DNA of 64,000 nt from a virus, in IMG/VR virus record IMGVR_UViG_3300008114_003234, positions 1 through 64,000 of that record. One strand, given 5' to 3'. The first letter of the stretch is position 1. Each line of letters starts with the position of its first letter. The notes beneath the pieces are model-generated. The model searched no databases. It worked only from the letters and a program-made list of their open reading frames with translations, and was not told the origin of the DNA. The translations under genes and the position numbers were made by a program. This document shows, in pieces, positions 1 to 64,000 of this stretch.

Positions 1-3000
1 GGTGGCCCTCAAGGATTCACCGGTCCAACTGGTCCTACTGGATTTATAGTTGTAAATAACTATGCAACTGGTGATACCGGACCACAAGGATTTACTGGTC
101 CACAAGGTCAAACCGGTCCTCAAGGAAATACAGGAGTTCAAGGTGAAACTGGTATTCAAGGTCTAACAGGACCTCAGGGAAATACTGGACAAGGTCAAAC
201 CGGACCTCAGGGAAATACTGGAGTTCAAGGAGAAACTGGTATTCAGGGTCTAACCGGTCCTCAAGGAAATACAGGAGTTCAAGGTCAGACAGGACCTCAA
301 GGAAATACAGGAGTTCAAGGAAATACCGGTGTTCAAGGATTAACCGGACCACAAGGATTCACTGGTAATCAAGGTCAAACTGGTCCTCAAGGTAATACTG
401 GTATTCAAGGTAATACAGGTATTCAAGGAGAGACAGGACCAATTGGTGAACCAGGACTAGATGGTTCTCAAGGATCAACTGGTTCTCAAGGTAATACAGG
501 TCTACAAGGATTTACAGGTCCCGCCGGATTTAACGGAAATCCAGGTCCTAACTGCTTAATATACCAACTTGGTAATTACACAATAACTGGTCAGATAGGA
601 TTGACAGACTCAAGTGCTCCGGTCAACTCAAGTCTTCTTGATGTAACTAATATTGGTTTAAACTGGACATCTGTTCAAAATTATAATGGACTAACATTCT
701 CAAATCAGAATGCAACTTCGTGGGTCAACTCAATATTAACTGATTACTTAATACAAGTAACACAGGTTGGCACACCGTCGAATTATGGTATTTATGAGGT
801 TGATACTTTTACACCAGGTACTGCTTGGAACGAATTTGGTGTTACTGCTATTTCAGGAACTGGATCATTAACACCAGGACTATATACAGTTTGTTTCGTA
901 CCAAGAGGAAATACAGGTCCTCAAGGATTTACAGGATTCCAAGGCAACACTGGCCCACAAGGATTTACAGGATTCCAAGGCAACACTGGCCCACAAGGAT
1001 TTACAGGATTCCAAGGTGAAACTGGACTTCAAGGATTTACTGGACCACAAGGATTTACCGGATTCCAAGGTGTCACTGGTCCACAAGGATTTACAGGTGA
1101 AATTGGATTTACCGGTCCACAAGGTCCTACAGGTCCTAACTATGTAAATATAACTAAACTACACTGGCAAAATGATCAACAGACTTCTTATACACTTGTT
1201 GCAGAAGGAGCTACTGGTCCTATAGTATATTACTATAATACAACTAGCTTTGATAGTCCAGCTAACATAAATGTTTATTTAGATCCTTCAGATGCTATTA
1301 ATAAGAACTTCAAATTTATATTACAAGATAATTTACTTGTAAATGTTGGAGTAACTTGGAGTGTAATTCATGGTACACCAGGTGGTGGTTCTAATATCAA
1401 ACTCATTGAGTATGAAACTGGTCATATACCACCACAGACGATAGACTTCTATTGGTATGAACAAGACCAGCGTTATATAATTGAAAAACACAATTTAGAA
1501 CAACCGTTTAATGATTCAATTGTTGGAAGTCCATCAACTTTATTCGGTCATGATTTTTATTCTCATAAGAGAGTTTTAAGAGCTAAGTTTCCTCAGCCTT
1601 CTCAAGGTATTCAACCAGATATTTACGCGGTATTTGATACTACATCTATGTCAGATGAGATTATTGCATCAGCCTCGCAAGCACTAGATATTTGGTTTGC
1701 AAACTATATAGCATCAGGAAACAACGGTAGAATGTTTGTAGTTCCATCACCGGCTTCAGATCCATCAATCATATCAGGTCCAAGTCCATACACTACAGGA
1801 GAAAGATGGTTGGCGATACCAGAAATGATTAAAAATGGAGTTCTTGATTGTGTCGCGAATAACATTGGAGCAACTTACTCACCGTATGTATCAGTATCTA
1901 ACGGACTAGGTGGTGTTACTAAAACGTATGTGTCAGCAGATGATAACATAAGTGTTGCTTTTAGTGGTTACTGGCAGTCACCTGACGATTTAATATTAAT
2001 TAGTTTCTTTGATGAGAGTGGCGATGCTTATCAGTGGGGCGCATTCTTTTTACCTGACCAATCCAATTACGGCCATCCTGGTAATTCAATCTCACCTTAT
2101 GGACCTCAAGATAATTTCCCATTGGATCAACCTTTCGGACCATATATAAGAGACTATGAGTATTTTGTTGGTACATACTCACCAGTTACCGGTAATCCAG
2201 CCACTAAATTTAATTCATTTAAAGGCCTGATATACCCAGTTGTAAAAGGTAATAGTGGTTTTAATGGGACAGATAATATACTTAACGGTGTTAGAGCGGG
2301 TTTTGTAATTAGTACTCTTGCTGCTTGGGCAGGAGCGACTTTATCAGAAGCTGAGATAGATGGTTTGGAAGAATTTGGAAACCAATTACTATCGGGTATC
2401 AATCACGATGGCACAGTTGGAAAAATTGGAGCCGACTTTAACGGTATTAATAATAACATTAATTCTGGTTGGGATTCTGGTTGGGAAAGAATAAATGTAG
2501 AGCCACTTTTGACTGTAAATCCATATAGTGTTTTAACAGATTCAAATGGCGATGCTGGATTGTGGCAACACGGATGGATTGTATCACTAGATAAGAGACA
2601 ATTCAATCCGATAACTAACACACCAAGAGAGGTCTTTGAACCATCAACATTCACACAAGATATTAATCAATTACTTGGAGTCACTGTGGTTGGAATTACT
2701 GATCCATTTGTAGCAACATTCCCATCTGGTTCTATAATATTTGTAGAAGAAGCATTTTTAACAGTAAATGATACACTTGTATTTACCTACTCAGGTATAA
2801 ATGGTTCAGTATCATTTGGTCTACAACAAGCAACTGTAGATAGTTTCAATGGAGCTATAATACCAACTTTACCAGCAATGAGTACATTTGGTCTAACAGA
2901 TACTTATGAAATATTCTTCCCACTTAGAGACACTTCTAATTTGGAACTATATCAAGGATATACAAGAGTTTCTGATTCACCAGTTAGTATAATTAAAATA

Positions 3001-6000
3001 ACTGAACCAGCACAGGCCAAAATTCAATTTACCAATGACCTTCTACTCTATAGTGGTGAAGTGACACTTCATATACCTTATATTGTAGATAATCCTGGTA
3101 ATAATTTCACAAGACCTCAAGGTCCTACTGCTTATCCATCTGCTAGACCAGTGTTTGATAATATTCAAAAATCGAAAGATGGTATTTTAAGACTACATTG
3201 GGAAAATGACCAAATTGTGAATTATGGATTAACTGCAGGTGAACAACCAAATACGGTTTACTATTACATTGATGACTTTTCAACTGGTCCTTATCAATCT
3301 CCATCTGCGAGTGTTGATGTAACGATAAATCCCTGGGTTGGATCTTGGACAGCCAATGATGATGGAATTAATAGAAACTTTAAGTTTATAATTGGTGAAG
3401 GAAATAGAGTAGAACCAGGAGTGACTTGGTCAATTCTAATAAAAAATCCACCACCATCTGTCGCCTCATCGACAAAAATCGAATATGGTCCTGGAATAAT
3501 AGAACCACAGGCTATAGAATTCTTATTTACAACAGCCTCTGCAAATGGTTACGAAATAACCAAATACATGCTTGAACAACCTCTAGACGACGTTGAAACA
3601 AATTACATTGCAGTAGGTAGGGACTTTAACTGGACAAAAAGAAATACAGGTTTCTTTGAATCGGATTCAGTAGTAGCTCCAGGAGAAGGATGTGCTACAA
3701 TCTTCCCAGCCGGAGCTATATTATTCGTAAACGAGATATGGGCAAGTTGTGAAGGAATGACAACACCTTCACCGGAAGATATTACAATCTCATTCGGATT
3801 AGCGGAACCAACAATAAATGGAGCTTACGGATCACAAATAACAAACTGGGATACTCCACTTCTAACGTTTGGAATCAGTGACAGTAGAAAAATGTTATTT
3901 ACTGAGAGATCATTAGCTGACTTTGCTACAGGAAGTGTTTATTACACACAATCTCCAATTGGTATTGTGAAGCTTGCACAACCTGCAATGTTAGTAATTT
4001 CAGTTGTTGGTGGTAATTTATCAGCTAATACTTTAATAAAATGCTTTGTACCATACATTGTTGACCAAGCCAGTGTTAATGCAATTGACATAAACAGTGT
4101 ATCTTTACCAAACACATCTGTTGCAGTTAATGTAAATAATATAACAAAATTACATTGGGAAAATGATCAACAGACTAGCTATACTCTATCGTCTGGTGGA
4201 GCAACTGGACCAACAGTATATTATTATAATACAAGTCCATTTGATTCTCCTGAAAATATAACAGTAACTCTTGATCCAGATTCAGGCCCTTACAAAAACT
4301 GGAAATTTATTATACAAGATCATCTAAGAGTGAATGTTGGAGTTACTTGGAGTGTTGTACACAATGGTGATAAATTGGTTGAATATAGAACTGGTAATAT
4401 TGCACCACAAGAATTAGAATTTATCTGGTCAGATACTCATAATTCATATTCTATAACTAAAAAGAATTTAGAACAACCATTTAGCGATAAGTTAGTTGGA
4501 AGCAGTTCATTTGGACATGATTTCTATTCTCATAAGAGGATGTTAAGAGCGTCTTATAAATATAATCCTATAGATGTTGTCTTTGTAATTGACTATACTG
4601 GTAGCATGGGGACTCCGATTGAACTGGTGAAAGATGGTATAGAAGATATAGTAGACTATATTAGAGAAGCTAGTAATGATAACTATAGATTAGGACTGGT
4701 TATTTACGATGAAAGCGGGGCGCCAACACCCGCGTACAACTCTAGTCCAACATATTCGTCTTTACCAGCTGGTTTAAGATACGTTGGACAATCTGACTTT
4801 TTAGGAGTTGCAGGTGGTTCAACATACCAATATATTACTTGTATGGCAACCATGAGTTTTAATAATTTTAACTTTTTTAGCCAGCAGTTATCGTACATTG
4901 GACCTACCGCTAACGGTGGATTTAGATTAGGTAGTGGAGGTGCAGGTCCTGAACCCGGTGACTTAGCAATTGATATGGTTTGTAATTTAACAGGAAATTT
5001 TGCCACCGTAGGATTAGAAAGTAATGGATACATAGCAGGTAGTTTTAGAAATAATGCCAATAAAATAATAATACACATAACAGATAATATACCATCTTAC
5101 GATTGTGATCAGTGGGCAGATGAAGTTAAAGATAACATAAATAATGTTATCATACCTGGTTTAATTGGTCAAGAAATTAAAGTAGTATACGCCTACACAA
5201 CTTCAATTGAGCCTATAAATACTGGAACTGGATCTTATGATTCCATGGCCTTACAAACGGGTGGCGTATCAGTTAATAGTGATATTGGTGGCACTTGGCA
5301 AAGTTTAAACAGCGGGGTTAGAAGTGCTCTTGAACAATTAACACCAAGACAGGGTGTTAGTGCAATATTCCCGGAAGGTTCTATAATTTTCTTAGAAGAA
5401 GCATTTTTGACAGTCAATCAAAAAATTGACATTCCTGAAGGAATCACAGGTACTTTTTCGATAGGTTTATCTGAAGCTACCAATAACGGATTAACAGGTA
5501 GTTTAATACCGACTAATCCAAATATAACCAACTACGGTCTTGATGATTCTTCAGATATAATTTTCCCTAAAAGGAGCATATCAACCGTTCCAATTAATCA
5601 GGGTGATCTGTTAATTGGTGACTCTCCTATAAGTCTTGTGAAACTGACAAAGGCAGCGATGCCAATTATTTCATCAGCTTGGGTTTTTGACCAAGACGGT
5701 GATATTACGGTACATATTCCGTATATGGTAGATAATCCACCATTTGACTCAGTTCAATATCCATATGGACCTACGGCGACAATATATGCAAGACCTGAAA
5801 TTTTAGGTTATAGTCCACAATTTAGTGGAACAAATAACAATCTACCAGCTCTTCCAGTACCTAAGATTCATTTGAATAAGGGCTCACAACTCATAGACGT
5901 ATTTAGTTACTCAACAAACGGAATACACGATACTCAGGCAATATTACATAGTTACCCAACACTTATAAATCTCGATTTCACAAGTGACCACTTTGCAAAT

Positions 6001-6708
6001 CCAAATAATAGAATATTTATAGAAATGGCTATGTTTAAGAGAAAATCTAATAAAAAGAAGGGCATTATTATTACCAGATCTGCTTCGAAATGGGTTGTTC
6101 CTTCAAAACACATAGCAGGAGTGGGTCAAGATACAAATCTGCCTTGGCTATCAACAGGTAATTTCTGGTCAAGAGGCGGTAGTCACTCTGTTTATAATTT
6201 TGCCACAAACACGACTCAAATTTTAGGAATAGACAGACCGAATCACTATGAAGTATATGGATACACCGTAAGTAATTATCCAATTTGGCAATATTTCACA
6301 GGAAGATTCGAATATGCTGATGTTTTATATAGAGATTCTAGTATGTTTGATCCAAATAATCCTACAACTAGTTTATCAACTATAAATACTCTTATTCCAA
6401 TATCTGGAAAAAGAGGTAGTGGTAAGTTCAAGCTTACAACAAGATATTCTTATAGCTCGATGTATACTCCTGTTTATTGTGCATTTAGATATATACAATA
6501 TTTCCCCAACGCTAATGGAGGTAAAGGTCAGATATTATCTGGTCCATTCTCCAAGACCTTGAAGATTACTGGACTTTATCACCCATTTAACTCTGATTAT
6601 CTTACCAGTGCTCAATTCGGATATCCAGTAGCAAATATTTCAGGGGATTGGAATGGTAATAGTGGATTTAGAAGTTTAAAATGTTATTGGGAGAGTAACC
6701 TTCCATAA
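1..6708 (+). CDS. Giant collagen-like fibre/adhesin protein (5'-truncated) with three repeated globular modules and two vWA-type domains
   Basis: Frame 1 is open from base 1 ([11 protein letters not shown]...), so the gene starts before the window and not at TTG 601. Gly-X-Y tracts at 1-540 and about 905-1135; module LHW(Q/E)NDQ..Y.L at about 1147, 3181 and 4141; vWA motif DVVFVIDYTGSM at about 4570 and a degenerate DIYAVFDTTSM at about 1618. Confidence 0.8.
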   Translation, partial: GGPQGFTGPTGPTGFIVVNNYATGDTGPQGFTGPQGQTGPQGNTGVQGETGIQGLTGPQGNTGQGQTGPQGNTGVQGETGIQGLTGPQGNTGVQGQTGPQGNTGVQGNTGVQGLTGPQGFTGNQGQTGPQGNTGIQGNTGIQGETGPIGEPGLDGSQGSTGSQGNTGLQGFTGPAGFNGNPGPNCLIYQLGNYTITGQIGLTDSSAPVNSSLLDVTNIGLNWTSVQNYNGLTFSNQNATSWVNSILTDYLIQVTQVGTPSNYGIYEVDTFTPGTAWNEFGVTAISGTGSLTPGLYTVCFVPRGNTGPQGFTGFQGNTGPQGFTGFQGNTGPQGFTGFQGETGLQGFTGPQGFTGFQGVTGPQGFTGEIGFTGPQGPTGPNYVNITKLHWQNDQQTSYTLVAEGATGPIVYYYNTTSFDSPANINVYLDPSDAINKNFKFILQDNLLVNVGVTWSVIHGTPGGGSNIKLIEYETGHIPPQTIDFYWYEQDQRYIIEKHNLEQPFNDSIVGSPSTLFGHDFYSHKRVLRAKFPQPSQGIQPDIYAVFDTTSMSDEIIASASQALDIWFANYIASGNNGRMFVVPSPASDPSIISGPSPYTTGERWLAIPEMIKNGVLDCVANNIGATYSPYVSVSNGLGGVTKTYVSADDNISVAFSGYWQSPDDLILISFFDESGDAYQWGAFFLPDQSNYGHPGNSISPYGPQDNFPLDQPFGPYIRDYEYFVGTYSPVTGNPATKFNSFKGLIYPVVKGNSGFNGTDNILNGVRAGFVISTLAAWAGATLSEAEIDGLEEFGNQLLSGINHDGTVGKIGADFNGINNNINSGWDSGWERINVEPLLTVNPYSVLTDSNGDAGLWQHGWIVSLDKRQFNPITNTPREVFEPSTFTQDINQLLGVTVVGITDPFVATFPSGSIIFVEEAFLTVNDTLVFTYSGINGSVSFGLQQATVDSFNGAIIPTLPAMSTFGLTDTYEIFFPLRDTSNLELYQGYTRVSDSPVSIIKITEPAQAKIQFTNDLLLYSGEVTLHIPYIVDNPGNNFTRPQGPTAYPSARPVFDNIQKSKDGILRLHWENDQIVNYGLTAGEQPNTVYYYIDDFSTGPYQSPSASVDVTINPWVGSWTANDDGINRNFKFIIGEGNRVEPGVTWSILIKNPPPSVASSTKIEYGPGIIEPQAIEFLFTTASANGYEITKYMLEQPLDDVETNYIAVGRDFNWTKRNTGFFESDSVVAPGEGCATIFPAGAILFVNEIWASCEGMTTPSPEDITISFGLAEPTINGAYGSQITNWDTPLLTFGISDSRKMLFTERSLADFATGSVYYTQSPIGIVKLAQPAMLVISVVGGNLSANTLIKCFVPYIVDQASVNAIDINSVSLPNTSVAVNVNNITKLHWENDQQTSYTLSSGGATGPTVYYYNTSPFDSPENITVTLDPDSGPYKNWKFIIQDHLRVNVGVTWSVVHNGDKLVEYRTGNIAPQELEFIWSDTHNSYSITKKNLEQPFSDKLVGSSSFGHDFYSHKRMLRASYKYNPIDVVFVIDYTGSMGTPIELVKDGIEDIVDYIREASNDNYRLGLVIYDESGAPTPAYNSSPTYSSLPAGLRYVGQSDFLGVAGGSTYQYITCMATMSFNNFNFFSQQLSYIGPTANGGFRLGSGGAGPEPGDLAIDMVCNLTGNFATVGLESNGYIAGSFRNNANKIIIHITDNIPSYDCDQWADEVKDNINNVIIPGLIGQEIKVVYAYTTSIEPINTGTGSYDSMALQTGGVSVNSDIGGTWQSLNSGVRSALEQLTPRQGVSAIFPEGSIIFLEEAFLTVNQKIDIPEGITGTFSIGLSEATNNGLTGSLIPTNPNITNYGLDDSSDIIFPKRSISTVPINQGDLLIGDSPISLVKLTKAAMPIISSAWVFDQDGDITVHIPYMVDNPPFDSVQYPYGPTATIYARPEILGYSPQFSGTNNNLPALPVPKIHLNKGSQLIDVFSYSTNGIHDTQAILHSYPTLINLDFTSDHFANPNNRIFIEMAMFKRKSNKKKGIIITRSASKWVVPSKHIAGVGQDTNLPWLSTGNFWSRGGSHSVYNFATNTTQILGIDRPNHYEVYGYTVSNYPIWQYFTGRFEYADVLYRDSSMFDPNNPTTSLSTINTLIPISGKRGSGKFKLTTRYSYSSMYTPVYCAFRYIQYFPNANGGKGQILSGPFSKTLKITGLYHPFNSDYLTSAQFGYPVANISGDWNGNSGFRSLKCYWESNLP
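922..1016 (+). repeat. Perfect 36-bp tandem repeat (2.6 copies) in collagen tract
   Basis: caaggatttacaggattccaaggcaacactggccca at 922-957 and 958-993, partial copy at 994-1016. Confidence 0.95.
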
Positions 6709-6710
6709 AA

Positions 6711-6718
6711 AATATATA
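6711..6718 (+). promoter_or_regulatory. AATATATA putative phage late-type promoter element
   Basis: The same octamer recurs 4-20 nt upstream of many start codons (see findings); similar to the T4 late promoter TATAAATA. Confidence 0.55.
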
Positions 6719-6745
6719 GAATTAATAATATGGATGAAAAAAGAA

Positions 6746-6846
6746 AGGGAAACCGAAGTTCATCGGGTTATACTACTTGTGTAACCGAAGTACATCGGGT
6801 TATACTATTTGTGTAACTGAAGTACATCGGGTTTCCCTACTTTTTT
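6746..6846 (+). ncRNA. Putative structured RNA: three 32-nt-period repeats forming a symmetric three-way junction closed by a 9-bp stem and followed by a U tract
   Basis: Outer stem agggaaacc (6746-6754) / ggtttccct (6830-6838); two internal 8-bp hairpins ggttatac-N5-gtgtaacy; three linkers gaagtwcatcg; then acttttttc. Confidence 0.55.
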
Positions 6847-6870
6847 CTGAATTAAATAAATAAATACTGA

Positions 6871-9800
6871 ATGGCACACTATCCGAAAATATTTGATTTT
6901 ACAAGCACACCGATTGATGCGTGCGAAATTGCATGGGGAACAGGAGGCGGTATTACATCTTCAAATTACTTTGTATTTGATTGCAGTAGAATCAACTTAG
7001 TAATGGGTGGAACTTCAAGTTTGAATTCTGCTACACAAGGTGCGTATCTTAGTGCCATAATTGGTGGAGTTTGTAATACAATTATTAGCTCAACATCATC
7101 TTCGATTATAAGTTCTGGGTATTCCTGTATTGGTAATCCGTATATTTCGAATACAGTAAGAAGCTATAGCTCTATTATTGCAAGTAAGAATTCTATGATT
7201 GGAGCATACTCTAACTACTCTGTAATAATTGGTGGAACTGGATCAGTTACCGATGGGAGCACTACAACTGCCACTATACTCGGATCTTTTCAATCAGGTT
7301 TAGTAGATTCTTATTGTAGTGCGATTATTAATTCACAAAAGGCCTTGCAGGTAGGAACAATACAATCAACAATTATTGGTGGTATTAATAACGAAATAGT
7401 GGGTTCGTATAACTCGTTAATCTTAAGCGGTCACGGATCAACAGTTAGTTTTTCAACATCTTCAAATATAATATCATCCGGATCTGCTAGTATTATAACA
7501 TATAGCAATATATCAGGCATTTTAAACTCAAAAGGTTCTATAATTTGTTGCTCACAATATTCGACAATCATATCTGGAATTAATTCTCAAATTTGTAACT
7601 CTAGAGCTTCTGTGATACTTAATAGTGAGTCGATGTTACCAGGTAGATCATACACTAATATTTATGGCACAGTATCTAATAATAAAATTGTAGGTGGATA
7701 TGGTAACATACTTGCTGGTGGTAGATATTGTTTTAACGAAGAGCTTAATTATCTTTATAATTTCAGTAATAAAATCTATAATAGTTGTCTTAGTGTGATA
7801 CTCACAGGATGTGGTCAATCTCTTACGTCATCTAACTCTTCAATTATACTTGGTTCCTGTAATTGTGGAACATGTATATATTACTCTTCATTTTTATCTG
7901 GTAGAGAAAGTTGTTTATCTGAAACTTTGTCCTCCAGCATGATATCCTCAGATCAAAGTGCTATAAATTGTTCCCCCAATAGTAACATCATAGGATCGAT
8001 TTTATCGAGAATTGAAAAAGGTACAGGCTATTTTCCAATAACAAGTACAATAATCGGAGCCTGTAGAAGTTGTATTTCTATTAGTGCACAAACCAGTTTG
8101 ATACTTGGTGGTTACAAAAATTGCATGTGTGAAATCGGAACACCAACTGAGAGAGGAACTGGTTTACTAATTTTAGGAGGTTCCAACAATACAATAAAAA
8201 ATGCTAATAATCAAAAACTAGATCACTCAGCAATTATATCGTCGTCTGGTTCTACTATTTGCAATTCTAATACTTCTCTTATTTTAGGCGGAACAGGTCT
8301 TTCAATATGTAACGAAAACAACGTAGTATATGTTCCTACCTTAAAAATAAACTCTGTTACGCAATCAGTAAATTCGAATAAAGTACTTATTTGGGACTGT
8401 GACAGTTGTGTGAGGTTCAGTACAATTAATGCCGAAGGGATTATTGATTTATGTGAAATTGCATGGGGAACAGGTATAGGCATAACTTCATCAGACCACT
8501 TCAGATTTGACTGCTCTAATGGTATGTTACTTCTTGGATGTAACACATCACCATTTTTTACGATAGGAACTGGTTCAGCATGGGGTATAGTGTCTGGGAC
8601 GTGTAACCTTTTGCGCGATACCGGTAACGGTGCAATCATAGGTGGTTGTAAACAACGTGTTTGCTCTGCTAATTTTTCAACAATTATAGGCGGAAGAGAT
8701 AACTCAATAGAGTTCATTACATCAGACTCTGGAATATTTTCTTCTTATAAAGGCATGATTGCAACATTATCAAGTTACTCGGCTATTGTAGCTGGTAGAT
8801 ATAATTGTCTTATATCCGCGAAAGCTTCAGTGATTTTAGGAGGAAATTGTAATAGAATTATAAACCCATCTGATAGAAGTAGCTGTTACTCATCTATTAT
8901 TGGTGGTTTTTGTAATACAATAGGTACATCATCTTGTGAATCTTCTATTATAGGTGGGAGATGTAACTTTTTAGGATCACAGTCAACTCAAACTGCAATA
9001 GTCGGTGGACTATGCAACTGCATTGTCTGGACATCTTGCTATGCAGGTATATTTGCTGGGTTAGCTAACAGAATTTGTTTCGGCAGCATGGGCTCTGCGA
9101 TAATGGGAGGTCTTCAAAACTTTATAGATTACAATTCCAACTGGGCATCCATTACAGGAGGTATTTGTAATCGCATTTGCCGAGGTTGTGCTTCATCAAT
9201 AGTTGGTGGATATTGCAATGTTCTGATTACTAATACTGGTAATAGGCCATTTTCAGCTATAGTAGCAGGTGAGAAGAATCAGATTGGCACTCAATCAGTA
9301 TCGACTAGTATTATAGCTGCTTGTAATAGCATAATACAGTGTGGAGTAACATCTTCTTCAATTTTAAGTGGTATCAGTAATTGTATTCAGAGATGTGTTT
9401 GCACAAGTGCAATTGTAGCAGGTTCACTAAATATAGTTTCAACACAATCATCACAATCAGTAATCATTGGAGGCGCAGCAAACACAATACAAACTGGAGT
9501 AACCGCATCATCAGTAGTTTCTGGGTTTTTCAATAGAATTCAAAACGGTGTTACGAACTCAGTAATTCAAGGCGGATCATCGAATCTTATTCAGTGTAAC
9601 ATATCAGGATCAATAGTAAGTGGAGGTCTTTGTAATATACTGCAGTTCGGAGTAACGGCCTCATCTATTTCAGCTGGAACTTTCAACATTATTTCAACTC
9701 AATCTAGTAATTCATCAATAGTTGGCGGTATTAGAAATACTATACAATGTGGTATAACAGGTTCTGTGATAATTGGTGGATCTAATAGTACAATTCAACT

Positions 9801-12486
9801 AAGCTCAAACAATTCAATAATTAGTGGAGGAAATTGCAACATTATTTCAACACAGTCTTGTAATTCTACAATTTCTGGTGGAACAAATAATATTATTCTT
9901 CAAAGTATTGCCTCAACAATTTTAGGAGGCGTTACTAATTCAATTAGCTTCACGACATCAAACTCATCAATTGTAGGTGGTTTCTGTAACTTAGTAAGAA
10001 ATTCATCTTGTAACTCGTCAATAACTGGTGGATATTGCAATATTATATCTACATCCTCTAACAGTTCAATTATTTCAGGAGGTGTATGTAATGATATTTA
10101 CTCAAGCAGTAGGTCATCGATTTCAGGTGGCAATTGTAACATGATTGATGGAATTAGTAACGAGTCTTCGATAATCTCTGGTTGTTTAAACTGTATACAA
10201 AATAACTCACTGAGAACAGTTTTAGCCGGAGGTTGTAAAAATCTATCTGTGTGTTCTTGTTCTTCAACGATCGTCACTGGAGCAAGTAACTCGGTTTGCT
10301 GCTCTAATTATAGCGGTATTTTTGCCGGTTACTTTAATAAAGTTCACAGAGGTACTTCAGGTACTCCTAAAAACAACGCGATACTTGGTGGTCAATGTAA
10401 CAATATCTGTGAAGGTTCTGATATGTCAACAATTATTGGTGGTTCTAAAAACCTAATTTGCGCATCAGACTATTCATCAATAATTGGTGGTAGAGGATTG
10501 ACAATATCAAATGAAAATGATGTTGTTTTTGTACCAACACTTAAAATAAATTCAGTTACACAATCGATAGATTCGAGTAAATATTTGGTTTGGGATTCTG
10601 ATAAATGTGTCAGATTTACTGAAAATACAGTTGGCGTTAGAATCGATTCTTGTGAGATCGCATGGGGCACCAATGTAGGTGTAACATCATCAAATTATTT
10701 CCTATTCGATTGTAGTTGTATCAACCTAGTTATGGGTGGTAACACAGTTAGTAACAGAATTAATTCAGCAACAAATAGTGTATTTCTTAGTTCTATAATC
10801 GGTGGTCTCGATAACTGTTTATTTGGACTGACCTCATCTTCTATAATTGGAGGAAGTTGTAACACAATCTGGAGATCCTGCTTCTCAGGTATCTTGGGTG
10901 GAGAGTGTTTGACTATAACACAAAGTAATTACTCGACAATAATATCGGGTTATAAGAACTTAGTTACAAACTCTTGCGATTCTGTGATAATACAAGGACG
11001 TTCTAACTGTATCAAAGATAGTCTTAAAAATTCAATTATTAATTCAGACGCATCAATAGTATGTGAATCACTTTTTAACGGAATTGTATCAACGACACAA
11101 TCTTGTATTTGTAATTCCGAATTCAGTAGCATACAAAATAGTTCACTTGCTAAGAGTTTTGACAACTGTCATAGCGCAATTGTAGCAACAAAATGCTCTT
11201 GTATAATCGGAAAAACAGGTACGAAAGATTACTCATTTGATATGATACTTGGTGGGTGCTGTAACACTATCGGCACTTCTTCTCTATCAAGTATAATAGG
11301 TGGATACAAAAATACAATAAATCGTGGTAATTGTAATTCATCAATTATATCATCTTGCAGTTCTTTTATTCAATTTAATTCTCACAAATCTACAATTATT
11401 GGCAGTGAACTTAGTTGCATTCTTGTAAATACTTACAACTCAGCAATATTGGGCGGATGTGACTTATTACTAAGAGAATCATCAAATTCGATAGTCGGTT
11501 TTTCAACACATAGCTGTACTTGTTGTTCTAACTCATCAATAAATATTGGTGGATATGATAACTGCATGTTGAATAATTCAACAACATCTGCATTGATCGG
11601 TTCTGAAAAAGGTTGTATTTCTAATTCAAAGGTGAGTGGTATCATAAACAGTTGCCGATCAATTGTTGTGGCGAGTGACAATTCAATGGTGATTAGTAGC
11701 TATAAATCTTGTGTATGTGATTTTAGTTTAAGAAGTTCTATCATTTCATCTTGTAATTCATCTATCTGTGGATCAACAAACTCTGTCATAATTGGCGGCA
11801 CTGATTCATCTATTTGCATCTCACAAAACAGTGCAATTATCGGAGGTAAAGGTCTAACTCTAAGTAATGAAAATCAAGTTGTTTATATACCTGAACTTAA
11901 AATTAATCAAGTGAGTGAGTGTCAAACTTTAACTAAATTCCTCACTTGGGATGATGTGAATAAATACGTTAGATGGAGTACCTCTTCAGGATCTGGACTA
12001 GGATCAGGAATAACAGGTTCAATTCCATATTATACAGGAACTTTCTGGACTTACTCAACCACTAATTTATATAACAACGGAATTTATGTCGGTGTTGGTC
12101 TAACTAATTCAAATACTAATACTTACGCAACTCCTAGTTCAAACTTACACGTATTTGGATCACTGTCATTAGATGTTAAAACAGCAAGCTCGGACTATAC
12201 ACTTACAGATAGAAACTTCACACTTATAGCCTATGCTCCTTCAAATAACTCAGGAATGACAGTCTCACTACCTCAAGCAAGTTTAGCAAAACATAGATTA
12301 TATGTTGTTAAAAAGGCCGACTCGTTTACTCAATCCTTTGTATTTATAGAACCATTCAGTGGTGATAATATAGAAGGATATGCTGGGTCAATTTCACTCG
12401 AGAACCCATGGGACTATCATATGTTACAATCAGATGGGCAAAATATGTGGATTAAACTAGGAGGAGCTGTTGGATTAAACTTATGA
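6871..12486 (+). CDS. 1871-aa Ser/Cys/Gly-rich beta-helix tail-fibre-like protein built of three tandem units
   Basis: Roughly 13-residue SSII(G/S)GxCNxI periodicity; IDxCEIAWGT start motif at about 6913, 8443 and 10642; GLxxxNENxVxYxPxLKIN end motif three times; C-terminal fibre-tip-like domain (LPQAS...YVVKKAD...LQSDGQNMW). Confidence 0.7.
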   Translation: MAHYPKIFDFTSTPIDACEIAWGTGGGITSSNYFVFDCSRINLVMGGTSSLNSATQGAYLSAIIGGVCNTIISSTSSSIISSGYSCIGNPYISNTVRSYSSIIASKNSMIGAYSNYSVIIGGTGSVTDGSTTTATILGSFQSGLVDSYCSAIINSQKALQVGTIQSTIIGGINNEIVGSYNSLILSGHGSTVSFSTSSNIISSGSASIITYSNISGILNSKGSIICCSQYSTIISGINSQICNSRASVILNSESMLPGRSYTNIYGTVSNNKIVGGYGNILAGGRYCFNEELNYLYNFSNKIYNSCLSVILTGCGQSLTSSNSSIILGSCNCGTCIYYSSFLSGRESCLSETLSSSMISSDQSAINCSPNSNIIGSILSRIEKGTGYFPITSTIIGACRSCISISAQTSLILGGYKNCMCEIGTPTERGTGLLILGGSNNTIKNANNQKLDHSAIISSSGSTICNSNTSLILGGTGLSICNENNVVYVPTLKINSVTQSVNSNKVLIWDCDSCVRFSTINAEGIIDLCEIAWGTGIGITSSDHFRFDCSNGMLLLGCNTSPFFTIGTGSAWGIVSGTCNLLRDTGNGAIIGGCKQRVCSANFSTIIGGRDNSIEFITSDSGIFSSYKGMIATLSSYSAIVAGRYNCLISAKASVILGGNCNRIINPSDRSSCYSSIIGGFCNTIGTSSCESSIIGGRCNFLGSQSTQTAIVGGLCNCIVWTSCYAGIFAGLANRICFGSMGSAIMGGLQNFIDYNSNWASITGGICNRICRGCASSIVGGYCNVLITNTGNRPFSAIVAGEKNQIGTQSVSTSIIAACNSIIQCGVTSSSILSGISNCIQRCVCTSAIVAGSLNIVSTQSSQSVIIGGAANTIQTGVTASSVVSGFFNRIQNGVTNSVIQGGSSNLIQCNISGSIVSGGLCNILQFGVTASSISAGTFNIISTQSSNSSIVGGIRNTIQCGITGSVIIGGSNSTIQLSSNNSIISGGNCNIISTQSCNSTISGGTNNIILQSIASTILGGVTNSISFTTSNSSIVGGFCNLVRNSSCNSSITGGYCNIISTSSNSSIISGGVCNDIYSSSRSSISGGNCNMIDGISNESSIISGCLNCIQNNSLRTVLAGGCKNLSVCSCSSTIVTGASNSVCCSNYSGIFAGYFNKVHRGTSGTPKNNAILGGQCNNICEGSDMSTIIGGSKNLICASDYSSIIGGRGLTISNENDVVFVPTLKINSVTQSIDSSKYLVWDSDKCVRFTENTVGVRIDSCEIAWGTNVGVTSSNYFLFDCSCINLVMGGNTVSNRINSATNSVFLSSIIGGLDNCLFGLTSSSIIGGSCNTIWRSCFSGILGGECLTITQSNYSTIISGYKNLVTNSCDSVIIQGRSNCIKDSLKNSIINSDASIVCESLFNGIVSTTQSCICNSEFSSIQNSSLAKSFDNCHSAIVATKCSCIIGKTGTKDYSFDMILGGCCNTIGTSSLSSIIGGYKNTINRGNCNSSIISSCSSFIQFNSHKSTIIGSELSCILVNTYNSAILGGCDLLLRESSNSIVGFSTHSCTCCSNSSINIGGYDNCMLNNSTTSALIGSEKGCISNSKVSGIINSCRSIVVASDNSMVISSYKSCVCDFSLRSSIISSCNSSICGSTNSVIIGGTDSSICISQNSAIIGGKGLTLSNENQVVYIPELKINQVSECQTLTKFLTWDDVNKYVRWSTSSGSGLGSGITGSIPYYTGTFWTYSTTNLYNNGIYVGVGLTNSNTNTYATPSSNLHVFGSLSLDVKTASSDYTLTDRNFTLIAYAPSNNSGMTVSLPQASLAKHRLYVVKKADSFTQSFVFIEPFSGDNIEGYAGSISLENPWDYHMLQSDGQNMWIKLGGAVGLNL

Positions 12487-14672
12487 TGATATGGGATATT
12501 TTAAATACCTTAATTGATTTACTACCTAATTTAATAATTGGAGCTGGTCCATTCTTTGCTTTCAAGGGAATGGGAACAGGTAGTCAATCCGGGAAGTTAC
12601 TATTCAAAAGTATCGTGGGTGAAAATATTTCAGCAACTGATAAAAACACTTGTTTATTACTGATAGATGAAATGGTAGCTGATTCTCTTATGGGAAAAGG
12701 TGTTGTTGCTGTTGGTTCAGGATCAGGTATAACTACAAGTAGGTACTTTGTGGCTCAATGTATGTTAGAAAGTGATGATTACTTTAAAAGAGGAATAAGT
12801 TTACCTATTGTAAATAGAACAACACTCGATCAAGATTCTAACCCATACTCAACTTGGGACTCAAATGGGGGTTTGTACCAAGGTGGTCTTATAATTTCGA
12901 GTTACAAACCAAGTAATACAATATATGCTGTGAAGGAATCAAAGGCTAATTCTATTATTAACTCATCTTGCTCTTGTATTAATTCTAAGTCATCCTCCTG
13001 TGCGGTATGTTATTCTTCGATTATAAATTCTAATAAATCTGTGATTAGTCAAGAAAGTTCAAACACTACAATTATAGGAGGAGACTCTAACATAATTTGT
13101 AGAAGTTATCAATCAACCGTTTTAGGAGGAGAAAAAAACTATATCTATGATTATGTGTCAAAAAAATGTGAACAGTCAAGAATTAATTTTATTGGAGGTG
13201 GAGTTTCAAACAGAATTCTTAATACATCAGAATTACCACCGTATACCGAGAACGAATTTCTTAATATATCAGTCGGTAACTCTATATTAATCGGTTGCAG
13301 AAACAAAACTACAAGTGGATTCTATAGTTCAATTTTATCAGGAACTTGTAACTTAATAAGTCTATCAGCTTCTAATATTGACTCAAATTCAATCAAAGGC
13401 AATCTAATAGGAAGTGGTTATAAAAACTGCATTATGAGTTGTTCAGCAAAACAAAATAAACTTTATTGTGGTAGTTTTCAAACTATAATAAACGGGAAGG
13501 CAAATATAGTTTCAAATTTAAGTTATAGTAGTGTATTAAATGGATATGGAAATTGTATAGAAGGTATTTTTGGCCCCGGTAAAAATCCGATCGCGAATGA
13601 AATATGCTCTTCAGTAATAGCAAATGGATGTTGTAATGTAATTAGTGGTTTTGCAAATTCCGCAATTTTGAATGGATATTGTAATTATATCGGAGGAGTT
13701 ACAAAGGCCGGAGTGGATCTACAAAATTCTGTGGTAATTAATGGTTGTAAAAATTGTGTAAAAGCTTCTTATGCGACAATAGTAAATGGATACAACAATG
13801 TTAACCTTAGTTCGTTTTCGACGATAATAAGTGGGATTAGTAACTGCATTACTAGTTCACAACTATCAACTATTGTATCCGTCACCGGATCCTGTATTCA
13901 ATTTTCAGAAGAATCTACAATAATTTCAAATCAGTCATGTACACTGCGTTCAAACCAAAGTACTATAATCGGTGAGTATTGTAACGTCATATGTGGCAAA
14001 TCTCCATTTGCTGGTTTAATTGGTGATAACAATAACAAATCAAATGTAATTCTAGCAAATTGTTGTAACATTATCAAATCTACTACAACCATAAATGGAG
14101 TCAATGGTTTACAAATTTCGTTTATAGTAGGAGGATCTTGTAACTTAATTGACTCAAATTCTAATGCTAAAGCAGTTGGTATTATAGGAGGTTGTAAAAA
14201 TAGAACTCTAAGATCAGAGGGATCAATAATTATAGGTGGTTGTTACAATTTTATTGGTTTAACTTCAAGTTTTTACAGTGGTAACTCAGTACAGATTTCA
14301 TCTATAATTGGAGGAACTTGTAACAGAATTAATTTCAGTATATGTGACACTTCGATCAGTGACCCAATGGCTTTTAGAACATCAATCATTGGTGGTTACA
14401 AAAACTCATTCACTGATCATACTAGTATTTGTAATAGTGTAATTGTTGGAGGGTCAAGTATGAGTGGATATACCACAAACAACGAGGGTAATCCAAATAT
14501 TATAAATAATTTTACTCAAACAGATATTATTAGTGTAAGAGGAAATGTATATGTGAGTGATAATAGTGGAAATAGATGCCGTGGTTTAAGTTATTTAAAT
14601 TTATCACCTGGTACAACAATAAATAGTATATGTATAATAAAAGGTATAGTTATAACTATGTCCTATACTTAG
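12483..14672 (+). CDS. Beta-helix fibre-like protein, paralog 1 of 3
   Basis: SSIIxG/CN repeats; hydrophobic N-terminus then GMGTGSQSGKLLFKSI; ends IIKGIVITMSYT; ATGA overlap with the upstream gene. Confidence 0.65.
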   Translation: MMIWDILNTLIDLLPNLIIGAGPFFAFKGMGTGSQSGKLLFKSIVGENISATDKNTCLLLIDEMVADSLMGKGVVAVGSGSGITTSRYFVAQCMLESDDYFKRGISLPIVNRTTLDQDSNPYSTWDSNGGLYQGGLIISSYKPSNTIYAVKESKANSIINSSCSCINSKSSSCAVCYSSIINSNKSVISQESSNTTIIGGDSNIICRSYQSTVLGGEKNYIYDYVSKKCEQSRINFIGGGVSNRILNTSELPPYTENEFLNISVGNSILIGCRNKTTSGFYSSILSGTCNLISLSASNIDSNSIKGNLIGSGYKNCIMSCSAKQNKLYCGSFQTIINGKANIVSNLSYSSVLNGYGNCIEGIFGPGKNPIANEICSSVIANGCCNVISGFANSAILNGYCNYIGGVTKAGVDLQNSVVINGCKNCVKASYATIVNGYNNVNLSSFSTIISGISNCITSSQLSTIVSVTGSCIQFSEESTIISNQSCTLRSNQSTIIGEYCNVICGKSPFAGLIGDNNNKSNVILANCCNIIKSTTTINGVNGLQISFIVGGSCNLIDSNSNAKAVGIIGGCKNRTLRSEGSIIIGGCYNFIGLTSSFYSGNSVQISSIIGGTCNRINFSICDTSISDPMAFRTSIIGGYKNSFTDHTSICNSVIVGGSSMSGYTTNNEGNPNIINNFTQTDIISVRGNVYVSDNSGNRCRGLSYLNLSPGTTINSICIIKGIVITMSYT

Positions 14673-14687
14673 AAATAGAAAAAAGAG

Positions 14688-16715
14688 ATGATAGATATAA
14701 TTCTAAATATTCCATTTTTACCAGAGATTATACTCTTAGGTACATTTTTTAGAAAAGTGCCTATTACCGGTCAGAACTCTGGTAAACTGAATTTTTCAAG
14801 TATACTAAGCAATGTTCACCTAGATGAAGATTCAACTGGTATCACTCTTTCAACTTGGCAAACACAAGCGGTTGATAATCGTGAAATTGCATTTGGAACT
14901 GGATTGACTCAAGGCCTAACATCATCATCTCACTTCAAATGGGAAGCCGATAACTACGGTGCGAGATTAATAGGAATTGGTCAAATAAATCCATTTGGTT
15001 TAGAGTGGACCTCAAATTGTAATTTAAATTACGCTCTTTATAATCATTCAATTATTATTAATGGATGTTGTAATAAAATTGGAAACCTATCAGCTGGTGG
15101 TACATTTTCTAGAAACGAAGTCATTATTGGTGGTGTTTCACAATGTACAATTTCTACTTCTGTTCGTTCAGGAAACAACGTGTTAATAAATGGCACAAAT
15201 AGCTCAATAGATGGTGGAACATCTAGTATAATCATCGGAGCTGGTGGTAATAAAGGAAACCAATCAAACTACAATTCTATTATTAATTCAAAAATGGGAC
15301 TAGTTTATTCTGCATATAACTCAGTAATCACATCAGGTCCGAACAGATGTTTTAAAACAACATCCGACTTCGATAGTAATAATAGTCTAATCTGTACTTC
15401 AGTATCATCAGTTATATCGTCTTTTAGTTTTTCAGTAAATACAAATGAGTGCTCAAAAATAAAAAATCAAACAATTATTTCATCAACTGAAACTAAAATT
15501 ATTAGTGATGCCAACAGAACGCCTAAACCTGAAATGTGTTTCAACACTGTTTTATCAAGTAATAAGTCTCTAATATTCGGTGATTGTAATTTAAATAATT
15601 ACTCTGGAACTAAAGCTAATAGTTGTTTTAATTCACTCATATCAACTTGGTGCTCTGAGATTTTAGCATCTAAATATTCAACTATAATAGGAGGAGTCAA
15701 GAATCGTTTAGTAAATTGTTTTGTTGGTTCTATAACTAACAATAGACAAATGTACTCGTCTAGTATACTTGGAGGTTACAAAAATTGTATAGTAAATTAC
15801 GATCTTAACGAAACTACCGTAAGCAGATCACACAGCATAATAGGAGGCAAAGGAAACTATATTGAAGCATATAATACACTCGGAAATACAATAATTGGTG
15901 GCATTAATAATTTTATCAGTTCACCCGGTAATAACAATTCACTAATAATCTCGTCATATAAAAGTAGTATTTCGAATAAAAATTCAGCAATAATTTCATC
16001 AAGCAAAAGTTATCTACAGATAAGTCAATACTCATCTGTTATATCATCATACAAAAGTTCACCAAGAGGTCCGAACTCAATTGATATATCAAATTGTTGT
16101 TATCCAGAAGGAGAATTATACGCGAAATGTGGAATCAGAATTTCAACTTATAAATCTAATTTTTCAGCTCTGCCTGGACTAATTTATACATATTTCCCAA
16201 ATCATACAAACACCATAATTGCATCCTGTAACTCAAGTATTCAAACTAATCCACCTTCACATGGAGAATCTTGTTACAATGGTATCTTAGGTACACTCAC
16301 GTCAACAATCTTCGCATCTTGTAATTCCGCTATTTTGAGTTCAATTAATTCCAAAATACTTACTAATTCACCAAGATCTCTTATAATAGGATCTAGTATT
16401 CTTATGTCAGATTCAGAAGACAGTGCAATAATTTCATCTACTTGTATTTGCATGTATTGTTCAAGAAGATCTGCAGTTATTGGAAGTTGTAACAGTGTTC
16501 TTGGTACTAGCAGTTTAGTAACTTGTAATTCAGTTATTTTAGGGTCTGAAAATTCTACTTTGACTTTCTCGAACACAACTATGGTGCACCATTTCAATTT
16601 CTCTGGTTCTAAAATATTCGAAAATCTTAATACATCAGTTTGTACTGGTATATTTGGAACTTTCGCAAATAGCACAGATTCTATAAAAATTATAAAAGGC
16701 TTTGTTGTGAGCTAA
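14688..16715 (+). CDS. Beta-helix fibre-like protein, paralog 2 of 3
   Basis: Same repeats; N-terminal TGQNSGKLNFSSI; carries an EIAFGTG variant of the CEIAWGTG module; ends IIKGFVVS. Confidence 0.65.
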   Translation: MIDIILNIPFLPEIILLGTFFRKVPITGQNSGKLNFSSILSNVHLDEDSTGITLSTWQTQAVDNREIAFGTGLTQGLTSSSHFKWEADNYGARLIGIGQINPFGLEWTSNCNLNYALYNHSIIINGCCNKIGNLSAGGTFSRNEVIIGGVSQCTISTSVRSGNNVLINGTNSSIDGGTSSIIIGAGGNKGNQSNYNSIINSKMGLVYSAYNSVITSGPNRCFKTTSDFDSNNSLICTSVSSVISSFSFSVNTNECSKIKNQTIISSTETKIISDANRTPKPEMCFNTVLSSNKSLIFGDCNLNNYSGTKANSCFNSLISTWCSEILASKYSTIIGGVKNRLVNCFVGSITNNRQMYSSSILGGYKNCIVNYDLNETTVSRSHSIIGGKGNYIEAYNTLGNTIIGGINNFISSPGNNNSLIISSYKSSISNKNSAIISSSKSYLQISQYSSVISSYKSSPRGPNSIDISNCCYPEGELYAKCGIRISTYKSNFSALPGLIYTYFPNHTNTIIASCNSSIQTNPPSHGESCYNGILGTLTSTIFASCNSAILSSINSKILTNSPRSLIIGSSILMSDSEDSAIISSTCICMYCSRRSAVIGSCNSVLGTSSLVTCNSVILGSENSTLTFSNTTMVHHFNFSGSKIFENLNTSVCTGIFGTFANSTDSIKIIKGFVVS

Positions 16716-16731
16716 ACAAATATATAAAAAC

Positions 16732-18783
16732 ATGGAACTACTTGAAATCTTCACACATATTATTTTTGGAATGTCTATTTTTTCAAAGATGGGAACAGGT
16801 AGTCAATCTGGTAAATTATTTTTTAAATCTATTTTTTCAGGTTCTTGTGTTACCTTAACAGATGGACCAAACATCATAACAGTTTCGAATGTCTTCTATC
16901 GAAGTCCAATCACGCAAAGTAGAGTTGTAATTGGTGCTGGTGATTATGTAACAGGTAGCTATTTCTCAGATCCTACAATTGGGCTTTGTTTTAATTCACA
17001 AGGTTCAAAATATACGTCTAGACTCTGGGCAAATTATGTGAATGGACCAGGTGTAATTCTTAATTATAACACCACAAAGACACCTCTTGTAGATCCAGAA
17101 CCATTGACAGGACTTAAAAGATTCGGCGAGTCTCACAATATAGAAGATCAAAAATCTTTGATTATTTCCGGATCAAGACACGCAATGAATGGTGGTACAA
17201 CTAGTGACTTCAATATGATTATAGGTGGTAAATCCTCTAGACTCACTGGAGCAACATTTTCAGTTATAATCGGTGGATATGGAAACTATATTTCTGAAAG
17301 AAAATCACCTGGTACTGAAGATAGACTACAACATAACGTATCTATAGTAGGAGGTGCTAAAAATAAGATATCAACTGCCTGTTGTTCAATAATATTAGGC
17401 GGTTACAAGAATTGTGTTGTTGGACAAACTGCTGGTTTCACAATTAATTCTACTATAATTTCTGGAAGAGAAAATTGTATCTCTTGTAGTGGGGCGACAT
17501 ACAGTATCGAAAACGTAAGTATAGTTTCTGGTCAAAATAACTTTATCGGACAACAAACAAAAAATTCTATTATAATTAGCTCAGAAAAATCTTGTATAAA
17601 TCCGACTTCTGACACAGATTTGAAAGGGATATGTCAACACTTAATTGTGGGTTCCTGGAACTCTTGTATAAATACCGTTGATGATAAGTCGGTTTATAAC
17701 ACTATAATATCGACTTCACAAAGTAAAATTTCTGGCAATGTTTACTATTCGAATATTATCGGCGGATATGGAAACTGTATATGTACAAAGACAAATCCAA
17801 CAAACGGGTCAAAATTCAACTCGATTATTTCAGGAGTGTTCACTTGCATAGTTGAAGACTCAAATGGAGCATCATCAAGTTTTAATACAATCGTATCGTC
17901 ATATAAAACATCACTAGTTGATAATGGGGTTTGTAATAAGTTTAACATGATTTCCGTGATTGGTGGAAGTTATTTAGGCATCACTGGTTCAAATACAAAT
18001 ACTGTGAGAAATTCAAGTATGATCGGTGGTGAAAATAATAAAATATTATCCACCTCTAATAGTAATGAAGTACTATCTTCAGTTGTAATTGGGGGAAAGT
18101 CAAATACTTCAGCTGGAACCATATTAGGTGGTACTAGCAATTTCGCAGGTAAAAATTCAGTTGTAATAGGAGGTAATTCAAACGAGTCATATTCTAAAAT
18201 TATCGGTGGAAAATCAAATAAAACAACTTCAAGTACAATTACAATTATAGTTGGTGGTTATAAAAATAGTAGTTCTGACTCAGATTGTTCTTTTCTTGGA
18301 TTTGGATCTTACAACAAATCTACTAACGGTACAAATGGTGCTATAATTGGAGGATTCAAAAATTACATTGACTGCTCAATAGACTCAGTGATGATTGCAG
18401 GTCTTCAAAATCAAATATTTGCAAAAGATACTACAAAATCAACTTTTATAATTGGCGGACAGTCGAATAAATTTGATGCTTCTGGTGATACTAAAAATTA
18501 CGGGACTTATAACTCCGGTATTATAGCAGGTGGTAAGAATTTCATACGTAAAACTAGTGAATCTCAAATTAATAATACAGTCATTGTTGGTGGATTCGGA
18601 ATCTGCACAAATGAATCTAATTCAATGGTAGTTGAAAATCTATGGATGACGGGAACAGTTTCAACTGGCTCAAAAGATCACTTCACACAAAGCTTTACTT
18701 ATAGCTTAGACGGAATCTCAGGTAATTTTAGTAATCCGAACAATATCTATTTTCTAAACGGATTAGTTGTTGGCATAGACTAG
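16732..18783 (+). CDS. Beta-helix fibre-like protein, paralog 3 of 3
   Basis: Same repeats; N-terminal KMGTGSQSGKLFFKSI; ends FLNGLVVGID; AATATATA at 16719-16726. Confidence 0.65.
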   Translation: MELLEIFTHIIFGMSIFSKMGTGSQSGKLFFKSIFSGSCVTLTDGPNIITVSNVFYRSPITQSRVVIGAGDYVTGSYFSDPTIGLCFNSQGSKYTSRLWANYVNGPGVILNYNTTKTPLVDPEPLTGLKRFGESHNIEDQKSLIISGSRHAMNGGTTSDFNMIIGGKSSRLTGATFSVIIGGYGNYISERKSPGTEDRLQHNVSIVGGAKNKISTACCSIILGGYKNCVVGQTAGFTINSTIISGRENCISCSGATYSIENVSIVSGQNNFIGQQTKNSIIISSEKSCINPTSDTDLKGICQHLIVGSWNSCINTVDDKSVYNTIISTSQSKISGNVYYSNIIGGYGNCICTKTNPTNGSKFNSIISGVFTCIVEDSNGASSSFNTIVSSYKTSLVDNGVCNKFNMISVIGGSYLGITGSNTNTVRNSSMIGGENNKILSTSNSNEVLSSVVIGGKSNTSAGTILGGTSNFAGKNSVVIGGNSNESYSKIIGGKSNKTTSSTITIIVGGYKNSSSDSDCSFLGFGSYNKSTNGTNGAIIGGFKNYIDCSIDSVMIAGLQNQIFAKDTTKSTFIIGGQSNKFDASGDTKNYGTYNSGIIAGGKNFIRKTSESQINNTVIVGGFGICTNESNSMVVENLWMTGTVSTGSKDHFTQSFTYSLDGISGNFSNPNNIYFLNGLVVGID

Positions 18784-19916
18784 TCAATAAGATCTGACCA
18801 ATATTTTTTTACAAAACTAAAAGTTATTTCCTTTAACTTAAAGATTCTATTTAAAATGAGAAAAATAGACTTTTCTGTCTCATTTTGAGAATAATTTAAA
18901 CTATTTAAAAGTACTAAATCCTCTTGTGAAATATAATTAGATAATCTAAACTTTAGTTTTTTAAGCGCCTTAAATTCATTTCCCAACGTTATAATTTGAT
19001 TTCCAAATTCAGATTGATCTTTAATAGCATCAATATCTGACATTTCAAGTAAATTCAATCTTAAATATCTCATTAAATTCACATTTATACCATCTGAAGT
19101 TAGGTATATTTTTCCGATATTATCAAACTCTCTACTTATTAATTTTGATATAACTTGAGGTTGCTCTTCAAAAGCAAAATTCATCGGAATTGTTATAAGA
19201 TCTGAACCATCAACAAATCCGAAGTTAATAAAGAGCATAATGTCATCATTCAAAAGATAATTATCATAAATAGATTGTCCACTAGAGATAGTGTCGACCG
19301 ATTTCATATTAGCAAAGTTCTCATTCTTATTTAGGGAAATGTGACTTGTATTTGAATGTTGAAGTAAGTCAGCAATTGGTATAAGTCCAATACCTGTCCA
19401 CATTCTTGAAATAGTTAATAGATAGCAGTATAAAAACTCATCATCACTCAAATCAATTAAAAAGTTATTTCTATTTGTGTAAGTTCTGAACTTTTCTAAA
19501 AAAGACTTATACTCATCGTGAGAACGATCTATATAAAAATTGATCAAACTAGATACTCTTGAAAAATTACTTCTTGTAGAAAGAAATATTGGATGATTAG
19601 AAAAACTCTCAAAACCAGGTAGTAATTCTAAGTAAGGTTTCCAGAAAGAAGATGGATTTCTCATTTCATAGATAAGTGCAATTGTTGTCTTTTGACGATG
19701 ATCAAACTCATCAGCAGAATAGGGAATTTTTGAATTCTCATAGTTTAAAAGACAGGCATTACTTATATTAAATAGATCTTCATTTGAAATTGTTTCTTTA
19801 GCAAACATACCATTGCCGTTAGTTCCCTCACTTCTTATACCCATTTTAGGATTAACATAACTTCCATTTTGAATAAGCCAGTTAGTAAGATTTTGATATT
19901 TATTTTGAAGATCCAT
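18780..19916 (-). CDS. SET-domain protein-lysine methyltransferase (Rubisco-LSMT/SETD6-like architecture)
   Basis: W.I.NG..V...MGIRS...GNGMFAKETI, PSSFWKPYLELLP, LIPIADLLQHS and QSIYDNY match the LSMT-type SET motif order, followed by a helical C-terminal domain. Confidence 0.75.
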   Translation of the reverse strand: MDLQNKYQNLTNWLIQNGSYVNPKMGIRSEGTNGNGMFAKETISNEDLFNISNACLLNYENSKIPYSADEFDHRQKTTIALIYEMRNPSSFWKPYLELLPGFESFSNHPIFLSTRSNFSRVSSLINFYIDRSHDEYKSFLEKFRTYTNRNNFLIDLSDDEFLYCYLLTISRMWTGIGLIPIADLLQHSNTSHISLNKNENFANMKSVDTISSGQSIYDNYLLNDDIMLFINFGFVDGSDLITIPMNFAFEEQPQVISKLISREFDNIGKIYLTSDGINVNLMRYLRLNLLEMSDIDAIKDQSEFGNQIITLGNEFKALKKLKFRLSNYISQEDLVLLNSLNYSQNETEKSIFLILNRIFKLKEITFSFVKKYWSDLID

Positions 19917-19995
19917 TCTTAAAATTCTTTTATTTTTATATTATTTTAGAAAAATATAGTTGTAAACAAAGACCTATTAATTAAATAGAATTTAT

Positions 19996-20577
19996 ATGAA
20001 TATTATAAAGCACGAATTTAAAATCTCTAAAAAAGAAAGAGAAAAAATCAAAAACCAAACATCTAAAACAATCTGGATGAGTGGTCTGTCCGGTTCTGGT
20101 AAATCCACTATTGCAAATCTACTAGAATGTAAACTCAATGAATCTGGTTTTCATACTTATGTTCTTGATGGTGATAATACAAGACTCGGACTAAACAAAG
20201 GTCTTGGATTTTCAGAAGAAGATAGAGTAGAGAATATTAGAAGAGTCGCAGAAGTCTGTAAACTTATGAATGATGCCGGTCTTATTGTAATTTGTTCTTT
20301 TATTTCACCATTTGAGAAAAATAGAACACAAGCAAAAGAAATTATAGGAGAAGATTCATTTATCGAAGTATTTGTAGATGCCTCTTTAGAGACTTGTGAA
20401 ACAAGAGATCCTAAAGGAATTTATAAAAAAGCAAGAGCTGGTGTGATGAAAGACTTTACAGGAATATCCTCACCGTTTGAAAGTCCTACTAACTGTATTA
20501 TTTTGAAAAATAATACACTAGACGACTTAGATAAAAATGTAGAAATAATTTACGAACTCTTAAAAAATAATAATTAA
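19996..20577 (+). CDS. cysC: Adenylyl-sulfate (APS) kinase
   Basis: IWMSGLSGSGKSTIA P-loop, LDGDNTR.GL, R.ENIRRVAEV, RDPKGIYKKA..G...FTGISSPFE.P. Confidence 0.95.
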   Translation: MNIIKHEFKISKKEREKIKNQTSKTIWMSGLSGSGKSTIANLLECKLNESGFHTYVLDGDNTRLGLNKGLGFSEEDRVENIRRVAEVCKLMNDAGLIVICSFISPFEKNRTQAKEIIGEDSFIEVFVDASLETCETRDPKGIYKKARAGVMKDFTGISSPFESPTNCIILKNNTLDDLDKNVEIIYELLKNNN

Positions 20578-20578
20578 T

Positions 20579-21040
20579 ATGTGGACTAAAATCAATCACG
20601 GCGGAGAGCCAACTAGTAATCCTGATAAAAAGTGGGCCATTTTTGTAGGTAGATTTCAGCCCTACCATACCGGTCATATTGAACTAATAAATCAAAAACT
20701 AAACGAAGGTGTTCCTGCTCTAATCCTTGTTAGAGATATTGCACCAGATGAGAAGAATCCCTTCACAACTGAGCAAACTGTAGAAATGATCGAAAAATAT
20801 CATAAAGCAAAAGGAGATGATGTTAAAGTTATGATAATTCCAGATATCGAAAGTGTTAATTTCGGAAGAGGAGTTGGATATTCCATAAATGAGTTCATAC
20901 CACCAGACAATATCGGATTCGTATCTGCAACTAAAATTAGAGAGTCAATTAAATCAGGTGACAATACTTGGAAAGAAATGGTAGATGAGTCAATTCAAGA
21001 AGATGTGATAAAATATTTACAAGAGTATTATGCAATCTAA
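20579..21040 (+). CDS. HxGH nucleotidyltransferase (cytidylyltransferase-like fold), candidate minimal ATP sulfurylase
   Basis: FVGRFQPYHTGH, NPF, GRGVGY, VSATKIRE; directly downstream of cysC. Confidence 0.7.
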   Translation: MWTKINHGGEPTSNPDKKWAIFVGRFQPYHTGHIELINQKLNEGVPALILVRDIAPDEKNPFTTEQTVEMIEKYHKAKGDDVKVMIIPDIESVNFGRGVGYSINEFIPPDNIGFVSATKIRESIKSGDNTWKEMVDESIQEDVIKYLQEYYAI

Positions 21041-21254
21041 ACGTAAAGATAATACAATTGCTAGACACTTAGCAAAAACAATTACTTGGAGAATTGTTGG
21101 AACTTTAGATACTATGGTATTAAGTTCACTAATTACAGGTAGTGTTAAAATTGGACTCGCTATTGGTGGAACAGAAGTAGTAACTAAAATGGTACTTTAC
21201 TTTCTTCACGAAAGAGCTTGGTATAAATGGGGGAAAATTGGAAGAGATGAATAA
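21030..21254 (+). CDS. DUF2061-like small membrane protein
   Basis: RHLAKTITWRIVGTLDT...KMVLYFLHERAW.K pattern; family commonly lies beside sulfur-activation genes. Confidence 0.8.
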   Translation: MQSKRKDNTIARHLAKTITWRIVGTLDTMVLSSLITGSVKIGLAIGGTEVVTKMVLYFLHERAWYKWGKIGRDE

Positions 21255-21286
21255 AAAAAAGACCGAAATTAATTTCGGTCTTTTTT
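21253..21286. terminator. Bidirectional intrinsic terminator
   Basis: aaaaaaaa-gaccgaaat-ta-atttcggtc-tttttt between convergent genes. Confidence 0.85.
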
Positions 21287-21289
21287 GTT

Positions 21290-22165
21290 TTAGATAACAT
21301 AATCATTCTTTCGTTGATAAGTGAAGTTAGATGTCTGAGTTGTATTTTGAACAGGCATTTTAGCAAGTCCATTTGTTTTCCAGAACTCAGTATCATGTAG
21401 TTTCTTATACCAATCTTGACCAACTACATTCATAGCGTCTGATTTAGCAGGTATAAGTTTTCCTGTCTTGATTTCGTGCAAATCTGGTCCCCAACCATAA
21501 CCCGCATCGTTCTCTCTGATTGTTTGAACGATATTTTCAAAATCGTGTTCATAAAATGGTTCTTCAATAAAGTTATAAAGTTCTTTGAACCAAAATTCTG
21601 GATTAGTGGTCCAAGACTCATATGGAAAGAACAAGATTCTATCACCTAATCCTCTTTGAATAGTATCTAAAAGAGACACATACGGTCTACCAAGAACGCC
21701 ATCATCTGATGTCCATACACCTATTCTACCGTCAAGATTTTTCATCTGAGTGTTTGAAAACTCACCATGAATTTCACCATCAGCACGGTTTTTTCTAAAT
21801 AGTTTTTCAAAAGAAGTGCAAATGTCTTCTAGGTTTCTAACACACGCAATAATTCTAGCTGGTCTGTTCATAACTTTTTCTACGAATTCTATATGTGTAG
21901 ACCAACCACGATTTTTATCAAACACAACATTTCTATCTGTGTTGTGATAGTTTTGTAAAATAGAACGAATTACTTTCCACTTATCTTGACCATCTGGATA
22001 AGTTGAGTGACCTTCGAGCTTCGACCAGTTATCTCTTACTTGAAGTAAGAAGTCTAAAAGTGAAGAGGTTGCAGTTGTTTGAAAGTTAGGATTCTGTAAA
22101 AGAATGTTAGTTAAAAGTGTTGAACCACTTCTTGGGAGTCCTGAAATGAAATTTATTTTTCTCAT
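21290..22165 (-). CDS. PAPS-dependent sulfotransferase
   Basis: FISGLPRSGSTLL (5'-PSB loop), DKNRGW, ACVRNLEDICTSF (3'-PB-like). Confidence 0.85.
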   Translation of the reverse strand: MRKINFISGLPRSGSTLLTNILLQNPNFQTTATSSLLDFLLQVRDNWSKLEGHSTYPDGQDKWKVIRSILQNYHNTDRNVVFDKNRGWSTHIEFVEKVMNRPARIIACVRNLEDICTSFEKLFRKNRADGEIHGEFSNTQMKNLDGRIGVWTSDDGVLGRPYVSLLDTIQRGLGDRILFFPYESWTTNPEFWFKELYNFIEEPFYEHDFENIVQTIRENDAGYGWGPDLHEIKTGKLIPAKSDAMNVVGQDWYKKLHDTEFWKTNGLAKMPVQNTTQTSNFTYQRKNDYVI

Positions 22166-23037
22166 AGAGTGTTAAGCGCATTTATTATTTCGTTTGAGTC
22201 GAATATCTTCAATCTATCATATGGGAATTGAATTGGATTTCCACCAATATCAAAATCTTCCAAATATGAAGAGTGGAATGTATCATAAACCGGTTCAACA
22301 TTTGGAAATAAGTTTATATTAGATTGATACCCAAGAACACCTGGTTTATTACCAATCCAACAAACTACAGATTTTAAACCAAGAGCTACAGAAGCATGTT
22401 GTGAGAATGAGTCAATTAATAGTCTCTTTTGAGAGAATAAGACTGATCCTAGAATCTCTCTCGTATCTAACTGTAGTCGTGTACATCCTTCAATCAAATC
22501 TTGACCTTCATAACCTATTTGATAAATGTGATAGTCATTTTTGTAATGATTTACAATATCAAGTGAGTTTTGAAAAGGTAAATCTCTATACCAAGAATAA
22601 GGTCTTGAGTTGCCACCTCCACCATTTGTATGTAGTAGGAATACCGGCTTTTGAACGTTTTGCAACATTTTAAGTTTTAGATATTCCAACTCAAGTGGTG
22701 AGAAGTAAAGTTTTGGAGCATTACCATTCCAAGTTATTCCTAGTAACTGACACCAAATTGTAATAAGGTGACCTTTATTTAAAATATAATCTTCGGTATG
22801 GTAAGGTTCTTGGCGATAAATTTTAACATCTTTATCAAAGATAAAGTTCTTATAGAAATTTGCCTGTTGACCAAATGGGTATATTTGGAAAACATCAGGA
22901 TTGTTAAACCAGACTTGTGGCCAAGCAGTAACAACAATGATTTTTCTTTCTGGATCTGCGGTCTTTAAAGACGAAACAACAGAGGTGGCGAGAATATTCT
23001 TCCCGATTCCACCTTCTACATGAAAAATTGAATACAT
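22162..23037 (-). CDS. Glycosyltransferase, GT9/heptosyltransferase-like GT-B fold
   Basis: HVEGGIGKNILAT N-terminal motif, SWYRDLP, LLIDSFSQHASVALG..SVVCW. Confidence 0.65.
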   Translation of the reverse strand: MYSIFHVEGGIGKNILATSVVSSLKTADPERKIIVVTAWPQVWFNNPDVFQIYPFGQQANFYKNFIFDKDVKIYRQEPYHTEDYILNKGHLITIWCQLLGITWNGNAPKLYFSPLELEYLKLKMLQNVQKPVFLLHTNGGGGNSRPYSWYRDLPFQNSLDIVNHYKNDYHIYQIGYEGQDLIEGCTRLQLDTREILGSVLFSQKRLLIDSFSQHASVALGLKSVVCWIGNKPGVLGYQSNINLFPNVEPVYDTFHSSYLEDFDIGGNPIQFPYDRLKIFDSNEIINALNTL

Positions 23038-23090
23038 TAATTAATCTTCTTTTTCTATTATAATTCAATAGAATTAGGAAGTTTAAAAAA

Positions 23091-23327
23091 TTACGAATTA
23101 TAAAGGGTATTCAATCTAGCTTGTACATCAGCATCTGTCCATTGACCAGCCGCATCATAGTCAGCACCTTCCCAAAGAATTACCGCCTCTTCAAGTTCTT
23201 CACAGAAACATCTTACAACTTTTTGCTTTGGAAGATCCACTACTCTTGTGATTGTAAGAGAATTAATTGTTACACTTTTTTCTTCTTGAAGAACTATCTT
23301 TTTCGGAGCATTGAGATTGATTTGCAT
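23091..23327 (-). CDS. Small hypothetical protein, possibly virion-associated
   Basis: 78-aa ORF with AATATATA 20 nt upstream. Confidence 0.5.
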   Translation of the reverse strand: MQINLNAPKKIVLQEEKSVTINSLTITRVVDLPKQKVVRCFCEELEEAVILWEGADYDAAGQWTDADVQARLNTLYNS

Positions 23328-23390
23328 ATTAAATAATTATTTTTTATTATATATTAAATATACCCTACACATTTTACTAAAAATTCAGTA

Positions 23391-23735
23391 TTAACTATAC
23401 AAATAAGATTCATATTTTTCCTCGTCGTTTATATTAATTTGTAAGTTCACTTCTTTATAAGTCGTCTTAAACTGTATCACAACAAGGTTCAGAATTTCAT
23501 GTTCATCATTTGAAAGTAAGTTCTCTATCGACTTTTCTCTTTGTTCTTGCAAAGTGTATTTAGGACCGCAAGTAATCTTTATATCAATAGTGAGTCTAGT
23601 TTTCTTCTTCAAATACTCAGAAACCATTCTTTGATATTCTGATTCATTTTTTCTATAATTCTTGAATAAAAATACTGAAAAAATTACAAGTCTTGTTATA
23701 TAATTGTGATTAATTTCAGATATATCTAACTTCAT
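23391..23735 (-). CDS. Hypothetical protein
   Basis: ORF overlapping its neighbour by 4 nt; internal REKSIENLL motif. Confidence 0.5.
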   Translation of the reverse strand: MKLDISEINHNYITRLVIFSVFLFKNYRKNESEYQRMVSEYLKKKTRLTIDIKITCGPKYTLQEQREKSIENLLSNDEHEILNLVVIQFKTTYKEVNLQININDEEKYESYLYS

Positions 23736-23926
23736 GATAAAATCTCTTCGATTTTTTTATTTCTAATTTGAAAAACGGTATATAGCTCATCTAAACTATA
23801 TTGACAATCACACCACGTACAAACAACCAGATTATTTTCTGATTCCATAATTTCTTGAGTATAACAAATTGGACAAAATCTTTTAATAGTTTTGACTCTT
23901 AACGAAAAGTTTCTAAAATTATCCAT
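23732..23926 (-). CDS. Small Zn-ribbon protein
   Basis: CPIC...CTWC; C-terminal RNKKIEEILS. Confidence 0.55.
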   Translation of the reverse strand: MDNFRNFSLRVKTIKRFCPICYTQEIMESENNLVVCTWCDCQYSLDELYTVFQIRNKKIEEILS

Positions 23927-23983
23927 ATATTTAGTATTTAGAAAATTACAAAAGGTTTTATTAAACTTTCAATGCATTACAAG

Positions 23984-23999
23984 TATATACATGTATATA
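23984..23999. promoter_or_regulatory. Perfect 16-bp palindrome, candidate operator
   Basis: TATATACATGTATATA in the divergent intergenic region, 11 nt upstream of the RHH-like gene. Confidence 0.5.
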
Positions 24000-24010
24000 A
24001 ATTCTAAATT

Positions 24011-24196
24011 ATGGCAAAAGATCGAATGATGAGTCTTAGAATCCCAGAGGTTCTTATTGAAGAGTATAAAAAATTCTGCGAAGAAAACTCTTTTACTATG
24101 TCAAAAAGACTCAGAAAACTTATGGAAAACGACCTGGATCGTTGGAGAAAATACAAATACGACCAAAAGAAATCAGAATCTCAAAGCTCAGACTAA
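24011..24196 (+). CDS. Ribbon-helix-helix (CopG/Arc-like) DNA-binding protein
   Basis: MMSLRIPEVL.EEYKKFCEENSFTMSKRLRKLM: beta strand with alternating residues followed by two helices. Confidence 0.65.
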   Translation: MAKDRMMSLRIPEVLIEEYKKFCEENSFTMSKRLRKLMENDLDRWRKYKYDQKKSESQSSD

Positions 24197-24967
24197 ATGT
24201 ATAAAAAAATATACGATCTTTGCTCCATCAAAAATGTCGGAGGTGCGCATAAAAATGGACTCAATATTCCACCAAGAGTTTCCTGGATACTCAATATTTT
24301 GAAGCAAAATAATATCGAATACATCTTAGATGAATTTGAAGTTAAAAGATTTCAAAATAATAAATTTTATAATGTAGTACTTCCTGGAACTAACGGAAAA
24401 TTTGTCACTGCACATCACGATATAGTGAATCCACTATCTGACAATGCTAATGATAATTCAGCATCAGTGATAAATGCAATTATGACTAAAATAAACTCCC
24501 CAGAAACAACTGTTATTCTTTTAGATGGAGAAGAACCACCTATGGCCGGTGTCGGATCACAAAGAGCCTCTGAAATGATGAACTCTGGTGAATATGGTAA
24601 AGTAGATTGGGTTCTTAATTTCGAACTAACTGGAAAAGGTGGTCGACACTTTTTTATTGGAAATTATGATAATGAACTCAATACTCACATCAAAAATCTC
24701 TTTGGATGTCCGGTAGTTCAAACCCCATTTAATGATGCCACAGTCTTTAATAGAAACGGTATAGTATCAACTGTGATAAATCCACTACCACCGATTTCAG
24801 ATCGATATGAATCAAAATTTCAAAAAGAAATTATATCTTATGATGGAACACCTTTGGATTTTTCCATACTCTATAATTGTCACTCTTTAGAAGATAGTGT
24901 TTCAACAATTAGTCCAAAAGATATGCAAGATTTTGTTGAAATGGTTGTTGTTAAGATATTATCTTAA
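24197..24967 (+). CDS. Peptidase M28 family protein
   Basis: VTAHHD, ANDNSASV, LDGEE, VLNFELTG, YNCHS..D metal-ligand motifs. Confidence 0.75.
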   Translation: MYKKIYDLCSIKNVGGAHKNGLNIPPRVSWILNILKQNNIEYILDEFEVKRFQNNKFYNVVLPGTNGKFVTAHHDIVNPLSDNANDNSASVINAIMTKINSPETTVILLDGEEPPMAGVGSQRASEMMNSGEYGKVDWVLNFELTGKGGRHFFIGNYDNELNTHIKNLFGCPVVQTPFNDATVFNRNGIVSTVINPLPPISDRYESKFQKEIISYDGTPLDFSILYNCHSLEDSVSTISPKDMQDFVEMVVVKILS

Positions 24968-25578
24968 TATTCTAGAAGTAAAAAATTTGACACTACTTCA
25001 CCATTTATATCAATAGAGTGCTTTATCTTTTGATATTTTATGTTATAATAAGCCAGAAATAATTCATAGAACTTATCTCTCTTATTGTAATTCTTTACTA
25101 GTCCACTTTTGATATCATTGTCAACAGAATTTAGAATAATGAAGTTTATCTTGTGATAACTGACCATATCTTTTATTATTTTGATAACTGTTGACATTTT
25201 TCTAAAAAGTGTATTATAATCATTAACATTTTTGTCGTAATTATAAACACCATCTACATATTCTCCGAAACCAATAAATAAAAATTTGTCTGTTTTTATA
25301 CCGAATTGAGAAATATAATCAGCTAATGTTTTATAATTCTTTCCAGCGTTAATACAAGACGTATCTCTATTTCGGATAACTACGGACGAGACTATAACAT
25401 CTCTTTCGTCTATTTTGAAAGATGAGCACACATAGTCTCCAGTCTTGTAAAGACTATGTTCTACATCGTAAGGTTTTGTTAGACCTAATTCGATCTCCTC
25501 TCTTATGTAGAGAGAGATATCACTGTAGTCTATCGATTCAGAATTATCCTTATCAATATATGTTTTTAAGTATTTCAC
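24964..25578 (-). CDS. Hypothetical protein with MKYLKTY N-terminus
   Basis: GTG start with AATATATA 7 nt upstream. Confidence 0.5.
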   Translation of the reverse strand: MKYLKTYIDKDNSESIDYSDISLYIREEIELGLTKPYDVEHSLYKTGDYVCSSFKIDERDVIVSSVVIRNRDTSCINAGKNYKTLADYISQFGIKTDKFLFIGFGEYVDGVYNYDKNVNDYNTLFRKMSTVIKIIKDMVSYHKINFIILNSVDNDIKSGLVKNYNKRDKFYELFLAYYNIKYQKIKHSIDINGEVVSNFLLLEY

Positions 25579-25591
25579 TGTGATTTATATA

Positions 25592-26437
25592 TTAGTAATT
25601 CATAATAATTACTTCAGTCGTCACCTTATCACCTTTTCTTGACACTTTATTATAGTCAAATTGTAGTTCTTTATACCGATATCCTTCTGATATTAACTTA
25701 TCTAACATCCATGAAGTCTTGTTATCGTGGTATAACACACCAGACACCATAAATGATGATCCTATTTCATCAATTGATTTTAAGTAATTATACAACTTAA
25801 TATCATCATCTTCTTTCCAAAAAGCATTATAGCCAGCTTCTGATATCTGTTTCTTTCCGATAGAACCATCTTCATTTTTAATGCGTCCATAGGGAGGGTC
25901 AGCATAGAACATAATTTTATCTGAAGATATTTCAATCTGGTCAAACGGTAAAGATTTAAATCTTATTTTATCTTTATACTGACGAATATTTGAAGTAAAT
26001 GTCTCTACTTTTTTATCAGTGCTTTGATTCCAACCTCGATCGCCAAAAGTTTGGTTGTATTTAAACTTCTGATTAAATCTCATCATATTGTTAGTAGATG
26101 ATAACATTAAAGCCCATAGTTTAGCGGGTGTTGGATTAGAATTATAGTCTTCTCTTAACTTACCAAATAATTCTGGTTGTCCTTTAGATGGACAAATAGA
26201 TTTAGTCTCTTCGATAATGCGATCACTCTCAAGAAGAGATTTGTGAATACCAACCAAATCTTTGATAATATCATTAGCGATTAATTTCTCGTATTTATCT
26301 AAAACATTTGTATAAACAGATCCTCCACCACAGAAAAGATCTACAAAATAAGGTTTTGTATAATCAAATTCCGGTAAGATTTGTTCAAGCAGTTTAAACT
26401 TTGAACCTGTATAATTCATTACTGAGTCTATATACAT
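25592..26437 (-). CDS. Dam/D12-class N6-adenine DNA methyltransferase
   Basis: MNYTGSKFKL, DLFCGGGSV, FYADPPY. Confidence 0.9.
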   Translation of the reverse strand: MYIDSVMNYTGSKFKLLEQILPEFDYTKPYFVDLFCGGGSVYTNVLDKYEKLIANDIIKDLVGIHKSLLESDRIIEETKSICPSKGQPELFGKLREDYNSNPTPAKLWALMLSSTNNMMRFNQKFKYNQTFGDRGWNQSTDKKVETFTSNIRQYKDKIRFKSLPFDQIEISSDKIMFYADPPYGRIKNEDGSIGKKQISEAGYNAFWKEDDDIKLYNYLKSIDEIGSSFMVSGVLYHDNKTSWMLDKLISEGYRYKELQFDYNKVSRKGDKVTTEVIIMNY

Positions 26438-26442
26438 AATTT

Positions 26443-27000
26443 CTACATTAAAAGATATTCAATAACAAGTGGATAATACTTATATTCTAATTGATGAACT
26501 TTATTTGCAATAATTTCTGCTGTGTCACCAAGTTCAATATTAAATTTAGATTGATAAATAATCTCACCTTCATCATAATTACTGTTAACCCAGTGTATGG
26601 TAATTCCAGTTTCAGTCTCTCGATTTTTTATAACTTGTTCATGAACTTTCATTCCCCACATTCCCAATCCACCATACTTAGGAAGTAGTGATGGATGAAT
26701 ATTTACAATTTTATATTTATCAATCAATCCCTTATCAACCCTTCTTAAAAATCCTGCTAAAACAATAAGGTCTATTTTATGAGAGTCAAGTATATTAAGT
26801 AAATATCCTTCTGTTTTGAAAAATTCATTATTTAAAACAACAATCGGTATTTTATGAAGATTAACTTTCTCAATCAGTGGGGCCACAGGATTATTAGTAA
26901 TCACAAGTGACACTTGAATTTTTTCTTGAGATTTGAAGAATTCGATAATATTTAAAGCATTGGTTCCACTACCAGATGCGAAAATTGCGATTCTTTTCAT
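26443..27000 (-). CDS. purN: Phosphoribosylglycinamide formyltransferase
   Basis: IAIFASGSGTN, VLAGFL, VNIHPSLLPKYGG, GITIHWV...YDEGEII.Q. Confidence 0.92.
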   Translation of the reverse strand: MKRIAIFASGSGTNALNIIEFFKSQEKIQVSLVITNNPVAPLIEKVNLHKIPIVVLNNEFFKTEGYLLNILDSHKIDLIVLAGFLRRVDKGLIDKYKIVNIHPSLLPKYGGLGMWGMKVHEQVIKNRETETGITIHWVNSNYDEGEIIYQSKFNIELGDTAEIIANKVHQLEYKYYPLVIEYLLM

Positions 27001-27002
27001 AA

Positions 27003-27821
27003 CTAGTAATTCATTATTAAGAGCTCTACTGATTTAGTTTGAGATTTTCCAGACTTAGCCATGGCAGCTTTGGTAAACTCTCTTTGTTTCCAAGTATACT
27101 GATCTTTTGGAAACCACTCAGACAACTGAGGAAAATCGTAATAACTAAGTGAGAATTTACCTTTCATTGACTTTAAACAATTAGCAAGTCTTTCATGTGT
27201 TTCAATACCAAAGTCATGATTTGCGTAATATTTTTCCGTTCTATAATAGGGAGGATCGCAATAAAAGTAACTTGTTGGTGAGTCATACTTTTTAATAAGT
27301 TCTTCAAAATCTAAATTTTCGATTATAGTTATCTTATCGAAAAACTTTTGCCAATTAGGATTTTCTAATTTGTTTTTAAATGCATCAAACTTAGAACGGT
27401 ACTTTCCTTTTAAGTCGATGAATTTTCCTTTTTCTGGATTAGTTCCAGACCAAACTTGTGAAAGAACATACGCATACTTTGAAGCTGTGTGAAAATCAGG
27501 TTTAGATAAATCTACTTTAAATTCTGGTGAGAAAATCTCTTTTTGAAACTGGTAAAATAATTTATGGTCTTGTGATTTATATTCACTTATCACTTCTTGG
27601 AATTCTTTGTAATGTTTTATACAATTAAAAAGATTTACATTCAAAGGGTTAAAGTCATTATAAATAACTTCTTTCAAGTTTGGATAGTTTTGAATATTCA
27701 TCTTGAAGAATACCCACATCATACCTGAAAAAGGTTCTGAAAAAATTTCGATATCTTTTGGGATATTTGGAATAATTAAATTCTTTGCAATACGTGATTT
27801 GCCTCCTATATAACTTAACAT
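27003..27821 (-). CDS. Second Dam/D12-class N6-adenine DNA methyltransferase
   Basis: LSYIGGKSRIA, EPFSG, YNDFN, FYCDPPY. Confidence 0.9.
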   Translation of the reverse strand: MLSYIGGKSRIAKNLIIPNIPKDIEIFSEPFSGMMWVFFKMNIQNYPNLKEVIYNDFNPLNVNLFNCIKHYKEFQEVISEYKSQDHKLFYQFQKEIFSPEFKVDLSKPDFHTASKYAYVLSQVWSGTNPEKGKFIDLKGKYRSKFDAFKNKLENPNWQKFFDKITIIENLDFEELIKKYDSPTSYFYCDPPYYRTEKYYANHDFGIETHERLANCLKSMKGKFSLSYYDFPQLSEWFPKDQYTWKQREFTKAAMAKSGKSQTKSVELLIMNY

Positions 27822-27877
27822 TTTCTATGTTTTATTTTGTACAAGTTATATAAATATCACTTGCATTTGTTCAGATT

Positions 27878-28507
27878 TTAAGACAATAAGCAATTTGTTT
27901 TAAGTTCAAAATCAAGAGTAGACAATCTAGCAAACCTTTCAATCACTTTTGGTTTGGTATCATAATAAACATCTCGACCATCTAAATTAATTAAAAATTT
28001 TCTTCTTTTTTCCTTGATTACACGAAGTGGAGCGTCATCGTAATAGTACCCAACATTATTTGATAAAACTGCACGTAAAATCTCTGGTTCAGAAAGTCCA
28101 GATTGTTTAGCCTTTTCTACAATAGATGTTAAAACTCTTTCATAGTTTACAGACCTTAGAGTTGAATTTTCGAAAATTGAGTTGTAAAGAGTTGCCTTAT
28201 CTTTGCTAATAAAATTAGATCTATCAATGATTTTAGAGTAAGTCTCAATTGATTCTTTTGTAGAAATAGACACCTCAGGCTTTACTTGTGGATTTTCTAT
28301 CCATTCACTAAGAGATCTACGAATTTCAATTTCAACATCCCTTGCTTCTCTTTCAGTTTCATATTCAACCAGTGAAATAAATCTAACTGGTCTAAAGCAC
28401 TCAGTTGAGTTGTACTTAGATAGTCTAGAAAAAGGATCTATTGTAAATCCAAATTTAAATAAATCTGAAAGACCATCAGTTACGATATAAACCCATCCTC
28501 CGCTCAT
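27878..28507 (-). CDS. GIY-YIG/T5orf172-like nuclease domain protein
   Basis: GWVYIV....LFKFGFT.DP.SRL..YN ... E.E N-terminal motif. Confidence 0.65.
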   Translation of the reverse strand: MSGGWVYIVTDGLSDLFKFGFTIDPFSRLSKYNSTECFRPVRFISLVEYETEREARDVEIEIRRSLSEWIENPQVKPEVSISTKESIETYSKIIDRSNFISKDKATLYNSIFENSTLRSVNYERVLTSIVEKAKQSGLSEPEILRAVLSNNVGYYYDDAPLRVIKEKRRKFLINLDGRDVYYDTKPKVIERFARLSTLDFELKTNCLLS

Positions 28508-28833
28508 CTTAGAATATTTACAAATCCAGTTTTTCTAATTATCTCATACTTTTCATAGGAGTACTCTAGATAATAAACATAAGATGTAAGTGGAGAGAAG
28601 TGTTCTTTTCCACCAACCCAAGGTTGATTTATTTGATTAGTTTTAAAAATGAGATCTCCCCACATATTATAAATTCTTAGTTCATAGTGAGTGAGTGAAT
28701 CACCACCACTTGTATAAACTTGAAATACATCATTTGTGCCATCACCATCTGGGGTGAAAGCATTAGGAACGAATATATCTTGACCGAATAAGCTTGATGA
28801 AATTAATAATAGTAGTACTACTAGAGTTTTCAT
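28504..28833 (-). CDS. Signal peptide plus stand-alone T9SS type-B (gliding-motility/CHU_C) C-terminal domain
   Basis: MKTLVVLLLLISSSLFGQ, then IFVPNAFTPDGDGTNDVF, LRIYNMWGDLIF, W.G, YVYY, G.VNILR; no passenger domain. Confidence 0.8.
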   Translation of the reverse strand: MKTLVVLLLLISSSLFGQDIFVPNAFTPDGDGTNDVFQVYTSGGDSLTHYELRIYNMWGDLIFKTNQINQPWVGGKEHFSPLTSYVYYLEYSYEKYEIIRKTGFVNILR

Positions 28834-37792: not shown

Positions 37793-38269
37793 TTATTTCA
37801 TTTCAATCTCTTTGAGTATAGATTGTAAGTGATTTGCAACTTTATGTGTTTTTAACACTTGACGATTCTTCATTCGACGTTGCACTTCTTTCTCAAATCG
37901 ACTAATCACAATTTTAACATATTCAGACGGAATTGGCATATCTACAAAAGCCGGTACAGAACCTTCAGATCGTTTATACTCAATCAAACTAACTGAACAG
38001 TCTGACTCGGTTGAAGCACCTGGACGAATTATCAAAAGGTAATTGTCATTTTCAATGTGATAGGTATAGTCAATAGAATTAGAACGTAGTTCGGTATTTG
38101 AATCGCCGATTAGTTTCAGACAAATTGAGAAGAGAGGTTTTTGAATCTCGCTCAATTCTGGTCGTTGTTTAGCGTCTAGTGTCTTGATTATGTTCCTACG
38201 GCGACGTTTAAGGTAAACAACTGTCTTTTTGAATTTGTAAAATAACCACTGCTTAAATGTTCTTTTCAT
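37793..38269 (-). CDS. Hypothetical protein
   Basis: Co-oriented ORF only. Confidence 0.5.
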   Translation of the reverse strand: MKRTFKQWLFYKFKKTVVYLKRRRRNIIKTLDAKQRPELSEIQKPLFSICLKLIGDSNTELRSNSIDYTYHIENDNYLLIIRPGASTESDCSVSLIEYKRSEGSVPAFVDMPIPSEYVKIVISRFEKEVQRRMKNRQVLKTHKVANHLQSILKEIEMK

Positions 38270-38289
38270 ATTTATTTTAAGTTTAAAAA

Positions 38290-39411
38290 TTATTGTTCGT
38301 TTTCGTCTTTTGATTCGTATGAATTAGAACCACACTTTTTATCAAAGTCTGAATCTTGTTCAAATCCTTTACAAATTAGTGAGTCTACAATTTGATGCCA
38401 AGTCAACTTTCCTCGATAGTTAAATTGATTCTCTGATACTGATTCAAATGTTGCATCAATATCTATCGAAGTGAGTGTATTTAAAGCATCTTTGTCAATT
38501 TTAGTTGTTCCATCTTTCTTTTCAAGAGTGATAGTGTAAAAACCACCTGTTAACATATCTAAAACGGCATCTTCTTTTAAGTTCAGCACAGGTGATATTT
38601 GACTAACGACTTTTTTAAGTGATTCGTCTAATTCGATTCCTGTTTTATTTAATTGAGATACAAAGAAGTTATATCCATTTGATTCTTCTTTGGGCATTAA
38701 ACTTTTAAGTCTTGAGTTAAGAACTTTAAGTTCATCTTTAAGTTTTACATCTTTTGACTCAGATCTATCAAGTTCTATACGGTTTTTAAAGATCTCGGAT
38801 TCTTTTACTTCAATTCGTTCTTTAAGTTCTTTAATCTTTTCTTGATTCATTTTCTCAAAAGCTTCTTCTAAGAATTTCTTAGATTCTTTCTTTTGTGACT
38901 TTTTTTCTTTCTTTGGTTTTGATACTTCTTCTTGCTTAGTATCTTCAGTATCTTGAAATAGAGCATCTAGAATAGAAAGACCTGATGTAGATATTTCAGA
39001 TTTTTCTTCGAAAATCGAAAACATCTTATCGATTGGTTTTTTATGTTCCACTTCTAGATAGCAGTTTTTGCCTTCTTCATCAAAGAATTCTAAATTAGAA
39101 ACAACAAATTTTTGAACGTAACCTGTGACCTCAGTCGAATCAATATCATCAATAAATCGTTGAATCATATCTGGATTGGATAGATTTGTATCGACTTCTT
39201 CAAAATCTATTGTACCTTCATCTAGGATTGTTACTTTGAATTTCGCGCCTTCTAGCATCATAGAAAACTTCTCACCTTTAATAAAGGCTTCAGTGGAAAG
39301 AAGACGAATCTTACCTTTTAGTCCGGTGACAAAGTTCAAGAATTGACGTTTAGGTTTATACTTTCCTAATTTAGTGGATTTTTCTGTTTCTTTTTCTTTT
39401 TCTTTTTCCAT
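38290..39411 (-). CDS. Hypothetical coiled-coil protein
   Basis: K/E-rich heptad-like middle region; host-type promoter upstream. Confidence 0.55.
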   Translation of the reverse strand: MEKEKEKETEKSTKLGKYKPKRQFLNFVTGLKGKIRLLSTEAFIKGEKFSMMLEGAKFKVTILDEGTIDFEEVDTNLSNPDMIQRFIDDIDSTEVTGYVQKFVVSNLEFFDEEGKNCYLEVEHKKPIDKMFSIFEEKSEISTSGLSILDALFQDTEDTKQEEVSKPKKEKKSQKKESKKFLEEAFEKMNQEKIKELKERIEVKESEIFKNRIELDRSESKDVKLKDELKVLNSRLKSLMPKEESNGYNFFVSQLNKTGIELDESLKKVVSQISPVLNLKEDAVLDMLTGGFYTITLEKKDGTTKIDKDALNTLTSIDIDATFESVSENQFNYRGKLTWHQIVDSLICKGFEQDSDFDKKCGSNSYESKDENEQ

Positions 39412-39428
39412 TATTTACTTATATCTTA

Positions 39429-39459
39429 CAAATATAAGATATAAATATAGTAAAGTCAA
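39429..39459 (-). promoter_or_regulatory. Bacteroidota sigma70-type promoter (TTG-N20-TATATTTG)
   Basis: Minus strand ttg-actttactatatttatatct-tatatttg. Confidence 0.75.
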
Positions 39460-39504
39460 GAAAAATCTACACTATTTCAATTCATGGAACATCATGATAG
39501 TACT

Positions 39505-41121
39505 TTAGACATTATTTGGAAATCCTAAAGCAGCATATCCGTCAGCATGATAACTTAAAATTTTACTACCGTTTGTAGATCCGTTTGTAAAGTATCCTCT
39601 TATTTTCCCGCCTAGTTCTGGTGTGAAATCTAGTAGGTTGTAAGTTATGTATTGTGTATCTAATATGTATGTAGATCCGGATACGTGTACTGTTCTGTTC
39701 ACTGTACAAACTAGTGTGAAATCTGTCTGTTGATTTAAGAATATGTTTACGTTGTGTATTGAACCTGGTAAGTTGTATTGTGAACTTGTTCCGATGATTG
39801 TTTTCTCATCTGTCATTCCGTCTTTTTCGATCGATAGTTTGAATTCATCTCTTACGTTTGCTGCGGCTGCTCCACCATTTATGAATTTTAATGTCAGGTC
39901 GATTTTGACTCCTGTAATGTCTGAAAATGCATGACTAAAGTACCTTGCAATGTTGTATAAAGGGTGAATTGGATCGTATGATGGATTGTAATATTGTCCT
40001 ATTCCGTTATATGCGTTGAATATCGTAACCATTTGCCATTGTGTCGCATCGTAACTGTGTCCTAGATGATTAGTAGTAAATCCTGCAAAATAAAGTGATG
40101 ATCTGACATCTTCCATTCTAATTTTTCTTGGTTCGAATCCTCCTTGGTAATTTGAAGAATTTAAAAGAAGTAGATCCTCGTTTGTAAAGAAATTACTCTG
40201 TGATAGACCCGATACAGTTCTGAAAACCTCTTTAAAAGTCGCTTTTGATAAAGTCGCACCAGTTGTTTCGAATATCGTGTTATTTAGAACTTGTGGTGTG
40301 TTTGTTGGAAGTGAAGAGAAAACTAGACCTGGTCCGGTACCACCAGTGTTCCCTCTACTTCCCTGATATCCTTGTGGGCCACTAGCTGGACCTGTGGGAC
40401 CTATTGGGCCTGTAGGTCCTTGGAATCCAGCACCTGCTGGACCTGTTGGTCCGGTAAATCCTTGACTTCCAGTTGATCCTTGTGAACCCGAACCTGTTGG
40501 TCCTGTAGTACCTTGTCTACCTTGTGGTCCAGTTACACCCTGTCGCCCTTGCGAACCAGTAGGACCTGTAAATCCTTGTCTGCCTTGTGGTCCGGTCATC
40601 CCTGTTGGTCCTCCCGCTGGTCCTGCCGGACCTACCGGTCCTGTTGATCCTGTTGTTCCGGGTATACCTTGTGGACCGGTTGGACCTCCGGCTGGTCCCG
40701 CAGGTCCTATCGGTCCGGTCACCCCTTGTCTACCTGTAGGACCTTGAAATCCAGCACCCGCTGGTCCAGTTGGTCCTGTAAACCCTTGTCTACCTGTAGG
40801 ACCTTGAAACCCAGCTCCTGCAGGTCCGGTTGGACCTGTTCTACCTTGTGGTCCTGAAGGTCCACCAGCCGGACCAGCTGGACCTGTCGAGCCTTGTCTC
40901 CCAGTAAATCCTTGAGTTCCTAGGAATCCTTGACGACCGGTGGGACCTTGTATTCCTTGGTTCCCGGTAGGACCTTGAATTCCTGTGTTTCCTTGAAGAC
41001 CGGTAGAACCCGTTGCTCCGTCTCCTGTGCCTGTCATGGTATTGAATGACAGTTCAGACCCAACCGGGCCAAACTGATTTGTTTGATTTTCTCTGCGCTG
41101 AAATCTGTTCTGTCTATTCAT
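39505..41121 (-). CDS. Collagen-like fibre protein with a C-terminal globular domain
   Basis: Long GPT/GPQ/GRQ Gly-X-Y tract at about 40330-41030. Confidence 0.8.
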
Positions 41122-41135
41122 GTGATTAAGTTAAT

Positions 41136-44100
41136 TTAATTTTGTAGCCTTTTGGGTGTTATTGTAGATTGTGTAAATGTAGATGGTTGTGTAACATCAT
41201 AAACAATGTATGGCACTATGGCTATTAAACCGGTTCCAGATTGGAAAGTTCCGTTAGTTATCTTTATAATCAATTCAGCAGGTTCTGCGAGTCTGACTAT
41301 ACCTCCTCCGGCCCTTGCGTATGCGACACTGCCTGTTCCCCATGTGAAAATACTCTGTGGTAAAGAAAGTAGTTCTGTACTATCTGTATATCCAAATTCA
41401 GAAAGGGGTGGACTAAAAGGTAGAGGTACTACAGTAGATCCAGTTGTTGTCGACGATCTTTTTAATCCGAATGATACTGAACAACCCACAGATTGAGAAA
41501 AAGACTGACACATGATTACAACTTCCTCCAAAAATATAATTGAATTTTTCGGGAACTCAGTAGAACCACCTCGGGTCTGTCCACTATTTAATGTGATTCC
41601 ACCAGCCCCGGGAATACCACCGAAACCGTGAACCATTTGTCTTTTTGTATTTGTGAAATCTCTTGCTAAAGAGTTTGAGGTAGAAGTACTTGTGTCCAAT
41701 AAATTTTCAACGAAAGTTCTTGTAACTGTATATTCACCAGTCTGATTGTTATTAGTAGAAGACCATCTGAAATTTAATATCTGTGGTTCAACTCTACCAG
41801 CAGCATATTCAACGAGTCTAGTACCATTATAGGCAACAGACCAGGTTTTTCCAACATCAATGCGTTGTAATGGAGAGATTATAAATGTCCAGTTCCTGTC
41901 AATCCCTAAACTCGATGTTGCTGGATTCAAGTTAACCACGACATCAGGATTAGTTAGTCCTGGTGACTCAAATGCGTCACCAGCGTTATAAAATCTAATT
42001 ACAGATGGTGTAGTTCCAGAAGTAAGAGTATAAGAAGCTGTTTGGTCTTCTTTCCATCTCCTTCTCTGAGTTAATGGTTCTAGTGTAGGGCCTGTAGGAC
42101 CTTGAAATCCACTAGATCCTTGAGGACCAGTAACACCCTGTCTTCCTGTTGTTCCAGTGAATCCTTGAGGTCCAGTTGAACCTTGTCTTCCAGTTGGTCC
42201 AGTGAATCCTTGAGGTCCAGTTGAACCTTGTCTTCCAGTTGGTCCAGTAGCATAGTTGTTGTTAATTATGAATCCTGTTGGTCCAGTTGGTCCAGTAAAA
42301 CCTTGTGGACCACCAGCTGGTCCTGTAGCACCTTGAGTTCCCGGTACCCCTGCTGGTCCAGTAGGTCCTGTGGAACCTTGAAATCCTGTTCCACCTGGTC
42401 CACCAACTCCACCAATTCCCACTGGTAACCACGAGATTGTATACATTCTACCAGTAGAATGAGAACCGTTTGAAGACATTAAAGTCAAACCAAATGTACC
42501 ACCAGAAGTGGTATTACCAGTACCTGTAAGTGAAACACTTGTTACAGTATAAATAGCATAGATGGATGACGATCCAACTTCATAAATTTGAAGTATACTA
42601 CCAACACCGATACTAGAGACCCAGTTAAAAGCAGTAGGTGTACTTAAAATACCACCATTATAGGTCCCAGGATTATAAGATATACTTATAGTATTAACAG
42701 AAGCAAAATTTTGAGTGTTGGTTCTAAAAGCACCGTAAGCTAAGGTTAAAACTCCTCTACTTTTATAAATTAGAGAGTTTGCACCAGGATTTCCTTGAAT
42801 ACCTGTATTACCTCGGAGACCTGTAGGACCTTGTATACCGGTTGGACCAAAGTTTCCTTGACTACCAGTTGGACCCTCGATTCCTTGATAACCCTGAACA
42901 CCGGTGTTTCCGGTTAGTAAATAAGAAATCGTATAGATTCTTCCAAGTATTACTGATCCGTTTCCTGATATGAGTTGAACAGAAAGCGTTCGAACACCAC
43001 CTGAAACCGATACTACACTTGATACTCTATAAATGCCATAATTAGAAGAACTACCATGTGCATAAATTTGCAATACAGTTCCCTCTACCACATTAGATAA
43101 CCAGTTAGCCGCATTGCCTGCCGGTAGAACAGTTGCCGAATAATTAGAAGATGTATCGAATATTTGAATAACTGTTACACCATTGAAATTAAGAGTACTT
43201 AGACGGAATCGACCAGCTGTTGCGGCATTTGTTCCACTACTAATATAAATTAATGAATTAGATCCCGGATTTCCTTCAGTACCTTTTGTTCCAGGAGAAC
43301 CTTTTGCTCCCTGAGGTCCGTTTGGTGGACCTGGTTCGCCCATAGGACCAGTTGGACCTGGAACACCTTGTGGACCCAAATCACCTTGTGGACCGGGAGA
43401 TCCCTCAGGTCCAATATCACCTGCAGGACCTTGTGGACCTGGATCACCCGTTAATCCTAATGGACCAGTAGAACCCTGAGCACCAGTTGCATAATTATTT
43501 AATATTAAAAATCCAGTAGGACCTTGTGGTCCAGTAAATCCTTGAGGACCACCAGCAGGTCCAGTAGGTCCTTGAGGACCAGGAGTACCATCAACGCCCA
43601 TTTTTGTGAAAGAGACAGAGAATATGTAAGGACCGTCACCAACAAAAGTAGCCTCAAAATTAGTCATAAGGGTTTCTACACCAAATTTCTTAGTTGCTAC
43701 TTCTGGTGGTGATGGGTCAACATCCCATCCATAAATTTCAGTGACTCTGAATATGTTATAAACCATAGGTACTCCAAATTCGATACCACCATATGATAGA
43801 TCAGTAAGAAATAGACCGTCTCTTTGTACATAACAAGATATAATATCACCAACTTCTATTTGATCGACCCAAGTTGTTGCATTTCCCGGAATAAGAGTCA
43901 CCGGATCGTATCCTTGTAAGGAGGTATTAGAAATCCATAAGTACTGGTTGTTTGGATTAAAGTGATAGTCAGTATAGAAGTAACCAGAACCTAGAAAGTC
44001 AGAGGGTGGAGATGCAATTACATCACCAGCCGCATAAGAAAAATACAGTGAGTTAGAGCCAGGTAGTCCAGGTGCACCGGTCGCCCCTATCCCAGAAGAT

Positions 44101-44798
44101 ATTGCACTGGCCTTTGTTACCGAGACTCCCATAATTGGACCGCTACCAGAATTAACCGATATGAAGGTCTCAAAACCAGGAGTCAAGTTTGTGACGTTAA
44201 AATACCTAGTCGATCTATTTCCCGGAGTCGGATTACTCGTCCAGTCACCTACACTATTTACTTTGTAAGTTACAGTAACAGTTGTACTAATACCTTCCTG
44301 ATTCCAAGTTACATCTCCCTCGGGTGGGAATATATCAATTGGTTCATAAACATGAACATGAATAAAGTCACCAGGTTCTATATTATTAACAAAGTAATAA
44401 GCATTTCCCAGATCGGACACATATCCAACTACTTCGGGGAAGTTTTGAAAATAAGGACTTTCCCAAATTATAGATGCGCTGAATCCATAAAGAGATGTAT
44501 TTGATAGCCATAAGTGTTCATTACCTTCTTTTATACCATTATCTATCGCAATCATTCCAGGTGAAACAGTACCAGAATCTAAGTTATTCATTAGTTGAGA
44601 AGAAAACGGATTACTACCATCATCAAAGAAGTATCTGAACAGTAAAACATTTGAATCAAAGGCAGACTGTTGGTTAACAAAAGGATTAAGATTAAAATCC
44701 CCAACATGTAGAGGATTAAACGACACCTCTCCATTAGGACCTGACTGTTGATTATTTTGAGAATCTTGATTTTCCCTGGACCACCATTTTCTATTCAT
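41136..44798 (-). CDS. Collagen-like fibre protein sharing modules with the 1-6708 protein
   Basis: Four Gly-X-Y tracts separated by PGxNSL.Y...W...I..G..LQIY modules; C-terminal [11 protein letters not shown]...[11 protein letters not shown] module. Confidence 0.8.
42154..42248 (-). repeat. Perfect 45-bp tandem duplication in collagen tract
   Basis: ccagtgaatccttgaggtccagttgaaccttgtcttccagttggt at 42154-42198 and 42199-42243. Confidence 0.9.
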
Positions 44799-44894
44799 AC
44801 TTTTTAATTATTTTTCATATACGAAGAGCACTTCTTATACTATTTATTAAAAAGTGGAAACGAAAAATTAATTAATTACGAAAAATAGAAAAAA

Positions 44895-45272
44895 CTATAT
44901 ATGTTTTTTTAAAACTTCCAAGTATTTTTCAGAAAAGTATTTTGATTCATTTGAACCAAAAGTTAATTTTTCTTTAAATATTAATAAATTAAACTTTTTC
45001 TTTTGAGAAAGTTCTTTATTTTTATCTGAAAATTGTATTTTAACTAAATCAGCAATTCTTTTCTGAGCAAAGTAGATATAATACATCTTATACTTTGTTC
45101 TGATATCTTTAATATTTTCTAAATCAAAAATTGAATACTTATCATAATCAATACTTGATCTGAATTTTCTAGCAGTCACGTATAAATTTGTACGTATTGT
45201 ATCAAAATCTTGATTAACTAACATCTTTTGAATGTTGTTATCGATCATCTGCTTAATTCTCTCTGGTCTCAT
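44895..45272 (-). CDS. Hypothetical protein
   Basis: Co-oriented ORF only. Confidence 0.45.
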   Translation of the reverse strand: MRPERIKQMIDNNIQKMLVNQDFDTIRTNLYVTARKFRSSIDYDKYSIFDLENIKDIRTKYKMYYIYFAQKRIADLVKIQFSDKNKELSQKKKFNLLIFKEKLTFGSNESKYFSEKYLEVLKKHI

Positions 45273-45274
45273 AA

Positions 45275-45862
45275 CTATCGATTATTAAAAAACTTCTGAA
45301 TGAAAAAAATACACAAACCACAAATAAATCCACCAATGTGAGCAAGGTGTGAGATATTATCTTTAGAATAGATTTGAAGTAAAACTTCTGAAATAATTAA
45401 AAGTGAAGTTAAATATTTAGCTCGTATTGCAATAGGTAAGAATATAATTCCAAGATATTGATTTGGATTTAAAAGTGTCCAAATTGAAAGTAATCCGAAT
45501 ATAGCACCAGATGCACCAACCATTGGGTTTGTAGAATCTGATATACTAAGATGAAAAAATGCAGCATATACACCACAAAATAAATAATAGACTAAAAAGT
45601 TAGATCCTAACCACTTCTCAACATCTTTTCCAATGGTATAAAGACCTATCATATTAAATAATAAATGAAAAAAACCACCATGTAAAAATTGATGTGTGAT
45701 TAATTGATAGTAATGAAAGTTTGATGGTTGAAGAGCAAAAAGACGAATTAATTCACTTTCTTGAGAAAGGATACCACAGAAAAATGAAATTACAAACATA
45801 ATAATATTCGCAATTACTATTTTCCCAGTGACGGTTTCTCTAAGTTTTTGGTAAAATATCAT
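45275..45862 (-). CDS. Rhomboid family intramembrane serine protease
   Basis: THQFLHGGFFHLLFNM, GASGA catalytic Ser, SHLAHIGG catalytic His; multiple hydrophobic helices. Confidence 0.9.
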   Translation of the reverse strand: MIFYQKLRETVTGKIVIANIIMFVISFFCGILSQESELIRLFALQPSNFHYYQLITHQFLHGGFFHLLFNMIGLYTIGKDVEKWLGSNFLVYYLFCGVYAAFFHLSISDSTNPMVGASGAIFGLLSIWTLLNPNQYLGIIFLPIAIRAKYLTSLLIISEVLLQIYSKDNISHLAHIGGFICGLCIFFIQKFFNNR

Positions 45863-45886
45863 AATAACAAATATAAATTATAAATA

Positions 45887-46240
45887 TCAATCTAACAAAT
45901 TTTTTAAAATAAACTCTCTTTTAAGTTCTTTTAATTTTACTAAATTGTCTCTGTGAAGATCTTCTATTTCGATGCTCATAGATTGACTTCGAGTGTCAAA
46001 GTTTAAAGTTCTCTCGATATCTTTAATAAATTTATTAATTTGTTCAAATTTTAAAGGTTTAGAATTATACTTAATAAAATCATTTTTAATATAGTGTGGC
46101 ATTTTACTAACATCATCCAATTTTTCTTCACTATCTACTAAAATCCAGTAGACATCATCAGATTTATAAATTATATGAGACATTCTAGTTAAACTATCTA
46201 AATGATACTTAACTATGGTTAATAAAGCTCCCTCTATCAT
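45887..46240 (-). CDS. Hypothetical protein
   Basis: C-terminal REFILKNLLD. Confidence 0.5.
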   Translation of the reverse strand: MIEGALLTIVKYHLDSLTRMSHIIYKSDDVYWILVDSEEKLDDVSKMPHYIKNDFIKYNSKPLKFEQINKFIKDIERTLNFDTRSQSMSIEIEDLHRDNLVKLKELKREFILKNLLD

Positions 46241-47469
46241 TTAATTTTCTGTTTTAATTCATTAAGGTCCGTAAGGTATAAGTCTTTAGGTTCAATAGAT
46301 TTTAACTTCTCAATTTCCTCTTTTTTAGACGTGAATTCTGATTTAAGTTTTTCAAACATTTCTTTGGTTAGAGAGTAGATTGGCATTCTTAGTAGATAAT
46401 CATAGGAATCATCTATTTTTTCAATTGAGTTTTCTTCTATTTGAACGATAATATCGTCTTTTGGCTTATTGTTAATTTCAATTTTACCATCTAGTACACA
46501 TTTTATAAACTTACCTCTGTTTCCAAGTAATTTTAACTCACTTTGAAGTTTTGATAATTGATAGTCTTTTCTTTTTTGATAATAAGTTAGTCTGAAATCA
46601 ACAAAGTATTTTATAATTTCTTCAACACTTTCAAATATTTTTAACTTGCCATTTTCATCGAGAGTATTGAAGTTTTCCGTTTCATTCTCTTCAAGTTTAA
46701 GCAGTTTATATAATTTTTCAGTGTCATGTGACTCTAAATCAACTCTGGTGAACTTTATTGTGTAATCTATATTGTCTTTACAATTATCATCATAAGAAAC
46801 AATATCTTTATTATCAATTAACTTATCAAGTACCTCTTCATACTTCTCATAAGTCATTGATGGCGGAAGCTCAGTAATCTTTACGGTTGTAGTATTTACT
46901 TTTTCAAATTTTCCTCTAATATGCCATTTTTTTGGGTTATCTACGTCTTGAATATACTCACCTGTAAATCCTTGTAAGAATGGTGAAATTTTTGCTATTT
47001 TACCGTCTTTTAAATATTTCACACAAACACTAATTAGTTCTTTCAAGTCTCGATTTAAGATGTTAGATGCAAAACCTACAGCAATTCCAGAACCACCATT
47101 CACAAGAACAGTTGGAACTATAGGTAAGAAATAAGTCGGTTCAATTTTTTCACCTTCTTCTTCTTTGTATTCTAGAAGTTCAAAATCTTTATAGATTAAT
47201 CTAAAATTAGGACTTAATTTAGTACCAATATATCTCGGTGCTCCTGCTTGAGGGGACCTTAGAGAACCGAATTGACCATCTTCTTCTAAAAGTGGTACAT
47301 TGTTTTTAAACTTTTGAGCTAAATTAATGACAGCAGAATTTAAAGATGAGTTGTGAGTTACTAACATTGCATTCTTGTTTATCAAAAAATTATGATATTT
47401 ATTTACTGTTATATCATAGAATTTTTTCTCCTCATCTAGTACGATTTTTTTAACTGATTTTATTTTCAT
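46237..47469 (-). CDS. Split-intein C-half (40 aa) fused to the C-terminal part of type IIA topoisomerase A subunit (T4 gp52-like)
   Basis: MKIKSVKK...FYDITV..YHNF...VTHN then SSL...; extein has GQFGSL, GAPRYI (active Tyr), LVNG.SGIAVG, ITELP; no gyrase C-terminal domain. Confidence 0.9.
   Translation of the reverse strand: MKIKSVKKIVLDEEKKFYDITVNKYHNFLINKNAMLVTHNSSLNSAVINLAQKFKNNVPLLEEDGQFGSLRSPQAGAPRYIGTKLSPNFRLIYKDFELLEYKEEEGEKIEPTYFLPIVPTVLVNGGSGIAVGFASNILNRDLKELISVCVKYLKDGKIAKISPFLQGFTGEYIQDVDNPKKWHIRGKFEKVNTTTVKITELPPSMTYEKYEEVLDKLIDNKDIVSYDDNCKDNIDYTIKFTRVDLESHDTEKLYKLLKLEENETENFNTLDENGKLKIFESVEEIIKYFVDFRLTYYQKRKDYQLSKLQSELKLLGNRGKFIKCVLDGKIEINNKPKDDIIVQIEENSIEKIDDSYDYLLRMPIYSLTKEMFEKLKSEFTSKKEEIEKLKSIEPKDLYLTDLNELKQKIK
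47350..47469 (-). other. Intein C fragment (IntC)
   Basis: Block F (YDITV) and block G (HN); Ser+1 codon at 47347-47349. Confidence 0.9.
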
Positions 47470-48373
47470 TTATAAACTCTTTACAATTTTTGATATTTGT
47501 TTCTATAGGTACATCTGACCAAATTTCCAATATTTTGAACCCTCTTTTTGTCGCAACTTTGTTTTTAATACGAGTTTTTTTTACGTTAGTTTTCCAATTT
47601 TCATTTGTAAATGGATTTCTCCATTTTTTTCTATCTGGATCATCTTCTCTTACGTGAAAAGTAGTGCCATGGAATTCTATAATCAACTTTTCACTTCTAA
47701 TTGTGAAATCATAGAAATAAACTCTCTTACCAGTTTGAATGAAAAATTCACTTTTATTTTCATTACCGATATAAATGTCATCCTCACTTAAACCAATTTC
47801 TATGCACCAATTGTATAATTCTCCAAACACTAACATTGATTCTTTAGAGGCCTTTCCGAAAGTGTGTTGTCTAGGATCGAATCCTAACTCTAAGATAAAT
47901 CTATCGTGTGATCTTAGCCAGTTTTCTTTAAATAAATTCGGATTCTGTTCAATTGTCTTTTTAAGAGTATCTTTTTTTCTTTTCTTAATCGATTCATGTT
48001 CAGATACATTATTCACACCGTATTTTTCCAACAAAGTCATTTTCATTTTTTCTTTGACTGATTTTCTCTGAAAAATATTTGATATTCCTTCATTATTCAT
48101 CATGTCTTCTTGCCATTTTAGTCTAGATTTCGAGTTTTTATAAAAATTATGTGGTGTACCACAAGACTTTAGAAAACTTCTCTCCTTCAGATCTCGTGAA
48201 CATTTTAAGGAGCAGGTTTGATTCTGTTTATGATGAAACTCAACTTCACAAATTGGACAAATTCTGAATTTCCTACAATCTGGACACAATTTAAATTTAT
48301 CTGGATTCTTTTCCATCCATTTCGGCGAAATTGATTTATTGTGGAACTCACTATTACATCTATTACATATCAT
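47450..48373 (-). CDS. Free-standing putative homing endonuclease (N-terminal Zn fingers, C-terminal Vsr-like PD-(D/E)xK domain)
   Basis: CNRC, CPDC, CPIC, CSLKC; LEKYGVNNVS repeat-like segment; YFYDF....LIIEFHG..FH and ILEIW nuclease motifs; sits between the intein halves. Confidence 0.75.
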   Translation of the reverse strand: MICNRCNSEFHNKSISPKWMEKNPDKFKLCPDCRKFRICPICEVEFHHKQNQTCSLKCSRDLKERSFLKSCGTPHNFYKNSKSRLKWQEDMMNNEGISNIFQRKSVKEKMKMTLLEKYGVNNVSEHESIKKRKKDTLKKTIEQNPNLFKENWLRSHDRFILELGFDPRQHTFGKASKESMLVFGELYNWCIEIGLSEDDIYIGNENKSEFFIQTGKRVYFYDFTIRSEKLIIEFHGTTFHVREDDPDRKKWRNPFTNENWKTNVKKTRIKNKVATKRGFKILEIWSDVPIETNIKNCKEFINENKIS

Positions 48374-48421
48374 AATCTATATATAAAAATTCTAATATTG
48401 TAATTTTTACCACCATGGAGA

Positions 48422-48952
48422 TCAAATGAAACTCTTTATCTCGTCTTGATCGGTAAGAAACTCTGCTTGAACCCAACCTCTTTGCGTTAGAAACGGATGA
48501 TTCGGTGTACACTTAATAATCTCTCCATTTTCTAACTCAATTTGTATTTCTTCTTTTGTGATGTTACCTATTCTAGGAGAATGACCTATCGATTCACAAA
48601 ATTTACCAGAAGTCTCATCATATGAAACGAGACTTAGTTCCTTGTCAGGAAAGTTATTAAACCAATCGATTAATCTGATGACGCTACCGTCGCTCATTAT
48701 TATTTCTGTCTCGGGATCCAGACAGTCACCGTGATGATAAAATTGGGTAGAAGCAACTATACCGGAAAGTTGAAACACCTTTAAGTGTTTCTCAGTACCT
48801 GTTTTCCACACATTACACGACGCATTTATAATTTTACGTTGACTTATTTTAAATCCATCTATAAGCGAAGGAAGAGCCCTATTCTCAATAGTATAAAAGG
48901 CAAATTCCTTGTACTCGTTTGATAGAAAGTCAGTAATCGTTTTTAGTTGCAT
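48422..48952 (-). CDS. N-terminal part of type IIA topoisomerase A subunit (76 aa) fused to split-intein N-half (100 aa)
   Basis: RALPSLIDGFKISQRK, YHHGD extein, then CLDPETEI (block A) and CTPNHPF (block B TxxH); stop at 48422. Confidence 0.9.
   Translation of the reverse strand: MQLKTITDFLSNEYKEFAFYTIENRALPSLIDGFKISQRKIINASCNVWKTGTEKHLKVFQLSGIVASTQFYHHGDCLDPETEIIMSDGSVIRLIDWFNNFPDKELSLVSYDETSGKFCESIGHSPRIGNITKEEIQIELENGEIIKCTPNHPFLTQRGWVQAEFLTDQDEIKSFI
48425..48724 (-). other. Intein N fragment (IntN)
   Basis: Cys1 codon at 48722-48724; no endonuclease domain inside. Confidence 0.9.
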
Positions 48953-49051
48953 ATAGACCTTATATATTGAAGAAATTTTGTTTGTTTGAAAACCTGTAAA
49001 ACAAAATAGGAGATAAATAATAATAAAGAATCGTATATATAATCAACAGTT

Positions 49052-50893
49052 ATGAAGAAAATTGAAGATAAATACAAAGTACTCAATCACATTGACCACA
49101 TTTTATTGAGGCCACAAACTTATTTGGGATCAAATAAACCACATACTGCCAATAAGTGGATTTTTAGTGGAGATAAAATGATAAAGGAAGAAATCACTTA
49201 TGTACCTTCTTTTTTAAAAATATTCGATGAGATAATAATAAACTCAGTAGATGAGAGTAAAAGAAATCCTCAGTTAAATAAAATTGAAGTTACTATTGAC
49301 AAAGAGTCTGGTATGATTTCGGTAAAAGATTCTGGTGGAATTCCAGTAGTTGTGCACAAAGATCACGGAAAATACGTACCAGAAGTAATTTTTGGTAATT
49401 TGATGTCTGGTTCTAATTATGATGATACTGAAGACAGAATAGGAGCAGGAACTAATGGATATGGTTCTAAACTTACAAATGTATTTTCAAAAGTCTTTAC
49501 AGTCACTACTTGCGATGGCACTAATGTTTTTACTCAGACTTTTACAGACAACATGAGAAATCGTGAAGAGCCACAAGTAAAAAAATCAACTAAAAACTTC
49601 ACACAAATATCATTTTTACCGGACTATGAAAAGTTTGGACTTGTCTGTCTTGATGACGAGCACTTTAAACTAATTCAAAAAAGAGTGGTGGATATAGCTG
49701 GTTGCAATCCAAACATTAAAATATATTTTAACGGAGTAGAAATAAAAATCAAGACATTTGAGGACTATGTGAAATATTACAAGTCAGACTATTTCTTTGA
49801 AACAAATAAAGACAAGTCTTGGTCGATTGCAATTGCTCCTTCAGAAGAAGGTTTCTCACAAGTTAGTTTCGTAAACTCAACTGAAACTTATGACGGGGGA
49901 ACACACTTAGAATATATCTCAAATCAAGTTATTTCTGAAATGAGAGATTTCTTTCAGAAGAAATATAAAGTTGATGTAAAACCATCAGAGTTAAAAAACC
50001 ACATTTCAATTTTCATAAACTCAACGATAGTAAATCCTAGTTTTTCATCACAAACAAAGGAAAAACTAATTACAGAAGTTAAAGATTTTGGATATACTTA
50101 TGAAGTATCAGATAAAACAATTAAGTCTATACTGAAATCTGATATTGTTAACTCAATATTAGATTGGGTTAAACAAAAAAAGTCAGCAGAGGATAGTAAG
50201 CTTGCAAGAGAATTAAATAAGAATCTTTCAAAACTGAAAGTCGAGAAATTGATTGATGCAAAGGCTAAAGATAGATGGAAATGCTCAATCAACATATTTG
50301 AGGGAGATTCTGCAGCAGCAGCTTTCAGAAAATATAGAGATGCACAAACTATGGGTAGTTTCTCGTTAAAAGGTAAATTTATAAATGTCTCAGAAATAAC
50401 TACACAAAAGTTGACGCAAAACGACGAGGCGGTGAATCTTATGGCGGCTATTGGTTTGAAATTAGGACAAGAACCAGATTTAAAAAATCTGAGATATGGT
50501 AGAATACTTATCTTATCTGACGCTGATGTTGATGGAAATAGTATTTCAGCTCTTCTAATCAACTTTTTTAACAAATATTGGCCAAGTCTTTTCGAAAGAG
50601 AAATGGTTTATAAAGTAGAAACACCTATCGTTGTATCTATAAATAAAAAAACAAAAAATAAAATACTTTTTTATTCTCAGAGTGAATATAATGATTGGTC
50701 AAAAGATAAAGATTTAAAACTTTGGGATATAAAATATAAAAAAGGATTAGCAGCACTTGTTGATGATGAATATTTTGAAATTATAAATAATCCAAAATTA
50801 ACAAAAATCAAAAAAGATGAGTTATCTGATGAGTACTTGGAAATATGGTTTGGTAAAAATTCAGAGTTAAGGAAAAATCAAATTTTAAAGTGA
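49052..50893 (+). CDS. Type IIA topoisomerase B subunit (GHKL ATPase plus TOPRIM; T4 gp39+60-like)
   Basis: HILLRPQTYLGS, EIIINSVDE, GAGTNGYGSKL, EGDSA, SLKGK, SDADVDG, YKKGLAAL; divergent from the A subunit. Confidence 0.93.
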   Translation: MKKIEDKYKVLNHIDHILLRPQTYLGSNKPHTANKWIFSGDKMIKEEITYVPSFLKIFDEIIINSVDESKRNPQLNKIEVTIDKESGMISVKDSGGIPVVVHKDHGKYVPEVIFGNLMSGSNYDDTEDRIGAGTNGYGSKLTNVFSKVFTVTTCDGTNVFTQTFTDNMRNREEPQVKKSTKNFTQISFLPDYEKFGLVCLDDEHFKLIQKRVVDIAGCNPNIKIYFNGVEIKIKTFEDYVKYYKSDYFFETNKDKSWSIAIAPSEEGFSQVSFVNSTETYDGGTHLEYISNQVISEMRDFFQKKYKVDVKPSELKNHISIFINSTIVNPSFSSQTKEKLITEVKDFGYTYEVSDKTIKSILKSDIVNSILDWVKQKKSAEDSKLARELNKNLSKLKVEKLIDAKAKDRWKCSINIFEGDSAAAAFRKYRDAQTMGSFSLKGKFINVSEITTQKLTQNDEAVNLMAAIGLKLGQEPDLKNLRYGRILILSDADVDGNSISALLINFFNKYWPSLFEREMVYKVETPIVVSINKKTKNKILFYSQSEYNDWSKDKDLKLWDIKYKKGLAALVDDEYFEIINNPKLTKIKKDELSDEYLEIWFGKNSELRKNQILK

Positions 50894-51228
50894 AAAGAGA
50901 TAGAGCTTGGAGAAGAAATAAACAAGAGTTGATTCTTAAAAAGAGAATCAAAATACATTCTGCCAAGACTACTTATTATTACTGGGGATTTTTTAACTCA
51001 AATGAAGATCAAATCACACAACCTATTTGGGTTGATCACATAGGCTCTAAATTTACTAATTTCTATAAAAGAGATAAGACAAAGGTTTGGACTTCGAAAA
51101 TAAAATGTAAATACTCACCTAATAAGAATAAAGGATACTATAGAGATATAAGAGGCAAAAAATCTGGTTGTAGAGAGAAAGATAAATATAGTTTTCAATT
51201 AATTTTAAAAGAAAATGGATTGGTTTAA
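50890..51228 (+). CDS. Basic hypothetical protein
   Basis: GTG start overlapping the upstream stop. Confidence 0.5.
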   Translation: MKRDRAWRRNKQELILKKRIKIHSAKTTYYYWGFFNSNEDQITQPIWVDHIGSKFTNFYKRDKTKVWTSKIKCKYSPNKNKGYYRDIRGKKSGCREKDKYSFQLILKENGLV

Positions 51229-51754
51229 ATTTCTTCCAAAGAATATTGAATGGAAGATTCAACACAATAGAATTTACTACAGAAAAATGGCTTGGATTCC
51301 ATTCGCCTATATCAATTCATCGAAAATGGTATGCCTTTATCTTGAGCCGAAAAGTTCAAAGTTAATTTTAAAGGTAACCAAAGAACTAATGAAAACAAAA
51401 TGTAAATTCTTTTTCATTTCACCTATGCTTGATGATCCACATATTCAAAGAAATACAGATAATATACCTAGATTAAATATCGAAAACTATTTAAAAAACT
51501 ACGCAATACCTGTTTTCTTTGATGGATTCGATAAAATAGGATTTGATATCATTGAAAATCTAATATTATATTGTAAATCCACAAATTCATTTGAACTTAT
51601 AAAAGAAGTTCTACAGTCAGTAAACAATGAAGTACAGTCAAAATATTTTGACTACTACTCAAAAAAAGATATTTATAACACAAAACGTGAAGATATCAGA
51701 GAAAGGTTTAATAATCTTTGGAGAGATATTCAAATACAAAATCTATTGAAATGA
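51215..51754 (+). CDS. Hypothetical protein
   Basis: C-terminal RDIQIQNLLK. Confidence 0.55.
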   Translation: MDWFKFLPKNIEWKIQHNRIYYRKMAWIPFAYINSSKMVCLYLEPKSSKLILKVTKELMKTKCKFFFISPMLDDPHIQRNTDNIPRLNIENYLKNYAIPVFFDGFDKIGFDIIENLILYCKSTNSFELIKEVLQSVNNEVQSKYFDYYSKKDIYNTKREDIRERFNNLWRDIQIQNLLK

Positions 51755-52008
51755 AAAGCAGTGAGATAAAAATGTTAGAAGAAGAAGACTTTTTCTATTA
51801 TGACTATTGGGATGATTATTACTATCAAGATGATGACCATTTTCACTCTGAATTTTCAAAAGTCGACTATTCAATAGATGAAAACGGACTAGTGGACTGG
51901 ACGATTGAGATACCAGTTTCGATCAAAAGATTAAGAAGAATTGAAAGTTTATTAAATTCACAAGCAACAGACACATCAAACAAGATGTGTCACTACTGGC
52001 CTAAATAA
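51751..52008 (+). CDS. Small hypothetical protein
   Basis: ATGA overlap at 51751 preferred as start; RLRRIESLL near the C-terminus. Confidence 0.5.
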   Translation: MKSSEIKMLEEEDFFYYDYWDDYYYQDDDHFHSEFSKVDYSIDENGLVDWTIEIPVSIKRLRRIESLLNSQATDTSNKMCHYWPK

Positions 52009-53551
52009 CCCTTAAATATCTAGGGGTTTCAAACTTATCAGTTTGAATAGAAAGAGCATATCTCATTATTTTTGTGATAATGTCATTCGCTACTTTAGGT
52101 TCTTTATTATAAATTTGAGCTATTGCGATTACTATTTGCAAAGATTGTATTCTTGATATTAGTTTGTTTTCACTTGTAGAAATATCCGATCCTCTACTTA
52201 TTGAGGTAACCGATATCAATTCAGATTTTATTGTCGATTTTCCTTTTTGAATTAATTGATTTACTAAATTTTTTAATTCTTCAATATTCAAAGATCTCAA
52301 CTCTTCTGAAGATTGTATCTTCTGAATATTCTCAAACTGTACTGTCTCAATTATTCTCTTTAGGGCTTTAAAAGATATCTTACCATGCCTTGAAGAGGAC
52401 CCCTCAACTTCACCATCAATATCTACTTTTTTACTTGTATCTGATGAATCTAGATTAAGAGTTCTTTTTTTGGTATCAACATTTTTATTATTTCTATACT
52501 TCCACTCTGAAAAAGTGTCTATTTTAGAACCAATTCCTTTCAACTCATCTCCAATTCTAAATGTTGATATTTTAAAGTCTGGTAGGTCTTTATCGACTTC
52601 CCTGTTAATAATGACTTTAAAATCAGTTCCTTCTGATAGCTTTTTAAGTGATATCGGTATTAGAATTTTTTGATCAAATAACTCATCCACCAATTTAGTC
52701 ATCTCTGAGATAGTTTTGCAACTCCTTATCTTTTCATTCACCTCATGAATATTATTAATAGCAACTAGGTAAACATCCGCCGGGCACCATTTTGTAAAGT
52801 TTATATCTTTGAATCCTTCCTGTTTTGAAAATAAATTAAACTGCTTATTTAAGTTCACATATGGTGAATCTAACTCTTTATTACCAACGTGATAAATATA
52901 ATAGAGTTGATTTTTATCGACATAATCTTTTCTCCATATTCTGTTTGGAATTTTATAAAAAGTATATAACCAACTTAAATCAGAATAAAACTCATCCAGT
53001 AGTTCTAAATTAAGATCAATTTTATCACTAGTCTTAATTAGAGACTGACCAGTCTGTCTAACCAATCTCATGTATTTCTTATAAAAAGAAACCATGTTTC
53101 TATCATTTAAGTTGATGTTTGGATATGCCTGTTTTATACCAAGAAAAATACATTGAACTGTTTCAAATTCCCTTATTTTAACACCGGCACCCTTACTACC
53201 AAAATCACCGGTCTTTTTTATTTGATTAAGACCAAATGTTTGACCATCCTCAGTTTTAAATACCTTTCTAAATCTATTTTTTGATTTGAAATAAGTCAAT
53301 GCCTTGTCAATATCGTAATTACCATCTAAATCAGTGAAAATAGATATTGCGGTTTCAACATCAACCCAATTATCTTCGGAGTCTAACATTTGAAAAACAA
53401 CAATATTTTTATCCTCTACGTCAAAAAAATCTGAGTTTTTTAATTTGTCAATTAAGACATTACCTCTAACACGACCGTCTCTTATTGCGGCCAATTGATT
53501 AAGATTAAGAAGAGCCTCATTGAATGTTTTAAAATATTTGATATCAAACAT
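52001..53551 (-). CDS. Hypothetical protein, possible PD-(D/E)xK nuclease fold
   Basis: Start re-assigned to ATG 53551 (AATATATA 4 nt upstream; MFDIKYFKTFNEA); WCPADVY...IPISLKK motif. Confidence 0.5.
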   Translation of the reverse strand: MFDIKYFKTFNEALLNLNQLAAIRDGRVRGNVLIDKLKNSDFFDVEDKNIVVFQMLDSEDNWVDVETAISIFTDLDGNYDIDKALTYFKSKNRFRKVFKTEDGQTFGLNQIKKTGDFGSKGAGVKIREFETVQCIFLGIKQAYPNINLNDRNMVSFYKKYMRLVRQTGQSLIKTSDKIDLNLELLDEFYSDLSWLYTFYKIPNRIWRKDYVDKNQLYYIYHVGNKELDSPYVNLNKQFNLFSKQEGFKDINFTKWCPADVYLVAINNIHEVNEKIRSCKTISEMTKLVDELFDQKILIPISLKKLSEGTDFKVIINREVDKDLPDFKISTFRIGDELKGIGSKIDTFSEWKYRNNKNVDTKKRTLNLDSSDTSKKVDIDGEVEGSSSRHGKISFKALKRIIETVQFENIQKIQSSEELRSLNIEELKNLVNQLIQKGKSTIKSELISVTSISRGSDISTSENKLISRIQSLQIVIAIAQIYNKEPKVANDIITKIMRYALSIQTDKFETPRYLRVI

Positions 53552-53634
53552 GTGGTATATATTAACTACTACTTTTAACATTTAAAAACTAAGTCTAAAT
53601 GGTGAACTATAACTATAAAATATTACATATTTAA

Positions 53635-54609
53635 ATGTTATTAAACTGTATAATAGATGGTAATTATATTCTTTCACGATTGACTTTCACGCTTCATAAA
53701 AACAATCTCCTTTATGGTGCTCTTCTTCAATCACTAGAAAACACTATCTCAAATTATAAAAAAATGTATCCTTTTGCCAACTTCTACTTGGTATCGGATT
53801 CAAAAGAAAAATCTTGGAGAAAAAAATTAAACTCTAATTACAAGGCTAATAGAAAGAAAGATTCAGATATTGACTGGAATTTTGTCTATACTACTTATGA
53901 GGAATTTAAACAAAAAATTAAAAGCACCGGAGTTAAAATACTTGAATCACCAACAATAGAAGGTGATGATTGGATTTCATTTGTTATTCACAACACGAAT
54001 GATGACGGTCAATCCAACTTTATTGTCTCAAATGATCATGATATTAAACAACTTTTAGGATTTGATCTTGAAAGAGAGTGGATTAATTTTATGAGTAATG
54101 AGATGTATAATCAAGAAAAGATATTTTTACCTAAAAATTATCAAGTGTTTATTAATAGGATATCATCAAAGCAAAATGACGATATTTTTAATTTAAACGA
54201 TAATGGCGAATTCTTGAGACTAATGAATAGGTTCATAACCAAGTATCAATTAGTTGAGATTAATAATTTACAATCACTTTTTGTTAAGATAATATCAGGA
54301 GATATTAGTGATAATATTCAGTCAGTATATCAAACAACTAAATCTGGGAAAATCAGAGGAATTGGCGTCAAAGGCGCTAGTTCGATTTATGAGACCTATA
54401 TAATTGAGTTTGGAGAACCTTCTCTGGAAGATCCTGATCTTTTCGAAAATATAGCAGATGTTATATGTGAAAAAAAGAAGATCTCTAGGTCGAATATTCA
54501 AAATATAGTTGATAAGATAAAAGATAATATGAAATTGATTGACCTAAGAATAGACAACTTTCCTGATGAAATAAGAAATAACATGTCTACATTATTTAAT
54601 AATCGATAA
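53635..54609 (+). CDS. rnh: T4 RNase H-like 5'-3' exonuclease/flap endonuclease
   Basis: IIDGNY, WRKK....YKANR, IEGDDWI, SNDHDIKQL, ISGDISDNI. Confidence 0.85.
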   Translation: MLLNCIIDGNYILSRLTFTLHKNNLLYGALLQSLENTISNYKKMYPFANFYLVSDSKEKSWRKKLNSNYKANRKKDSDIDWNFVYTTYEEFKQKIKSTGVKILESPTIEGDDWISFVIHNTNDDGQSNFIVSNDHDIKQLLGFDLEREWINFMSNEMYNQEKIFLPKNYQVFINRISSKQNDDIFNLNDNGEFLRLMNRFITKYQLVEINNLQSLFVKIISGDISDNIQSVYQTTKSGKIRGIGVKGASSIYETYIIEFGEPSLEDPDLFENIADVICEKKKISRSNIQNIVDKIKDNMKLIDLRIDNFPDEIRNNMSTLFNNR

Positions 54610-54612
54610 GAT

Positions 54613-55002
54613 ATGGCCGAACTTATAGATGTTGCAAATGCTCTTTTTAAAGACAAGAAGAACTGGGTTAACATTTCTGAAGAAGATAAAAACAAATATT
54701 TCTTTATATTCAATCGATACTTCAGCAAAAAGTATACAACAAAATCTCAACTTTTGAATATGAAGTCTGTGGAAAAGTCCACAGCTTTAGATTTGTGGTT
54801 CTATTTCTTTAAAGACAAATCTTACCCTCAGTGGTTTTGGTCAAAAAGTCCTAAATCGGAAACAGGAGAAATCGACCAAAAAGATTTCTTACTATTAATG
54901 GACAAATTAAACTTAAATAAATCAGAAGATTTAGTATACCTAATAGAGAACTACCCAGATTTAATTAAAGAAGAATTAAAATTTTATAAAAACAAAAAAT
55001 AA
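54613..55002 (+). CDS. Hypothetical protein, weakly reminiscent of clamp-loader small subunit (gp62-like)
   Basis: FIFNRYFS and WFW segments; recognition is weak. Confidence 0.3.
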   Translation: MAELIDVANALFKDKKNWVNISEEDKNKYFFIFNRYFSKKYTTKSQLLNMKSVEKSTALDLWFYFFKDKSYPQWFWSKSPKSETGEIDQKDFLLLMDKLNLNKSEDLVYLIENYPDLIKEELKFYKNKK

Positions 55003-55004
55003 AA

Positions 55005-55547
55005 ATGGCAGAAACAATGAACTGGTACGCAATTCGTACTCAAAACAACAGAGAAAGAAGTGTTTTAGAAAAATTGAAACTTGAAATATCACGAGAAAAG
55101 CTTAGTGATATAATTGGTAGAAACATCATACCTACTGAAAAGGTTTTCTCAGTTAAAAATGGTAAAAGAGTCGCAAAAGAAAGAATTCTTTATCCAGGAT
55201 ATCTATTTATCGAAACGTCACACGTAGGAGAAATAAACAATTTCTTGAAAGTTATAAAAGGAGCTGCTGGGTTTGTACGTTCTAAAAACGGTGATATTAA
55301 TCCACTTCACGACTGGGAAGTAAAGAAAATGATTTCAGACCAAGATACTAACGATAACGTAGAGGTAAATACATCTATGTTCTCTGTTGGAGAGGAAGTT
55401 AAAGTGATTGACGGGCCATTTAGTACATTTAGAGGTACTATTTCACACGTTGATGATCAAAAAAATAAATTGAAGGTCGAAGTTTTGATCTTCTCAAGAG
55501 CGACTATGGTAGAGCTTGACTTTATTCAAGTTGAAAGAGTTTCATAA
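55005..55547 (+). CDS. nusG: Transcription elongation factor NusG
   Basis: WYAIRT...RE, IIPTEKV, LYPGYLFIE; KOW FSVGEEVKVIDGPFSTFRG, VEVLIFSRATMVELDF.QVE. Confidence 0.93.
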   Translation: MAETMNWYAIRTQNNRERSVLEKLKLEISREKLSDIIGRNIIPTEKVFSVKNGKRVAKERILYPGYLFIETSHVGEINNFLKVIKGAAGFVRSKNGDINPLHDWEVKKMISDQDTNDNVEVNTSMFSVGEEVKVIDGPFSTFRGTISHVDDQKNKLKVEVLIFSRATMVELDFIQVERVS

Positions 55548-55551
55548 TATT

Positions 55552-55962
55552 TTGGACAAACAAGCAAGATACGATCTAACATACCTTGAAATGGCCAAAA
55601 CTTGGTCCAAACTGTCCCAGTGTTCAAGACTAAAAGTCGGTGCACTAATAGTTAAAAATGGAATGATTATCTCAGATGGTTTCAATGGCACTCCAAATGG
55701 ATATGATAATTGTTGCGAAGATGAAAACTACCAAACACATTGGTATACACTACATGGTGAGGCAAATGCCATACTGAAGTGTGCAAGGTGGGGTCACTCT
55801 TGTGAAGGTTCCACTTTATATTTAACTCATTCACCTTGTAAAAATTGTTCTAAATTAATTTTACAATCTGGTATCTCAAGGGTAGTATATGAGGAAGATT
55901 ATCGTGATGATTTAGGAGTACAATTTTTAAAGTCTTCGGGAATAAAAGTAGATAAAATCTAA
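55552..55962 (+). CDS. dCMP deaminase
   Basis: CSRLKVGALI, GFNGTP, HGEANAI, THSPCKNC; probable TTG start at 55552. Confidence 0.9.
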   Translation: MDKQARYDLTYLEMAKTWSKLSQCSRLKVGALIVKNGMIISDGFNGTPNGYDNCCEDENYQTHWYTLHGEANAILKCARWGHSCEGSTLYLTHSPCKNCSKLILQSGISRVVYEEDYRDDLGVQFLKSSGIKVDKI

Positions 55963-55969
55963 AATAAAT

Positions 55970-56449
55970 ATGTCATTTATAGAGTCTCTGAGTAAATTAG
56001 AATCAGAAGTGGAAGTTCTTATTTTCTCTGATAAAGATATAACCGCCCTAAAAATGTTATTTGATAACTCAATTAGACTCGGTAATAATGACATGAGTAA
56101 TGTGACTGTTGCTAGTCTCCACCCAAGTCTTTGGTTTGAAAGCCTTTATTCTCATTTTAACAACTGTTTAGCTGTTGTTCCAAAGAGACCTCAGTATTTC
56201 TTACACACAATTGAGAATGGTGAAATTTTCAGAAGAGTATTTAGTGCGGAAACTAAAGAATTTAATTCAGATGAGGAAATAATAAAATTTTTCAAAGAAG
56301 AATGTGAATTCAAATCTCTTTCAATTTTTGGAATTTGTAAATATCTTGATGTTACAACACTTAAAACACGGTGGTATCTTAGATACAACGACATTACGGA
56401 TATCACAACTTTAAGAGATAATAAACTCGAATCTTTAATTAATATATAG
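55970..56449 (+). CDS. Hypothetical protein
   Basis: C-terminal RDNKLESLINI. Confidence 0.55.
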   Translation: MSFIESLSKLESEVEVLIFSDKDITALKMLFDNSIRLGNNDMSNVTVASLHPSLWFESLYSHFNNCLAVVPKRPQYFLHTIENGEIFRRVFSAETKEFNSDEEIIKFFKEECEFKSLSIFGICKYLDVTTLKTRWYLRYNDITDITTLRDNKLESLINI

Positions 56450-56560
56450 ACTTAATAAGTCTTAATCGATATAGAAGTTGATTTGTGTGATTTGGAATTA
56501 AGACTCAAAATATAAAAAATTTAATGGACTTTGATAGTTTAACGATTAAAGAGGAAAAAA

Positions 56561-56830
56561 ATGAAGAGGATAGTAAGGCCAAGACTGGCGACCATGTTTC
56601 TTATTTGCGGGATGTTCCTAAATCCGCTAGGTTTCGACGCAATTCAATTGATACTTATTCAAGTAAGTGGCAATTTATTGAGAGCGAATTTAATTTTGTA
56701 CTTACTTGCGGCATTTTGTTTTGGTCTATATTTCTTATTTTCTGGTATTAATCCTATAATATCAATCAAATATTCTGTAAAATCACTCTATCAAAAACTA
56801 AATAAAAAAAATCAATCACCATGCAAGTAA
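56561..56830 (+). CDS. Small membrane protein (2-3 hydrophobic helices, basic C-tail)
   Basis: Hydrophobic segments and a KKLNKK-type tail; holin-like topology only. Confidence 0.5.
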   Translation: MKRIVRPRLATMFLICGMFLNPLGFDAIQLILIQVSGNLLRANLILYLLAAFCFGLYFLFSGINPIISIKYSVKSLYQKLNKKNQSPCK

Positions 56831-57378
56831 AAAAGTTCTCAGATTTTTTAAACGAAAATGTACATGATACTCCTGAAGAGTACGTTAAAACAGCTCTTAC
56901 TAAGTTAAAAAGAAAAATTGAGAATTACTTTGAAATACCTGAGAAAACAGAAAAAGATGTCATTACAATGAGTGACGCTTTAAAAAAGGGAAAAGAAAAA
57001 GAGTCTGAAAAATCTAAAATATCATTTGCTGAACTTGGACTTAGTCTAGAGTCTTCTGAGTTTAGTAAATACTCATCAGTGTTTGATAGTATCAAATTTA
57101 TCTTTAAAGATGAGACTAGCAGATATGATCTTTTTATTACTATACCACTTGAAGAAGCAGTTCCAAAAGACAAAACAAAAGACTTCTCAGATGGTGATAT
57201 CAAAAGTTGTTTCTTAAAATTCAAAAAATATGATCTCACTAGAGGTGATGAGTTAGTTGGTCAAATTAATAAAAATGTTGAAGTGGCACTAGTCGACGAT
57301 AATCTAATTGTAGATCTTAAAATCGAATTAGAAGATAAATTTGGAGAAGAAGGAGAAAAACTTGAAATTGAAGTTTAA
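56821..57378 (+). CDS. Hypothetical protein, MQVKKFSDFLNE N-terminus
   Basis: N-terminus resembles the T4 capsid-targeting sequence. Confidence 0.55.
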   Translation: MQVKKFSDFLNENVHDTPEEYVKTALTKLKRKIENYFEIPEKTEKDVITMSDALKKGKEKESEKSKISFAELGLSLESSEFSKYSSVFDSIKFIFKDETSRYDLFITIPLEEAVPKDKTKDFSDGDIKSCFLKFKKYDLTRGDELVGQINKNVEVALVDDNLIVDLKIELEDKFGEEGEKLEIEV

Positions 57379-57407
57379 GGGAAACTCGGTCTTGTAATAA
57401 ATATTTT

Positions 57408-57920
57408 ATGTATAATATTGTAACAAGAGACTCACTTATTAATGAGATAAAAAAATCTAAGTACTACACGCAAAACTTAGGTCTTGTATCTACTTTAGAT
57501 CACAACGGTGAGAGGAAGTATAATGAAAAAGACAAGTTTGCATACTTCTATAACACAACCTACAAAACAAATATTGCCATGAAAGGTAATATTGGAAATA
57601 TACTAATCTATTTAGATTACTATGTTAACGAAGATGTTATCGCACTATATTATAACACTGAAGAATTTATATTTAATTGGGATGTTAAAGTAGTAAAAGA
57701 AAAGGGAGTAGATTTTTACTTAGGAAGTCTATTAAAAAAGGTAGAAACTGAGTATGAGGATAGAATTAAATCAGCTGAAGAAAAGAAGATTGAAATTAAG
57801 AAAGAAGGCAATGCAGAAAAACTGGTTGTCAATCCTGGAAATGTCACCTACGACGACTTAAAAGCGTATCTAGAACAAAAGAGCAAGAACAGGTATACTA
57901 ATTCAGAAAAGTCCTCATAA
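57408..57920 (+). CDS. Hypothetical protein
   Basis: Co-oriented ORF only. Confidence 0.55.
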   Translation: MYNIVTRDSLINEIKKSKYYTQNLGLVSTLDHNGERKYNEKDKFAYFYNTTYKTNIAMKGNIGNILIYLDYYVNEDVIALYYNTEEFIFNWDVKVVKEKGVDFYLGSLLKKVETEYEDRIKSAEEKKIEIKKEGNAEKLVVNPGNVTYDDLKAYLEQKSKNRYTNSEKSS

Positions 57921-58146
57921 AATAATTATAAATCTCACTTTTAGTTTCTTCATCAAAATCATCAAAATCAAATTGATAATCTAAATTATCAACAATTTTG
58001 TGTAAGTAAACTTTATTAGATTTTTTTCTCCACTCGATTGTATGAAACATAAGACCATTGGATAAAGGAATATCAACAACCACCTCGAATAGGTCAATTG
58101 CAAGCCACTTGATTATGGGGATTATTTCTTTCTTAAAGTCGGTCAT
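57898..58146 (-). CDS. Small hypothetical protein
   Basis: AATATATA 4 nt upstream of ATG. Confidence 0.55.
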   Translation of the reverse strand: MTDFKKEIIPIIKWLAIDLFEVVVDIPLSNGLMFHTIEWRKKSNKVYLHKIVDNLDYQFDFDDFDEETKSEIYNYFMRTFLN

Positions 58147-58287
58147 AAATTATATATTAAGTGAAAAAAACGAATCCAAAACAATATTTATTTATTTAAA
58201 ATAAAAAACGATTTTTTGAATTTTTATTTTTTATTAATAGATTTTATTCTAAAATTGATAAGAATATATAATAAAAAAACATTTGAG

Positions 58288-60921
58288 ATGAGAAGAAGAC
58301 TTATCACTTTACTAGTTTTATTATTTTTTAGTAATATAATACAATCTCAATGTTTCAATACCGACTTTGAGCTTGGTAATTTCACTGGATGGTCTGGAAG
58401 AAGAGGCTTTTGTTGTCCTATCACACTTCCGAATAACGGAATAACTAATGGTAGACAAACTATTATGACATCAGGAGTTGATCCCAACACCTGTGGAGGA
58501 CTTTCAACTGTCTATGATGGAAACTTCTCTGCTAGACTTGGCAATGATAATGTCGGAGCTGAAGCAGAAGGATTATACTACAATTTAAATGTAACTCCAC
58601 AAAATACACTAATAAGATATGCTTACGCTGTTGTTTTTGAAGATCCCGGTCATTTAGACGAAGAGCAACCTAGATTCTCATCAAGAGTCAGACTATCAAA
58701 TGGCCAAGTTATACAGTGCACAGATTATACAGTAACCGCTGCTTCAAATTTACCAAATTTCCAGTACTGTCCAAGTGTAGGATCCGATGGAACTCCACTG
58801 AATATTGCTTGGAGAGATTGGGCACTTGTAACAGTCGATCTAACCGCGTATATTGGACAAACAGTCACGATTGAGTTTGAGACAGGAGATTGTGATTTAG
58901 GAGGACACTTCGGGTATGCTTATATAGATTTTCTTGACTGTCAAACAACCCAAATTGATATAGATTATTGTATTAATGATACTAGTGCCACTTTAAATGC
59001 ACCTTCTGGATTTTCTAATTATCTTTGGTCAACTGGCGAAACAACTGAATCAATAACTGTAAATCCTAATTTATATACTACAATTTCTTGTCTAATTACC
59101 ACTCCTACTGGGTGTCAAGTAAATCTCTCTACAAATCTTCAACCTTCAATTCCTACTCCGATTTTTACCTATAATGATGATTGTTCAAATTCAATTCAAT
59201 TTACGAATACCTCTAACATATCAGGTGGTGATACTATTCAGAGTTTTTTCTGGACTTTTGGAGATGGGTCAACATCTAATCTTTTTAGCCCAAGCCATAT
59301 TTATACAAATCCAGGAAACTATGTAGTTACACTTTCTGTTGTTTCTTCAGATGGATGTACTGGACAATTTAGTAAGCAAATTACTATTTGGCCGACTCCG
59401 GTTTCTAATTTTAATTCTTTTAATGTGTGTCAAGATGATACTTCTTATTTTGTTAATACAAGTTCTCAATTTTCTGGATATACTAATAACTACACTTGGT
59501 TTTTTGGCGATGGCCAGACTTCTAACAATTTTTCACCTACTCACCTTTATCAAAATACAGGTGTGTACAATGTTCTATTAATAACTGAGATTAACGGTTC
59601 TAATTGTAGAGATACTATAGAAAAGACAATTACCGTTCAACCTAGACCAATTGTTAATTTTTTAGCAGATGATATTTGTCTTGGAGAAATTTCTAACTTT
59701 TACAATTTTTCTCAAGTTCCAAGTTGGTCACAGACAAATTCTTACCTATGGAACTTTGGATCACAAGGATGGCAGTCCACCAGTCAAAACTCTACTTTTA
59801 TTTACACAAGTCCCGGTCAATATAATGTCTCACTGAGTGTAACTTCTACTGATGGCATACTTACTTGCTCGTCAGAACAATTTGAAGTTGTGAATGTTTT
59901 TCCAGTTCCTCAAGTTTCTTTTGACAATAATGATACTTTTTGTGACTCAGAACTAGTACAATTTTTTAACGATAGTTACATAACAAGTGGACTAATTATA
60001 AACTATATCTGGAACTTCGGAGATAATACATTTAGTAATCAAGTAAACCCTACACATACATATGCCGGACCGGGTACATACCAAGTTAATTTACTCGCAA
60101 TCAGTAATAATGGTTGCCAAAGTGAGTCATCTTCTATTATTCAAGTTTTTCAAAATCCAATTTCAAATATTGAAAATCCTAACTTGAGTGGATGTGAAGA
60201 CTTTACAGCTTATTTCACTGACAACTCAGTTGGTAATATTTCTTTTTGGAATTGGAACTTCGGAGATGGTTATACATCGAATTCTGAAAATCCAATTCAT
60301 ATTTATACAAATCCAGGTCAGTACACTGTGACATTAAATGTCGCAACTAATAATGGATGTAGTTCAGAAAATAGAGACTCGATTCTTGTGACAGTATATC
60401 CAAGTCCGATATCATTTTTTTCAATTGAAAATACACAATTAGATGAATATAATAACACAATTAATTGTATCAATTTATCACAAGGTTCGAACTTCTATCT
60501 TTGGAGTTTTGGAGACGGACAGACTAGTAACTTGTTCGATCCAGAACACACTTATCAAGATTTTGGCCAATATACAATTAATCTTGTATGTAGAAATCAA
60601 TTTGGATGTCTAGACACATCTTTTAGATCAATAGAGATCAAGCCAGTTTTTACATTCTATATACCAAATGCATTTACACCCTCAGATGATAACGAAAATG
60701 AAGTATTTTTTGGAAAAGGAACAAACTATAAAAGTGTTACTATGCAAATATTTAATAGATGGGGCGTGAAGATATTTGAAGAAACTTCACAGAATCCCGT
60801 TTGGGATGGAACACTAAATGGTGTAGATTGTCAAATAGATGTATATGTATATCAATTTTTTGTGACCGATATCTTCAATAAAATTCATGTTTATAGAGGA
60901 AGAATTTCTCTTGTCAGATAA
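58288..60921 (+). CDS. Secreted PKD-repeat protein with T9SS type-B sorting domain
   Basis: Signal peptide MRRRLITLLVLLFFSNIIQSQ; about five PKD repeats (W.FGDG..S....P.H.Y..PG.Y.V.L); C-terminal YIPNAFTP...IFNRWG...WDG...GRISLVR. Confidence 0.9.
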   Translation: MRRRLITLLVLLFFSNIIQSQCFNTDFELGNFTGWSGRRGFCCPITLPNNGITNGRQTIMTSGVDPNTCGGLSTVYDGNFSARLGNDNVGAEAEGLYYNLNVTPQNTLIRYAYAVVFEDPGHLDEEQPRFSSRVRLSNGQVIQCTDYTVTAASNLPNFQYCPSVGSDGTPLNIAWRDWALVTVDLTAYIGQTVTIEFETGDCDLGGHFGYAYIDFLDCQTTQIDIDYCINDTSATLNAPSGFSNYLWSTGETTESITVNPNLYTTISCLITTPTGCQVNLSTNLQPSIPTPIFTYNDDCSNSIQFTNTSNISGGDTIQSFFWTFGDGSTSNLFSPSHIYTNPGNYVVTLSVVSSDGCTGQFSKQITIWPTPVSNFNSFNVCQDDTSYFVNTSSQFSGYTNNYTWFFGDGQTSNNFSPTHLYQNTGVYNVLLITEINGSNCRDTIEKTITVQPRPIVNFLADDICLGEISNFYNFSQVPSWSQTNSYLWNFGSQGWQSTSQNSTFIYTSPGQYNVSLSVTSTDGILTCSSEQFEVVNVFPVPQVSFDNNDTFCDSELVQFFNDSYITSGLIINYIWNFGDNTFSNQVNPTHTYAGPGTYQVNLLAISNNGCQSESSSIIQVFQNPISNIENPNLSGCEDFTAYFTDNSVGNISFWNWNFGDGYTSNSENPIHIYTNPGQYTVTLNVATNNGCSSENRDSILVTVYPSPISFFSIENTQLDEYNNTINCINLSQGSNFYLWSFGDGQTSNLFDPEHTYQDFGQYTINLVCRNQFGCLDTSFRSIEIKPVFTFYIPNAFTPSDDNENEVFFGKGTNYKSVTMQIFNRWGVKIFEETSQNPVWDGTLNGVDCQIDVYVYQFFVTDIFNKIHVYRGRISLVR

Positions 60922-61040
60922 GATGTCAAAACTGACATTTTGTCAATAATTTTCTTTAAAGTCAAATCAGTGAATAAACTTTTTATGCCATCTTACATAT
61001 AATTGAATAATTTGTGAGAAAATTTAACATAAATAAATTT

Positions 61041-61055
61041 TGGCACAAGAATTGA
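61041..61055 (+). promoter_or_regulatory. Sigma54-like -24/-12 promoter upstream of dnaK
   Basis: TGGCAC-AAGAA-TTGA versus consensus TGGCAC-N5-TTGC, 27 nt before ATG. Confidence 0.6.
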
Positions 61056-61082
61056 AAAGTATAAATCAAAAATAAAAATAAT

Positions 61083-62963
61083 ATGGCAAAAAAAGATGTA
61101 ATTTTAGGAATTGATCTTGGAACCACAAACTCAGCGGTAGCTGTTGTTGAAAATGGTGAACCAATTATCATCAGTAATTCAGAGGGAAAACGTACAACTC
61201 CATCAGTTGTCGGATTCACAGACAAAGACAGAAAAATTGGAGATCCTGCAAAAAGACAAGCAGTGACCAATCCAACAAAAACAGTTTACTCAATTAAGAG
61301 ATTTATTGGAAAAGATTTCAATAACTGTAAAGATGAAGTTAAGCGAGTACCTTATAAAGTAGTATCTACCGACTCAAATGTTCCGGCAGTTGAAGTAGAT
61401 GATAGAAAATATACCCCTCAAGAAATTTCAGCTATGATTCTTCAGAAAATGAAGAAAACCGCCGAAGACTATCTTGGATTTGAGGTAAAAAGAGCGGTTA
61501 TTACTGTACCAGCTTACTTCGGAGACGCCGAAAGAACCGCTACCATCGAAGCCGGCAAAATCGCTGGACTTGAAGTAGAACGTATCATCAACGAACCAAC
61601 AGCTGCGGCTTTGGCATATGGTCTAGACAAGAAAAATAAAGACGCTAAAATCCTAGTATTTGACTGCGGCGGTGGTACACATGATGTATCAGTTCTTGAA
61701 ATCGGAGATGGTGTATTTGAAGTTAAATCTACTGATGGTGATGTTCATCTTGGTGGTGACGACTTTGATAACGCGATTATTAACTGGATGGTTGATGAAT
61801 TCAAATCAGAAAACTCTATGGATCTTTCTAAAGATCCTATGGCTCTTCAAAGATTGAAAGAGGCCGCAGAAAAGGCTAAAATTGAACTAAGTTCTACAAC
61901 AGAGAGCGAAATCAATCTTCCGTATATTACCGCTAAGGATGGTATGCCACTTCACTTTGTAAAGAAACTTACACGTTCAAAGTTTGATCAATTGACTTCA
62001 TCACTTGTTGATAGAGCAATTGAATGTGCAAAAACAGCCTTGAAAAAAGCAAACATTAAATCTGCAGACATTGATGAAATTATCTTAGTTGGCGGATCTA
62101 CACGTATTCTATCAATTCAAGAAGCTATTGAAAAGAACTTCGGTAAAAAACCAAACAAATCGGTTAATCCTGACGAAGTTGTAGCAATTGGAGCAGCAAT
62201 TCAAGGAGCAGTTTTGACTGGTAATATTACTGATGTACTCCTTCTCGACGTAACTCCACTTTCACTTGGAATTGAAACTATGGGTGGTGTTTTTACAAAA
62301 TTGATTGAGGCCAACACAACAATCCCAACTCGTAAATCAGAGGTTTTCTCAACTGCATCTGATAACCAACCATCTGTAGAAATTCACGTACTTCAAGGCG
62401 AAAGACCAATGTCTCGTGATAACCGATCACTTGGTCGATTCCACCTAGATGGTATCATGTCAGCTCCTCGTGGTGTTCCAAAGATTGAGTGTACAATTGA
62501 TATCGACGCTAACGGTATTCTTTCAGTAACTGCAAAAGATCAGGCAACTGGTAAAGAGAATAAAATCAGAATTGAAGGTGGGTCACAGCTTTCTAAAGAA
62601 GAAATCGAAAGAATGAAAGCAGATGCTGAAGCAAATGCTGAATCCGATAGAATCGAAAAGGAAAAAATTGATAAGCTTAATCAGGCAGATAATATTATTT
62701 TTCAAACTGAAAAACAAATGTCAGAGTTTGGAGAAAAGTTGACTGATGAAGATAAGTCAGAATTAAATTCTGTTTTGGATGAACTAAAAACTGCACATAA
62801 AGAACAGAATTTAGAGTTAATTGACCAACAAATGACTAAATTGAATGAAGTTTGGAGTAAAATTTCTACTAAACTTTACTCACAAACTCAGACTGAAGAA
62901 CCAGTGAGTCAAAATCCACAGGAACAGGCAGCAGAAGACGTAGCTTTTGAAGAAGTAAAATAA
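61083..62963 (+). CDS. dnaK: Chaperone DnaK (Hsp70)
   Basis: [53 protein letters not shown]; full length. Confidence 0.97.
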
Positions 62964-62971
62964 AAACAAAA

Positions 62972-63346
62972 ATGCTTAGATTTTTATCTTTGTTATTTTT
63001 TCTATTTGTGTCAGTGACTGGTGAAAGCCAGTCACTGATTTCAGATAGACTTGTCTATGATTTTGGTGAAGTAAAATATGGAGAAGATATTTCATCAACT
63101 TTCACTTTAAAAAACACATCAGATACTACTATTGTAATATTTCAGTGTAAACCTAGTGGTAGTATTGTAAGTGTGAATTGTCCAATTTTAGAAATTGAAC
63201 CAGATAAAACTACTAGTCTAGTTGTTAAATACGACACTAAAAAAGAAGGACCAATTAACAAATCTATTACTATTGATTATTTCTGTAGAACTGAAGAATT
63301 CTTAATATTGAGAATCAGAGGAGTGGTTTTAATGAAAGATAATTAG
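62972..63346 (+). CDS. DUF1573-like exported Ig-like protein
   Basis: Signal peptide; YDFGEV..GE....F..KN, C..P..IEP, V.YDTK.EG..NK.I. Confidence 0.7.
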   Translation: MLRFLSLLFFLFVSVTGESQSLISDRLVYDFGEVKYGEDISSTFTLKNTSDTTIVIFQCKPSGSIVSVNCPILEIEPDKTTSLVVKYDTKKEGPINKSITIDYFCRTEEFLILRIRGVVLMKDN

Positions 63347-64000
63347 TCTTCGTCCTCAATCCATAATTCATTATAATCTCCGCTTGTCGAAAGAAGTTCC
63401 CATTTTGCATTTATAGTTCTCGCTTGATTACTTAATTCACCAGTGACTGGATTAAAGAAAGAAAGTGAGTCTAAATATGGAAACTCTTCATCCCATTTTT
63501 GTAAATCAACTATAAATTTAGCGGGTTTTAATTCACCACCTCTTTCAACTTTAAATTCGTTACTTGAGTCTTGTCTTTGTTTAGTCCACCAATTGTTTTC
63601 TTGAGCAAACTTTTTAAATAAATCCACATCACTATCATTATTTGTATAGATTCTATCTAAGAATTTATCTCCACTTCTAGTGGTCCAAAGAATTGCTCTT
63701 CCAACAATTTTATTTGATTTGTATTTCCCATCTTTTACTTCACCACCATCTGCATATAGTACAAGAAGTTTACAAGATTCTGGATTATTCACATATATGT
63801 AGAAAGTACTTTCAGGTCTCTCAGCCATACAAGAGTTGGCAAGTGTGCCTTTATTTTGATCAGCATAGTTTTCGATTTTATAAAATCTAGCAATATCATC
63901 ACCTTCAACAACATCAAATTTCTTAAATGCGTCTTTCATAATCTCCATAAGAGATTTGTATTCATTTACAAACTTTTCAATTTCTGAATCTGAAACATCA
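63343..64000 (-). CDS. Conserved-looking phage hypothetical protein (5'-truncated)
   Basis: Frame stays open to the window end (..DSEIEKFVNEYKSLME..); GTLANSCM, GRAILW, FLDRIY, FPYLDS motifs; family not assigned. Confidence 0.55.
   Translation of the reverse strand, partial: DVSDSEIEKFVNEYKSLMEIMKDAFKKFDVVEGDDIARFYKIENYADQNKGTLANSCMAERPESTFYIYVNNPESCKLLVLYADGGEVKDGKYKSNKIVGRAILWTTRSGDKFLDRIYTNNDSDVDLFKKFAQENNWWTKQRQDSSNEFKVERGGELKPAKFIVDLQKWDEEFPYLDSLSFFNPVTGELSNQARTINAKWELLSTSGDYNELWIEDED

Follow-up and report, generated by a model that had tools for sequence, protein, structure and literature searches.

A short C-terminal tag on about one protein in eight of a megaphage and its relatives

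Why do proteins with unlike bodies, encoded by one giant phage, end in the same short peptide? The stretch of DNA analysed here (the window, 64,000 nucleotides) is part of the genome of an uncultured giant Bacteroidota phage, a Mahaphage-type megaphage, and its ORF set comprises 64 genes and 20,539 amino acids. An initial annotation reported that small, unrelated proteins of the window share a C-terminal motif, R-x-x-[KQ]-[IL]-x-x-[LI]-[LI], and proposed an amphipathic-helix address tag for docking to one phage hub protein, for compartment import or packaging, or for degradation. We counted the tag proteome-wide in a complete relative, LR745206.1 (899 proteins), and compared a more distant megaphage, LR756504.1 (905 proteins).

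Occurrence and sequence of the tag

The eight peptides on which the annotation was built are all translated exactly (8/8; Table 1). The 117-aa ORFan, ending in REFILKNLL, is degenerate at the [KQ] position, and its orthologues end in RDIKIKKLL (RDIKIK[SK]LL-S in the L018 and L019 orthologues). The tag is retained in orthologues to E=1e-9. Six of six aligned orthologues of the 179-aa protein keep it, those of the 159-aa ORFan end in R[ND]KKISTIL, and g525104, the LR745206 orthologue of the 116/126-aa ORFan, ends in RHFKLNKLL-K; the window gene of this last protein may start at ATG 29755 instead of GTG 29785. The two near-terminal or internal copies are real and also conserved in orthologues. 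In the 85-aa protein, the motif is followed by a conserved 17-aa extension ending in YWPK, and in the 114-aa protein it sits 40 residues from the protein end and is kept as ERDYLLEDIL in the LR745206 orthologue, g528198. The gene of the 166-aa ORFan follows immediately downstream of the DUF2201 gene, and that of the 179-aa protein adjoins topoisomerase II.

Table 1. Tagged genes, tag-like copies and candidate reader genes in the window
Feature	Coordinates	Strand	Peptide	Tag coordinates	Remarks
114-aa protein	23391..23735	-	LQEQREKSIENLL	23514-23552	internal tag-like copy
64-aa Zn-ribbon-like ORFan	23732..23926	-	VFQIRNKKIEEIL-S	23738-23776	terminal
116/126-aa ORFan	29405..29785	-	LSYQRFFQINSII-K	29411-29449	terminal
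MoxR-like AAA+ ATPase	30688-31797	-			Pfam AAA_3/AAA/AAA_5; RavA-like P-loop PGVAKS; candidate reader component
166-aa ORFan	35717..36217	-	NSVIRELKISRLL-S	35723-35761	terminal
DUF2201 protein	36260-37726	-			zincin-like peptidase and VWA-like domain; candidate reader component
117-aa ORFan	45887..46240	-	KELKREFILKNLL-D	45893-45931	terminal
179-aa conserved protein	51215..51754	+	NNLWRDIQIQNLL-K	51710-51748	terminal
85-aa protein	51751..52008	+	VSIKRLRRIESLL	51916-51954	tag-like copy
159-aa ORFan	55970..56449	+	ITTLRDNKLESLI-NI	56402-56440	terminal
Phage DnaK/Hsp70	61083-62963	+			Pfam HSP70 E=2e-246; candidate reader

The annotation had tied its claim to a motif frequency at C-termini above that at internal positions and in shuffled sequences, and this excess is decisive. 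In the window, R-x-x-x-[IL]-x-x-[IL][IL] with 1-2 residues after it forms the end of 6 of the 64 proteins; the expectation from whole-protein and last-40-residue shuffles is 0.04-0.12 (maximum 3 across 5000). The pattern R...[IL]..[IL][IL] occurs 14 times in all, 6 of them 1-2 residues from the stop, and every copy of the strict motif (n=5) is C-terminal. Reversed sequences give no match, and N-termini give one in the window and one in LR745206. Repeating the check independently in LR745206.1 gave 98 tags where shuffles predict 1.5 and the internal rate 1.8; overall, 98-137 of its 899 proteins (11-15%) carry the tag at the C-terminus. In LR756504.1, 106 of 905 proteins are tagged in a dialect of their own (5.2 expected). 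About one protein in eight bears the tag in the window phage and its relatives. The LR745206 consensus is a 13-residue K-x-x-h-R-[DEN]-x-K-[IL]-[ND]-x-[IL]-L, after which come 0-6 polar residues (mode 1). Positions -1, +4, +7 and +8 are conserved as aliphatic, and the Arg is near-invariant even in a search that does not require it.

Chance, composition, or a DNA or RNA element at gene ends (a promoter, terminator, translational-coupling or recombination site) might be invoked, since the genome is AT-rich, the tag is made of common codons, and an ATGA start-stop overlap follows 3 of the 6 window tags. This explanation is refuted by the shuffle counts, the codon usage and the untagged loci of equal GC, and can be set aside. 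The number of tags predicted from shuffles and internal rates is 50-60 times too low, loci of equal GC in relatives have none, and the tagged gene of the 166-aa ORFan is convergent with its neighbour. Within the tag, synonymous codon choice matches that of the genome, and Ile and Leu replace each other, indicating that selection acts on the peptide, not on the DNA.

Protein bodies and the predicted helix

Tagged proteins are mostly small, fast-evolving ORFans, and that their bodies are unrelated, as first proposed, is borne out in LR745206, where 96 of 98 proteins become BLASTP singletons once the tag is removed, with no link between tagged proteins. In LR756504, 80 of 106 tagged proteins are singletons, and clusters of 7, 5 and 4 members occur; in addition, the L130 tags resemble each other. 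Alignment of two orthologue families by hhalign gave a probability of 0.2%. A Pfam search of 97 tagged proteins left 94 without a family, and Pfam and PHROG searches returned no family for the 64-aa ORFan. The bodies range from 53 to 731 aa and their predicted fold types differ, from Zn-ribbon-like (by cysteine pattern alone) to mixed alpha/beta in two AF2 models. The tag profile matches the catalytic loop (HRD) of AGC kinases, YRDIKLENIL, at E=0.8-1.8 only, and the tagged proteins have no kinase domain; a kinase loop was therefore rejected.

A predicted helix spans the tag in both AF2 models. In the 179-aa protein (pLDDT 88), the tag forms the last turns of helix 156-178; in the 159-aa ORFan, it falls in a low-confidence helix, 145-157. 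Because the tag ends a long, high-pLDDT helix in the one confident model, it may pack partly in cis rather than hang free as a tethered peptide. Such packing, together with the paralogous arrays of LR756504 and L130, would suit a tag that has no reader, being either a cis-acting stabilising cap or the remnant of an enormously expanded, fast-diverging paralogue family. We regard this as very improbable, as most bodies are singletons of widely differing length and predicted fold. A generic cap would not keep Arg, Asp/Glu/Asn and Lys across unrelated folds, nor alter those residues in step in another lineage, and relatives of equal AT-richness lack the tag.

Clade specificity, dialects and promoter classes

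The tag is specific to a clade. Where the topoisomerase II of a locus shares 66% or more identity with that of the window, 15-25% of the genes are tagged; 47 loci with a topoisomerase II at most 55% identical, some at 29-30% GC, have no tagged gene. Untagged near-complete relatives and five Bacteroidota genomes show tag counts at control level.

Within the clade, the wording of the tag shifts. The LR756504 dialect reads R-K-x-[KI]-I-x-[DEN]-L-[LI]-COOH. Position +1 is D/E/N in 80% of LR745206 tags and in 17% of LR756504 tags (p=6.5e-24), and the two lineages also differ at +6, at +7 (I versus L; p about 1e-9) and in the length of the tail (p=4e-14), with no tail in 59 of the 106 LR756504 tags. 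Because the whole tag population shifts between lineages, one co-evolving reader is suggested, most likely encoded by the phage.

The unrelated bodies, selection on the peptide, conservation in orthologues, clade specificity and the lineage-wide change of dialect together argue for an address tag. Our preferred reading, to which we give a probability of roughly 0.6, is that the tag is a docking label read by one common, phage-encoded candidate partner that acts on unlike proteins as one class. A helix of ~13 residues, placed on the C-terminus of 10-15% of the proteins of this megaphage clade, would present an aliphatic face with the near-invariant Arg at its middle and flanking charges, which may fit a groove of that partner. 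The partner would handle the tagged proteins as a single class and co-evolve with the tag wording. We infer action in trans and, with it, the partner and the outcome: the best guess is a component of phage proteostasis (the MoxR AAA+/zincin-VWA pair, Clp ATPase/ClpP, or DnaK), and early proteins might as a result be unfolded, removed or tethered at a set time.

A dialect shift would also be expected if tags paired with one another. In that case, the helices would bundle into one assembly or condensate, or oligomerise each protein, with no separate reader. The heptad-like spacing of the aliphatic residues with a polar Arg buried among them, the opposite changes of the +1 and +6 charges between dialects, as in a complementary helix pair, and the long helix that the tag prolongs in the 179-aa model are consistent with this. 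However, a helix of thirteen residues is short to bundle stably, and by helical-wheel reasoning conservation covers ~2/3 of the helix circumference, including positions that are free in a simple zipper. We consider such self-association improbable.

Promoter-like motifs place the tagged genes preferentially in one class. Tagged genes make up 28% of genes behind TAnnTTTG units and 8.6% of those behind AATATATA-type units (p=1e-10). With promoter-like motifs as the sole basis of classification, host-type units account for 67 tagged genes and the phage-type motif for 35/137, and the host-type, presumed early units are ~3x enriched in tagged genes. The six tagged genes of the window are of mixed promoter classes. 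A separate N-terminal leader, MK[YH][LI]KxF[NE]E, is late-biased as judged by promoter-like motif (21 P2 against 3 P1) and occurs together with the C-terminal tag in only 2 of 31 leader proteins. This leader resembles the start of the T4 CTS.

These distributions bear on loading of cargo into the virion, in which the tag would bind the procapsid interior or scaffold, and ~100 small proteins would be packed into the large capsid and expelled together with the DNA, much as with the T4 CTS or encapsulin cargo-loading peptides. Short C-terminal peptides do load unrelated cargo into the HK97-fold shells of encapsulins, and the small size, diversity and rapid evolution of the tagged proteins fit such a role. 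T4 internal proteins are diverse defence proteins with only a targeting sequence in common (PMC3012670). Nevertheless, of the functions listed in the initial annotation a packaging signal is the least favoured, because the tagged genes are biased to presumed early units and the T4-CTS-like leader marks a different, late-biased set. In addition, it is large, presumably structural genes that the phage-type motif precedes, and the tag comes with no cleavage motif of the protease type. Cargo loading is therefore unlikely.

Candidate readers and known systems

The initial annotation named an AAA+/VWA pair or DnaK as a possible reader. These candidates occur in every tag-bearing genome checked, but they are not specific to the tag. 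The DUF2201 protein has a zincin-like HEDFH site, a VWA-like DTSGS MIDAS and two CxxCxGxG motifs, and its gene lies 4.5 kb from that of the MoxR-like ATPase. Orthologues of both are present in LR745206, LR756504, G001 and G002, with the MoxR-like ATPase 73% identical in LR745206 and 55% in LR756504. DnaK, 80% identical in LR745206, occurs in the tag-bearing genomes G001, G002 and G015 but not in the untagged G006, G007 and G009; DnaK is clade-wide, as many genes are, and its match to the tag is confounded by clade membership. The phage also encodes a Clp ATPase and ClpP. Both are found in relatives with and without the tag, and the tag-bearing G002 lacks ClpP. Across tagged and untagged phages, none of MoxR/zincin-VWA, Clp and DnaK was specific to the tagged ones. 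DUF2201 and MoxR-like pairs, and DUF2201_N itself, are also found in untagged G009, Lak-B5 and RsoM2USA, and DUF2201_N is absent from untagged G006. The idea of a portable docking helix with one hub fits every test made.

The same hub allows a more speculative and, in our view, doubtful scheme, in which the tagged ORFans would serve as an arsenal of modular adaptors. Each body, evolving fast, would bind a host protein of its own, such as one of defence or housekeeping, and the constant helix would couple both to one phage AAA+ chaperone or protease hub (MoxR/zincin-VWA or Clp); tag and hub would co-evolve, giving each lineage its dialect. If true, this would be phage-run targeted protein remodelling or degradation, a bacterial counterpart of viral F-box/PRANC hijacking.

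We found no published description of the tag in the literature, and several known systems resemble a docking label in part. In the T4 CTS, a short terminal peptide is the sole common part of diverse, fast-evolving small phage proteins, is portable to foreign proteins and has one reader (PMC3012670). However, the T4 CTS comprises ~10 residues at the N-terminus, is cleaved off by the prohead protease and is carried by a few late proteins, whereas the tag lies 0-6 residues from the C-terminus of ~100 proteins per genome, has a presumed-early bias and coexists with a separate CTS-like leader. Encapsulation peptides of bacterial microcompartments (BMCs) are short terminal amphipathic helices, in some cases C-terminal, that dock unrelated proteins to one shell protein; their hydrophobic pattern is conserved, their sequence is not, and a flexible, poorly conserved linker connects them to the body (PMC4594438). 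The tag is likewise a short terminal amphipathic alpha-helix as modelled, but it has a strict consensus, a near-invariant Arg and no evident linker, continuing a helix in the 179-aa model. A scan of the window proteins returned no shell gene, including the encapsulin family. Encapsulin cargo-loading peptides are extended Gly/Ser-Leu motifs, not helices, and the tag consensus lacks such a motif.

PIP-box and bacterial clamp-binding peptides are often C-terminal, have i, i+3, i+4 hydrophobic spacing and bring many clients to a ring-shaped hub. Their motif is Q-x-x-[ILM]-x-x-[FY][FY] or QL[SD]LF. The tag lacks the Gln anchor, this position being D/E/N or K, and the aromatic pair, its last two positions being I/L with F rare; its invariant Arg and Lys have no counterpart there. 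To our knowledge, hundreds of ORFan clients on a clamp-like hub would be unprecedented.

For MoxR-vWA pairs, capture of substrate peptides by the vWA domain has been proposed (PMC7159879). The window phage and the tag-bearing genomes encode a MoxR-like ATPase and a zincin/VWA protein with an intact MIDAS, a pairing that, as noted, is shared with untagged phages. Peptides bound at MIDAS sites are extended and make contact through an acidic side chain, whereas the tag is predicted to be helical, and the LR756504 dialect has Lys in place of the acidic residue at +1.

The poxvirus PRANC/F-box on ankyrin proteins is a viral C-terminal adaptor motif that couples variable binders to a host hub. Like the tag, it is a constant, small, lineage-specific C-terminal module on many variable, fast-evolving viral proteins. 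PRANC, however, is a truncated F-box domain working in the eukaryotic ubiquitin system on one repeat family, whereas the tag sits on unrelated bodies in a bacterial system.

Tethering tails and degrons of AAA+ proteases, such as the SspB XB tail for ClpX and ssrA-like or MuA-like C-motifs, are short C-terminal motifs that deliver unrelated proteins to one unfoldase or protease, and the phage has a Clp ATPase, ClpP and MoxR. The tag differs in sequence. With its 0-6 variable trailing residues in LR745206 it may not rely on a carboxylate at a fixed distance, as ssrA- and MuA-like motifs do, although 59 of the 106 LR756504 tags end flush with the C-terminus.

Huge phages carry hundreds of small genes of little-known function, and the tag groups ~100 ORFans per genome into one class, turning them into a tractable question, namely to find the reader of one peptide. 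Being short and portable, with at least two distinct dialects, it could serve as an orthogonal targeting tag. Should that reader turn out to be a chaperone or protease of the phage, the tag would mark the first system for addressing or degrading proteins on a proteome scale to be reported from a bacterial virus.

Distribution of the C-terminal tag

The tag is a helix of about 13 residues at the C-terminus of otherwise unrelated phage proteins, with positions counted from its Arg (0). Translation of all eight intervals listed in the initial annotation reproduces its peptides exactly. In the window gene set (64 genes and 20,539 residues, taken as the longest ORFs of 50 aa or more that do not overlap), the relaxed pattern R...[IL]..[IL][IL] occurs 14 times, six of them ending 1-2 residues before the stop, and the strict pattern R..[KQ][IL]..[LI][LI] is C-terminal in 5/5 occurrences. 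Shuffling whole proteins or the last 40 residues yields a mean of 0.04-0.12 C-terminal matches (maximum 3 in 5000 trials), reversed sequences yield none, and one match begins within the first eight residues. The exact peptides and this excess over shuffled and reversed controls establish that the observation is real. Gene calling was rough, taking the longest ORF from ATG; the C-termini are set by stop codons, and any spurious ORF would only weaken the signal.

Proteome-scale counts were made on the full genomes of LR745206.1 (634,780 bp), a tag-bearing relative, and LR756504.1 (636,363 bp), a more distant megaphage. The topoisomerase large subunit of the window is 66% identical to that of LR745206.1, 63.5% to that of LR756502.1 (642,428 bp) and 42% to that of LR756504.1. 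Among the 899 ORFs of LR745206.1 (91% coding), 98 proteins carry the relaxed pattern at most six residues from the stop, against 1.5 expected from shuffles and 1.8 from the internal rate. As the initial annotation supposed, the motif is thus commoner at C-termini than internally or in shuffles, in the window as in LR745206.1. The count rises to 137 (15% of proteins) when the aliphatic positions may also be V, M or F; this broader pattern also matches the end of a T9SS CTD, and the native ClpP C-terminus (YGMIDEIL) is a coincidental false positive of the regular expression. Tagged proteins in LR745206.1 are mostly small: 20-26% of those of 75-150 aa carry the tag, none of those of 250-500 aa does, and a single tagged protein reaches 731 aa. 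LR756504.1 has 106 tagged proteins out of 905, with 5.2 expected.

The tag is specific to a clade. In a comparison of tag density among 51 loci from IMG/VR that surround topoisomerase II homologues, 15-25% of genes were tagged in the four loci with a topoisomerase at least 66% identical, and essentially none in the 47 loci at 55% identity or less, a dozen of them of equal 29-30% GC; no alternative recurring C-terminus was visible by eye in these 47. A search with a degenerate DNA version of the tag brought up many further viral contigs of high AT content, as long as 476 kb, and these proved tag-dense. Whole-record counts of tag versus control were 30 vs 1 in LR745206, 25 vs 2 in LR756502 and 12 vs 5 in LR756504, and lay at control level in Lak-B5 and RsoM2USA. 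A stop-less related pattern matched 16 times in G001 (control 1) and 13 times in G002 (control 0), both near-complete relatives, and had no match in the untagged near-complete G006 and G007 or the 67%-complete G009. The tag-plus-stop pattern stands only at control level in five Bacteroidota genomes (4-6 Mb), so the tag is not a general host-phylum motif, and host mimicry was rejected.

A composition artefact is ruled out by the shuffles and by tagless relatives of equal AT-richness. In LR745206.1, the codons at each tag position are used as in the genome at large, and those for Ile and Leu freely interchange; therefore the constraint acts on the peptide rather than on DNA or RNA, and a DNA-level element is likewise excluded. 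The DNA beneath the six window tags shows no conservation beyond the peptide requirement. Against these observations, chance or a DNA element has a negligible probability.

Unrelated bodies and tag dialects

The protein bodies were said to share nothing obvious, and this holds at proteome scale: in an all-against-all BLASTP of the whole LR745206.1 proteome, 96 of the 98 tag-trimmed proteins are singletons, and no trimmed tagged protein matches another. A Pfam scan left 94 of 97 tagged LR745206.1 proteins without a family, one hit being the ClpP false positive, and the eight window proteins have no Pfam or PHROG family. Profile-profile comparison (hhalign) of the 51215 and 55970 orthologue families gives a probability of 0.2%. 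By these three approaches hidden paralogy was rejected. In LR756504.1, 80 of the 106 bodies are singletons; this genome also holds dense tandem arrays of tagged genes at both ends of its record, some of them paralogous (body clusters of 7, 5 and 4 members). The tag persists in orthologues whose bodies have diverged to 36-44% identity or E=1e-9 (29405 with g525104, 51215 with six orthologues, 45887 and 55970), and the two internal copies first reported with it are conserved as well. Tagged and untagged small proteins do not differ in membrane or signal bias or in net charge.

The aligned LR745206.1 consensus has Lys at position -4 and a hydrophobic residue at -1, then R-[D>E>N]-x-K-[I/L]-[N/D/K]-x-[I>L]-[L>I], followed by 0-6 mostly polar residues (mode one). 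The originally described R-x-x-[KQ]-[IL]-x-x-[LI]-[LI] is present, as the inner part of this longer consensus. Arg is near-invariant in LR745206.1 tags even in a search not demanding it. Methylation of the +3 Lys by the SET enzyme of the window is unlikely, since this residue occurs in only ~65% of LR745206 and ~42% of LR756504 tags. LR756504.1 uses the dialect (E)-(Y/H)-R-K-x-[K/I]-I-[E/K/N/D]-[D/E/N]-L-[L/I], usually exactly at the C-terminus, and wording is identical within the closer group (the window, LR745206, LR756502, G001, G002 and others).

Tag dialects of two phages (share of tags)
Feature	LR745206	LR756504	p
D/E/N at +1	80%	17%	6.5e-24
K/R at +1	7%	54%	7.5e-17
D/E/N at +6	39%	68%	9e-6
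I at +7	55%	18%	2e-9
No residue after tag	11%	56%	4e-14

That ~100 unrelated proteins shifted in concert would be expected if one common partner changed, or if tags pair with each other. The latter, association of tagged proteins through their tags, would yield the same concerted change, and we regard it as unlikely. Independent structural caps would not be expected to shift together, which argues against the tag serving each protein in cis. The 51215 family (seven-sequence alignment) has a confident predicted fold (pLDDT 88) in which a helix of 23 residues follows a low-confidence loop and the tag makes up the final two to three turns of that helix; this high confidence allows partial packing of the tag in cis. 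Even so, an explanation by cis function or paralogy is very improbable. The 55970 family is poorly predicted (pLDDT 53), with a terminal helix over the tag again. On a helical wheel of the LR745206.1 consensus, the conserved positions -4, -1, 0, +1, +3, +4, +5, +7 and +8 span about two thirds of the circumference, Arg lies in the middle of the aliphatic face, and only +2 and +6 point away, which suggests a helix gripped in a groove. A fold search with the 51215 model found no match. A search of solved structures (PDB) with the tag profile returned only chance-level matches (E about 1), to catalytic loops of kinases; in AGC protein kinases this loop reads YRDIKLENIL, similar to the tag's h-R-D-x-K-[IL]-[DN]-x-I-L.

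The most economical reading, to which we give a probability of roughly 0.6, is that the tag serves as a portable docking label. A single partner, probably encoded by the phage and co-evolving with the tag, would read it on a large set of small proteins, most of them presumably early, and pass them to a common handling. The address-tag idea of the initial annotation survives in this form, without a reader specific to the tag among those it proposed. A literature search found no published description of the tag.

Candidate readers

Coordinates of features (window unless another record is named)
Feature	Coordinates (strand)	Remarks
Tagged genes	23732-23926 (-), 29405-29785 (-), 35717-36217 (-), 45887-46240 (-), 51215-51754 (+), 55970-56449 (+)	tag 1-2 residues before stop
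Near-terminal or internal copies	51751-52008 (+), 23391-23735 (-)	
T9SS CTD	28504-28833	end matches broader pattern
MoxR-like AAA+	30688-31797 (-)	73% identity to LR745206
DUF2201 zincin/VWA	36260-37726 (-)	71% identity to LR745206; intact HExxH, DxSxS MIDAS
DnaK	61083-62963 (+)	80% identity to LR745206
N-terminal leader MK[YH][LI]KxF[NE]E	33874-34680 (-), 35481-35720 (+)	two proteins
Promoter-like motifs (examples)	45875 (-), 39436 (-), 49034 (+), 48967 (-)	
Topoisomerase II A subunit	46237-48952 (-)	two ORFs, with intein-splicing remnant and DUF7487 gene in between; single 447-aa gene in relatives
Rhomboid-family intramembrane protease	45275-45862 (-)	Pfam Rhomboid, E=3e-31; directly downstream of tagged gene
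5'-3' exonuclease, NusG-like factor, dCMP deaminase, bifunctional nuclease with UVR motif, 2H phosphoesterase	53635-55962 (+), 28830-29408 (-), 33093-33836 (-)	interleaved with tagged genes
373-aa protein	38290-39411 (-)	corresponds to residues 144-519 of 731-aa tagged LR745206 protein, also of 713-aa protein of a relative's locus (L018); lacks ~210-aa C-terminal domain and tag
158-aa ORF	37793-38269 (-)	next ORF after 373-aa gene; unrelated
Two ClpP genes, Clp-type AAA_2 ATPase (~700 aa)	LR745206.1 123556-124221, 75197-75721, 423224-425330 region	
Tandem arrays of 70-145 aa tagged genes	LR756504.1 221-5300 (+), 606076-608988 (+), 624676-629900 (-)	

Within the docking-label reading we prefer an AAA+ chaperone or protease hub as the reader. 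Pfam content of the window includes a split T4-type topoisomerase II, collagen-like and PKD/CHU_C (type IX secretion) proteins, DnaK, the DUF2201 zincin/VWA protein and the MoxR-like AAA+; the cellular sequences closest to its DnaK are from Bacteroidota. With its two ClpP genes and Clp-type ATPase besides DnaK and MoxR, LR745206.1 has an unusually full phage proteostasis kit. All five candidates (DnaK, MoxR, DUF2201, Clp ATPase and ClpP) have LR756504 orthologues at 43-58% identity; each could thus have evolved together with the tag.

The AAA+/VWA pair or DnaK, initially proposed as readers, are encoded in the window and have LR745206 orthologues, but none is specific to tagged phages. The MoxR/zincin-VWA pair occurs in all near-complete genomes that bear the tag, yet its presence does not suffice for the tag. 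DUF2201 also occurs in the untagged G009, Lak-B5 and RsoM2USA, though not in G006, a complete untagged genome; every record checked has the Clp ATPase; ClpP is in G006 and missing from the tag-bearing G002; DnaK and the close MoxR co-occur with the tag, but no more closely than clade-wide genes do. Across these few independent lineages, none of the five separates tagged from untagged phages cleanly beyond the clade, and co-occurrence was set aside as a guide to the reader. The switch at +1 from acidic to Lys in LR756504 argues against simple MIDAS coordination of this residue. In the DUF2201 protein, a linker rich in Gly, Ser and Lys contains two zinc motifs of the DnaJ type CxxCxGxG (CQTCQGSG, CPDCGGSG). 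The LR745206 orthologue has these motifs too, and they may link the protein functionally to the phage DnaK.

Promoter classes and a second label

Two motif families stand out by their enrichment between the genes of LR745206: TATATTTG(TA), which matches the Bacteroidota -7 element TAnnTTTG (host-type), and TAATATATA[AC], which we take as a phage-specific promoter. The former lies mostly before blocks of small genes, the latter before replication genes and large genes, and genes of at least 600 aa are mostly in phage-type units. Each gene was classed by the closest motif upstream of it within the same co-oriented run of genes; on this basis, 28% of LR745206 genes in host-type units are tagged vs 8.6% in phage-type units (Fisher p=1e-10), and the bias persists within proteins of 60-200 aa. 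The six tagged genes of the window are split between the two classes. A bias in timing would follow from these promoter-like motifs, as read from sequence rather than from expression.

Approximately 31 LR745206 proteins begin with a second label, the leader MK[YH][LI]KxF[NE]E. Its promoter bias is opposite to that of the tag, with 21 genes in phage-type units vs 3 in host-type units (difference from the C-tag set p=2e-6), and only two proteins carry both labels. The tag might alternatively load cargo into the virion, a reading to which we give little credence, given this separate, phage-type-biased leader. In sequence, the leader is similar to the beginning of the T4 capsid targeting sequence (CTS). 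The role of the CTS in T4 has been confirmed (PMC3012670). If the leader, like the CTS, is a head-targeting signal, the C-terminal tag probably does something other than head targeting.
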